Shown: piece after piece, positions 1 through 64,000 of the stretch | Position numbering within the stretch: the first letter of the stretch is position 1 | Layout of the letters: each line of letters begins with the position of its first letter | Source of the DNA: Ramazzottius varieornatus | Lineage: Eukaryota > Animalia > Tardigrada | Reading direction: 5' to 3' | Assembly: GCA_001949185.1 (NCBI GenBank) | Contig: BDGG01000002.1 | Span: 8,541,990-8,605,989 of the forward strand | DNA length: 64,000 nt | The notes under the pieces: generated by a model | Database searches by the model: none | The model's input: only the letters and a program-made list of their open reading frames with translations | Told to the model about the DNA's origin: nothing | Translations under genes and position numbers: made by a program

Positions 1-321
1 GCTTACCTAACGAAAGACATTATTTACCTGAGTAGACAGTTCCCTGGCGTAGACCCACGGATGCAGATCCCGCTGGTAGGAAAATTAATGTCCCTATTCT
101 AAGATTTATCGCACAGTTGATACATGCTCACTTTTTGGGTAGGTTCTCAACCGATCGGAATTTTTGAAAAACTTTTACTTTGCACCGCTATCACAGACAT
201 TGCGGACTAGGTCCAGCGACAAACACGCTTCTCAGTACAATGTAAAAATCAGAGAATGTGATTTCAGGAAATTGTCAGACGGGTTCTTGATGTTTCGAGG
301 CGGTCCAACAGGTGAGTGCCC

Positions 322-582
322 TTAGTGGTGATGTCCACGGTGAGCAGAGTGTCCTCCATGGCCGCCATGCATAGTTCGATGGGCACAGGTGGTACACGAG
401 CCACAGTATCCTCTTCCTCCTTGTCCACATCCACCGTGATGGCCCATGTTGACTGGGCGCTGTCCGCCACACGGTCCGCAGGTCAGAGCGCTGTGTCCCA
501 TGTGTCCACATCCAGCTTGTCTTGCTCGTCCACCACACTTGCCAGCGCATGGCTGCACTGCACATCCACAGCCTCCACCCAT
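322..582 (-). CDS. Small Gly/Cys/His-rich protein (86 aa), candidate metal-binding or structural orphan
   Basis: ATG at 582 in a good context (atcaccATGG), TAA at 322-324. MGGGCGCAVQPCAGKCGG...CGSCTTCAHRTMHGGHGGHSAHRGHHH has 11 Cys and 12 His. No homology recognised. Confidence 0.6.
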   Translation of the reverse strand: MGGGCGCAVQPCAGKCGGRARQAGCGHMGHSALTCGPCGGQRPVNMGHHGGCGQGGRGYCGSCTTCAHRTMHGGHGGHSAHRGHHH

Positions 583-1317
583 GGTGATAGCTCTTGTGAA
601 GATCGGATCGAAGAACGTTAGCAAAAGGTAGAACTTGTCGCTGAAGTGAACAATTTCTTAGTGATTTGTTAAATGGATCAGCGGTGGCCTTTTGTACCTA
701 CTGCGAAAAGCCGTCTCATTGTGGTAGAGGCAAAAATTCAGGCGACATTTTTTCGTACGTCGGTTAGTCAGCTACCGTATTGCACACCTTTCTTGTGACT
801 CACAAACTAATTGACCAGAATTCATTAGTTACTACTTCATGAATCATCAATCAGGGGAAAAACTCGGTGTTGTAGTGATCTCATTGGGGTGGATCGCATG
901 ATTGCTCACCGTTTCTTCCGGCAAAATCGGCATGGTGTTTGCAATATATACCTATAGGCCGGCCTTTTTTTCCGGCACGTTCCAGTACCTTCTAGACTTA
1001 GCAATTATACACAGAAACTGTCGAATCACTCTCGAATCCCACGACGTCGATCGTACGCAAAACTGATCAGCTGAACGTGACTCTGCAGTTGCTAGAAGTG
1101 CCACCATTCAACTCATTTCACTTTCAATCTCTATCTCACTTACAGTACAATAAGGATGACAAAACGCAAGCCACACTGAGAATAAAATATGCAAGGAGGT
1201 GTAACTATTCAGTTAACCCAACAGTACAGACATTTCTACAGATAGAACATCTCGATAAAACAACTCAAGAACGGTACACCGCGCTCAACATGGAAAACCT
1301 TAAGAAATGGAGTCTGT

Positions 1318-1868
1318 TTATCTACCCCAGCCGGCTTGTTGGACGACAGGCTGGACGACAGGCTGGACGACAGGTGGCGGTGCGGCGCCCCATCCCTGTT
1401 GGACTGGTGGCTGGACGATGGGTTGAGCGTTCCATCCCTGCTGCACCACCGGCTGTCCCCACCCTTGTTGACCGCCCAAACCACCCAGTCCTCCGCCCAG
1501 ACCTCCTCCGATACCGCCCAGTCCTCCACCAATTCCACCCAGCCCCCCACCAATCCCGCCGAGACCACCCAGTCCGCCCAATCCGCCCAGTCCACCACCC
1601 AGTCCACCATAGCCTGTGCCGATGCCGCCACCTAGACCGAGACCACCCAGGCCGCCGATGGCTGTGCCGGCTCCGTATCCGCCCAAGCCGGCACCCAATC
1701 CTCCGAAGCCACCGATCTGTCCCCGTGTGGAAGCCAGAAGAAGCATACCGCAAACCAGATGAACCTGCAAACGGAAAAAAGCTGGCTTGAAACTGGAACA
1801 TAGGTATCACGCATCAGAGTTACTGTAACCGGCAAGAAGATGAATTAACTTACGATGAAGTTGGCCAT
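1318..1868 (-). CDS. Secreted glycine-rich protein (GGLG repeats, Q/P/V-rich tail), cuticle/structural-like, 2 exons
   Basis: Exon 1 1868-1854 (MANFI, gtaagt donor), exon 2 1764-1318 after ttgcag. Spliced N-terminus MANFIVHLVCGMLLLASTRG is a signal peptide, followed by (GGLG/GGIG)n and PVVQ/GWG repeats, ending AGWGR-stop. Confidence 0.8.
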
Positions 1869-1988
1869 TGCCTAGATGAAAAAGTAAGCTGCAAAAATAA
1901 AGTTTGAAAAGAGGCTCTTCTAAAGATGTTAAAAAGTTTTTGCGCAGGTTAGAGGGCTATCCGAGCTTTCGTGACTTGGAGAAGGATG

Positions 1989-2027
1989 AACTGACGACTT
2001 GGCTGCAGTAACCCTCTGCTTTTTATA
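1989..2027 (-). promoter_or_regulatory. Putative TATA box plus initiator for the Gly-rich gene
   Basis: Minus-strand TATAAAAA at 2027-2020 followed about 35 bp later by TCAGTT (Inr-like) at 1994-1989. Confidence 0.35.
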
Positions 2028-2438
2028 CTGGACACGTTGGCTGGACAGTGGACAGGTATTTCAATGGGAGAACGCCAATGGCGTTTTGAAGTCTGGTTCA
2101 ATGTCACCAGGTCAGCTCTTCTTTCAAACTTCGCTCGCTCGATTGTTCGGTGAATTTTAGAGTTTCTCTTATGCCTATTGTGCGTAAACCTTTTTTACTA
2201 CTCTCGATTTCTTCAGTCTGATTGTCCTGCAGCTGTCGGCGGTCACTTTGCATGGTTTGTTGAGCTAAGCGAAGACAATCATTCTTGTGTTCTCATTCCA
2301 TTATAGCCGTGTTCGATTATATTGCAGGTTTAAGCTTTCCAATTTACGGATTGATGTCATCCTCGACTGAGGTTCAAGCTCAGAAAAAGTTAAAGGACGA
2401 AAACGTAACGCTGGTTTTTCCTGTCTGGCAGAACTGAG

Positions 2439-3624
2439 GTGTTTTTCGGATTGTTCGGGAAACGAGTTGATCCAAGCTTGCTAGTAAACACGTGTCCTGC
2501 ATCTGTCCGCACAGACGGAAAGTCATCGTATGGGGGGACGAGTGGTGGAATGGGTGGAGTGACAGGCGGGATAGTCAACACAGCGATGCCGACCGCCGCC
2601 AAGGACATTTCCGTCCTGAATTACGCCCTGACTCTGGAGAACCTGGAAGCCACCTTCTACGTCCAAGCTCTGCAAAACTGCCCCAAAGAGCAGTTCTTGG
2701 CCGCAGGCTTGTCTGAGCGAGACTAAACTATCATTTCGGAGGTTCGCGACCACGAAGTCACCCACGTCAACTTCCTCAAGACGGCCATCTCGGCGCTGGG
2801 TGCCAGCCCAGTCCCACCTTGCACTTATAATTTCCCCGATACTGATGTCAAGTCCTTCTTGGCTATCGCCCGAGCTCTGGAAAAGAAAAAGACCGGTGTC
2901 AGCGCTTACATCGGCGATGCCCCCATGATTAGCATTCTTTAACTACATCACAGGTAAACCACCACCACTGTTGCCTTTCCCTGAAAAAAAGAGAGCGCGT
3001 CAGCCCAACTCGACAAAATCATCGCCTCAAGTGGCGCACGTCGCAGCTAGGAATATCAATTACGTGCGCCAGTGCAGAAGGCAACATTATCAGCTTTTCC
3101 AAGTGGCGCAGTCTTCCAGCCACCAACAGTACCAGCCTGCGCCGCTTGGAAGAAAATCTCGCGGCGTTGCTGTGCACAGCTCTTGATACATTTTATTCGG
3201 TGTAGGAAAGGCGCCGATTCCCGCGGCTTTCGATATTCCCCTGGGTATGCGCAGTGTAGTGTCCATCGCTGCTGGCTTTATCGTCAACTGTCCCTACGCC
3301 TTGCCCAAAGTCTTTCCTAGCTCGACCATTTCACCCGCGACACCGACAGCGGGGAGGCAGTTGAGCGTCACCTACAACGGCAGCAGTGCCGCAGATGCTT
3401 GCGTCTTCTTGGCCGGTGCCGGCAACAAAGTGGCACCCATCAGTGGAGGCAAATACACAGTGCCCGCCGATCTGCAAGGAGATATTTATGTCGTCATCGC
3501 CAAGGTGTCCAATGCGGCGGATCTGAACGACGACAATACCGTAGCAGGTCCTGCGGCCTACACAACCCCGGACAAGGCCGACACCGCCTTATTTCCATCT
3601 GGTCTAATTCGCCGCTGGCGATGA
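2439..3624 (+). pseudogene. Ferritin-like (Ferritin_2 / fungal Rds1-type, desiccation-related-protein-like) pseudogene
   Basis: DISVLNYALTLENLEATFY...DHEVTHVNFL...CTYNFP...ALE(KK)KTGVSAYIG...PAAFDIPL...VSIAAGFIVNCP...LNDDNTVAGPA match the Rds1-type pattern. Lesions: TAA 2724-2726, 6-bp duplication near 2880-2891, frameshift/TAA near 2940, TGA 3184-3186. One intron from about 2954. 5' start not identified. Confidence 0.8.
3026..3150. repeat. Intronic fixed-spacer inverted-repeat array, 2 units
   Basis: GTGGCGCA at 3031 and 3103, each followed after 26/27 nt by TGCGCC(A/G). Confidence 0.85.
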
Positions 3625-4350
3625 CCCTTGTGAACATTTCGTAGTTGTTGTCTCGTTAAGCTGGGTGACCATCTGTAGTCTTTCCTGAGTACTCAGCGTC
3701 ACTTCGACCGCAGAGATATACTGTACTCTTGTTGCGCTGCTGCCAATACTCGCACATGCTTCCTGCTTGTTTTCTACACACAACTCGGCTGTAAAAAACA
3801 AGCAAGCCCGTTGATCTTTCCTTGGCTGATTAAAAAAAAGGAGGAAACGTCCTGCTTGTGGTAGATTTGGTAGTTGTATAGCGTAATAGAACGAAAGTGT
3901 AAAAGATCATAGAACCAGCTGTAGGTTCCGGCCATACAGCTTACGTCTTTCAAGTGGCCGACGACACCGCCGAAGGCGGCGATAGTCCGCAGGTCGACAA
4001 ACGTACGCCTGCCCGTTCACTACCATGCTTACTGATTACGACGTCGCAGCAGAATATGGCTCTTTTTCCACAGCAGTCGGCTATAACTATAATCTTCAAA
4101 AATGTCACCAAAGAATGATTTACGATATCTCTGGATAATCATGATGTGAGTGACAGCACGCGTAATGGCAAGTATTATGATCCATTGTTCGCATCACGAG
4201 GACGGCGATCGTTTTGCAAAACTCTTGGGGCATTCTGCAGAATAGATATCTCGTTTACATTGTAATGAAAAAGAAGCTTGTATTAATACAAAATTACCGT
4301 TTCTCGGCGCTTGGTCAGTCCTGACTTTTTTCTTTTTGCCATAAACCATA

Positions 4351-5677
4351 ATGGTGATAATTGCTACTGTAGGCCTGTTGGGTCTTGCCGCCCTGACGGT
4401 GGCGGTTCTTCCCGATGGATACGAACTGCTAACTGCCAAAAAGAAGCAGGATATTTTGTGGACAAAAATGACGACCAACCCGCACGACCCTAACAACCTG
4501 CCAACCGGCAACGCAACAACTCGGACAATTGAGGAAACCTTGTTGAACGTGACGTTTCTGACGCTGTCGTTCGACCAAGCCGGCGACGAGATGGCACCCG
4601 GACGACCCAAAGTAGTATCGCCCCGTGGTCTTGTTGGCAAAGCTGAAGTGATCATGGACCAGACTGCGGCCAACCCATACACGGGAGTCTACAAGACTGG
4701 AGGCCTGGCAGTCATACGATTGGGTGGAAACCCCGGTCCTATCCTTCAAAACTTCTTTGCGCTAAAGGTAAACTACAAAGCCGGCAAACGAAACGTACCA
4801 GACTATCATCTCAAGCGACGCACGCTCACAGCCTTCAAAACTGGGAACGTGCGCCACTTGGAACACTAGTCTTGCCGAGATTTCCAAGTGGCGCACGCTT
4901 CTGGCCAGCATCAGCGGAGGCGTGCGCCACCTGAGACGACGCTCTGGTGCTTGTCGTTTGCCGACCTCCCAACCACCTTCACCCATAAAACTTCGACATC
5001 TGGTCAAAAACCATTGTCAAATTACACTTCTTTAGATCCTGATTGATGGGAAGCACTCGCAAAACTTCCACGCTGAGCACGATGTGATCGGTCGGATGGA
5101 TCCGGTCGTCGACTATTTTGAAGACGACGTTCTGGCACAATACGCTGCAGTTGACCCACCTCCATTTTCCGTGGGTTTCGCAGTCGTGTCCGCCTTCAAC
5201 GCCACCATCAACTCACTACCTGGCGGCCCACTGGATCGTCCGCCTAACGCTTTTGGTCTGGGTGGGGTTGAACAGGCGCGTGTTCGCAAGGATGGCCGCC
5301 TGGAGTACCAGGTCTACGCTCCGCACAACCTCCTTTTCCGTCCCGCTCCGTACCTGCACGCCCCCGTCAACTTGGCCCGCGGCGAAGATTACCGCAAGGT
5401 GCTGCTTGCGACGGTCAAGGACAACATGCTCTTGTACACCATCGAAGCCAAACGAACACCCTGCGATCCCTTCGTCAAGATCGGCGAAGTGTGGACCCGC
5501 AGCAAGCTGGTGTCGTCGCCCTTCGGCGATCAGGGAATCCGCTTCGGCCAGCCATACAGACAGTGGGATTATAGCTTTGCCTCACCTGGTCCTTCCTGCA
5601 CTCTGGACCCCAACATTCCGCCCGCCTCCACTCCTCGGCCAGGGCAGATCGATGACTTTGCCAATCCAGCCGGATAA
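4351..5677 (+). CDS. Secreted catalase-like-fold protein of an uncharacterised family (353 aa, 2 exons)
   Basis: Signal peptide MVIIATVGLLGLAALTVA. Exon 1 4351-4767, exon 2 5036-5677 in frame. Motifs SFDQAGDEM..GRPKVVSPRG.VGK, PYTGVYKTG...IRL, ALKILIDG..SQN, KIGEV...S....S.FGDQGIRF resemble small catalase-superfamily proteins. Confidence 0.65.
4811..4935. repeat. Intronic fixed-spacer inverted-repeat array, 2 units
   Basis: CAAGCGACGCA-27nt-TGCGCCACTTGG and CCAAGTGGCGCA-27nt-TGCGCCACCTG, period 73 bp, inside intron 4768-5035. Confidence 0.85.
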
Positions 5678-6210
5678 CCACTCAGCGCGAACACGCCTCT
5701 CCGGGCGCCCATAAGCTTTGTACTATAACTGTTTTTATATTTTTTGAGTCGTACTGAAAAATCCAGAGTGTTCTTGTGACAGACACATGCTGTACGTAAG
5801 TATTAAATCTCATATAAAAAAAAACCTTTACCGTTGCCATAGTCATGCTATAACTTGTGATACCTTGCTTGAAGAAAGTGATTCGTTTGGGGGCATGGTC
5901 GTGGTAAGCTACCGAACTTGAACCACCCAAATATGGCTCTTAAGTTACATAAGTCAGATTACAATCGGCGATGCCGGCCGCAAGGTGGCACTTGGTGTCA
6001 ACGAAACGAATGGGGTCGATTGCCTTGTTCCATAGAGCTCAGTAGATCGATTCACATTCCTGAGCCCAAGAAACAGCAAAGAAGCGGTATGCAGCAGCTT
6101 CAATCAATGTCACTGAAGGCAGGATTCGATACTGAAATGGCCCACCTGATTTGTCAAGTTTGTTTCTGCCTCATGAATGCGTATACCAGCGAGCTGAGCC
6201 AATTTCGGTG

Positions 6211-6397
6211 CACGTGCGACGAATTATGAGACAGTAAAAACTATGGGACAGACATTATCGCTATGGCGGTACGGAAGCACGCACACGGTTGATTTTCTCT
6301 AATAAACCTTTCGATGCTTCTCTACGCTTGATTTTCCATTTTGGCGTCCTTTCCGCCTGTCCCATAATTTTCACTGTCCCATTTCTCGTCGTACGTG
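6211..6397. mobile_element. MITE family A copy (about 190 bp)
   Basis: Degenerate TIRs with AATTATGGGAC repeats; internal ctatggcggtacggaa shared with copies at 28033, 32010 and 42927. Confidence 0.7.
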
Positions 6398-6962
6398 TAG
6401 TGGTCATAAGGCCTCGCTCCGCTCGGCCTTTTACAGGTGTCAGAACGGCTTTTACATTTCGAAAATGCGACACCGGGATCAGGAGATGTGAGCAGTGGGC
6501 AAAATAATTCAGGTGTCACATGGTAAAATTCTCTCTTGTTGAGAGATTGCAGGCACGCTCAGGTTTGGCTGCTGTGACGTTAATGCTACCATATTTCATT
6601 GGTCATAATCGGCTCCGCCACTACAGATGAGGAAAGACCCAGGCTCGCGCGCCATGTCTCAGCTTGAGGGAATTTTACCGCGCGACACCTGAGTTACTTT
6701 GCCCACTGCTGGTACAGCATGTGGAACGAACGAAAAGTATGGGTGACGACGAGTCGATGACCTATGACACTGACCGTATACAATATATAGCATGTCCCCC
6801 GGCCATTTCAAAAAGTAAATTTTCCATGATACGTGCATCGAAAGGTGTTCTGTGCATGGTTTCAACCAGCCATGCATAAGAACGGCGAGGCTGACGTCTC
6901 ATCAGCTGTTTTGACCAGATGAGCTGCAAGAGATCTGGCAAATCATTGAAGTATCCACCACC

Positions 6963-9043
6963 ATGATGTCTTTACCATGGGTTCTTGTCATCGTTTTGCT
7001 CTTTTGGTATCGTTTTCGCTCGTACTTTCGTTGCATGTTAGAGCGCCGTAGCGGACGTTTGCCGCCGGGACCATGGGCCTGGCCATTGTTTGGTACAATC
7101 CTCACCATCGACCGGCGACATCCCCAAAAGACGTTGCGGAAATGGGCAGCCACCTACGGAACTATCTTTAGCTTCTACCTCGGAGAAAGGTTTTGTGTGG
7201 CTGCCAGTGATATGCCCACCATTCGGCGGTTGATGAAAGACAAGCGCTTCGAGAATCGCTGCCATGCCGGCATGATCATGCATTTGGACGGCCAATTCGA
7301 TAAAAGTAAGAACGACGTCAGTATTTTCAGATTCCAAGACTGGAATCAACCATGTTGTCACGAGGATGAATTTCAAACAGGCATCATCATGGGGAATGGG
7401 GAAATATGGAGAGAACATCGTCGATTTTCAATGGCAGCTTTAAGAGACTTCGGTATAGCTTCATGATTTTCTTCCTCATTATTCTCTCCTCTGTCATTGT
7501 ACGCCAAGAATGTTGACTTACGTACCGCGCATTTCGTTGCGACAGGTTTCAGTAAAGCTGGTGGGGAAGAGCAGGTCCAGAATGAAGCGGCGCTGCTGGT
7601 GGCTGAGTTTCAGGGACACCAAGGCCGAAGCTTCGACCCGAAAATTTCCATAGCCACCTCTGGTACTTACACATCCTCGTACGTCTGCCGGTTTTGTCTG
7701 GACGTTCGTCATCTATTAGGAGATTCGACCTGGAAGTTGTAATGTATTTTGCAGTGGCTAACGTCATCTCGTACATGTTGTTCAGCGATGGCTTCGACTG
7801 CTCGGACCCTCGATTCCGACAGTACGAGGAAACCGTAGCTGCCAACATAGCCGAGCTGTCCAGCGGAACGCCTTTGGAAATCTTCCCGTGGCTGCGCTTC
7901 ATCCACCCCTTCTCCGTACAGTTCAACCGGATACAGAGGCGCTTTAAATATTGTCAGCGACCCATGATGGACTTGATCCAAGAGCACAAGAAGTCCTTCG
8001 ACCCAAACTCCCCACGCGACTACGTCGACGCCTTTCTGTGCGTGCAAGAAGGACGAAGAAGAACGGAAGACAGCGTTGGCACTTACACCGATGAGCAGCT
8101 TATGCGAAACCTGGGCGATCTGTATGTTGGTATGTCACCATAGCCAGACAAATAGAAGCATGGAGCTCAGAAGTGGATGGGCTTAAATCGAAGCTGGTCA
8201 AACGAGTTGAACCAGACCATGTTGCCAAGTGGCGCACACTGTCAGGCAATAACAATACAGTCGTGCGCCATTTGAGATACGATCTCGGTGAGTTTGTTGG
8301 CCAACGTCCCATACAGTGCGTCGTGTCTCTTCGCTAGCCGGCTTTGAAACCACGACGACGTTTCTTCGATGGGCTTTAATCTACCTGATACTGCATCCAC
8401 GAGTACAAGCAAAACTCCAAGGTGAAATAGACGTGGTTATCGGTTCTTCGCGAGCGCCGACGATGACAGACAAAGCGCCAATGGTCTACACGGAAGCGGT
8501 TATCCTCGAAGTCTTCCGCCTGTCGGATTTCCTGCCTTTCCTCATACCGCACTGTGCGACCGAGGATGTACAGATCGATGGCTATGTCATTCCTGAGGGC
8601 ACAGAAATTTGGCCATTGGTAACGTATCACTACTGCAATGCCAAGGTATGGGGAGACCCGCAAGTCTTCCGACCGGAGCGCTTTCTGGATGACAAGGACC
8701 AGTTGCTACAAAGTCTGGCAGATGAAATACAACCTTACTCTACTGGTGAGTAGGCGCATAAAAGATGGCTTAAGTTCACTCAAGCGTCCCCACAACAACC
8801 CTTTTCTCGGTAGGGCGGCGAGCTTGCTTGGGGGAGCCACTAGCCAAAATGGAAGTCTTCATACTTCTGACGACCATACTGCAGCACTTCACCATCTCTA
8901 GCCAGACAACACCTGATACGGAACACCTTCCAGCTTTTAGTACGTTCCTCGACCGCTTAGGCTCTACAGAAGGCTTACTTGAAATTTTCGTCGGTTCATT
9001 GTGCAAAGTGTATCTTCGCAGTTCTGGCACCACCCTCATTTGA
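6963..9043 (+). CDS. Cytochrome P450, clan 2 (CYP2-like), 6 exons
   Basis: N-terminal TM, PPGP, WREHRRF, AGFETT (I-helix), EVFR (ExxR), PERF and YSTGRRACLG (heme Cys). Exons about 6963-7305, 7381-7453, 7546-7662, 7755-8130, 8338-8746, 8814-9043. Confidence 0.93.
8225..8275. repeat. Intronic fixed-spacer inverted-repeat unit
   Basis: CCAAGTGGCGCA-27nt-TGCGCCATTTG in CYP intron 4. Confidence 0.85.
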
Positions 9044-10652
9044 GATTATCGCCACTCCCAGAACTTAATGACGACTGTACACCAGACTTGGCCGGAACAT
9101 TTTTTCAAGGTGGGATATACCGCGTGTGGCCGGAAGTTTCCAACTGACAGTGTTGCATACGAGGTAACCAACATGGGGATTACAAGTCGAAAATTCCGGC
9201 GTGATGATAGGTCTCGATCTTAGCTTTCCTTGTTTGAAACTCGTCTTTCTTGGTGTCCAAATTAGGAAACCTTGTTCCCATTCTTTAAAGACCATTAGGG
9301 GGCAAAACAGGATTCAAACTGGTGAGATGTTAGCCTTGTAAGGGAGAGGGGTGTCGCTCAATGTTAAAAAGCCTATGAGCTGTACGAGGAGCAAGGCCTA
9401 ACTTTTCTAACTCGCCAAACTGGTTCCTACTATCGGTCCTGAAATTCCAAATTATGATAATTCACAAGTATCTCCCATAACCCTGCTTCATTCTGCTCCA
9501 GACAGAAGTGGGAAACATTGGAAAATCACGACGAGAGAAATTCTAGAGAGGATGGCATCCGATATTAGGGAGCACTCTTTCTGTAGAGGGCAGAACAAGC
9601 CATGCCAGGTAAATCACGAATGTGTCGGACCGAGCCGAATTACACATGTCTCAAAGTGTGCCCAGGGTTAATGGTAACGCAACAGAGCCATTTTTATCCA
9701 AAATCGGAACGGCTACAACTTTGCTAACTTCCGAGCAAAAACACATTGCTTTGACAGATTCTCTTCGGTGGCGCATGACGTAACCGGAAGAAGCTGAGAA
9801 AGCGACGGTTGTTTGGGTGGAAATGGCTCTCTAGAGCCAGTCTTTTCTCCCCATCTTTCGTTTCCAGAATTAGGAACGCGGTTCTGGCTACAACTTTCAA
9901 CTGGAAGTGGCGAAATCGGTCCACGCTGCGTGAAGATATGTCGATATCCATAACTGTTGGCAAACCGTGCAGAATTTCTGTGATGGACTTGCCGATAACT
10001 GAATCAAGGCCTAAACTGAACTGTGAATGCTAACTGGCTGAAACTTTGCTAACTTCTGCTCAGCCGCCAGCTGGTCGTAGTCTAGATTCGCAGTGGGCAG
10101 CGCTATCTTCAGAATTTGGTTTGGTAAAGTAAGCTCGTTAGAAAAGTTGGGCCTCCCTCCTCGTACTAAGATCAGATAATCAAGCATGAAAAAGAAAGTT
10201 GGGCTGTAATCTCCACGCCGGAATTTCCGAATTGTACTCTCCATGCCGGCTACTTTGTACCTGCTACCTCGTACCGGAAGTTGTCTTGAGCAAGGAAACA
10301 AGTCGTAGTTGTTGTTATGTTTCCACTAATCCATATAGATTCTCGGCAGTCATTGTCGGCGGCACACATGAATTAGTGGAAACATAACAACCGCCACTTG
10401 TTTTCTTGCTCAAGGCAACTTTTGACTACATTGTTCGATTGGCCGAAAAGATTTTTCCCCATACGTTGGCCGCTGCTTCTTCCGATAGCAAGTCTCTTCA
10501 GAAGACCTATCTTCAGTGTTTCCATGCTTTTTCGTTGCCCACATAGAAGCGCTGTCCGACCTGCATACAGTGTTGTTTCCTAACGTGGCTTTTTTGACTC
10601 TTTCGACTTCGCCGTCTTTATTTATTATATCTTACTGGAGGAGCACTACAGG

Positions 10653-11033
10653 ATGAACATGTATCTGCCACTGGCTCTCGTCCTTGTCGGGGTTGTCTTG
10701 GTTCAAGCTCAGCCCTTGGGTTTTGGTATACCATTCAGCCAGCAGAGCAACCGCTTCAGCAACAACTTTGGTCAGCAGTTTAACAACGCAGCCGGCAATG
10801 CAGCCGGTGCGGGACAGGCCCAGGCCGGCGGACTGGGCTCCTCGGCCAGCATCAACCAGGCCAACCACGTAGCCGACCGTTTCCGGACTGCCTCCCAAGG
10901 TCTCAGTGCCAACACCGCACAAGGCACCATGGGATCGCAGGCTGGTGGTGCCGCACAAGCCGGTGGACAAATCCAAGGCGGACAACGATTCCAGTCCAAC
11001 ATGGGATCGCAAAACTTCTTCCAGCAAGGTTGA
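10653..11033 (+). CDS. Small secreted Gln/Gly/Asn/Ala-rich low-complexity protein (126 aa)
   Basis: Signal peptide MNMYLPLALVLVGVVLVQA; mature region polar, nearly uncharged, with spaced Phe; single exon. Confidence 0.75.
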   Translation: MNMYLPLALVLVGVVLVQAQPLGFGIPFSQQSNRFSNNFGQQFNNAAGNAAGAGQAQAGGLGSSASINQANHVADRFRTASQGLSANTAQGTMGSQAGGAAQAGGQIQGGQRFQSNMGSQNFFQQG

Positions 11034-11187
11034 ACGGAGCGAGAAAACGCCAACTTGGCAAGCTAGTACAAAGTCTTTTAACAGCCCTCCTATCATGTCG
11101 GTGTACGTTCCACTAATACTTGTGTACCGAATACCCGAAACATTAATATTGATCTATTCGATTCTGTTTATTGTACCTCTTACTGTA

Positions 11188-11342
11188 TGCGCGCCGGACC
11201 CGACTAGCGGCCTTGGCAAAACTTCCGGCCACCGGGCCGAAAACGACAGCTGCCAGCTAAAGCGTCCAATCAACCTAAGCGCTGCCGCTTTCGGCCGGTG
11301 GCCGGAAGTTTTGTCCAGGCCGGTAGTCGGGTCAGGCGAGTG
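11188..11342. mobile_element. Foldback MITE with about 60-bp TIRs
   Basis: gacccgactagcggccttggcaaaacttccggccacc is mirrored by ggtggccggaagttttgtccaggccggtagtcgggtc; TA on both flanks. Confidence 0.75.
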
Positions 11343-11478
11343 TACGTGTGATTGTTCCGGCTCATAAAGCAGCAAACAGACACCTAGGATCATGGTTCTC
11401 TTCTGGACCTTCTTTGACGTTGTATAGCAAAGAACAACAGCTAAATGTTATCGATGAGCCGCTGCACTACCAGCGGAG

Positions 11479-12188
11479 TTAGCGTGTCCCCGGGACGAAG
11501 ATCCATTTGCCGCTGTTAACGTTGGCATCACTTCGTTGACTGGGTTGAGCGTTAAGCCTGCTATTGCTGGCTCCGTTGTTCTGGACGACGTAGTCAGCCG
11601 GAGGAGTGTCTGTCAATGTTACATCATTCAGCCCAGTAATCAGGAATTTTTCACCGGAAGGCCTCGAAGATCACTTACCGAACAATGGTTGGTCAGTGTA
11701 CAAACGCGAGTTGGCAAAGTTGGCAAACTCTTGCGAGCGAGCGCAGTCCACGTTGTACCTAAATAGCCGGTCCATATCTCAGTTTATGCGTTTGGGCTGT
11801 TGTAAGTACAGTCCAAGAGAGATCGGTGGACGTACCAGTAGTCACAAACCAGGGTGAGCTGGTTGAAGACGGTGGTGTTGACGCAGAGGTAGGTAGTCTG
11901 GTTGCCATTGATGTCACATCGATGGAAGACTTGGCAGTTGGTGGCGGTGTCGGCGTAGTAACCGGCTTGGGCCTGGCTGGCGCAGCTGAAGGCAGTCTCG
12001 GGCAGCGCGTCGCGATCGTAGGTGGGGTAGCTGGCGTCGCGCGAGGAGAGGATGCTTTCCACTTCGGCGGCAGTCAGAGCAGGCTTCAGCAGGTCGAAGA
12101 CGTAGCGCCCACCAACCTGGTTGACCTTGTTGTTGCGCTGGCACATGGCCGACCCAACGACTACAAAGAGAACGGCGAGGACCTGCAT
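11479..12188 (-). CDS. Secreted chitin-binding type-2 (CBM14/peritrophin-A, CPAP1-like) protein, 3 exons
   Basis: Signal peptide, then PETAFSC...GYYADTATNCQVFHRC...YLCVNTTVFNQLTLVCDYWYNVDC (6 Cys). Spliced tail NSRLYTDQPLFDTPPADY ends at TAA 11479-11481. Confidence 0.88.
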
Positions 12189-12576
12189 GGTGAGGAGCGT
12201 TGGCTGGCTGGCTGGCTTCCACGGGATCCAAGAGCGGACGAAAGTTGATCAACTAAAATGCTCGCTATATATCTATAGAGGGTTGCGGTGACTTTATATA
12301 GTTTACCGCGTTCCTGTCCTGAGGGCGGAATAAGATTAATTGGACGTCCAAGTGGCTGGTCCGGTTATTAACAGTTGCGAAATCTACACTCGGGAAGGAT
12401 GACTAAGTCCATCAACTTTGTCAACTTGAACTGGAGCCTACTTTGTCACGAGTGTGCTAGACAGAAGAGGTCTGCGTTCCCGGTAGTACGTCCCTTCCAG
12501 CACTATATTCATCAATCGACTCGGGGATCGGTAAGGGAAAGGAGTTCGCACCAGGAAGCTGGCACATTAATCAGTA

Positions 12577-12698
12577 CTGTAATGCTTCTTGAATCTCACG
12601 CACTTACGTCACACCCCCTGTGCACTATATAAGTCACTACAACCGTAAAAGTGGCGCGCATGGTGACGTCAGTGCGTGAGATTCAAGAAGCATTACAG
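12577..12698. mobile_element. MITE with CTGTA termini (122 bp)
   Basis: Near-perfect TIR CTGTAATGCTTCTTGAATCTCACGCACT...AGTGCGTGAGATTCAAGAAGCATTACAG, TA target-site duplication. Confidence 0.85.
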
Positions 12699-12702
12699 TA
12701 TG

Positions 12703-13472
12703 CAGTAGCGCAGGTGCATACCTTGCCGGGCCGCTTTGTTAGCCAATGAATGAATGCACTGTCTTGGAAAACGAGAGACTGTTCATTTCAATTCCAAAAG
12801 CCGTCGCCAGCCTGTCTGATTTCTGGCGCTTAACCTTGACTTTCGGCGAATGGTTGTTTCATGGGGTAACCAGTGTTGCTCCACTATGACTTTTTCGATT
12901 CTAATTGCAATTACGATTTATCGGAATACCTCAGGCGGCGGCATTCTCAGTTGTTTGACATTCAACCGGAATTAGCAACTCCAAGTAATCGGAATTTAGC
13001 TCGCGACAGCGATTGAAATTACGGTATCTTCTAGGCTGAGATTCCCTGATCCTATCCGCCACTAAATGGCCCCCATGATAAACAAATGTGTACACAGAAC
13101 GGGGTTCGAGGCTAGAAGTGTGCTCACACACTTCCAACCTGCAATGGCCAAAAGTATGGAGTTCGTGAAACCGAGCTTACGAGAGAGCCGTCCTCCAGTG
13201 GAAATCAAAAGCGATTTCACTGCCCACAATGAAGAGTGGCACGCGGTACCTTGTCGTAATCCATCGAGCCATCCATCCATCGGTACCTGATCGAGCAATG
13301 CCTGCTCACTCAGTTCAAGAAATTAGCCCATTATAAACAACCACTCACCCAAAGGCAAGGTTGAGCGCCAGAAGTCAGACAGGCTGGCGACGGCTTTTGC
13401 AATTGAAATGAACAGTCTCTCGTTTTTCAAGCACTGCGGAAATTCATTGGCTGATAAACCTGCGCTACACTG
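12703..13472. mobile_element. Non-autonomous DNA element with long (about 130 bp) terminal inverted repeats
   Basis: aaaacgagagactgttcatttcaattccaaaagccgtcgccagcctgtctga (12768-12820) recurs as a reverse complement at 13370-13430; no coding capacity seen inside. Confidence 0.8.
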
Positions 13473-13661
13473 ATCAATTTGCAAGCTTCTTGGTGCAGAA
13501 TCCTTCTTTTCCCGCTCGGACTTCGTCCGGTCATATATCGATCAAAACAATTCATGTTCTCATCGTTAGCCTACAAGTCCGCTGCAATGAACATGATTTC
13601 CATCAATTCTCTGGACAAAAGCCACCAAGGAAAGTCAAGACCCAATTGACAAAAGAAATAT

Positions 13662-16600
13662 TCAGGAAGATGAGCTGTGGTCAACATAGGCCTGCGCTTC
13701 GCGTCTGACATGCTCTACCGTAGCCGCCGAACCGTTCTTCTCCTCAAACTCTAGATATCTCCTGAAGAATATCTTCATCTTCTTGGCCGGCAACTTCATG
13801 TGAATAATTTTCTCGAACAATTTCCTACAAAGAAGCCCCCGCATGTGTCGACATTCTCGGCAACGAACTTGCGGACAAGACCGGTCAGAAGTTAGACTGA
13901 CCGTATATCGGAAGTGGGTTGGTTGGCCTTGATCATCTGGCTGAGGTAGACGTGGAGAAGGTCCGTCCTCTTAGGGTAACTGGCCACTAAGTTTTCAAAC
14001 ATAGTGCGCGCTCGTTCGCGGGAACCATACTGCAGTTCCAGTAAGGCGAACTTGACAATGATATCCGTTTCTAGACACAAAATAAAATTGAAAATAATTC
14101 AGAAAGTTCCCAGAATTTTACGAAGATTTCACTTCTCCTAAAAAATTTCCAGCAGGCATTGTGTCGTCCAGACTTACGGGTTTTAGGGTCTACCGTCTGT
14201 ATGGCTCTCTGCATCAGCTGGTGGGCTTCCTCCGTCTCCTTCCTCATCATCAGGAAGCCGCCATAGTCCATCCACACTTCCTTCACTGTTTTGAACTTAT
14301 GCGTCATCTTCTTGTACAACGCTTCCGCTTTCTGAATTCAAGACAGAAACCCGCGTCATCCCAAAGGCAAAACTCTGCGATGATTTCAACAAGGTCAAAC
14401 CTTACCTCATGTTTGCCGGTGTTTGTATAAATGGCAGCCATTTGGCGGTGAATCTTGACGGCGTCGTTGTGCTGTATGGCACTCTGGAAGGCTCTGTCCA
14501 GATTCTCTTCCGTCCCTTGCAGGTTCTCCAAATTCAACAAGGCTATCCACACATTGTAGCGCTCCGTTTCTTCCCTAAACCAAACCCCATAGACTATCAA
14601 CCCGGGGCAAAATTGAACGACTCAATACCAAGACCTCGGCAAACAAGCTCGGCAAGATCCTTGTGCCAAGTGGCGCACACTCTCCTCCAGTAACCCTGGA
14701 GACATGCGCCACTTGGGGCGATAACCTCGTTGAGTTGCCCGCGTGGCGCATGCTTGCAGCGAATAACACTGAAAAGGTGCGCCAAGTGGGAAAAAAGCTT
14801 CTCAAGTTTGTTTGTACAGCTCTACAGTTACACTTTTTCAGTCGAACTGTCCTGACATACCGGAAGGAGATGGTGTTGAGAGCTTTCTGAGCAATGTTTC
14901 TTGCGTCCTGCACTTTGCCATTCTGCAGCAGGAAGGCCATGTACTGAATCCACGGCATGGACTTGTTGGGCTGCGTCAACACCAGCTTCTCAAAGTCATC
15001 TTCCGTTTCCAAACCCGACTCTTCCTTCACCGTACTCCGTTCCTTCTACAACCCAAACATACCACTTACCATTTTTCATTCAGTTTCATACTAGCATCCG
15101 AGAAAAGCTTACATCATAAATTTGCCTTTCTTGTTGTCGAAGTTCCTTCCGACTATTCCGCCGTCCCTCATCTTCCCCTCCTTCTTCCGCCGCAACTTCC
15201 ACCACCAAGTCGTCTGCATCATCGACCTTTTGCTCTTCCTCATTCCAAGAGAAACTGTCAGGTAGCGACAGACGTGGTAGCAGGCTTGTCAAGGTCACCA
15301 CATTCTCACTTCCGGTCGTCTTACTCCCACTCGGTACCGTCTGTCCGGAAGCATCTTCCACCTTAATTTCCACCACGTCTTTTTCGTGCTTCACCGGAGA
15401 AGTTTTCAAAGCTTTCTGTAACGCGTCGGCATCTCTAGCAGTCAGAACGGAGGTGCGCATAGAGAAGATGTACAGTGGCGCCTTGCTGGCTACCTTTTTG
15501 GTCAGGACTCTTCGGCCCTGCCCTTTACTGGGCTTAACCTCCTTCTGACCGATCACTCGAACACTGACTACCTGTCCAACGTGGTAGGAAGTCAAGTCAG
15601 CCTTCTTGCTCTTAACGTCGTCCGCCAACTCGGACTTGTGGACGTGTCCGACCATCTTGGCCGGCGTCCGGACTTTTAACCGCTGGGATTCTACCGCGAC
15701 TATCTTGGCAGTGACGACGTCCCCAAAGGCATGGGCACCTTTCTTCTGTTCTTTCTTGGATAGTTTCTTGGGCTTCCCGTTGTCTCTTGACATGCTGTCG
15801 GCTTCTACGACCTGAAAAGAAAAACGGTTCGTGTTGATCATCCGCCTACATACATACTACTCACGCAAACTACGACAGTGCCAGTATGCATGTGCGGATA
15901 CATCCGCGCACTCTCGCCGCGCAGATAAACGCACGCCAAACTGTCTGCTTAGGCTGAGCACATCGCGCGTTAAAGACGCACTGCATACAGGCTTGTGAGT
16001 GAAGACCGGTGTGCGCAATGCACACTCACCTCATTTTCTTCCATCGGTTCGGCCTTGATATCGTCAACGCGATTTAGGAAGCGAAAAAGCAACTTCTGCT
16101 GTTGCTCATTGACTTCCTCCACTTTGACCAGCACAGTGTCTCCCACTTCAAGTCCTTGTTCTCCGGCGCTGAGAGGATTGAGCCTATTGGGCACCAGTCC
16201 TCCAAGGCTATTAGCGACCTCGACGAAGAGGCCATAATTCTTGACGTTGTTCACCGTGGCTACCACCTCCCTACCCACGTGCATTTCTCGCATGGAGCTG
16301 GGCAAGTCATGCTGAGCAGCCGCTTCGATGTACGCAGGCTTCACCGACAGAACCAGCGGTGTCATTTTTAGAATGACAGCCCGAGGTATGACTTCGTTCA
16401 GTTGCAACATGGCCAGAACGTTAGGACAGTCGCGGGCTTTGTCGGCTAACTGGAGAAAAGGGATGAACCCGGGAACTTCGGCCGGGAGAACCCTGACTTC
16501 GAGGCCTTTCGGAGTAATCTTGGCCACTCGACAGGACATTATCGCGGCAACTTCGGAAGACTCCTGAAAACACAGGTAAAACACAGCTGCTTGGCCCAAA

Positions 16601-19600
16601 AGCTTTCACAGGACTACAGTTGGGGGGTCAGCAAACGAAACGTAAAGTTCGGAATCGCAAATGGCCCAGACTCTTAGCAGATAACCCAGTAAACGTGCGC
16701 CCCTTTGGACACTGACAAGACAGCTCATCGAAGTGGCGCACGTAACCGGACAGTAACACTGAAAAGATGCGCCGCTTCGGAAACCCAATCTTGTCGTCCT
16801 TCCCCAAGTGGCGCACCATTTCGATATATTGGCTGGGAGAGTGCGCCAATTGGGAAAACAATTCTGCACGTTTCGTCTTGCGGCCTGCCGTGTTGCGCTT
16901 GCTTACTCGTTTGATAGATTCTGGATCGGATTTGATGAGACGTAACGACAGCTGCAAGTTTTCCGTCTTCTGGTCACAGCGCAGGACTTTGCACTTGACA
17001 GTCTGGCCTTCATAGTACAAGTTCTCCAGGCTGATGCCTTGGACAAACTCGGTCATCGGCACCCAGCCATACACTCGCTGGAAGAAGCGCACCAGCATGC
17101 CCGTGTTGCGAATTTTGCTGATAACACCCGTGACTATCCTGTCCGTCTGGGCTTCTTCGTAGGACTTTAGGACGGGGTCTTTGGCGTCCAGCAGGCTCTT
17201 CTTGTGGGTTAACACCAACGACTTCTTCTCCGGTTCCAGCTCCATCACCTTGCACGATATCAGTGTACCTTCGGGGAACTTGGCTTGCCAGTTCTTTAGA
17301 GCCACTTCCGTGAGATGCATCGAAGGCACAAAACCTGAGACCATACATCATACATCAGTTTAGCGCTTTCACCGATGCGACATCATCTCGATACAAAAAC
17401 GCGACCATTCGTGATACAAATTTGTATCCAGGTTTGGAACAATCGAGAACCTGACTATAAATCCACGTTCTGCGCGCCGCCTAACGACATGCAGGTACGC
17501 GACCGTTTTTCTCAACTTCAAAATTTTCAACGCATATATTCAAAGAAGTCAGCTTGATTTCTTTGAAAGACCGCTGGTCTTTCTCTCACCTTGGATCCGA
17601 TCGCCGATTCGAACCACGACGCCACTTGGTACTCGACCGATAACTTTGCATTCGACGGCCTGCCCGATATGGAGATCTTGATAGGACAGGAAAGGCTGGT
17701 TGACCAGGTTCTCTTTTAAGCTGACCAGTACAATTTCGTCCATGTCGTTGAAGCCAGTCACGACACATTTGTGAACTGAGCCCACTTTGAAATGCGGTTT
17801 GATGTTGTCGGATGGTGGAATGCTCATATTCTTGCGGGAAGTAAACGCTACTCGATCGTTGCTCAGCTTCAGGTAGACACCAACCTAAAACCGTATTAAT
17901 CAGAGAAAGGATCCGTCAGACGTGGAACGTAACGGCCGACCTTTTCCACCACCGACATGACCTCAGCGCTTTCGACGACGAGGCCTTCATACAGATCGCC
18001 ATGCGAGACGACGTTCCAAGACTTGGTGTCCCAGAAGGTGCTCTTTAAGGTGAAGGCAGTCTGTTTCGTCACGGGGTTCGTGTACAAGACTCTGGCAGAA
18101 ATCCTTTCGCCTTCTTTGTGGTCTGCGATGGACTGCGATGGGCTGATCAAGTGAAAGCGTGAAACGTAACCCTATGGAATGACATTGACATGATAGAAAC
18201 ATAACATCCAAAATAACAACCAGATTTAAAAAATGGCGCACGGTCTCAGTCGACAACACGGGAAGCATGCGATAGTTATAAACCATCTCGACGGGTCTAT
18301 TTTTCTATCCAAGTGGCGCACACTTTCGTCTATTGTCATTGAAAATGTGCGAAATAGACAGACTCGACAGAATGGATTTAGAAGTGGCGAACGTATCTCC
18401 CTTTTTCTGTGGGAGCGTGCGCCGCTTGGGAAAGCGATTTTATCGAGTCTGATTACCGATGTCCCATTTCTTCACACCTGAACGGAACCGCACTCCACCC
18501 GAAGTCCCACGTTCGACACACTCCGGACAACAACATCGACGATAGCACCTGCGAGTAAAACTTTGTATAGGTTCAAAACTAGACGACAATTTTTCACTTC
18601 CGGTCGCTGAGTTTACCTGGTAGGAGATTCACCGGGCTGATGTTCTTGGGCGTGAACTTGACGGCCGCGATGTTCCGCGTCAGCTGCGGCGCCCGCACCA
18701 CCGTGGTCTTGTTATTCAAGCCACCAGACTCGACAGCGCAGATCAAGACCTGTCCTTCGGCCATGATGGGCGCGTTGTCTTCACCGTCTAACACGGCCCT
18801 GGCCTTGGGAAGAAAAGCCTTGATGCCCTTGCTCTCCATGCCGACGTCCATGACGTAGCCATACTCTTCCACACTGCTGATAGCAGCGGGCATGACCACA
18901 CCGTTAAAGATGTGGGATGCCATGTCGGGAACGATATCTTTGGGGTTCATGGTCAAGCGAACAGTCACACGCTGCTTAGCGGGGTTGGCGGCGTTGTGCG
19001 ACGTCTCCACCTCTTTCACCTTACAAATCACCATTTGACCTGACGGAAACAGCTGGAGTAGGCTCTGAATCTGCCAAGGTAGAAAAACCACCACGTTGAG
19101 ATCCATGTGTATGCAGGTGCGCGACACTCGGGTGACATATCTGATTTACCACGAACGTCCGCGCATTACATCAAAGTGAATACATTATGTAATGGAGTAC
19201 GTGACACAACAGTGACAAACGTGACGTCATTCGCTGGTTGGCGGAGATCTTCGAGACTGTATCGTTTACGAAGTTATACGGACATACCTCCTTATCTTCC
19301 CTCTTGACACCCAGTCCCAAACCATGCAGCCGTGCTCCAAAGGCGTCCGACACGTCGAAAGGGCTAACAAAGCCACGAAGACCACCAGGTAGAGTCACCG
19401 CGATTTCCGAGCCCAGAAACTCTTTGATGCGTCCCAACAGAAGCAATCCCGGTGTCAGCGTCTATAACAAATTTTACACGTGAATGACAACTGACTCTTA
19501 TGATACTGGATAGGTAAAAAACCGTGTAGGTTAGGTGTTCGATGATCCTATCCTCTTCTCGAACGAGTTTGGCTGGTTGTGGTCGATTCTTCTTCCGGAG

Positions 19601-19861
19601 CCGAGCAGCCTCGCGACGTTTCTCTGTCGCCAGCTTCAGCTTCTTGAGTTTGGTGAAGATATTCGACTCCTGGAACTTCTCGCCTGACGGTGTGTCGGCA
19701 TTGTCAGCTCCGCTGTCCTTGAAGATGTCGCCCAGCTCCGTGAATACTTTATGGGAGAACGTAGCCGGAGGGGAAGATGCTCGGCGTTTTCGGTTGGTCG
19801 CGCTGGACTCCGCTTTCGTTGTGGATGGTCCTCCACCGCGAGGGAATGCTCGTTCTTCCAT
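13662..19861 (-). CDS. RRP5: Protein RRP5 homolog (PDCD11), S1-repeat plus HAT-repeat rRNA biogenesis factor, multi-exon
   Basis: N-terminal MEERAFPRGG, multiple S1 domains, C-terminal DDFEKLVLTQPNKSMPWIQYMAF, ERYNVWIALLNLE, ERARTMFENLVASYPKRTDL, KKMKIFFRRYLEFE. Confidence 0.95.
14665..14790. repeat. Intronic fixed-spacer inverted-repeat array, 2 units
   Basis: GTGGCGCA at 14670 and 14743, each with a 27-nt spacer then TGCGCCA; RRP5 intron. Confidence 0.85.
16657..16855. repeat. Intronic fixed-spacer inverted-repeat array, 3 units
   Basis: Left arms at 16661 (ATGGCCCA), 16733 and 16808; spacers 27, 27, 26 nt; RRP5 intron. Confidence 0.85.
18229..18430. repeat. Intronic fixed-spacer inverted-repeat array, 3 units
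   Basis: Left arms at 18233, 18313 and 18384; spacers 27, 27, 26 nt, some right arms degenerate; RRP5 intron. Confidence 0.75.
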
Positions 19862-20427
19862 TCTGTCCTACGAAAACATTCAACGATAAACGGACTCGCC
19901 GGAAGGATTGCAGTGTTCTTCAGGGAGGTCGAAAGCTAGAAATTTTCGGATGTGGAAACCACTGCGAATTAAATCAGATTTATCAGAAGTTCCGGGCGAT
20001 GTCGACCGATCAAGTCAAATTCTGTTGGTTGATTGTGATTACCCTGGATCGCCTCTTCTTCCCCGTTTCGCAATGCCTTGACGTCAGAACGTGCCAGGCG
20101 ATTGGGTGGTCCGCCGATGAGTAAGTGTAGCTCCGCCCCAACAGCTGATCGGGTCGTTTATCCGATGCTGCAGTTGCGCATGCATTCCAAGCATCCGTAA
20201 GTACCACCCAAGAGGACAGATGGTCCGCTCATGATACATCCGGGGCATAAGATACGATGAGCTGTAGCAAAGCCACGTTTCCTTCAGGGAATCCGCTTCT
20301 CTGTGGATATCGCCATTCGCCACTGTTCTGTTTTCCAGCATATCAGAGACTGGTCGTCCATATTCTGCCTTTCTCACCGAACGGTTTGGTACTTCCAAGT
20401 GTTAAGAGCAAGGAAGAACGTCCAGCC
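19862..20427. promoter_or_regulatory. Probable bidirectional promoter between RRP5 and ACP6
   Basis: Divergent start codons at 19861(-) and 20428(+), 566 bp apart. Confidence 0.55.
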
Positions 20428-22662
20428 ATGTGGAAATGGAAGAGCATCGGAGCACTGGGGACGTTTGCCGGGTCGACTTACTTCGTGGCGGACAGCCGGC
20501 TTGTCCATGCCAAGTCATCGCCGGAACAGGCTGACTACATCAGCATGCCTCCTGGGATGACCACTCGCACCCATCTGCAGCCTGCCTTCGACACTCATGG
20601 TGCTATCCGCGGAGAAGGAATGGCCAGGCCAGAGCTGGCAGAGATGCAGCTGCGACACGTCCAAGTGTTCTTTCGCCATGGCGCGCGCACGCCGCTGAGA
20701 ATTCTTACATGGATGGACCAGGTATCTATCTCATCTGTTTTGTTTCTCTCAACTTGCTGAAACATCTGGAAGTGTCTGAAATTACTTGGAAATGTTATTG
20801 TAGCCGGAATGGCCGAAAGATAAAATATTAGGCGACCCACCACTGCCAGCTGTCACGTACACGACCACCGACGTTCATGGCCAACTTGTACCAAGTGGAC
20901 CGTATGAAGCAATGTATCAAAAGATTATCTTCAAGGTAAGGATGCTCTTCTTCGCTCTTGCCTGATGACGCAGAGATGAGGTTTGTAGGGCGGAACTCCT
21001 GCTGGACAATTAACCAAAACCGGTAAGAAAATTCGTCGGCACTTTCTGGTGTTTTGTGTCCTCGATGGTGGGCTAATGTTTACCGTAATTCTTGACGTAA
21101 TCTACGGTGGTCTTTTTTAGGAAAGGAGCAGGTTTACGAACTCGGCCGAAGAATAAGGGGAGACTACATTGAGAAGCGTCACTTGATCGCACCAACTTTC
21201 AATGCTTCGGAAGTGTAGTAAGTTACAGTAGAAGATTTGTTCTTGCTAGTTTTGTTTGCTCAATGGATTTAGCCATCTGATACTTCAGCGTGCGTTCCAC
21301 AAACATGATGCGAACAATCGAGTCAGCACGATGGCTTCTCAGCGGAATTTTCGGCCACAATAAGCGCGGAGGTAAGACCGGAAGTACTTGAGCATACCAG
21401 TTGCAAATAATCATGACTTTTATCAAGAGTTCGTATGCTATAGATAAAATTATAATCCATACGGAACCTGCCGAAAGGGAGATCCTGTACCCCAACCACA
21501 GCTTCTGCCGCCAGCTCAAGCTCTTTAACAAGAAACTCTTCAAAGAACTGGACGCAAGTATTCCTGGACTGCGAGAAGACCGCGCACAACTCCAGCGCCT
21601 TCTCGGTACACCTTTGCTGACTCAACATTCTTCTGCTCGTCTTTCGTTCCTCGTCTGTCCGCTTCATTTCTCTTTCAGAATACAGCGAGGAGGCTAACAA
21701 CAAGCAGAAGCTAAATTACGTGGATCTCCGAGACGAAATCATTGCACGTCAGGTAAAATATTTCTACGAGTATCGATTAATGAAATAAGTAGTCAATCAA
21801 TGAAATTAGGCGAGCAGTCCATTTCCTGGTGTTGATCCAGTGTGACGTTATGCGGTAATGTCATATGCGAGTGATCGACATCCGGTCGACGTCATAGGTG
21901 CCCACTACTTGATGGCTGATTTGAGGGTTTGTTGCAGGCGCACGGTATCACCGTTCCTGAGAAAGCCCTGACGATGATGAACTCGATCGAACTCTACGCC
22001 GTCCGCATGTTGACTTCCATGGTCTCAGGTTCGGGCAGGAAGATCCGCAAGGAGATTCTGCGGCTGGCCTGCGGTCCGGTGATCCATATGATCCGCGACA
22101 ACATGGACATGAGTCTTCGCAATGACGGCTTCTACAAGCTGAACCTGTATGCTTGCCATGACTCGACCCTCATGGCGCTTCTGGTGACGTTTGGCATCTT
22201 CGACGGCAAATGGCCTCCCTTCGCCGCCGACTTGGTCTTTGAAACGTATGAAGACAAGTATGGCGATGCCTGGGTCCGAGTCATGTATCTGGGTGATGTC
22301 CAGAAATTATCTAACGCAGAGACTGACGAAGTCATTTCCATGGATAGTTTCAAGGCTCTGATCGGCACTTATGCCGTCAGTCCCGATGTAAGAACCAACT
22401 TGGAAACTCGGCGAAACACACTGCACTGAATAGTTTTCCCACGTGGCGCATTCCCTCAGCTAATACAACTGGAAAAACGCGCCAGTTGAGAAAGCCACCT
22501 CGTTGAGTTTGTTCGACGAGCTCCCTCTTTTTCCCTCCCACCATGTAATTCGTTTAACATCCTAGTGACTGATTCTTGTTTCTCTTTTTGCAGAAGTACA
22601 AGGAAGAATGCGAGGTGGAAGCAGATGACGGTGAAGTGGAAGGGAGAAGCCCTGGCTTGTGA
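20428..22662 (+). CDS. ACP6: Lysophosphatidic acid phosphatase type 6 (histidine acid phosphatase), multi-exon
   Basis: VQVFFRHGARTP catalytic motif, GQLTKTG, VRSTNMMRTIESA, LYACHDSTL, WPPFAADLVFE; N-terminal mitochondrial-type leader; stop 22660-22662. Confidence 0.9.
22438..22490. repeat. Intronic fixed-spacer inverted-repeat unit
   Basis: CCACGTGGCGCA-27nt-CGCGCCAGTTG in the last ACP6 intron. Confidence 0.75.
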
Positions 22663-23478
22663 ATCTAATTTCTTAGCAGGCTTTTTTTGAAACGTTTTAC
22701 TACGACCTAGAATCGATAAATTTTGATCCAGTTGTTTTTGCCCCAGGCTCCACTAATCTCGTTCAAGCACATTCGCAGTTTGGTTTGATGGTCTTTCACA
22801 AAGAGTCCTATTGAATTATTCACCTGTTTTATCCGCAGTTCACCACAAGGTTCTCCCCAGAGTGCTGTGTTTTAGTTTTACCGACCTCGGCGACCTGCGG
22901 GTTTTATCCTGTGATTCGATGAGTCTATTTGCATCGCAAGCTCTGTCAGTTGAAATATTAGCATCTTTCCGGAAGAAACAAGAAGGAGTGTTCTTCCGCT
23001 GGGTTAATTCTGTAATGCAGTTCCTGCCGGTCGACCAAGGCTCGCCAGAGAAAATTGAGCGAATCATTCATCTATTGTCGTGACTGATTACGTGAAAAGA
23101 AGCCTTAGCCACGTATCGGGATTAATTATTGATATCGACTTTCAACGGGGCTGGAAGCCTTGTTAATGGAGAAGCTCTTAAAGTTTCAGGACTGATTCAT
23201 CGCTAATAAGCCTGATTAGCCTGGAGACCACTTTGTGACGGACTTCCTGGTCAAACTACTTCCAAGATCTTGTCACAAGCTTACGAAGGGAGATTTAACA
23301 AGCGACATAAAGAGGCTGGATGCTGTGTTTCTGTTAAGTCAACTTCCATTCCATGTGGGGAAGATGGGGAAAGTTTCTTGAGAGAAAGCTGGACTTCTTC
23401 GACCAGAGTTCGCTTGCTTTTCTTGACCTTTTGTAGAGACGATAGATTGACCTCCTTAATCGGGAGAGATACTGCGAA

Positions 23479-23958
23479 ATGGGGCAGTCAACAATGGCGC
23501 TTTCGATTGGGCTTTGTTTGATCCTTACCATGGTCTCGTCAGCCGTGCTGAAGCCGGTGGAGCTCTCCAGAACGGACCTTCCAATGCCTCTTGACCCCCC
23601 GCCTGAGAAAGTCCGGTTCGGCGAGTCGGAAGCAGCGCTACTGCTGCGCTTGTTAAAGTATTACATGTCTGTCGGGGTTCCGTCAAAAGAGACCGCGAGT
23701 ATTCCCCCGAACGAAGCGGATGCAGCAGCCATACCTGAGAACCGAGAAGAAACGTGGACGGAAGTTAAACGACAACCGGGTTCGGACGGGTCTCGGAGAG
23801 GACCGTACACGCCACCTCTCGCTGACCGCCTGCTGGACCGCGCATGGGACCACTTCATCGTGGAGAAGGGCAAGCTGAAACGAAGAACCAACGGCAAACT
23901 CTGTTACATCAACCCCATCGCTTGCTTCGGCCGACGTCGGGAAACCGCAGCCAGCTAA
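23479..23958 (+). CDS. AstC: Allatostatin-C-family neuropeptide precursor
   Basis: Signal peptide, long propeptide, KRR-TNGKLCYINPIACF-GRRR; the C-x6-C-F pattern resembles AstC CYFNPISCF. Confidence 0.85.
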   Translation: MGQSTMALSIGLCLILTMVSSAVLKPVELSRTDLPMPLDPPPEKVRFGESEAALLLRLLKYYMSVGVPSKETASIPPNEADAAAIPENREETWTEVKRQPGSDGSRRGPYTPPLADRLLDRAWDHFIVEKGKLKRRTNGKLCYINPIACFGRRRETAAS

Positions 23959-24774
23959 AAAGAACCACCTGAAATTCTACTTAATAACTTGCATAGAAAG
24001 GACGAGCATCTTTCAGCTTAATTGACCTTGGACCTTCCTCGTCTTCACACTTATAGCTCAGCATCAGGGAACAGAACGTACCTGCTGAAAACTTTGACCC
24101 TCACTAATACTAAAGACATGCTGAATTGAAATTTCTCATTTTTCAAAATTATATGGCAATATGGTGGCTGGCGGTTGGTGGTATTAATGAAACGGCACAA
24201 TAAAGCTCGGTATTTGACCATACTGTACAATAGTCCTACTCACGACGAGCTGAGAAACCTGACTGATTGCGTTCATCTTGAAAACGGAGTACCAAACTTC
24301 ACTTTCAAGATAATAAGCCCTCGCGCAGCTTGTCCCGAATACCAAAACGGATTATTCTCTGCAAACTTCCCTGGCAATTTCAACTTTTCATTCCTCATCT
24401 GACTTTTGTTTCCACAGTGCATCACATCGCAAGATACCGTTTCTCACACGGGTTACTTGATACCTATCAGCGTCGAGAATATTGCAAAACAGAGAAGTCA
24501 GTAATTAAGTAAGTCCGGAGCTAAAGACTGCCTACAAACCTACTCCGAGAAACTCGCGCAATTAAATTTCATCTCACTCACGCTCGATTTGAGTTTATTA
24601 AACTGAAAAATATTTATGTGAGTGTTTTCATTATAAGCAGAGTTTTGAGGTCAGTGTCGTCAGCAGGACTAAATATGTTAGACAAGATAAAAAGTAATTA
24701 AATTGGAGTGGAGCAAACAAAGAGGAAGATAACATACTATGGAGCATATTAGGTCGTTTTATATATTTAGAAAT

Positions 24775-27700
24775 TTATCTGCGGATGTTCTCAAGCCATT
24801 TAACGATAGCGGCCAAGTTGCGTTTTCTCCAGCCGATGTTGGCGCGTGCCTTTTCGACGGCCTGACGGAAGGCTCGCTGACCTAGCGTCATTGTATCCTG
24901 GTTGTCAGTGATGAAGGTCTCCAGTTCTAGTAACTCGAAGGGGGTGTTGAAGGAACGTGTCAAGGCGTTGATAAGATGGCCCAGTCCTCCGATCACACCG
25001 GCGTACCTGCATCATCACTCGTCCATCAGGATAGACCAAGCGCTGTGTATAGCGGGAACCGTGACCAACCTTAGTCGTATTTCGTTCCAGCGTTCCCGGA
25101 AGAAGTTCCAAGCCAGATAGCGACCGACCGGGTTTTGAGCAATCAGCGACATGACCAAATCCCCATCCTGCTTTCGAATGTGAACGCTAGTTAGGGACCA
25201 TTCCAGTAACCTGCAAAGCAAAGGCGCTCCAAATCGTAGCTCACTCCGGTGTAACACAGAGAGAAGAGACAATTTCTGCTGGGTCTTGTACCGGTTGAGT
25301 ATCCAGGGTTCTCGTGAGCAAGTTAGAGATGTCAGGAATTGCCGCTTCTCACTGGTCGTTGTCGTCTTCTTGTACATTTCCCAGGCAAAGTCCCACTCTT
25401 CCGCGTTGCCATATCGTATGGCGTTACAGTATACAACCGACTTCAAATTTGGCGATATCCTGAAGATCGACAGACAGTCACCGTTGGAACCCTTTTCTCC
25501 TTTGAGAAAAGATGTCGTGTAAATACTACTTGTTCTGCTCTGGGTTGGACATCCATCGTGTGAAGATCAACTTTGCATTTTCCACGCAGTTATCGTGACC
25601 GTAATAACAGGCTGCTTGTAGGATTTCTACTCGCTGCAACCTGTTGGTAATTGGGATGATTATACAACATATTCTCGTACTTAAGTTCATTCAGCGACGC
25701 AGCAATAGTCATCTGGCGCTACCTACTGTTGGATGTGCGAGTCAGTCGAGCTGTCTCCCCAGCCCAGAATAATGTAGATGGGGCGTAGCTGGCGCAAGAT
25801 ATATGCCTGCAAAATAACAGAAGATGATTCGCTAGTTGGATGGCGGAGAGGTCGAGCTCGAGCTTGTCAAAGTAGTACCTTTAATAGCCCATAGTGTTCT
25901 GAACTCTGCAGCATGGCGTCGACAAATTCCAATGCTTTTAGGCAGGAAACCCATGGTAGAAAGTCCTGCTCGCCAATCAGGTACTCCGTTGTCGAGAAAG
26001 CGATGGCGTAGTCCAAATAGGCGGCACTGCAATGCGAAGCAATCTCACTGCTTCTGTCCGCCTCCTCATTAAGGAAAAAATCCCAGCTGTCACCGTACCG
26101 AGCCAGGGTCAATGCGTCGTTAACGATTTGGGCGCGGTTGATTACGTCGATTTTCATTCGGTCAGTATTCAGCTGCGTAATGAGAAGCTTCCAGTTGCGT
26201 TCGTCATAATTGACACGATAATATCCCGTCTGTCGAACGTTGACTAGAATCCATTCGTTTTGCGGAGAGAGCAATTCGTTGACCGTTTCTGTAATTATTT
26301 AACTTCTTTGTGAGCTGGACAAACGAAGTGATCACATGCCTTCAACCAAATGCAACGAAAGCGTGCGCCATTTAGGAAAACAAGTTCGCCAAAGATCGTT
26401 TTTCTATTCCAAGTGGCGCAGACTTCCAGCTAGTAACGTTGGGAACGTGCGCCACTCGCCCTACTTGGAAAGTTATTCCTCAGGTATGACGAATTTCAGG
26501 TTCAATTTGTCGGTACCTGCCTCTCCCTTGTGACAATGGTCCCTCCTGGGAGAGACTGGGCGTTTTTCAAACTTCAACAGACTAGACACCTCGGGTCTGG
26601 CTGACCGAACACGCCCGTTACACCTCGGTCTAAAGTGTCCTCATGAACAAGCTTAGAAGACATATGACAAAACTGAAGTACACTTTCGTCATTCCTGCGG
26701 GTGTTTAAAGCCTCTTTTCATAGAACTTTCTGACTAGGGTTGAATAAGGACATGGTTCAGTTCGTTTGCCTAACTTTCGTTTGGTTTCGTTCCGGTGTAT
26801 CTTACTATTTTCCTTGCTGAGCCACAGTTGTTTCGGTTTGTCATAGTTGCGATCGCTGGCCGTAATCATGGTCAAAGGGACATGCCATGCGAAGCCCGAC
26901 TCAGATCGTTCAGCCGATGATGCCGATGTTTCGGGCTCGATGAAGAAGTGCTGCTGGTAGACTCTGACGTTCTTGCTGCTGTAGTCTTGTGTGATGGTGA
27001 TGACGGGATAGCCCATCTGTAGGGTCCACGAGTCCATGACCATTTTAACGTCAATGTATTTGCCGTCTTGACGACCGGCTTCCGTCAGGTGACGCCACAA
27101 GTCGTCCTGTTCGGCGTTGCTGTAGGAGAAGGCCGTCAGGTAGCTCTTCAAGCCTTTCTTCAGAGTCTCTTCGCCCAGGAAATGCCGCATCATGCGAATT
27201 AACGAGCAACCCTGAAACGATCGCCAGACAGCCTGTAAAACACGGCAGAAGGATACGCTTTCTCCACAGCGAAAAAGAACGCACCTTGCCATAGGATATG
27301 CGGTCGAAGATTTCGCCAATCTCGTCTGGATGGTATACAGGCAGTTGGATGGCATGGGATGTGTTTAAAGCGTCCGATTCGAAAGTGTCATGGATATTCT
27401 CGATAACAAACATTTGCGACTATAGGGAAAATCCTTTTTGTGCTACAGCTGGACGAAGCTGGCCAAAGTGCGCTGCATTATTTCGAACGTACCATTTGCC
27501 AAGTGGGAAAGGCAAAGTCCACGCCGTGGTATTCTAGAAAGCTGGCAAAGCCCTCGTTGAGCCATAGAGTGTCCCACCATTTTGGTGTGACCAGGTTTCC
27601 GAACCACTATAACCAAGGCTTGTCAAAAAAAGAGAGCTGCTTGAAAATTCTGTGGCTGGATACAAAGCCAAGAGGTGAGGCAGGCTTTACCTGATGTGCC

Positions 27701-29895
27701 ACTTCGTGGGCTACAACGATGGCTATGAGCTGCTTGGAACTGGCCGGTGATAACTCGGCATCATACAGCATCATGCCTTCGCGGAAGACTGCAGCTCCCC
27801 AGTTCTCCATAGCTCCAGCTATGAAATCTGGCACCGCGATCAGATCTGCCAAGGATAAAAACGCGTCAAAGACGCCAAACATGTCTATCTGCTGCAAGAA
27901 GCACCCTCTGTATTTCGCCAAAACCGTGTAACCGAGAACTGAGTGCTCAACTGGTAGTCAAAGCAAGTCGGCAATTAACTTATGGATTTAACTTCAAGAA
28001 TATAACATTATGTCGTTACCTCACACACAGTACACGCAAAATAGAAATCATGGGCCAGTGAGAATTATGGACCAGGCCTTTTCCCTATGGCGGTACGGAA
28101 GTGCGTACGAAGGCGACTGATTTACAGTAATACACTTTTCGACACCTTTGTACGGTTGAATTCTGACTAATTTGCCGTCTTTTCCGCCTGGCCCATAACT
28201 CTTACTGGCTCGTAATATCTCTTGGTGCGAGTAGACTTGTAAAGCTGAGCGTTTACCGAATTTGGATAGGGGGAACGGAATTCCAAAATAGTTTTCAAAA
28301 TGTGTCAGCATCTGAACAGCAACGTCCAGCGCAAACTCCCCTTGGGCCAGAGCGTCGGGTCGAGTCCAGACACGGACCTGCAGACAGAGAGTGGGTTGAA
28401 GGCAACTGCGGGTCTAATAAGGGTAGAATATTTACGGGGCAGAACTGGTGACAGACCTTGACACCGTTGTCGGCCACCTTTTCTTTATTGGTGAAATCGC
28501 AGACAACGATAACCAGCAGATAAGTGGACATTGGCAGAGTGCGGTTGTAGACATCGGCCACTAGATTCTCGGCTCTGTCAACAATCAGACGATGGATGAT
28601 CAAGCCGGCGCATAAATTAAGCCAAGATGTGTGTCAAGTGAATGTAGTGGGTGGCACTAGCGGAAGTGTGCCACTTGGTCGATTTCCAGCAGGCATGAAT
28701 GTAGTCTGTAACGAATAGCATACCTGGTGTCTTGGCGCATCACTTCCATGTTGGATATGGAGATCATGTTGGCCGGACGAACCACCGTAATGTCGAAGGT
28801 CGCCTTGAAGATGGGCTCGTCAAAACAGGGAAAGACGCGCCGGGCGTCCGTGGGTTGAAACTGCGTAGTCGCCAACCAGCTACCGCCACAATCCAATTAT
28901 TAAGCATGGATGCTTTTCGCAAAAGAGGAGAAGCATTGAGTACCTTGTAGTGCCATCACGTTCATACTTGCTCCTATAGAATCCCCGCAGTTCATCGTTC
29001 AGCTTCCCCGAGAATTTCAGGCTGACATTGTACTTGACTCCAGGTAGCAAATCCGCCTTGAAAGTAAAGGTTAAAAACTGTCGTACACGATCCTCTTTCC
29101 AGTTGAGCATTTTTGGCGCATCGTTGTTTTCATCCGCCGTAAAGCCAATCATGGACTCGTTGACCGCTAGGTCCTTCATATGCAAGGTCAGGCTCCGCAC
29201 GGGTGTCTTACACATGAAGACGACGTCAACCTCGCCGTAGAAGCGAAAGTCGGGGTTGAGGACCGGTCGTAGTTCCAGTCGATAATGGACGGGGAAAACA
29301 TCCACCGGTAGACGAATATCCCGTGGTCGTTCAACGGCAGCCCCCGACCGCGATGACGAGCCGTTGAGGGCAAGAAGGGCCTCTGTAGAAGAAAGAGCCG
29401 CCAGTCCGCAGGATGACCTGACGGCGAAGCCCGTCACCAGAGCGATCATGGCGATGATGACAGTCACCAGCATGACGTAACCTGTGGTGCGATAGTTCAC
29501 AGATATAACTCACATTTTTGACAAATATTTGTAACGATTTTTCGTAGCATCTGATATATGTGAGGTGAGAAGCAGACAAAGTAAGACAATCGGTGGGAAG
29601 GAGAGAAGTGCATTATAGACACGATATTGTAACACTGACCGACTAGGACATTCTTGGGTACGAAGTAACCTTCGGCTGTGTGCTTGCTGCAGCCTGTCAA
29701 GGAGGAGGAAGTGGAAGCCGACACCAGTGACTTGGTCTCCTTGGACGAGCATGAGCACGTGGGTGTAACGCTGGCATGTTCATGCTGGATAATGTGGCAT
29801 TCCGGCGCGTCCGCGCTGGAATGTGTGGGAGCTGACAGAGGGTCGCTGTGAGCGTCGACGCCCAGAGAAGTCGGATTGGCGCTAGTCGCTGCCAT
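24775..29895 (-). CDS. M1 family aminopeptidase N-like type II membrane metalloprotease, multi-exon
   Basis: TM anchor, [75 protein letters not shown]1_C-type tail. Confidence 0.93.
26324..26460. repeat. Intronic fixed-spacer inverted-repeat array, 2 units
   Basis: Degenerate GAAGTGATCACA-27nt-TGCGCCATTT and CCAAGTGGCGCA-27nt-TGCGCCACT in an aminopeptidase intron. Confidence 0.8.
28033..28231. mobile_element. MITE family A copy in an aminopeptidase intron
   Basis: Shares ggccttttccctatggcggtacggaa and agtaatacacttttcgacac with 42927-43122; TA flanks. Confidence 0.75.
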
Positions 29896-30409
29896 TATGG
29901 GATCGATCTGAGCAGTACGGACGACAACGACCGCTGGAATGTCCTTAATGAACCATTTGCCTCATACCAAGATGGATATGCTCAAATACAGGACGAGATC
30001 ATCAGTTTTCTAACTTCGTCGAGCTGCCATACACCGTATCACATAGGGTAGAACAGAACTTTCTAATAAATTTTTACGTGATCATGGTTTTGATGAAAGC
30101 CGGGAGGGAGTCTGTACATAATAGTTCGGAACACGAAAGTCAATAAACTACTATTATCTGCGCAGAGTCTGAACAGAGCAACGAGGTTTGGCAGCCGAAC
30201 GTAGTCCATTTTGTTTGGTCGTGGCGCATTAGCCGCGGTGGTTGTTTGGCGGATGGAAGTAGTGTTACAGCAAAGCAGTACACTTAAGGAACCAAGTAGT
30301 GGTTAAGTTATTTCGCAAAAGTGTCGTAGCTCGCTCTTCACTGCTGCATACATTACGATGCGTCAAGTTGGTAACGGTTAAAGGGTAACGAGCTGACGTC
30401 ATCAGGCTG

Positions 30410-31145
30410 CTAAACGCCACAGCGCAGCGTCGCTCTTTGGCTTTCTGGCATCCGACAGTGTCCGCTGGATGAACATTCATGGCAGTCGCCATCTGTGGCG
30501 CATCCTTTTAAGTGAAAGCAGCAAGTCTGAGAACAGATGATCCGTAGGATGGATCACCAGAGAGTGAGTTTACTTAGCCAGCAGCGATTGCCGTGAAGCC
30601 TGCCGTCGCTAGTAGAGTTGGACATGTCACGGCATTGTTGATCCAGTCCGAAGCTCATCCCACGCAAGCAATCTCGATCGTCCTGACAGAATTTCGCACC
30701 GGCGTAGTGACACTTTTCTCGATGACAACGATATGACGTTTCACAGTCTGCATCACTTGCGCAGTTGCCACCTGAGTCAAAACCCTTAACGTTTCAGTAC
30801 TGATAAGTGTACTTGAAAACAAAATGGCCATAACTATGTCAGAGGAGATGATCAGGAATGAATTATCTTACCGATGAGAGCGGTCAGAGACTGATTGAAA
30901 GCGGTACACATCCCCAGGACGCGGTCGCACTTGGAATCTGCCGCTGAGCAGTTGGCATCACTGCTACAGGAACTCGAATTCAGGACAGATGAAAAATGAT
31001 GATGTGTAGGAGTACAGATTCCAGTGGCCGTTTTATCTGGATTCGCCGGGACAACAATGACCTCCTGGGGCCGGGCCAAAGTATGTATTAAACCGTTGGC
31101 AACAAAGATGGCCAAAGGGGAAGAACTCATCCAGCGCTGCCGCAT
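30410..31145 (-). CDS. Small putatively secreted Cys-rich protein with repeated CxxDxD/NC modules, 3 exons
   Basis: Splicing of exons about 31145-30872, 30772-30575 and 30505-30410 yields CSSDANC, CASDADC, CQDDRDC, CATDGDC in frame; weak signal peptide. Confidence 0.6.
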
Positions 31146-31547
31146 TCTTCGTCATCTACACGAGATTAGTGGTATGACATGTGCAGTAATGTGCACCAAA
31201 TGAGCAGGCCCACCTGTAGGTATCCGCAACGGATGTAAAAAGTGCCGGAACCGAATTTTGGAGTTCTAGGACAGACAGTCAGAACTCCACCTGGCAAAGA
31301 CAGTGCCGTGTTCTTGTAATACTACGTACTCATGCGGTAGTCTGCTGAATTTGAACTTTTCTACACGCTTCAAAACTTGACACTTGAACTCGGGCTTCAA
31401 AGTTTTCTAGCTCTAACCGAGATAACAAAAACGAGGTTCTGCAAGATATAATCGGTGAAGTGCAGAACGGACTTTGGCTTGCGCGAGCAAAGTCTGAAGC
31501 GTGATGCAGCGTTCTATTTAGCCCGGTGTTAGCCTACAGTACACGCT

Positions 31548-32005
31548 AAAGTACTAATCCGCTCAACGTTTTCCAAACCATAACCATGTTTTCGAAAAAT
31601 CTCAAAACCAAACCAATGCGAGCGGTTTGCAGAACCGGAAAGTTTTGAGCGGGACCAGGCGGAAATATTTTCGAGGGTAAATCAAGCGGAAACCAGCGGA
31701 GTTTTTGACCGTCAGTATTAGTGATGTTGCGGCTTTTTTGCAAGTACGATCGCCTCACTCAGATTTCAACTATCTGTAGCCCTAGCAGACGTTTTACCCC
31801 ATGTAAGACAGCTCGAAACAAGCAAATTTCGAGTTTATCTCAGGAGGTCTGCTGATTTTGCTCAAGCGGAAACCTATTTGAAATTTGAATCTGACAAACC
31901 AAACCGAACCAGGCGGAAATATTATTTCCAAATCTTGAGCGGAGCCAAGCGAAATTTCCGCCTGGTTTCGGTTTGGTTCCACCCGGCGGACCGAATTAGT
32001 ACTTG
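31548..32005. repeat. Degenerate TIR element with internal accaggcggaaat/gcggaaacc repeats
   Basis: aagtactaatccgctc is mirrored by gaccgaattagtactt; repeated internal motifs. A truncated MITE A end abuts at 32010-32080. Confidence 0.4.
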
Positions 32006-33899
32006 AGTACACGCACGATGGGTAAGTATGGGACAGTACAAAGTATGACACAGACCTTTTCGCTACGGCGGCACGGGCAGGAGATTCTTACTAGAAGTAA
32101 AAACCAGCACTGAAGGCTACTTTTCTGTACGTCCGTACTGAATATTGAGCCAAGGACTCAAGGAGCTGAAGATGTCAGTTTATAACAGTAGTTAGCTCTG
32201 TTTTGCAGGAACATCTCTTTTCTTTTCGAGGAGCGTCGCTGGAACGAAGTAAATAAACAATCCGCAGTCTCGAAATGCAACAGTCAAACAGCTGGTCGGC
32301 TGATGGACACTATCCATGACAATTTTCTACGGTTAAGTTTCACTGCGTTACGTCATATGCTCAATTTTCATTGCTGGCTCGCATTCAGGATGTAAATTTG
32401 CCGTCCTTTCTGTCTGTCCCATACTTACCCATCGTGCGTGTACTTTTGAGAAAAGGCTCTCTGACTTACAGCTGCAAACGCGAAAATCTCGCATGCTTAG
32501 AACCTCTAGGAGCTAGACGTAACTACATTAGCACCCTGAACACCACGGCATGTTGTAATAGCTCGACAAGACACTGGACAATTCTTGTTTGGACAGCTGT
32601 ACTGGATGATTGGACTGGACAAACTCAGTCAAAACTGCGTATGAACGCGACCGAAGTCCGAAAACATCTTTCTTATACTCTGCGAAATGAAGCAAAAATG
32701 ACATAGCAAATGCAGCATTGAGGTCCGTAGACGATCCGATTTGTATTATCAGAATTCCGTTAGATCGCCATGATCACTTTAGCAATAGTTCAAACTTATG
32801 TAAGAGAACAAATTTGCGCGAATTCGACTTTCGTAAGTCATTTCGACCTTTCAGAGCACTCCAGACTGAAAACGATATTCGAGTAGCAAATATTGTGTTG
32901 AGTTATCTGCAGAACTGTGTCAGCCAAAATTATATCCAAGGTCTTCCGAGGGCGCAGATCTGGATAGAAACGGAGAACCTTCGAAACCTGCCCAGTGCCT
33001 GCTTCTATTGACCATATGTGAGAGAAGAGCCTGTTCTTGTCACTCTTCCTACTCGCACGCAGAACCTGCTCGTTCAGTGTGCTTCATCCTAGTGGGGTGA
33101 TAGATTCAGGCATACTGTATGCTCTCCCGAAATTCACGTACGTCACTGACTCTCAAATCATTGGGGTCTTACCGTCTAGTTTTACACTCTGAATGGAGTG
33201 ACGTACGTGAATTTCGGGAGAGTATACAGTATCATTTTGCTTCCTTCTCCTACCATTGCATACCTTGTGACCAGTAACCAAGCAAGTAATGCTTACAAAG
33301 TACCAACTCGTTGGAATGGCTCATTCGCGGAGCCCATGCATAACGTACACTGCGCCAGTTCATCCGGGTTGGGGTATAAACGGTGTTCGTTTCAGAACTG
33401 CTTTCCAACCCATTTCGCGCATCGAAACATCTAAGCAAACATTATTCTCAACCAGCAAGCAAGTACTTTCCTGACAAGCAAATTAAGTTTCAATGAGCTT
33501 TCCGACCCAGTCAGAGTCATGAAAGTTCAGACTTACAAACATTATGACCTGTAAAGAGCGCAAAAACAAAATTAATAGTGTGCTAAAACTGGAATCGTTC
33601 AATGATTGGACACTGGCCGCATGTGCACGCATGCTACAGCTAGCGTCAACTACAGTGGCGAGCAGAACCTATCAACTGATGTGACGTATTGCGCACAAGA
33701 CGCGGAAAGTGCTCGAGCCCTTGCTTGTGGTCATCGTTTTATGCAGTGTGATACCTCGAACTCATTGGACCTCGAACCCATTTTTTTACGTTTCATCCCG
33801 TACGCGCGTCCACTATTAAGCCTCGCTTAATAATGCACTGTGCCACCAGCTTGAACAAAGAAAGCTCTAGCCACTTACAGTTCAAACACGGGGACCCAG

Positions 33900-35470
33900 C
33901 TCTCACTAAGTCAACTTCCGCCCATGCCAACATCGACAAAAATGAAAACACCGCTCAACGCCACGGTCTTCTCCCAGAATCTTCCCTCTTCTACTGATCC
34001 CTCATTCGTACATAATTTGATTGGCATGGTAACCAACAGAACCAACATCGGATACACTGGTCTGCATTACACGTGTCGCATTCAACGCCGGCTTCGCCTT
34101 CTCCTTCTCCTCGGCCCAGGACAAGCTCATCACGGAAGAAGTGAGATTACAGCATGCAGTCGCCTCTCCCCCTGCTCCTCCCTTCTCAAACCTGATCATC
34201 TCTTCCTTGCGTGTGCGACCAGAGAAGAACGTAAAGTTTCTCGTGACCATGAGAATATCCTCATCCTTTCGGAGCCAGTGTTAATGAATACAATGACCTT
34301 CATTGTTATCGTACACATTACTGTCGTATTGATGATCAATTATCTCGTTTCTGTTTCTGGTTCTCTTCCTCATTCGGGCCACTCATGCAGCCGCCATCGA
34401 TAACGCGATTGTCGAAGCTTTCTCGCCTTAACATCCCACAGTTCAGACAACTGGTCCCTCCGGCAGAGCAGAAGGCTTGTCCAATACCCGACAATTTCTC
34501 CGATCTTCACTCTTGTATATCGCTCAAAAAGGGATCTCCAAGAGATAGCAGTAGACATGATGCGCATTTCCACCACCATCCGGAAATCGTATGAAAGTGG
34601 TCTGAAAAAATTCAGTCGTTTCCGTCGTGCGCAGAAAATCCGTAGGATTAACCAGGCAGCGCGATTTTGCTGTTTATTGCCAGCCTCCACAATTAGCACG
34701 TCTCGCCTTCCACCGTCAAAGTCCAACTGCCTGACTTCACCGCTGACCATTACATCTCTCATGCCGGCGGGGATTTCTCCGTCCCAATAAACGTTCTCTT
34801 GATTTCCACCTATTCCCAGCACTATCCCGTCCACTGGACGCATGAAGTCTCGTTTGTGCTATTCCCGGCTCGATACGTGTGTTCAGCATCTCTACTGCAA
34901 CGCCTGTTGCTTTGCCTTCTTCGGTCTTCTCTGCTCTTCGTAATTCACAACCAGTGAAAACACAATCCATTATCGGGATGTGTCCATCGATCCTTTATTG
35001 GAATGTTTCCAGCAATTCTGACTCCTTCTTTACGCTAAACGTACGTCACAGCAAAGCTGGTTCCAACCAGTCAGAGACTATTCGACGAACTGACCATTCG
35101 ATGTATCCTGTTCGTGCCTTAATGAACTTCCGTTACCAGCGCGAAGCACTATAGCCGCCTGAACTTCTAGTGTTATAGTTCAATGACGGTACCTTCCTCA
35201 CGCATTTCCTGTGCAATCAAGCCGTCAAAACCCTCCTCAAGCACGAGCCGCATCTCTATCGGTACCCCCTTACAGTTTCAGGATTGGAGGTGCCGCAGCA
35301 GTCACCGACCATAACACCAATCAAACTCCCATTCAACAACCTGGCCGCTGGAAATCTTCTGCTCACAGCGAATACATCCGGTCTTTCCCTCCCTGTCGCC
35401 AACTCAGGTTCTTCTGATTCTTCAGTGGGAGATCATTGATGAATGACCCCAATATTGGGGGGCATTCGGA
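33900..35470 (+). mobile_element. Degenerate, internally deleted Ngaro/DIRS-type tyrosine-recombinase retrotransposon
   Basis: Pol-start-like DPSFVHNLI...NIGYTG (33990-34060), RNase-H-end-like LSRLNIPQFRQLVPPAE..CPIP (34420-34490), YR motifs SKAG...YPVRAL (35050-35120) and YSFRIGGA...I..PGRWKSSA...YIR (35270-35380); many stops and frameshifts. Confidence 0.75.
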
Positions 35471-36321
35471 TTTGCTTCGCATCCGAATTACGAGTGCCTC
35501 TGTTCCTGCAAAGTCCCTTCCGCGTTCGTACAGTAAAAGCCTATGCAAGTTATCGGGCTATATTTCCGCATTTGCTATCACGTCGCTGTCATGCCAGCAA
35601 AATAATGAAATGTTTGCGTGGTGGAAATTGCTCTATGCGGTTGTACGAATCTTTCATTGCGTAACAAACCTATGTTAACACTCAAAAGACCACGCAATTC
35701 CGAGCTCTGGAAGTACAAGGAGGGGAGATCATCTTCCTCACTTTTTGAATGGCTGAAGTCATGGGGCGGGGTCAGATCGGACCAATTACTACATGTACGC
35801 TCCGCATTTTTTGGGTCAAATGCGCCACCTAGTGAATTGACGTGCCACACCTATGTAATTTTGCTCACCCCACTGGCCATACAATACGAGGCACATAGAA
35901 GCTTCTAAGATTGCATCAATGTACCAGCTTTGTTCTCAATTTTTAAGAAGTTTTTCCGTCAGCCAGGTCGTGAGTCAAAATTTGATCTTTCCACTCAGGA
36001 CGAAATCTGCCCAAATACGAAAAACTCTTCAGAAATTTTCAGAACGCTTCTAGCTAGTGCCCGTCTGCTTGGATTAGCAGAAACAAAGTTTCTGAAAGCA
36101 CAGGTGGAAATCCGAGGGGAAAAGGTTCAACAAGAACCATTCTGCAAGGTAATTAGGGTGTGCCAGGCAACCAGGGTACCCCCTTGGTCTGTTTATTGTT
36201 AACAGCGTTTTCGAACTTCTTGCAACAATCAGCCATTTGCGAACTCAGAGAGATTCTTGAGGTTTTGGATTCTGCAAGCGGTTCAGCGGATAACAATCGG
36301 TATAGGTGGCTTTTTGGAGTA

Positions 36322-36578
36322 CAGTCCGGTCGTTCGAAATCCGTACCAAATTTTCACATTTCTAAAATGAGAAAATCATTCAATGTTAACCACAGTGCTC
36401 ACCATGCCCAGAATGCCTGTCATCTGCCATTTGATTACTTGATTACACCAGTTAAGACAGGGTGTAGTGCTTGTGTTATGCAGTTTTGGCATTTAGCATG
36501 GCATGCTGCATGGTGAATGTATGGCGGGCTCTGAACTAAGATCCAAAAATTTGGTACGGATTTCGAGCGACTGGACTG
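36322..36578. mobile_element. Tc1/mariner-like MITE (CAGT termini)
   Basis: cagtccggtcgttcgaaatccgtaccaaatttt is mirrored by aaaatttggtacggatttcgagcgactggactg. Confidence 0.7.
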
Positions 36579-36864
36579 CATATCTGAAACGATTTTTTTT
36601 ACAAACCGCGCTTGTGTACTATAGTAAGACACTTTGTTCCATATGCTCTCTAACTGAATACTTGCATCATCTGCCGCCCATAATTGTAATCGGTGTTGCA
36701 TTACAGAACACTTTTTGCTGTCGTTATTGCGCGGTCCACTGCAATTCGATACAATTGTTTGCAAGAGCAATACTTAAACTATGCGCTGGATCCTAAAGAC
36801 CCAAGGCATTGCCACACGTAATAAGGGTCTTAGCGTTTCCGCTGATTAGTTCAGAGGAATAGCG

Positions 36865-39800
36865 CTAAACGGGATGCAAAAGTTTTCCATTGTTCAGCTT
36901 GATGACTTTTAGCTGTATGGGTGCATTGCCGTTATCCTTGGCCACTTCCGAAGGGTCTTCTTCTTCAAGGGCACTCTGCTCATCTCCGAAGAATTTGTGA
37001 CAACAACGCCCTATGGTGCCGGGACAGCGGGACAGCATCTCGCCAAGAAAGAGGACGCAGGCAAGCCCGTAGCCCACTGCCAAGCAAGCGTACACGCCCA
37101 AGACGTCTTCCAGCTGCACCTTGCGCACTTCGTCCGCTGCCTTTGTCAATTCCTGCTGGCAGCGGGGTGGCTTGTGCTGCCTCTCTGAGTTCCATTCTTC
37201 GTTGGCCCAATGTGTGATGATGCCTGAATACGACATCCTTCGTATCCTGCAAGAGAAAGCGTACAGTCGTCGAGGAAGTACGGGTGTAGACTGTAGCACC
37301 TGGGACTGGTCATGTTGCTACCATTTGTCGAAGAGTGGTGGGTAGTTGGTGCCTTTGGGAAATGCCCATGCGTAGTTGACCTTCTCCATGGGTTGGCGCA
37401 TCATGGTGTAGCGACACGCGGTAGCGCCTACCGAGTCTTGCGCAATGGCGGACTGCATGGCGGCCGTTCCGCCAATGTGACCGACGGTGCTGGAGGAGGA
37501 TATCATTCGCAGTATTTCGTCAAAGGTGTCAACGCGGAGGGCATCGTTGTTCTGGATGCGGCGCCAGGCTTCCAGAAAGTCTGGCATCCTGGAATTCCCC
37601 AGAGCTTGATCGCTGTATGAGTTCTTCTCTATGATTGGGTCCATGTTGCGTTCATACAGGAAGGCATGTAAGTTGTTGACTGTGGAAGGCTTGCCCGGGA
37701 ATGTCAGAAAAGCAATGAGGTTGCCGGAGTAAGTGGCCACAGTGCAGAGGCTGAAGAGCCACCAGAAGACCATGAAGATGCGCGATGAGTCGGCGTCCGG
37801 AGTAATTTGTCCACCTGACAACAAGCAGCCATAAGTCCGTCGGACCAGTTTCTGTAGTATTCAACACCATATGGAATAGTCAGAACAACTGACGTAAAAA
37901 TGCGCTGCGTCCCCGCAGCACGTACGCGTACATGACAATGCACTCCCGCAGGGGCTAAACAGGCAGTAAAAGCCGGACCGCGGTTGTACTTCGCGCGTAC
38001 GATGACGGAGTGCGCGGACGCAGCGAATTTACAGTACTTGATGAATTGTCAGATTTCATTTTCCTAACCTTGGGAAACTATGGAGCCATAACAGTAAATG
38101 TAAGCTTCCGACAAAGAAGCAAAATAGTTGACCTTCTTTTGCGCAGCGTAGTAGGGTGTGGCTCGACTGAAGACGTAGAGAAGCGGACCGGAGGCTCCAA
38201 CTGCGGCGATCACACAAAACCACACCTGCAAGGCCAAATGGATGGTTGGACCGTATATGTTTCGGTGAGCGATTGTTATTCTCCACTGCCCTTACACTTG
38301 TACTGAAGGGAAAGAGAAAGCCAAACAAATGCTTATTAAACTGGCTCCTAGGGAGGAGAATAGTCATAGGGTCTTCATAGAAAGGCACGGTGAATTCCAC
38401 CACGCTTTGACGCTGCAGTGATACTGTCAAGTCTGCGGCAATCAAATCCACTTCTCCACGTTGCAGCATGCCAATCATTCCATTCCACTTGCCGTTTTTG
38501 TCCACCGTCCCATAGTACTGATCTCCTGGCTTGCAGAACACCAACTCGTACCTAAGTATTCATACTTCTGTACGAAATACAGTGAGTTGCGGGAGTTTAA
38601 ATCTACGGTGCGGCGAAGCAAACTTGACTCAATTTTTCCAACAATTCGGTTTGTCCTCTGGAGCCTGTTCTATAATCAGTAATCGTTTTTACCCGAAAGC
38701 CCTAACTTTCTTCTATTAGAAATCAACATCCTACGTCTAACAAGAGCATCCGGAATTCCAGACCAAAACCTCAACGGCTCAGCACAAGAAGCGGCGCACG
38801 AACTACTTTTTTCATTACTTTGCAAAACGATTTTTTGATTTTTAAATTTTTAAATTCAGAACATCGATATTTCGCAATTGAACCATACGTGCAAAAAGGT
38901 GGAGAATCAAAGCTACCGTTCCGAAAAGTTTAGCACGGCCGAGTTCAGTTAGCCTGAATTTAACCCAGAAAAATTAGCAGTCCGCCCACATCACGACCCG
39001 CATGTACACAACAGCTCCCCGCGGACAACAAACCAACCAACTTGGATGCTTTCAAAAATTTTTTATCTTGCAAAATGGGCTTTATTTTTGTTTAGAGAGT
39101 TAGACGAGGCCAATTGACCGTGATTTTTCAGATACGTTCGAAAAACTGGAGGGACAAGTTTGCTCCGCCGCAGTGTATATCGACCTGAAGTTGAGAACAA
39201 CCGATAAGGTCCGGATCATATTGGGGATAATGCCTTGATACAACATGACGGTAACGTTTCCGTTTGACAGGTCAAAGGCCGTCTGATTGCGGACGAGGAA
39301 GGGCGGTTGCTGGAATGGAAACGAAGCCTTCAAGAGGTTTCGAAAAAAAGAAAAGCTGGGACTGTGACTAGCAAACTTGCCTCGGATACAGCAATGCGTA
39401 ATATTCTGCCTCGGAGATTGTTGACATCGCTGAAATTGAACTTGCGGTATCCGGTAACGGGGCTCCAGGTTGCCATTGTTTGCGGACGCGGGTTGTCATC
39501 CACTGGATCAACATCATACTTGCTGATGCTGTAACTGGAGCAGACATCCAAGCCCACGTTAGCCTCACAGGAGAGGACTTGTGTCAACTCCTCCCATATC
39601 GGCAACCTTGAGTTCTTCCCTGAATCCTCGTTGCCGGTCCAGCAAGCACTGAACAGACCGTCGCTGTCGCTAGGCGTTGGACCACCAGCTGTGTTGATCA
39701 AGTGAGAAAAAGACGCTGTAGCTGAAATGGTCGTCAATATCCCAGCCAAAGCCGACCTCTAAATAAATGTAGGCGGTTGCCAGTCCGACTAAAACTCTTC

Positions 39801-41081
39801 TGATATGCTTCGGCGGATTAAAATGAAACGTGAAGGAGCACTCCGTGTCTGACCTGGTCGAGTTCGAGCGGGTATTCCCAGAAAGAAAGAAAGCGGGAGA
39901 TACTGGACTGGGTGACGGTATTTAACCAGTCTTCGCCCTGCCATCGTACCACTCCAATGTAGTCCAAATCTGTCATGTGGGAGAAGTCCATATCAGACAG
40001 GGGGTAGTTCGGGGGGACGACAAAAACCAGATGCGTCCCGAAATTCAAGACCTTCTTTTGTCTCATCTGCAACCATCGCCCACTTTATCGACATACTTGA
40101 GCTGCAAGGATTACAAAAAAGACTGAAGCATACGGTGGCAATGGTGAGTCGAACCAAGCTCAGTTTGGTGTTTAGAACAACCAAAACCCGACGGTCGTCA
40201 CTAGCAAGGTTTGCCAACATGCTCAAGCATCCGCCCAAATTCTCCGGGAAGTCCGTCTGGTTTGTGGTCGTTATCCAGCACACTAACGTTGTCGCTAACG
40301 TATCGTGAATAGTTTCTACTGAAGCTCCCAACACGGGTCGACCTACACAGCAAATCAGTCAGTGCTTGAGTGGTGTCCTACACGAAGACCTTCGAGCTCG
40401 AGGATGGACTGACCGCAGTACGACTCGCCGTCGCAGACGTGGATCGTAAGGACGTTGGTCCAGCCGAAGTTCTTGACAACGAACGACGGAATTAGGCTGG
40501 CCGGACTATAGCCGTGAAGGTAGAAGGGAATGACATTTGGCGGAGACGAGGCGTCTGCTTGTTCCTCCGTACCGTTGATTGTACCATTGTTGCGCTTTGG
40601 CAGGCGAGGGAAATCCAAACATCCTTCTACGGAATAGGCTGACCCGAGGACCAAAAGAGGTCGCTTCAGTAACTGGGAATAGCGAGGGGTAACGCATGTC
40701 CCTGGCGAGGTTATCAGTAACAGATTACTGCTGAGACTCTGCACATCATCGCACACTATGAAATAAAGACCATGAGACGACACCTCGTAGTAGTTCCTAG
40801 ACCATCCGCCGAAGAAAGTCACAGAAAAGCAACAGTGGCAGGCAAAGCATAACAGCAGAAAAACAGAGCGACATACTTTGATCGGTGGGTCTCCCGAGCC
40901 AATCTAAATCGGAAAGTGTCGCCGAGAAACTCGTACTATTGTCCGACTCATCCAAAGGGCGAACTGCCTTGATGTCGCTTGTACGCGAGCTGATGATGGC
41001 GTAGCGTTCTGACTGTACAGGTAGAAGCATTCCGCAATTAAGTAGAACAGAAAACACAACGGTAAGAAGCGATAAGGACAT
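36865..41081 (-). CDS. Ionotropic receptor, IR93a-like (iGluR-related), multi-exon
   Basis: Signal peptide at 41081, long divergent N-terminal domain, S1 YG...NGKWNGMIGMLQRGEVDLIAADLTVSLQRQSVVEFTVPF, pore WYCYG-like segment, GGQITPDADSSRIFMVFWWLF..TYSGNLIAFLTFP, S2 and M4. Confidence 0.85.
37889..38034. mobile_element. MITE family B copy (CTGTA-type end) in an IR intron
   Basis: cgctgcgtccccgca...tgcgcggacgcagcgaatttacag-TA; related to 44252-44392. Confidence 0.7.
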
Positions 41082-41499
41082 GATGAAGAATGCTTGGTTC
41101 CTCAGACAGACTCGAGATATTTCCGTCGGGAGGCTTGCTAGATGGTACCGCGCGACCTTCCTAACAACCATGATAAAATCATCCGGGTGCGGCTCGGTGG
41201 ACAGAAGGCGCTGTAACGAGCACTACGTACGCGACCTGAACCAGAGTCATTCCATCAGAGGCCATTCTTCAACAGAGTGGCTTCATTTTGTACACAAAGG
41301 TGATACGTCATACTGAGTTTTCCATCCGTGAACAAACAGGGCAGCGCACTGGAGATGGGATGTCATCGTACTTTTGTACGTATACAGTGGCCTGTAGTAC
41401 CATCATACGGAGGTAAACAGACCGCTAACCGAGAGCCGCATCTACATCATAATCATAATTTTTTCCAGTCCGCCTTCTGGCACAGTTAACCGCACATTA

Positions 41500-42334
41500 A
41501 CCCCAGACTCCTCACAGTGGACATATTCGACCATTCTGACCCTTCTCATAACGGTTCACGAACGGTAATTGTCTGGTGGTATTCATCAAAAAGCGTGGCA
41601 CATTGACTACTCCGTTCAGTACTTACTTGATTAATTTGCTGGTGAATAACTTCTCCAGTTGCACTTCTTCTACCGGCTGGACGTTTTACAACAGCTTTTT
41701 TGGCGACCAGAACTGGTGTCTGAGCGAGTCACTGTGTACCTTCTACCTTTATGGATTCTTTGTTACGAATGCAACTAGGCCAACTGCCATCTTCTGATTA
41801 TTTTGAACCAAGCTTTGGCGGTCACCCATCCGAGGTCGTATCAAACTGTTCATCGCCGCCCTTTTGCCAACAAAATCTGCATGAGCATGTGGCTTATACT
41901 GCATGCATGTCTACTACCTGGCGTCCTTATCGACGCCTGTACTATCGTCTGCCGCTTGAGAACAACGGATGTCAGCTTGATGTCCCTGCTCAGTACCACT
42001 GCTGCGTGACAACAGAGTTACTGTTGTCACGCAGTAGACTTTAGCTCAAAGAAACGTCACCTATGACCAAACAGATCTGCGGTCAGCGACTTTTGGTTTG
42101 ACATTCTTGGGCACTCCGGTCATTAGCAACGTCCAAGTCATTTGGTGGTTTTACACGAATGCTAAGATATCCAGCTTGCTGGTACCGTTTGGTCCCTTCC
42201 TCGCTGTTCCCTCCGCTATCAATCCGGTCCTGTTTGCACTTTCTTTACGCGAAACCTGGGCAGTCTGTCCGGAATATCTTGGCTCTAAGAACAGCGAGTG
42301 TGTGTCGCGAGGCTCTGCTGGCCAATGCGGTTGA
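41500..42334 (+). pseudogene. Intronless rhodopsin-class GPCR pseudogene
   Basis: Frameshifted pieces: NGNCLVVFI..TLTTPFSTYLINLL (TM1-2), W.LS..LCTFYLY (TM3), HLLIILNQALAVTHPRSY, CMSMWLILH..LLPG (TM4), YYRLP...GC (ECL2), SAINPVLFAL (TM7). TM5-6 largely missing. Confidence 0.7.
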
Positions 42335-42926
42335 CCACGTGACTTTGTCTTTTCAAAATCCCACCTATACACGCAAGCGAACACCGTACGATCAGACTGG
42401 CAAGTTAGAACTGGGGAAGAAGTAGTTGCAGAAACTTTTCGCTTGCACCTCTTTCACTATTTGGTTTCTGACGTAAGGAATGATCGGACATTCTGAATGC
42501 TCAGATATCGTTCCATTTTTTCACCGCCAGAAGTTGGTGATTTCAACTTGCATAATTTTTGAAAAGCAGGTTTCCAAAACTCTACCGGGAAAACCGACTC
42601 GCATACTGCGCCACTCTAGCGAGGTTCACAATTTTAAACTTTTCTAATCTTCTTGACTTAATGAAACCGGTCGGCGGTGGTCCCAGTAGTTGCCCCAAGC
42701 TGTTAGGCATCCCTATCTGAAGCCAAGCCTGGATCGGATTCTCCGTGACTTCATAGAACTTGCCTTTCGTCTGTAAGTTTCATCATATTTCCCACGTGGC
42801 TTCCTTCTCAATCAAACTGTTTCGCTGAAAAATGTAACCAGGCGCTTCGAAGTAGAGGGTTTAAGGTCCCGTTCGCCATGTTTTGCAAATTTATGATAGG
42901 ATAAGACAAGATAGACTAGAAAGGTA

Positions 42927-43122
42927 CAAACACGGCGGATAAATATGGGACACTAAAAATTATGGGACAGGCCTTTTCACTACGGCGGTACGGAAACACG
43001 TAAGTACACGACCAATTCCCAGTAATACACTTCTCGACACTTTTCTACGGTTGGATTCCATGTTTCCGTCCTTTCCGCCAGTTCCATAATTTTTAGTGTC
43101 CCATAATTACCCGCCGTGCGTG
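42927..43122. mobile_element. MITE family A, best-preserved copy (196 bp, about 42-bp TIRs, TA TSD)
   Basis: Left CAAACACGGCGGATAAATATGGGACACTAAAAATTATGGGAC vs right reverse complement CACGCACGGCGGGTAATTATGGGACACTAAAAATTATGGAAC. Confidence 0.9.
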
Positions 43123-43234
43123 TACTGAAAGGTACTAAATTAACGCGTATTCAACCACGTGATGAGTCATCATTGTCCAGTGTGATCAGATGTTATCAAT
43201 ATGGCCTGTGTAACTCTCGCCCCGGCATCATCTA

Positions 43235-43440
43235 CTGTATCCCCTCGATAGTTCTGCGAATTACGTCATCATGCCAGTAAATTACACCCGCACTGGTATC
43301 GCTGATTGTTTGATTGTCGCCCATCATTACACTTGACTGGGGAGCAGTCTTTGATTGAAGGTACAGATACTTTCTGTTCCACGCTGGATGATATTTACCA
43401 CGACAGTCACGTGATTCACAGAACTTTCGAGGGAATACAG
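43235..43440. mobile_element. MITE with CTGTA termini
   Basis: TA-ctgtatcccctcgatagttctgcgaattacgt...acgtgattcacagaactttcgagggaatacag-TA. Confidence 0.75.
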
Positions 43441-44251
43441 TACTGTCTACGCGGTTAAGTGAGAGTTAATTGGGGAGCACTACAGCGGTTTTCTCAGTTA
43501 AGAATTAAGTTTGAGCGCCGACATCGCTGTTTTTACTGAGTTCCAGAAGCGACAAATGTGAATGTTGTGAATCGGATTTTCAAGAGACGATATGCTACTA
43601 TATTGTGGAAGAAGAATGGGGGAGCTACCCTCGTTTGCTTCGGAGGAAAAAATGCCGAAGTCAGTCGTGATAAAAGCGGACAAGTCATAGTGAAACACCT
43701 GGTTGTTCGCAAGTGCTATGGATACACTTTGGGTAAATTTTCGTCCACATGTAATTTGGTAATGTTTTTCTTTTCCAGATTGCATGCCATGCAATTTGGG
43801 GAAGTTAGGTATGCAGGTGGAGTCACGCGTAAGTATGCAGGTAAAAGTCACGGCCGCGCTCTGTCCGGACACTACAACGGATACCGAACTCCCTACGACG
43901 TTCACATGCATACCTGCACATCACAATATTTACCATAAGAGATGGGGAGAGCGTATTGTTTACGAGCAGCAAATTGAAATCTATATATCGCGGATTTTTA
44001 ACATGAGATTTCAATGTTCTCTTAATTGCGGATCTCTTGGATTCTCTGACTCCTCGTGTTGACTGTGCCTAATACCCTTCAACAACTCATTATTTTATCT
44101 ATCGATCTACCCTTAAAAGTTTGGGATTGAGCAGTAGAGAACAGGCGAGCTTAGACGGCTTACTTTACAACCTTTCCCTCGTACCGTTTGATCGCTGTAA
44201 TCCTTTCGCTCTGAGTCATGCAAACGGATGTGGAAAAAGAAGCTGGTATTA

Positions 44252-44392
44252 CTGTATTCGCTGCCTCCGCGCAGTCCATACACGTACGTGACGATGCACC
44301 CCCGTAGGGGGTTGCGTAGTGCGTGAACCCAGACCGGGGCTGTACTTCACGTATACGATTACATACTGCGCGGATGCAGCGAATATTTACAG
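44252..44392. mobile_element. MITE family B copy
   Basis: ctgtattcgctgcctccgcgcagt...actgcgcggatgcagcgaatatttacag. Confidence 0.7.
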
Positions 44393-44407
44393 TTCTTTAT
44401 GTTGTAG

Positions 44408-44796
44408 ACTGGGATCACTTTGTTCGGAGAGAAAGGAGTGTCGAATGGCTCAGTTTGATTCAGCTGGTTTTTTCACAAGCCGAACACCTTCTAGTTGTCT
44501 TCTACGAAAACCTAGAATCTAATCTGCGGCGTGAACTACACAGAATAGCTGAGTTCCTGGACGTTTTTGTGACGGAAGAGCGACTCGAATGTACCTTGCG
44601 GTATTCTACCGGGAAGTTCAAAAGAAACAAGACGCGCAACAGCACGCACTTTTACACTCATGCTCAAACTGAAATTGTTTCTTCGCTGATGGACAGTGCC
44701 TTGTCGATACTGAAGCAACGTAATGTGACTGAGATACCAAAAGTATATAGCGAGAAGGTTTGGATGACTTTTAGAAAGAGAGCAAAGTATCCGTAG
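44408..44796 (+). other. Terminal exon of a WSCD-family sulfotransferase-like gene; upstream exons not found
   Basis: After a tag acceptor: DWDHFV..W....LLVVFYENL..NLRRELHRIAEFLDV.V.EERLECTL....GKFKR, typical of the WSCD1/2-like C-terminus. Confidence 0.55.
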
Positions 44797-44879
44797 AAAT
44801 GTGCAAGATGGCTGACATGCCGGATTTGAATACACAGTAGTTAGATGACAGAGATCGTTATATTTTTCTTCCAAGTAAA

Positions 44880-45155
44880 CGTGTACGTTCCCCACCAGTA
44901 GATGGCCAGCAAGACAAATTTCATCCTTGGAAACGAGAGCAGCCTGCGACTTTGTCAACAAGCCGGCTTCAACGCCGACACTACCATCGGAGACGGCAAA
45001 GTCTTCCACCGCTGTGATGCCAACGGGCTCCTAACCAGCTGCCTCTGTCCCAACATGAGTGTAAAGTTCCCTTCCACAATTGAGCGCCTTCATCTTGTCG
45101 TCTCCATGCTAGACGTCTTGTCAATTCGTAGCAGTTCAAGCAAATCACTTTGGTA
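44880..45155 (+). pseudogene. Decayed CBM14 chitin-binding gene fragment
   Basis: QQAGFNADT..GKVFHRCDANGLLTSCLCPNMS / QFKQITLV parallels the intact gene at 11479-12188, with a frameshift and lost Cys. Confidence 0.55.
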
Positions 45156-45775
45156 AGAGTGCAGCGAGGGAAGAAAGGAAGTTGAAGAACTTGAGATAAT
45201 CGAGGAAATGAATTTCTTCGGCGTGACTTAGTAGTTATTGCAGTCTTTGGCGTTCACTTCATAAAATAGTTGAGATGTCAGCCACATCGCTGGCTTCCTG
45301 GTGGCAGCACCGTCGGCCGCATACAAATTATCCTTACATGTATGTTGACACCGCGATGATCATACTGATATTCATACCCCCGTGATACAATCTTTTTTGG
45401 AAAACCGAACGTCGGACTGCGCTTTTGGGATACCAGCCAAACTAACAGATTCCAACGCTGCTCAACAGCAGACATTCTGTCACCGTAGTGTAAGCTCTGG
45501 GCTTGTCGCAGAGCTCGCGGCTTCGCGCAGTCGCCGCTATATACGAACACCTAACACATTCTTCTTGTTCATCGAGCTATCCTAAGGCTAGTTGACCTTG
45601 ATGGTGCTACGGCGTGGTCGAGCTCTTCATCAAGCTACAATGTTGCGTTCTTAGATGAGCATCCAAGAAGAGCAGTCACGATGGCACATCAACCTTCTGG
45701 ATTTTCTCGGTTACGCTGGAAGAGATCTCATTTGGACTGCTTTTTGTCATCAGTGTTGTTCCTGTTGTTGGCAGA

Positions 45776-47070
45776 CTATGTTGACAATGCGGCCAATCGG
45801 TACTATGGAGTATTCACTGTTTACGGGACGGTAAGTCCATCCAACACAATTCAGCTTTCGGTTGTCAATGACTGGAAACAACAACATCGGCTTCTTCAAT
45901 TGCAGGGAGACACGATCCTCCAAACATTTCATGCGCACCTCGGGCCGCTGGATGGAAATCGGAGATGGCACGTTGAATGTCTTGATGGTAAGTCTCACAG
46001 ACGTATTCGAAATCAAACTGACAACTCTCTGGTCAACGAGATGACGTTGCAGGAGAGGCCATGGTTGGAATAGGGTAAGCCATTTTCGAGATTCCTCATT
46101 GAAAGGAAGGAAGGGAATGCTTCTGTTGGCAGAGATCTCGTCGATGATTTTCAAAAGATGGCTCAAGTTTGGTGTAAATTTATGTAAGTCCGGTGTGATT
46201 CAGTGGAAGGCGTTCGTGGAGTGCGAAAGTCAGGCTAATTATCGGATGCCTTCCAGGTTTCCAAACAAGCCGCCAACCAATGGACTCTATCCCTACTACC
46301 CCAAGTAAGCGGCCAGATATTTTCGCATATGCTGTAACTAAAGCCGGATCTTCCAGCTGTTTCGTCCGGAACTACACCACGCAGTATCATTGTTATATGG
46401 CGAAAGACCACGACGTATCGATCAACACATTTATAACCGGTACAAAATACTTGTCGTTTTGACGGTTGACGGCTTTCTCTTGCGGGGGAATCTTCAGCTG
46501 CCAGTTTTGCTGACAGGGATATACGACGACGATTTTCAATTCTGGACATTCCGACTGGGGCAAGACAATAGTCAGCCGTACAAATGCTGCAAAACGCCCC
46601 TTGGCTACTACATCGATTACTTCTCGTGTTACTACATGCCGACCAAAGACATTTACGGCGAGTACTACGACCACACTTCCATGTTCCTGGTCTTCTGTGC
46701 CACCGACCATGTCATGACGGGGCTGGGCAAGAAAATCAACGCCTGGGGCAGAGATTATCATGTAGACTGGATACAGTGCTGTCGTGTTAGTATCCCTGCT
46801 CCTACTGTACAATGTCTCCTCGACCGATCCAGTGAGGAGTTTGTTTTTTCATGGTAGGTTGGCGTTGGAATACCACCAAGGATATACCGACCACCTCAGC
46901 ACACCTACACGTATGATTCCTATGCCAACCACTCTTATCCCAATAAACCGTCCGGTCAGTATGCGGCGCAGTACCAAGGGCGCAATCTCGGAGCGCAGAT
47001 GATGCCCAGAGGCTTTCTCGGCTCTGAGCGAAAAGACCATCATCACAACCAGCTTTCCGCCGTATCATAA
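45776..47070 (+). CDS. Multi-exon Cys/Tyr-rich protein of unknown function (5' end uncertain, possibly from about 45274)
   Basis: Short exons splice into WHVECLDGEAMVGI.DLVDDFQKMAQVWCKFMFPNKPPTNGLYPYYPNCFVRNYTTQYHCY...FITGIYDDDF...YKCCKTPLGYYIDYFSCYY...C..DHVMTG...DWIQCCRVG; stop 47068-47070. Confidence 0.7.
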
Positions 47071-48033
47071 TTGTTTTACTCATGATTAGTAACTGCGGTC
47101 TCAAGCAAGAAACGTTTGATTTTGGTTTTCTTGTCAGACTTTCATCTTAATACGAGGTAAACTCCACAATTCGGGCCGGCCAATTTTCCCTCGTAATTCG
47201 GGCGATCTGTATCTCAGCTCTTTCTGCACCAAATCACCCAGTTTTTGTTCGCCGGGCTAGAACAGACACTCTTTTATCTCTCGTGATACCTGTGTAGTTC
47301 TAGAGATAGGAAGATGTTTCAGAGTTGAGGAGTCAGCGGTGTAAGGAAGAGGGGTCTGCCTAATGTTGAAAAGCCTGAAGTTGTATCAACCGATGTACGA
47401 TGATCAATCAATACAGCATAGTACATGACGTATCAACTATTCGCGCAGCCCGAATTATCAGAACGAGCAAAGCGACTCCTTATAGGTCTGTCGAAAAGTC
47501 AATGTGTGTCGCAAATGGTGAAGCTATCTAATATCGCAAACTCCGTTATGTAGAACGATGCGCGAGTTGACCGGGGTTGCAAAAACCTTTTATTCTCAGT
47601 CCGTATCAAACCCCATACGCCTGTCACGATGGGAGCACTGAAAAAACATCCGACCAAGAGAAAAACTTTGCCCGTTTTCAAAAGTGTTCCGCAAAAAACA
47701 TTGGCAACAATTGGGGAAGGGGAAGGGGGATAACGGGAAGGAGGAAGGGGGATGGGGGTTCAGTGGGCAGAAAACCCTGACCCGTCATCCTCCTCATTAG
47801 TTTTAGCTTTTGTTTTTAAGGCATTCGCTCGGCCTGCCCAGTGGTCAGGACCGCTAGCTAATGGTAGGAAAATTGGCCCGCCCAAATTGTGGCGTTTACT
47901 ACCTCATATTGTTTATCTGATCTCAAATTAAAACAGAAAAGTGCCACTAGCGTAAATAAAACCACCTGTTCAAAACTTCACTTGTGGCCGGCAAATTTTC
48001 AAAAAAGTCAAGGAAACTGCAGTGGATTAAGTG

Positions 48034-49344
48034 TTAAGTTCCAGCTATCCATGTGGACGGCCAGAAGTCTTTGGGTTGGATGCCGGCTTTCATGACTGTG
48101 CCGTTGCGCGGCCAGTGGCGATAGTAGTGAATTTCCTTGGCTTCTCCCAAATAGGCTCCCCACCAGCCAAATGTCCCCACACTCAAGACCAGATAGTCCA
48201 TCAGCGTCAGCAAGGCCATGTCCACCTCGGCCGACTCATGGTAGTCCATGAAGATGAAGTTGTCTTCCCGGAAGACCTCCCTACAGTACTCCATGCCATT
48301 GCTGATGACCAGAAAGAGTACCGGCGCGTACTTGCTCTGCATATGCAGCACACTTCTCAACAAATAGGCTTTGCTTGCCGGCTCGTGGCCCATGTCATGC
48401 CACGGACCCGAAAGGATGTCCCCACGTCGAACATGCACACCGACCAGCTTGGGCAACTGGTCGTTGCTTTTGTTTGTCGTGCCAAAGTACCCCTCTAGCC
48501 CCAGGCGGAGCTTTGCCATGGCTTCGTCAGTGACGTTTTGTTTGAAGGCAAACATCGCTCGAATGTCGCGTTTGTAGACGTCGAATAAGTGAAAGACTTG
48601 GCGATATCCATCCAGTGGGATATTTTCATTGGGGTAGTCTGTCGACAGGTGAAGGATATCTGGATCGAATATCGCCCAGTGTTTCTCGTGAAGGACCTCT
48701 GTGGACTTGTCGAAGAGTTCGGCTCTTCTTCGATGCTGAATGAAATATTCCAGGTTGGCAAAGAGTTTTTCGTGCTTGTGGAATTCAAGGAGGGCGACGG
48801 AGCGGGAAGTGTTGCGGGCCAAGCCGTACATTGTGGCCAGAATGAACATGAAATTGCCCAAGCCGAAGCCGGTGACACTCAGATTATTATGAGCAATGAA
48901 AAGTTCCTGACTGGCGGTGGGCGCTCTCATCATCCAGCTCTGCAGGAAGCGCTCCTGTTCTTGTTGCCGTCGATCAATTGTTCGCTGCAGCCCCAGCAAG
49001 ATGAGGTCAGTAACGACCGCAGCGGAACACCCTCCGACAGCGAGGTTGTCCATCGATGGAGAATTCATCTCAACCAGGGAACCGTTCTTCATTCGTAATG
49101 TCTTTATCGGCGGTTGGGCTGAGACGACACGAAAAAGCTTCTCCAGTTTGCTCAGACTGTCCAGCGTCACAGGGCATGCAGTGGGAGGTGAATCATCGAA
49201 TAAACCATGTTTCTTATTCCGTGAAATGGAAAGCTCTTGGTAAGCACTCCATAAGAACCAGGAAAGTAGTGTTGAAAGACAGAGCACTGTAAAAAACAAA
49301 AATGCTGCCCTGTGACAGTACAATATCGGACTTCTTCAGTACAT
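48034..49344 (-). CDS. Alpha-1,2-fucosyltransferase (GT11), type II membrane; in-frame TGA at codon 3 of the apparent start
   Basis: TM segment, GLGNFMF..A.MYG, GYRQ, VGVHVRRGD, FLVISN, DMALL...D..VLSVGTFGWWGAYL, DFWPSTW. ATG 49344 is followed by TAC TGA (49338-49336). Confidence 0.85.
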
Positions 49345-50050
49345 ATGGTGTGATTTTCTCTGAGCAATCCGAAACATTCCAACATTTTTTGTGTTTTGTC
49401 TGGTATTGCAAATGGTGCAGCGCTGGCAATGTGGTTTTTGCCCAAGGGTTGTTTTCATTTTCCTATTATAACAAGTCTTGATTGTACGAAATAAGTTACC
49501 CGTAATCCAGCTGAAGCCACCGCAGAAGAGCGTATTATCGTGAGACCGCTCGTGGGCGATGGGGGAACGCCGCGGGCAACCTAGGGTAATCGTCGTTTGG
49601 TTCTGCGGCGAGCTGCGCAGTTTCCCAGTTCCATCACAGCTACCCGTTGTATCACAATAGCTTTCCTCCGGTTCGTCAGCTTTCAGCAGAGGCACTAACG
49701 AGTATTCGCTGGTGGTGTCCACGTCGCTTTGTGGCATGTTCCTCATGTACATTCTCTCGTTTCACCAGCGGGTAGTTTAGTTCGGCGGAAACTTTGAGTA
49801 AAAATGAGGCTTCGTTTGCCAGTGTGAATATTGGCGAACAATCATGCAGATGGTCTTTTACTTAGTATCGTGTTCTTTCGTCCTAGCGAAGCATTTTCAA
49901 GCACGAGCCGTCGTCCTTCTCAAGTGCCCAGCCAAAAGTCCGTGGTACATACGTATACGCTAAATAGTACTTGTGATGGAACACAAGTGCTCTTTACTGA
50001 TACATCATTTCCTGAGAAGGGTATGCACCCACGCTAGATGAAGTCAGATT

Positions 50051-51607
50051 TCATCGTGCTGCACACTTTAGAGCAGTTTTGAAACAGGAGCGAAAACGCT
50101 TGGAGAGAAGGGTATACAAGAAAGGGTTGACGCAGCAGTTGAGGAATATCATGCATTTGGTGAAGAGAACGTACCACAGGTTCAGCCAGGGCTCTTCAAC
50201 CACGCTGTTGTAAACCAGCAGACCGCGAAAAGGTAACCAGCACACACCAAACAACAACACCGTCGCCACCAGTATGTGTAGACTCTGAAAGGTTCGGAAA
50301 CCAACAGACTTTAAACATTAACTGCAGCAAGTATTGATCGAGTTGCTTAATGCTTTGACTAATGGTGCCGGTAGTATCATCCACTTAGGTCTGAATCACT
50401 CTAACCTGCGACACGCTACGTCGACTGAGAGGCCTTGTTGACTGGGCAGTGATGCCACTTTGTATGCTTGTCCTGGAAATGAGCGCAATGCTCCTGGGAC
50501 CAGATCCTCCTGCACGCAATCTCTCGCCGGAATGGCTTCGCCGCGCAAAGCATCTGATGGAGGCGCTTTTCCTTCGGATCGATGTTGCGCTACTGGCCGA
50601 CAGCTGGCTCCTGCCGCTGGCTGTCCTGTCCGGCAGACTTCTCATGACACGGCCGATGTTCCAGTATGCGAATATGGCAATCAGCAAGGGGACGATGTAG
50701 AACAAGAGCAAATCGGTGCCGAAGACAATGGAGTAAACACTGGCCGGAACAGATATCTGGCACTGCACCAGCTCTGGACTGAGTTCGTCCGAATGCGTTT
50801 GCGCCATAGCGAACCAAGGACTGCAGTACAGAGCTGCAGCCAGCCAACAACACCCAATAATCCGCCCGGTTCGTTCTAGCGTGCAAACCTGCTTGGCCAA
50901 GAGTGGGCGACACACAGCAATGTAGCGTTCTACTGTATACGCCGCCATACTACGGAAAAGAAGAGATTGAGAGGGTAAGGGACGTACCAAGGCCGACTAA
51001 CTACGGGCAATGAAATGCGCATAATTTTCACCTGAGAGTTCCGACAGTTATGCTGAAGAAGTTGATAAAGATGAAAACAGTACACACGACGGATCCCGCA
51101 AACCATAGACCACTGGACAGAGTGTATCTGCCAAACGATAGAATATATGCACTAATCGCTGGGCTTTAGTTTGACAAGCAAATCCAAATAGCCCATACGT
51201 ACACGATTCCTTCCGGGACAGCGGAGCATATTACCAGAAGATCCGCGCACGCTAGTGACGCCTGCAATTAGGTTCGACCGATGAACCATTTATCCCTGGG
51301 CATACATTATTTTCACCGCTGTCTTAAAAGTATATCATTTCATCGAGTCGGCCAGAGGCTCAAATTCACTTACCAAGTAGGCGTAGGCGGACGTGTGCAA
51401 AGAACGTGAACTGTAGATGGTGAAAATCAGCAGCGAATTTCCAGTGAAACCCAGAACAAAAATGAGGCCGTAGGCAACGGTAGCGCATGTTTTGTACAGC
51501 TCCTCGAACGGTTGGAAATATAGATCCGTATGGGTAAGGTCGCTGCCCGTGATATTCATGCCGACGCTTAAAGGGGACAATCCTTGCAAATTCTGTTCAG
51601 CGTTCAT
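50051..51607 (-). CDS. TRHR: Thyrotropin-releasing hormone receptor-like GPCR (protostome TRH/EFLamide-type), multi-exon
   Basis: GFTGN, SLACADLLV, AYTVERYIAVCRP, YCSPWF, DLLLFYIVPL, CWLPFRGLLVYNS, WYVLFTKCMIFLNCCVNPFLY. Confidence 0.85.
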
Positions 51608-52479
51608 CTGGATCCGTACAAAGCGAACCGCAGAGAAGACGCGGGTCAGGAACTCGAATGCTGCATGCAGAGGACAAATGTAGTGCGGAGCTGCATACAG
51701 ACAGGATTGGAAATGTGTGGAAAGTTCTTTCTGGATGCCTAAACTTCAGCTGGCCCAGCACGGAGCCCCGTTACAACCGTTAATTAGCAAGGGGCTTCAA
51801 CTCGTAAATAACGAGCACTAAAAAACCAGGGTGGCAGAATCGAGCTGCAGCGCCTAAGACAGCGCGAAGCTGGAACATGCACAGAACGTGCATCCTACCG
51901 AGTGTAAATGTATAACTCGTCGACCATCGCTAGCTTCACTACTCGACGGTGTCGGCTTGTACCATGCCGCGCGTCCTTCACATGATTAGGTCTTTTCATC
52001 CAACTCACTCTCCTAAAAAATTCACGTTAAAACCAAACAATTCGTGGAAGACTGATATAATATGAATTGTACGCTTCAAATACCACCGTGAGTCGGCAGG
52101 AGAGCCATGAGCAACCAACTAGAGCCTTGTAATATCTGGCAGGGGTGTATGGGACAATGAGAAACGGAAACATGGGGACAGGAGACCGGCTCGATAATCA
52201 AGAAGCGCTTTCCTCCGGCTAGTATGCCTACTCATTAACTGTCTCCCCGCACCTGCCAGAGTCTTTCAAGTCCGTACAATAGCGTAATTTACAGTCTGTC
52301 GCAGCTAACTTGGCCCCGTTTAGTAGAAAAACATTTTCACTCCCTTGATCTACTCCCCCGAGGCCACAATTATGTTTCAACGATACTTTATTTAATTCTA
52401 TATCTGCTAAACCCATTTTTCGTTACTAGCAAGTTTATCGAGAAAGTTTTATGGTGGCGAAACGGACCCTTGTCAGGCT

Positions 52480-52740
52480 GAAGAAGCGGTCGGACCCGGT
52501 TTGGGCGCTTAATGTGGTTTCAGTGGATATACCACTGACAGTTGCTTTCTTGTTTACAATAGGAACACCCGGAAGAACGAACCGTGGTCCATAAAAAATT
52601 CAAACAGTTCGCCTAAAACCGTTGCGCCAACAATTGCAAACAAGTCACAGACAAAAGCTTGTTAATTGGCTCCAAATTTTCTGGGAAGACTTTTCGGATG
52701 AAAATTTTCCAGACAAGGTACTGTATTGTCGAACAGTTTG
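52480..52740 (+). mobile_element. Possible pogo-type (DDE_1) transposase C-terminal remnant
   Basis: LNVVSVDIP (cf. PLDVSVNKP) and RQKLVNWLQIFWEDFS (cf. R..V..W...W..I) in a broken frame; weak. Confidence 0.25.
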
Positions 52741-53815
52741 GATGTTGGAAAATAACCAGAGTGACACAGTATCAAACTTACTCAGGGACTGTCAGAAAAG
52801 TGGCGGACAGCAAAACGTGGCTCGTTGCGAAGCTCCCTCTACTCCGCACCAGAACGACTGACCCGCCACATTTTTGCACATTCGATGGAAGAATCCTTAG
52901 CTGTTTGTAAGGTTTGAGTTGGCTCGAACATTACTCAGTCGTACAGTACAAATACTCGTCTATATCTGTCAGAAGATTGCTTGCTTTTCCGTCGAATGTA
53001 CGCTTCACGACCTGGCTTTTACGGAAAGGGGAGACATACTGGGAAAACCGAAGACGGAACAGTTTATGGCACATTTTGCCTGCCCTGTCACTTTGAGATT
53101 CATAACTTTAACTTGAACGTTAAGAGCTTCTTCCACGTGAGTATTAATGAGACGCGATCTGGCAAACCTACTGGTAAAGTTTTTGGACGCTCTTATTGTA
53201 ACAGGTGTTTTGGGTGCCGAAATGAATTTGTGATCGGAATTTCTCCCAAGGGTCTGGCTTTGGTGGGTTGTTTCCCTTGATATCTCAGAACAGAGCCAAG
53301 TACAGTATCTGCTGGGTGTAATGAAGAAACAGAAAGCTGAATTGTAGTGACGGGGAATTTCCCCGAGAAAGAAAACTGTCAGAGTGACCACTTGGCTGTG
53401 ACAGACTGTACTCACGCTGGGAACTCCCGCGTTCAGCTTTGAGGACGCCTGTCGGGAAGACAACATTTACGGTGAGAGTGCGCGTCCAAGTTTCGATAAG
53501 TTGCACTTTCGACAGAGAAATTCGATAGACGAACGTTCAAACGTAACCACTGCATTAAAAATGTTGTGAGCATGTTTTTTCAGCATTTTCACATGCAGTC
53601 GTTTCGTTTAAACGTTCATCGAATTCCACTGCTGAAAGTTCAACTTCCCTAACTACAACGTTACCCAGCAGGCTGACAGTAAAATGTGAAAATCGACAAC
53701 GTGACTGAGTTTGCCAAAGAGTCTTCTACTAATAACGTAATGAAACTGGATTTGGTATCCGTATATTTTTAACTTCAAACAGTAGTGCACTACCTTTATA
53801 GAATTAATGTACATA

Positions 53816-53978
53816 CTGTATTCCTCCGATATCTTTGCGAGCCCCGTTACTCGTGGCGTCACTTACTGGATGTAGGTCATCCATACATACGTCCCCATCC
53901 TAGGGGGCGCCACGTCATGTACGTTTCCTAGGGGGCGCCATGAGTATGAGGCTTCGGGGAGATATCGGGGGAATACAG
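53816..53978. mobile_element. MITE with CTGTA termini carrying a duplicated CCTAGGGGGCGCCA motif
   Basis: TA-ctgtattcctccgatatct...agatatcgggggaatacag-TA; 14-mer at 53899 and 53927. Confidence 0.8.
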
Positions 53979-54034
53979 TACTAAAATATGAAACGCGCAT
54001 TTGGTTTATGTACAGGCAGGTACTGCAAGCTTGT

Positions 54035-55186
54035 TCAACTCACTGGACTTGACGATGCCAGAGTTGCGCGGATTTTGTGCACAGACAAAAAAGCTACAAT
54101 GACACCAACAAATTGCAGCAAGGAAATGGTCATGCCGATGCCAGCGACCTGCGCCATATAAAGCTTAACATCTTCACGCACTAAAGCCGCGCACCCTCTT
54201 TGATACAGCGGACAGATCCTACTCGTATTCAGATGGATGCTGGAAGCGGCAAGTTCAAGGTCCAGGACACTGGGTTTACAGCTGATAATATCTAGAAAAC
54301 CACGGGGACAACTTCCGTTGCGGCTGGCGTTGAAGTCTCCCGGCAGTTCCTGCTTATGGGCATCCAGCGGGTACAGCGTCTGATTGCAACAGGATACCGG
54401 TATCATATGGACACTGGTAGCATTGAACCAATCCAAATAGCTATCCGCACCGCAACAGTGTAGCTGGAGAGAAGCAAACAAGTTTTAAAACCATGCGAAT
54501 TCGCTGCAATATCGGGTCGAGATACCGCCGAAATTGTTTGTACCCTGGTTTGAAGTTTCTGCCATGTCGCGTAGCTGAAACCGTGTATGGTGTTGTTTCC
54601 CAGATGAATCAACGAGGTACGCATGTTCACCACCACTGTTTCCGACATCTGAGATGGAACAGTCGTTATCGAGTCAAAGACTGAACAAAGTTCAGTAGTA
54701 GGATTACCCGGTGTCGCTTGGCGTATGACTCAATCGCACCACTGAGCGCTGCGATGAACGTCATCCCCAATAGTAGGCTGAACTGAAACAGAAGCGCTAT
54801 ATTTGGTTGACGTCTTCTGGATACCACCGGAGGTCATATGGATAATGGGCCCTACCATCGTCAGCATGCAGGGGTTGGCTCTTGCTGCGCCACATATCCC
54901 GATACCCGAGGCAGTTACCACCGCCATCCCGACGAAGATGAAGAGCGTCGGTAAGGACATGAAACCACTTTCCAACCAGGCCAGGTAGCGGGAGTACAAC
55001 CTATGACCGACAGAGCCGACGCCAACCAGCGCCGCTCCGGAAACCTGAAGAACGAAAAAACACTAGTGCGTCTGTTGCTTAAAAAAACTAGTCATGGTGC
55101 AGGATTCAGCTCACCAAGAAGATTACCGCCAGACCCAGCATGGCCCATCTCCACTTATCTAACGGTGATGTTTTCTGCACTCCCAT
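54035..55186 (-). CDS. Tetraspanin, multi-exon
   Basis: MGVQK...AMLGLAVIFL (TM1), GICGAARANPCML (TM2-3), LHCCGADSYLDW, IPVSCC, YQRGC, TM4. Confidence 0.88.
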
Positions 55187-56377
55187 AGGTAGGCATGAAT
55201 ACCCACAATGGTGTACGACGTTACCACTGAAGATAAATGGAAGTTGCCCTTTCGTTCGAGTAGCGGGAAGCAGGTATGGATCTCAAACCAGCATTCACAG
55301 AACAAAGAATTCCCGGATAGTTGTCACTTGGAGTCATTCATATCCACGCGTACGCTTAACGCTACAAAGGCTGTTAGAACTTCGCCAGTACTCGTACCAC
55401 AATTGTGCTCACAAGTTATAACAGGCAGACAATCACATACTGAATTGTTAGCTAGGAACCTCCACAAGGTTATCAGGAGAAAAATGATAAAGACCTTGTA
55501 CAACTGGTGCAGGCTGGCTAAAGGCCAGATGAGCGACCAAAGTTTTACTTTGACTTCCTCATACTGGGCATACGCTTGTAGCCCGGGCTATTGCTAATCT
55601 GTAGTGTGGCCACACCAGCTTCGTACAACCACGCGAAAAATTCCGTCTGACTTTCTACGCACGTTACATCGTTTACCACTATTTTTGCGTAAGAGCCTGA
55701 ATTCTCTTCCAAGTCCTTGGTGGAAGCTGGGGACGTAACCGGCATTGATGTTTAGAATCCTTCGGATTTGCGAGTAAACACTCGGCGTAGCAGTTTGAAA
55801 AGCTCAACGCGTATGTGATGCAGCAGCAACAGCAAGAGGTTCATGATGCAGTTGAATGGGCATACGATCATGCTTAAGGATATGACCGTATCGAGAACGT
55901 CGGTAATCAGTGAGGTACTTGCTCGCGCATGTCGCCCTCGAGACTTGTGGTACGTCAAAGGGGATGAAATCTATCAACTGGCACGTTAACGACAGAATGA
56001 CCGGGTCGTGTGCGGAAATGTCAGCGCGATGAGCCTTCTGGGCTGCTCCCTCCACAGGTGATCTGATCGGCGGAAACGCAATACCACCGGTTATACCGGC
56101 TCTTCAGACTGTACATTTTCAAATGGCACGGTCATCTGGACAGAAGACTGCGCTTGGAACTGTTCGTCAGAGTACCGAGTTCATATTCTGTAGGTGCGCA
56201 ATCTGGCGACATGCACATGCATACTGCCTCGCCACGCTAAGTTAAGCAACAGATGATATCTCTATTGCCTAGCGTACGCTAACGAGTAGAAACTCCGCGT
56301 CCGCTGCTCGTAACTCAAAAACTTGCGATGGTAGTATGATTCTGAAGAATAGACGCTTTCCCCAGAAAAGAAGAGTA

Positions 56378-56722
56378 CAGTCATTGTCATTGGTCATGGC
56401 CACCCCATAGTTTTCCTTCGCTCCATCATATCTTTCGATCCTGTTGTCTGATTCCCGATCTTCAAAGAGTATCATGTAGGAGACTCTTTAGACTCTCCGA
56501 TCACGTGACAGACCGGTCCCCTTTTCAACCAATCAACCGATTAGGTTGCTGGTTCGGACCAGGAAATAAGGGCAATTTTTGGCTCTCGCTCCCACGTCCT
56601 GTGACAGGTCGATGAAAAAGCCAAACCGACCAGAATGAAGCAGAAAAAATCTTNNNNNNNNNNNNNNNNNNNNNNNNNNNNNNNNNNNNNNNNNNNNNNN
56701 NNNTGACCAATGACAGTGACTG
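56378..56722. mobile_element. Tc1/mariner-like TIR element spanning an assembly gap
   Basis: TA-CAGTCATTGTCATTGGTCA at 56376-56396 is mirrored by TGACCAATGACAGTGACTG-TA at 56704-56724. Confidence 0.6.
56654..56703. other. Assembly gap (50 N)
   Basis: Run of n. Confidence 1.
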
Positions 56723-57880
56723 TACCTCGCAAAATTGGGAGCAAAGTGTATCTCGTACTTCAGTTAGCGCAGGACAAGTAGCCAGGGTAAACTTATCTCA
56801 ACCGGCGCATAGGTGGCCGAGCGCTGGATTTGCGCCGGTACCCAGGTTGCTGATGCACTCGCAAGCAGTTTGGACCTTTGAATTTTGGACGATGTAATCT
56901 CACTTCCGTCACGTCTGCTCCTGCTGGAATTATCATCAGAATTTTGCCCCATCTTTGTTCGCTCCTTTCTGTCCTGTCCGCTGCTCTGCTCTTAGCTGAT
57001 ATCTTAAAAACATCAAGTGAAGTCGCCGCGACATTTCCCGTTACCATGCGCACTCAACTGAGCTGGACATGTCTGCCGTTGGCGAGCGACTGCCGTTTTC
57101 TGGATGCTTGAGATCTTTGATATTAGTGAGAGATTTCTCATGGTTTGTCGCTTCGTGAAGAATTCTAGGCTGGAATTAACCTGACGGTTCTGCTATCAGA
57201 GGTGAACGTGCCGTTGCACTTGATTTTCCTCTCTCTGAAACATGCTCTCTTGACGGCTATTAAGTTCTAACCTTATTAGCATATATCTTAAGAATATCTT
57301 CCTTCTCTTTTAATAAGAATAACGTGCATTTCCATAGGATGACAAGAAATACCAGAGCTATCTTTCTGGCCTGGAGAAATCTGTTTTGCGGAATAGAACT
57401 CGCACCGGTTAGAATAGACCTCGCGCTCATGAATCCACCTGTTGAAAAGTCCCGACTTCCATATTCCGTCGAAAATGAAACGTTTTGTACTGCAGGCACC
57501 TTGTGCGCACCATTACAGTACCAACAACTAGCTAAACAGATTCGGATGGGGAGGAAGCAGCAAAAACGGTTGTGGTTTTGGAAAAGGTGGTCAAAAGTCA
57601 CCGCTGAACGGGAAGATTAGACAGCGGTGAACAAAAACATACGACCTGTTAGGAAGTATCTTAACATCACGCGGTTGACCGCCGGACTGTCATGTCACTG
57701 CCTGACATAACAGCCTCTCAACCGACCACCAACTTGGCCAGATGTTTCGACGAAAGACCGCCAGCAAGCTCCAGAGTCGAGACGAACACCAGCATGGCGG
57801 ATTTCGAAGACCTGGAAGAGATGAACCTTGATGATCACGATTATCACGAATAGTTTAACAATCTGGTTTAATTAAGACAT

Positions 57881-58033
57881 TGCGACCGAAGGTCCGACTC
57901 TCACATGTAAGCGAAACTCTCACAGGCCGACGTCATTGTTGTCGTTTATCTCGAAACAGCCAAGCAGAGAAACGACAACAATGTCGATTTGTGAGAGCCC
58001 TACTCACATGTGACAGTCGGACCTTCGGTCGCA
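57881..58033. mobile_element. Foldback MITE (near-complete palindrome)
   Basis: tgcgaccgaaggtccgactctcacatgt...acatgtgacagtcggaccttcggtcgca, with inner arms cattgttgtcgttt/aaacgacaacaatg. Confidence 0.8.
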
Positions 58034-58067
58034 CTCTTGAATATCGTGCGAAAACTTGATTCACGTC

Positions 58068-58290
58068 TAGCGCTGGCAAAAAATACGATAAAATTCGATA
58101 CGATATTTTTCGATACAACATCGGCGGATATTTTTTGCGGTCTTCGATATTCAATCGATATCAATATTTCGATACGATATTTTTCCGATACCGTATTTTC
58201 GATATATCGTATCATATCGCGGCGATATATCGTATCATATCGCGGCGATATATCGATATTTTTAGAATTTTAGTTTTTCGGAATACCACT
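58068..58290. repeat. CGATA/TATCG-rich degenerate minisatellite
   Basis: Many cgata/tatcg motifs and a perfect 23-bp tandem duplication cgatatatcgtatcatatcgcgg (58200-58250). Confidence 0.7.
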
Positions 58291-59737
58291 GGTTCAAGCC
58301 AAAGAAATCGGCTTCAAGCATCGACGCGTTGAGTAAAAGTCGACTGCAGAGAAACCGTGACGTCAAATTGTGACATCACATGCATCTATGTGAGAACAGG
58401 CAGCCTATGACTGGTCGGCCGTTCTGTGTCGTGCTGGATCGGTTGGCTTTCCATTTCCGGTCCAGTTTTCGTTTATTTCCGGAACGATGGTATGACGTTT
58501 CCGGTTTTTCGTTTTTATCTGCTGAAAGCCGGATGATTTGTCTACCTGTAGGTAGGTTTTATAAAAAAAACGTTCGCGAAATCGGCAGACTGACTGATTG
58601 TCTAAATTGGACAGACATACCTAATTTCTAGAATATTTACAAATACAACAGTATTGGTCTATCGGGAATACAATGTTTTTTGTCAAGTATATAAAAGATA
58701 ATAAATATTGACATATAAGTATCGAATTTTTAAACCTTGGAAAAACAAACATTGTTAGTTGCCGTCGCGAAATTGAGTTGTATTGGGTGTTACAGCAGAA
58801 ATTGGCCAGTGTTATGAAATATATGAAGCCATCAATCACCAAGTGCCCTGCTTGATTTGAATTCCTTTATAGAATCTTTGCTGACTAACGATACATTTTA
58901 TTACCGTTACTAATGATACTCTTTATTCACATAGTGAGATAAATATGTGCCGGCGGGCTCACAGTCCATTCTTTTCTTTGTTTCTTCTCGTCGAGTATCA
59001 CCAGTTGCTTCCGTGATGACGAAGTTGGCACAAGCTAGAAATCATTGGTATTTTCCACGCGTAAAATGTGGCTTACTCCGTAGTGGTTTCCAGCCGACGT
59101 TAATCTCTCTCCGAAAGCATGTGGAACTCCTTTATGTTTGCCTGCACGAATATCGGTTAGTGTCGAAAAATACGTCATTTTCATTTTTCCTCGTCACAAG
59201 ATCCGCATCAACTTGTTTTCCTGTGTCTGTCAATAATACACGTTCCTGTTGCTTTGCCTTTGACGTCATTCGACTGCACGGTCGCTACTGTTTCGTCCTA
59301 GGAAATAGGCATGTTTCGGTATACTGTACAGTTTTTTTCTCGTGATTGCGTTTACCAAACAGGTTTTTGCCATTTCCGGCTTGTTACGGTTTTTTCCAAA
59401 CACCGTCGTAAGTCTCAAGCGTCCGAATATAAGCTGGTGTGCTGTTCTTTCTTTGTGTAGTTTATATTATTGTTCAGCAGATTCTGGTTGAGAATCTACT
59501 TACAGCTGATTCACTGCCCACAGCGGATCGCGTACTAGCTGTTGAGTTTCAAGCCTACGCTCGTTCCGCTGCTGTACCTGTCGGATACATTTGTTAGAAA
59601 TCCACTGTTCGGAACAGTATACGTAAGTAGTTATAAATGTGTCCGTTAGTCCGTGTGAGTGGTGATATAGACATTCGATGTTACGGCGATTTTTTTGTTT
59701 CTGCTCTTATGACACAACGCGCTTATCATCGTAGAAG

Positions 59738-59980
59738 ATGCTGAGTTGGAAAACTCCAATTACCTTCGTGTGCCTCGTGGCTTTACTGTCCATATTCCCG
59801 ATCGTAACTGATGGCGCTTTTTCTGTGCAGAAGCGCGCTGCCACTTGTGAGGTCGAAAGTAGCTACAAGAGAGACTGCGGCTGGTATGGGATCAATCAAG
59901 AACAGTGCGAGGGAAGAGGATGTTGCTTCCGGCTTGACTCGCATTTTCAATGCTACTACTTTGCCAACACCGGCAGATAG
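59738..59980 (+). CDS. Small secreted single trefoil (P-type) domain peptide (80 aa)
   Basis: Signal peptide, KR, then CEV....RDCGWYGINQEQCEGRGCCF......CYY (6-Cys trefoil pattern), ending GR-stop. Confidence 0.85.
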   Translation: MLSWKTPITFVCLVALLSIFPIVTDGAFSVQKRAATCEVESSYKRDCGWYGINQEQCEGRGCCFRLDSHFQCYYFANTGR

Positions 59981-62039
59981 TTTTATGCCGCTTCCGATTT
60001 CTTCCATTCTCTTTGTCCTTGTCTGATAAGGACCGGATATGCTACCTATTCATGCTACTTTCCTAAAAGAATGACAGTCAGTTCGTGTGCTCGATCTTAC
60101 AATGAAGTACCGGGAGACTAACAACTGCTTAATCGGCGTAGTAATGATATGAAGCATTGATCGATGGATCAGAAATCCGATACCATGAAGGGCACGTTCC
60201 AACACGGAGGGTTAGCGAGCCAGCTTGTCGCTCTTTTCGAAATTATTTCTTTACTTCCCCACAGTGTAAACTTTGGACACTATTCTTGAAAAGAATTGCC
60301 CAAAGGATAAACTTTAACGGTATCTTGCTGGATGGCAGATTGCGTTCAACTCGAGTTTTGCGGTTAGATGCTATAATCTCGCCCCCCCCCGCAAGTTTGC
60401 GCTGTGCGAAGCAGCAAAGCAGAAGCGTTTTGTGAGATGAAGAAGAAGGTAACGTTGTTACCGCAGGCCGAATTCCGACCTTCCTGGCAAGCAGTAAAAT
60501 ATATGAATCAAACGCACTGAAAAGCATTTAATCTCAGCTAGTGGATATTTGTTTGTTTTTCATCTGCTCAAGGTAACATTTAGGGAAATTTAGGGAAATT
60601 CTTTGGTTCTTCTTCTTTGTGATGCGTGCACGGTAGTAGGCCTACTCTTCAGTGGCTGAAGTGCTTGATGCTTTTGGAAAAGTCTCCAGCGAGTCATGCA
60701 GACGTCTGAAAGCCTCTGAGGAAATAGAGAAGTGACGAAGTTTGTCTGTAACTTCGGTGCAGAGTAAGAATAGCCTTAGCACCACCCGATTCGGGTCTAC
60801 GATCCCGGTGTCCATCATCTTTCGACGTCGTTATTCAGGGAAGCGAACCTATCGAACCCGGGGTCGTCGCTCCAGGCCCAACTGACAATCATATCAGACT
60901 GCGTGACTGTTCTGGAGTAAATGATTCGTACACACCTGACACCACCTGCTGCGCTGGTTCTGAACTAGTTTTTAGTAACACAAGTTCGGAAACGGAACTG
61001 CGATTCTTGTTTGTCGTCTTCAAGGCCGAAAAGCATTTAAACTGCTCAAAATGAGGGAATTTCTAGTTTTAATTTTCAAGTTCGACTCTACGAATTTCGG
61101 TTTACTTACTTTGAAATCATTTTTCTTTTATCCCTCCCTGAAACTCTCAACAAGAAGAATCCTTCCTGATTGTGGCTACTACTAAATCTTGGATATTTGT
61201 TTTAATGTTTCATGGCGTTGTTGTGGAACTGGGGTTAGTGTGAGCTTGAAATTGATAGGTTGGGATCGCTTGCGGCATGAAGGTAAAACATATGGAGTAA
61301 ATGGGTCGTATCCCAAAGGAAGGAGTCAAGCAGGTTGCAACATTGTCTTCGGCCTAGTTCAGGGGATGAGACGGGTAAACGTAACTAACATCTGCAAATA
61401 ATTACGATACATGGAGCTCTGTCATATTTTCAATCCCAGCTAGAAATGGGACCTGCCGAAAAGGATATTGAAAGGAGGCCGACCACGGTTTCAAAGATAC
61501 TTTGTCAACCTTGCGATAACGAGATTTAACTGTATATTTTGGCCACTTTTTATAACGTGAAAGACAGAAAGCCGGAACCGTGTAGCTGACGTGGCGAGCA
61601 GATGGTTTCTGTACTTGTAGTTCACTAGCAACAACCAGGATAAGAAAGTGAAGTTAACGTGAACGGCAGATGATGTAATTGCTTTCGGACGTATATCAGT
61701 ACCGAGACAAAAACGTGGAAGAAACCTTTCAAAAGAATTGGCGAAACAATTAAAGCGTATATAGAAAATAAGGCATGGTACCGTGCAGGAACACATGGCA
61801 AACACGCGAATCTCAGATACCGTTACGAATATCTGAACGAATTATACAAGCGTTCAGCTACTTTGATAATCACATGAATTATCCAAATAGAAGTTAGTTC
61901 CTGATGTACACTTTGATTCATTCTAGAAGAGGACGTACTGTACTGGACGTAGTTTTACACGGACAGTATCGGAATCCCGACGAGCTGAGAGTTTTGACAC
62001 CTTCCTCAATCATGAGACGCTTGTTCTGGTGCCGTAACT

Positions 62040-62800
62040 CCGCACTAGACTCCTGTAGACTTCACATGCACCACTGACCCCGATATAAGCCAGAAATTTC
62101 TGGAGTATCCATCTCAATGGATGCCTCAATCTTTCAGGGGGTTTTTAGCTGCGGCAAGTAAATTTGTCCACGTACGCTATCTGTGAGCTATTCCTGGTGC
62201 ATCTCAGAAAACATCCAGGAGGTCAAGTATCCCAACCTACAAGCGACAGAGATCAACCAGAACGACCAGAAACAGGTGAAGCAACTAAATAAATTTTACT
62301 AATCAGCTATTCTACCTGTAGTCCTAATCTTCCAAGCTTTTACGAATTTGTCATCGGAGGAACGGTTCCGTCTTCTCCAGAAGTATCGTCTCGCGTAGAA
62401 GGCATCTGAAGAATGTTCTCCTGGTTAGCTTCCAAATCGTAATATGAACAGACGGCTTGTTGCAGATTCCTAAAATACAGTTGAAAAAATTATATATTCT
62501 GATCAATCCATCGTACGTGTCTTGATTGACAGCAACAAAGTATTTCCTGATTAGTTTGTTTCGAGTCACTTTCGACACTCACCAGTTGCTCATGTCCAGA
62601 AAAAGTTCCCAAGCGAACTTGTTGGTAGCTTTGCTGAACAAGTTCTGGAAGCGGATAAGCAGGTCCTCCTTGTCGTTGGTGTCCATGGAAGAAAAGGCAG
62701 TGAACAGATTTTTCTCACGGTCGCTCGAGTCTATTCTGCCAGCGTCTCCCGTCACCTCTTCTCCTCGCTTGTTTCGGCTCCCCTCATTCTCTAAACTTCT
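62040..62800 (-). pseudogene. ILRUN: ILRUN/C6orf106 (UBA-like plus NBR1-FW) pseudogene
   Basis: FSSMDTNDKEDLLIRFQNL...FLDMSNW|NLQQAVCSYYD, TVPP..KFVKAWKIRTTG (frameshift near 62350), T*PPGCFL (W to TGA), SIEMDTP..SGLYRGQW; introns retained. Confidence 0.8.
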
Positions 62801-63334
62801 GAACTTACAGTAGTGATGTACTCGTTGTATGAACAGGCGAACACAGGTTATTCAGCGAGTAAAAGGTGTCGAAAAACGGAAAGGATGTAAGACGCTCAGA
62901 ATAAAAGCGCTGAGAATGAGGGCCCACATTTCAGAAAGAAATTTTGATTCATGAATATGATATTTGATGACTCGTGCGGTGAGCGGGAGTGAATTTATCG
63001 ACGAAAGCAGCCCAGCGCGCCAAGCTTTGACCACGTTCTTCCTCCGCAGTTGTTCCGCCTGGCCTTTGCCACAGTTATGCCATACCGCTTCGCTAAAGTG
63101 CGGAGTGTTAGTGACGCCGTCGTGGCGCATAGCGTGTACTAAAGGTTTCACCTCGTCTGTTTCTAGCTGGGAATGCGTCAGAGCCAAGGTTTATGAGTGT
63201 TGAGAACTCTGTCTCTCGGGTTTGTCAGAGTCGTGGATAAGTGTGATACAGTGTTAGTGGAATGAAGCTTCGAATTCGGGGCAACTGCCATGGCGGCACG
63301 AACTCTCTATTTAACACTGGTTCGATCAACTGCA

Positions 63335-63780
63335 GCTGATTATATAGTAGGCTCGGCTGATTATACAGTAGGCCACGGCCGATTTTCGCCGTGGCGAAAA
63401 CGGCGAAATCGGCGAAAACGTTAGATTTGCTGTTTAGAGTGCTTTCGCTGTTAGATAGGAGCCTGAGTAGGCTTCGGGAATAGCCAACTATCAAAATTTT
63501 CAGAAATATGCCAGTTTACAAAACTCAGAAGGATATTTAAAGCGAATTTTTATTGCACCGTAAATCAAAAAGTCTCATTGTATTACGATAACAAAATGAT
63601 CTGATAGTTGCTGGTAACCGGTATTCATCTATGCATGGTGAAAAACCTTGAAGTACCATTGTCCAAAGCAAATCTAACGTTTTCGCCGAATTTCGCCGTG
63701 GCGAAAAATATTCTTCGTTACGGCGAAAATCGGCAAAAATTGATATTTTCGCTTCGCCGAGCGTACTATAGCTGATTACT
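63335..63780. repeat. Inverted-repeat element with TTTCGCCGTGGCGAAA palindromic subrepeats
   Basis: cggcgaaaacgttagatttgct (63410-63432) is mirrored at 63667-63690; multiple ggcgaaa/tttcgcc motifs. Confidence 0.65.
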
Positions 63781-64000
63781 TCACTTCCCCCGCTTTTTCG
63801 CTGTATACGCCACGACGACATTTCACAGAAAGCAAGTAACAAGCTGATCGAATCAGTTTCAAACTGAGAAAGCTCGGGGCAGCCCATGGCAGCTGCCCCG
63901 AATCTGAAGCTTCTCGCCGTCAACACTGTAGTTCGAGCGCGAAGGTACTGTCCAGGCCAAACTTCAGTCGTTGTAAGTCAGCTATGAGGGTGACAATGAT

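Follow-up and report, generated by a model that had tools for sequence, protein, structure and literature searches.

The paired short repeats found within introns of Ramazzottius varieornatus are very probably decayed copies of one old, non-coding and palindromic MITE family, ramVar1-0/-16/-23/-7. The 43-nt arm-spacer-arm unit is the core of a larger, almost perfectly palindromic MITE, and the two 10-bp boxes that form its arms have decayed at approximately one third of the rate seen elsewhere in the element, termini included. Such slow decay is not predicted by the neutral decay of a dead MITE.

Profile search of the window, the whole 64 kb stretch of DNA analysed, distinguished eight clusters of units spanning 2991 to 26458, with none elsewhere in the stretch (Table 1). 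The sixteen units in eight introns listed in an earlier note on this DNA were all recovered as the same set, with positions in agreement. The window contains 22 occurrences of GTGGCGCA, versus 2.25 expected. Where the arms were paired with at most one mismatch, the spacers in the window were 26 nt (n = 3) or 27 nt (n = 7) and of no other length, and those on contig C1 (200 kb) comprised 44 of 27 nt, nine of 26 nt, three of 28 nt and four of other lengths. Perfect 10-mer boxes number 9,740 genome-wide, and 2,850 perfect arm pairs are separated by 15 to 45 nt (0 for the reversed control pattern). The spacer is 26-27 nt in 2,667/2,850 (94 %) of these pairs. For the most part, this fixed length is a legacy of the master copy. 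The claimed contrast in conservation was likewise reproduced, with the arms ~10 % diverged and the spacer ~30 %. Surviving units in the whole genome are estimated at about 9,000-12,000. A metagenome scan for the box pair returned seven contigs, with none fitting the element profile. Of the two that were inspected, one is a GC-rich contig and the other a long palindrome unrelated to the element.

Table 1. Clusters of the palindromic element in the 64 kb window, with host introns and the evidence for each
Feature	Position	Strand	Host gene and intron	Evidence
Two-unit array	2991..3187 (2991-3083, 3093-3187)	+	Intron of Ferritin_2/Rds1-like gene (+ strand)	nhmmer with element profile; Ferritin_2 Pfam match in upstream exon 2439-2723; sequence shows GTAAAC donor (2954) and tgtAG (about 3205)
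Two-unit array	4771..4974 (4771-4882, 4881-4974)	+	Intron 4768-5036 of unnamed + strand gene	Profile search; intron score 17.1; earlier name 'catalase-like' dropped, no Pfam match for flanking ORFs
Solo full-length copy, 133 bp	8183..8315	+	Cytochrome P450 intron, about 8130-8316	Profile search; each flanking ORF matches part of the P450 profile (positions 138-273 and 272-407); intron frame-consistent (checked by hand), so that the element adjoins the acceptor
Two-unit array	14630..14822	+	RRP5 intron 14575-14859 (gene on - strand)	Profile search; RNA contig stops at 14860, its loose letters GTTTCTTC matching 14567-14574 (RRP5, - strand); HAT-repeat match in adjoining exon
Three-unit array	16617..16890 (16617-16711 +, 16713-16797 +, 16800-16890 -)	.	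RRP5 intron about 16570-16905 (- strand)	Profile search; S1 domains in surrounding exons; one RNA contig ends at 16556, one starts at 16928; GTAAGC donor, ttttcAG acceptor
Three-unit array	18232..18471 (18232-18302 +, 18281-18351 +, 18356-18471 -)	.	RRP5 intron 18171-18476	Profile search; RNA contigs from two runs contain the spliced joint 18170->18477 (CT..AC = GT..AG on - strand)
Solo full-length copy	22400..22531	+	Intron of histidine acid phosphatase (His_Phos_2) gene (+ strand)	Profile search; His_Phos_2 Pfam match in exon 21929-22426, upstream of the cluster; intron score 12.8
Two decayed units	26335..26457 (26335-26401, 26392-26457)	+	M1 aminopeptidase gene (- strand)	Profile search; lies between Peptidase_M1 and ERAP1_C exons (Pfam at 26708-27355 and 25870-26274, - strand)

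Solo elements are 113-137 bp long and non-coding, and the consensus built from 51-167 copies is a palindrome of 125-137 nt. From the outside in, a full copy comprises a duplicated, A/T-rich 4-bp target (AWWT), GGGAGnTCGGCAAAC, a 17-nt module which varies among subfamilies, GATCGTTTTTCC and the box AAGTGGCGCA; a 27-nt interior (a short stem and a 9-nt loop) forms the centre, and is followed by the mirror image of the preceding half. The box pair thus reads AAGTGGCGCA / TGCGCCACTT, the terminal inverted repeats GGGAGnTCGGCAAAC / GTTTGCCGAnCTCCC, and the entire element is an inverted repeat. At least four subfamilies occur, each palindromic within itself; the boxes and interior are identical across all of them, while the outer modules differ, each palindromically. 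It had been claimed that shared outer termini and target site duplications (TSDs) are absent, which is wrong, as both the termini GGGAGnTCGGCAAAC and a 4-bp AWWT TSD were found. A 4-bp direct repeat agrees at 83/128 flank positions versus 60.7 +/- 4.2 when shuffled, the flanking 4-mers are identical in 7/32 copies versus 1.8 expected, and TSD lengths of 2, 3, 5 and 6 bp score far more poorly. The terminal inverted repeats, the TSD of fixed length and the small size, non-coding nature and high copy number of the element are those of a MITE. The 72-75 bp arrays represent elements with the central 70-80 bp present two or three times. Bacterial REP/BIME arrays also consist of short GC-rich palindromes, arrayed in mixed orientation, but the resemblance is architectural only: REP/BIME are bacterial and intergenic, whereas the tardigrade copies are intronic, bear a TSD and lie among spliced animal genes, which places them outside that class. 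RAYT enzymes move REPs and leave no 4-bp TSD.

The family is listed in the curated R. varieornatus transposable element library of Peona et al. (2024, Mobile DNA 15:10, PMC11071193, supplementary file 3), of which a portion was covered here. Compared by eye rather than with an aligner, the ramVar1-0, -16, -23 and -7 consensus sequences in this portion contain the whole unit and agree with our own consensus box for box; subfamily A, as delineated here, corresponds to ramVar1-0/-16/-23 and subfamily B to ramVar1-7. The library consensus reads (T)GGGAGCT(C/G)GGCAAAC...AAGTGGCGCAC-25 nt-GTGCGCCACTT...GTTTGCC(C/G)AGCTCCC(A), and the entries are 113-125 bp in length, with the terminal inverted repeat given as 'whole' or 56 bp. 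While ramVar1-7 is classified as DNA/Sola with a 4-bp TSD, the other three of the four entries are unclassified 'DNA'. The view that the units are not a MITE and represent no described family therefore fails on the library match, the outer termini and the 4-bp TSD. Slow box decay aside, the family is ordinary, since it has already been catalogued; among the families of this published library it is the most abundant and, as an element, has little importance. Assignment to Sola is provisional, drawn from the published curation of one subfamily and the 4-bp TSD. The likeness to Sola superfamily DNA transposons and MITEs consists in this common TSD and the published label, not in a transposase; no autonomous partner element came to light, and the portion of the library covered contains no autonomous Sola entry. 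In the part of the article text covered (PMC11071193), no discussion was found of this family, its intron concentration, arrays or slow box decay.

The copies are ~21-33 % diverged, with a pairwise identity of ~54 % outside the boxes. Genome-wide, the best non-self matches share 75-81 % identity, with none above about 81 %. Relationships among the interior and inner flanks of the copies are nearly star-like, and neighbouring array units are no more similar to each other than random pairs. Separately, relatives at 87 % and 57 % identity were observed for an XRCC1 exon. In the proposed history, a transposase supplied in trans would have cut and pasted the elements into AWWT sites, with survivors remaining mainly in formerly short introns and host genes often retaining several copies, a self-folding insert probably being least harmful inside introns. 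After this burst the copies would have decayed by ~21-33 %, and close relatives would have been lost.

The boxes show 9-10 % divergence versus 27-33 % elsewhere, also among copies found by their flanks alone, and their slow decay persists within subfamilies. Within a copy, complementarity between the halves reaches 77-88 % in the boxes versus 54-62 % in the other stem regions, when grouped, and the edges at 10 bp are sharp. The decay per half amounts to 0.10 in the boxes versus 0.21 in the termini, which resemble the rest of the element. Furthermore, the spacer carries 0.26 indels per copy versus 0.62-0.77 in flanks of equal length (~2.5x fewer). Flank-only copy finding and within-copy complementarity thus agree with the earlier claim that boxes and spacing are better kept than the rest, and the boxes may therefore be a site for a DNA-binding protein, which could be either the transposase or a host protein. 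As a best guess from sequence, the boxes are a candidate paired protein-binding site on double-stranded DNA. With respect to the cause of their slow decay, a constraint still acting at the present sites of the copies is given slightly less than an even chance, past selection for transposase binding appears plausible at a lower level, and an artefact or other cause is rather unlikely.

The boxes, at their fixed spacing, may have been co-opted as sites for a host DNA-binding protein, e.g. a transposase-derived or THAP-like one, with purifying selection maintaining them in thousands of intronic copies. This tentative reading is compatible with a MITE origin. The threefold difference in decay rate with its sharp 10-bp edges, the persistence of that difference under flank-only ascertainment and within subfamilies, and the fewer spacer indels all speak for it, as does the symmetry of the box constraint between strands. 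The number of box mismatches per copy is unimodal and averages 2.2 per 22 nt; decay of ~0.21 per site predicts ~4.6. A precedent exists in Caenorhabditis, where HIM-17 binds the m1m2 motif pairs of the CERP2/CELE2 MITEs, motifs that are better conserved than adjacent sequence (Carelli et al. 2022, PMC9757741). CERP2/CELE2 are likewise abundant MITEs with a short motif pair at fixed spacing in inverted repeats. However, binding, promoter activity and cross-species conservation were shown for the worm elements, of which the co-opted copies are promoters (PMC9757741), whereas the tardigrade copies are intronic and their conservation is inferred solely from decay inside one genome. Simultaneous selection over about 20,000 boxes would also be demanding. 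In addition, box divergence stays flat at ~10 % among copies whose non-box divergence spans 17-43 %, and so does not rise with it, although this test has low power, the copies being almost uniform in age.

The same flat box divergence fits a second and equally tentative reading, in which the boxes were transposase-binding sites and only lineages with boxes and spacing intact kept moving. On this reading the boxes would date the last jump only, while the rest of the element would date the whole family history. In keeping with past transposition, the subfamilies share boxes and interior exactly and differ palindromically in their outer modules, and best matches share one copy's derived bases at four times the expectation, a figure confounded by the choice of these matches for similarity. 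However, the termini, indispensable to a cut-and-paste enzyme, have decayed like the rest, and this lack of terminal conservation makes past selection for transposition a poor fit to the box pattern. The almost star-like interior and inner flanks, the lack of a relative over about 81 % identity for any copy and the unexceptional similarity of adjacent array units also count against it.

It is improbable that the hairpin acts as intronic RNA, either by compacting the insert for short-intron splicing or as a miRNA-like or mirtron precursor. The consensus hairpin reaches -48 to -60 kcal/mol (DNA parameters), copies are concentrated in introns and RNA contigs bearing the element exist, all of which would suit such a role; as the palindrome is identical on both strands, the role would be independent of orientation. 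The intronic RNA hairpin suggested in the earlier note is nonetheless disfavoured by the changes within copies, most of which break pairs, by the absence of strand bias (28 sense versus 34 antisense to the host gene) and by the absence of a G.U excess, with G.U versus A.C on the inferred transcript strand at 186 versus 187 overall and 45 versus 43 in the boxes. Compensated pairs number 166, compared with 683 broken and 270 G.T pairs, and are limited to subfamily differences, in the subfamily module. Approximately 40 % of the outer-stem pairs are lost, and the conserved feature is the sequence of a 10-nt block, not pairing. A search of Rfam with the units gave no family match. Compensatory changes seen by eye in the inner stem were discounted, the counts of 5, 8 and 3 not differing significantly from the 3.7, 8.7 and 4.4 expected.

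All eight clusters in the window lie in introns. Beyond it, introns were told from intergenic DNA by rough proxies of our own for coding sequence and splice sites, for which the same 264 kb served as training data. Codon-usage scoring proved too insensitive, a stop-free-run statistic had no discrimination, and the Markov and splice score in part overfits its training stretch. The intron score was passed by 72 % of clusters versus 24 % of random non-coding positions, and a second proxy by 33 % versus 9 % of random positions. In an independent genome-wide sample, 40 % of clusters passed versus 12 % in a reversed-sequence control. The restriction to introns noted earlier thus survives as an enrichment but not as exclusivity; some copies look non-intronic, such as one on C1 located about 400 nt past the stop of a 460-codon ORF. 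A median of 43 nt (interquartile range 21-93) separates donor and element, and one of 66 nt (50-122) element and acceptor. Because these distances are variable, the elements look like insertions into short introns that already existed rather than introners.

That the elements are introners, transposons that created their host introns, is very improbable, even though the introns between many long exons are largely one element (e.g. C1 offsets 72-79 kb and 115-126 kb) and the P450-intron element adjoins the acceptor: the distance to the splice sites varies widely, the sequence outside the element is dissimilar in three introns compared by eye, and the intron remainder (median 111 nt) falls between the two length groups of RRP5 introns that lack the element (56-68 nt and 217-218 nt). 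Introners are likewise repeated, have strong secondary structure and occur in hundreds to thousands of introns, but they constitute the entire intron and bring or generate its splice sites, whereas the tardigrade element varies in position and is random in orientation. Introners are expected to show orientation bias. A literature search found no paper connecting introners with tardigrades. A fungal introner-like element, guessed from the GTAAAC donors, was rejected on the tardigrade host and the variable position and orientation.

In this very compact animal genome, the element accounts for much of the variation in intron length: introns that bear it are three to five times the length of neighbouring short ones (56-68 nt). 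Sharply bounded boxes which decay three times more slowly than the termini are the signature expected of a protein-binding site that is still used. That the boxes, 27 nt apart, form a working paired site for a host protein, perhaps a transposase-derived one, is a possibility suggested by sequence and for now a doubtful one. If true, a dead MITE would have seeded ~10,000 intronic sites of an undescribed tardigrade chromatin or regulatory system, kept by selection.

Judged from its sequence, the element is already known and catalogued in a published repeat library, the curated tardigrade TE library of Peona et al. (2024; PMC11071193). The arm-N26/27-arm unit of the earlier note forms the centre of a 113-137 bp palindromic MITE, and its arms are the 8-mer part of two mirror-related, conserved 10-bp blocks, here termed boxes. 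In supplementary file 3 of that paper, ramVar1-0 and ramVar1-16 (both DNA, 113 bp) and ramVar1-23 (DNA, 125 bp) are listed with the TIR 'whole', and ramVar1-7 is classified as DNA/Sola (123 bp; 4-bp TSD; 56-bp TIR). The termini, boxes and interior of the window element are those of the four sequences printed there, and 57 boxes are present in that library file. With four matching entries, the proposal of a system belonging to no described family therefore gives way to a library match to a known transposon. Text searches of the article found no discussion of this family; the article reports no TE family common to the two tardigrade species.

Alignment of copies with their flanks extends both homology and palindromy to ~40 nt past each arm. 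A full copy comprises, in order, the duplicated target AWWT, the terminus GGGAGnTCGGCAAAC directly inside it, a 17-nt variable module, GATCGTTTTTCC, the box AAGTGGCGCA and a 27-nt interior, followed by the mirror image; the element termini carry GGGAGCTCGGCAAAC, and the folding energy of the consensus is -48 to -60 kcal/mol (DNA parameters). Compared as a direct repeat, the 4-base flanks of full copies agree at 83/128 positions (60.7 +/- 4.2 when shuffled) and are identical in 7/32 full copies (1.8 expected), with direct-repeat lengths of 2, 3, 5 and 6 bp giving a far poorer fit. The element thus has both features that had been thought absent, namely outer termini and a target-site duplication of 4 bp. 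At least four subfamilies can be distinguished by the variable module, each palindromic in itself, and all significant stem covariation arises because the subfamilies differ in these modules. In the arrays, which have a period of 72-75 bp, the central 70-80 bp of an element is present two or three times, and adjacent units are no closer to each other than random pairs (54% vs 56% identity). Two further palindromes occur in the window. That at 12575-12700 has 38-nt arms which are 97% complementary, TA on both sides, a sub-threshold mir-3179 match and ends (CTGTAATGCTTC...GAAGCATTACAG) similar to the library entry ramVar1-77 (DNA/TcMar). The other, a nested inverted repeat of 144 bp at 10278-10421 (36-nt arms 86% and inner 24-nt arms 96% complementary), has a sub-threshold mir-643 match and is probably another MITE. 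A metagenome scan for the box pair returned nothing relevant; an unrelated palindrome of ~200 bp in metagenome contig JAAUYB010018826.1 (1-200) carries the same box pair by chance.

The window contains 22 instances of the 8-mer arm GTGGCGCA, where 2.25 would be expected, and paired arms with at most one mismatch are separated solely by 26 nt (n=3) or 27 nt (n=7). A profile built from copies recovered the 16 units at the positions first described, in eight clusters between 2991 and 26458, and zero further units in the window outside these clusters. The 37 kb at 27-64 kb contain multi-exon genes and zero copies, all 16 units lying in the 27 kb that precede them. On one contig of the same assembly, a 200-kb stretch showed spacers of 27 nt (n=44), 26 nt (n=9), 28 nt (n=3) and other lengths (n=4). 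Across the 55.8-Mb assembly, 2,850 perfect arm pairs with spacers of 15-45 nt were found, 2,667 of them with spacers of 26-27 nt, while the reversed control pattern gave 0. When the numbers of perfect pairs and of boxes are scaled by their share in samples, the family is estimated at ~9,000-12,000 units, or about 2% of the genome. Outside the boxes, divergence from the consensus is ~33%, with a spread barely wider than binomial, and copies share ~54% pairwise identity; the interior and inner flanks indicate near-star-like relations among copies. Among the 40 candidates scored genome-wide, the closest non-self matches are 75-81% identical, and this holds even for the most consensus-like copy. 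The family appears to be old and no longer active.

Both the boxes and the distance between them are better kept than neutral decay predicts, and this part of the earlier interpretation stands, although its view of what the element is mostly does not. In copies found by flank-only profiles, the 8-mer arms are 89-90% consensus and the search flanks themselves 67-72%, and within subfamilies divergence is 9-12% in the boxes vs 20-37% in the rest; base composition was checked and is not explanatory. Within-copy complementarity provides a consensus-independent measure, the two halves having once been perfect complements. It is retained in 77-88% of copies at pairs 46-55/83-92 (the boxes) and, taken as regions, in 54-62% at the termini, variable module and inner flank, giving a per-half decay of ~0.10 in the boxes vs 0.21-0.27 elsewhere. 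Substitutions in the 27-nt spacer are at the level of the flanks, but it has 0.26 indel events per copy, vs 0.62-0.77 in the flanks.

Two explanations for the boxes were weighed. Constraint at the present copy sites, for example through a putative host protein binding the pair, would account for the abrupt edges of the conserved blocks (pairs 45/46 and 55/56) and the symmetry between strands, but it would need selection on ~20,000 sites; its closest worked example is found in the CERP2/CELE2 MITEs of Caenorhabditis, in which the m1m2 pair is bound by HIM-17 (PMC9757741). Past selection for transposase binding would agree with boxes that are identical across subfamilies, but is a poor fit to termini that have decayed as much as everything else. 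The intronic RNA hairpin once suggested finds no signal of selection at the RNA level, as G.U mismatches are no more common than A.C mismatches on the transcript strand (186 vs 187 overall; 45 vs 43 within the boxes), the majority of stem changes disrupt pairs and zero Rfam families match the element.

In the window, RRP5 lies on the minus strand, where RNA-derived contigs contain a spliced joint (18170->18477) that excises a three-unit array. Another RRP5 exon ends at 14860 in an RNA-derived contig whose overhanging letters are those of 14567-14574, and the third RRP5 array is bracketed by RNA-derived contigs ending at 16556 and starting at 16928. RRP5 introns with the element are 285-336 nt long, vs 56-68 nt or 217-218 nt without it; the two of 217-218 nt (15810-16027 and 19071-19287) have neighbours of 56-68 nt and contain neither an element copy nor an inverted repeat. 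At 14631-14694 and 18304-18438, RNA-derived contigs of other loci overlap via their own element copies (depth <=179); some copies must therefore lie in abundant transcripts or retained introns. By Pfam, the unit at 8229 separates P450 profile positions 138-273 from 272-407, the 26.3-kb units sit between Peptidase_M1 and ERAP1_C, and Ferritin_2 and His_Phos_2 each match in the exon upstream of their own units. The name 'catalase-like' is without such support, the gene at 4351-5674 having no catalase match; its sole signal is a weak match to PAP2_3, within ORF 5118-5711. In the P450 intron (8130-8316), the right end of the element and its 4-bp flank abut a frame-consistent acceptor (cccatacAG), so that the element itself must supply the 3' splice-site region there.

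Location of the element within 52 confidently predicted introns
Interval	Median (nt)	Interquartile range (nt)
Donor to element	43	21-93
Element to acceptor	66	50-122
Intron remaining without element	111	77-211

The element occurs in both orientations relative to the inferred host strand (28 sense, 34 antisense), and the intron geometry fits insertion into pre-existing short introns. Creation of introns by the element is disfavoured by this variable geometry and by the dissimilar remainder of the introns, the sequence outside the element being dissimilar among three compared by eye. Coding segments on the same strand lie within 300 nt on both sides of 33% of clusters vs 9% of random non-coding positions, and a splice-plus-coding score, from a model trained on the same DNA, was passed by 72% vs 24%. 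In an independent genome-wide sample, 40% of clusters pass this score vs 12% of the reversed-sequence control. Some copies appear non-intronic. The figures, which derive from our own coding and splice proxies, therefore support intron enrichment of the element beyond the window but do not show the restriction to introns proposed earlier. For comparison, introns make up 34% of the non-coding DNA of the genome. Copies are clustered, with 44 more units within 1.5 kb of 30 target copies; several large genes contain one element per intron, and the family seems to prefer some genes over others.
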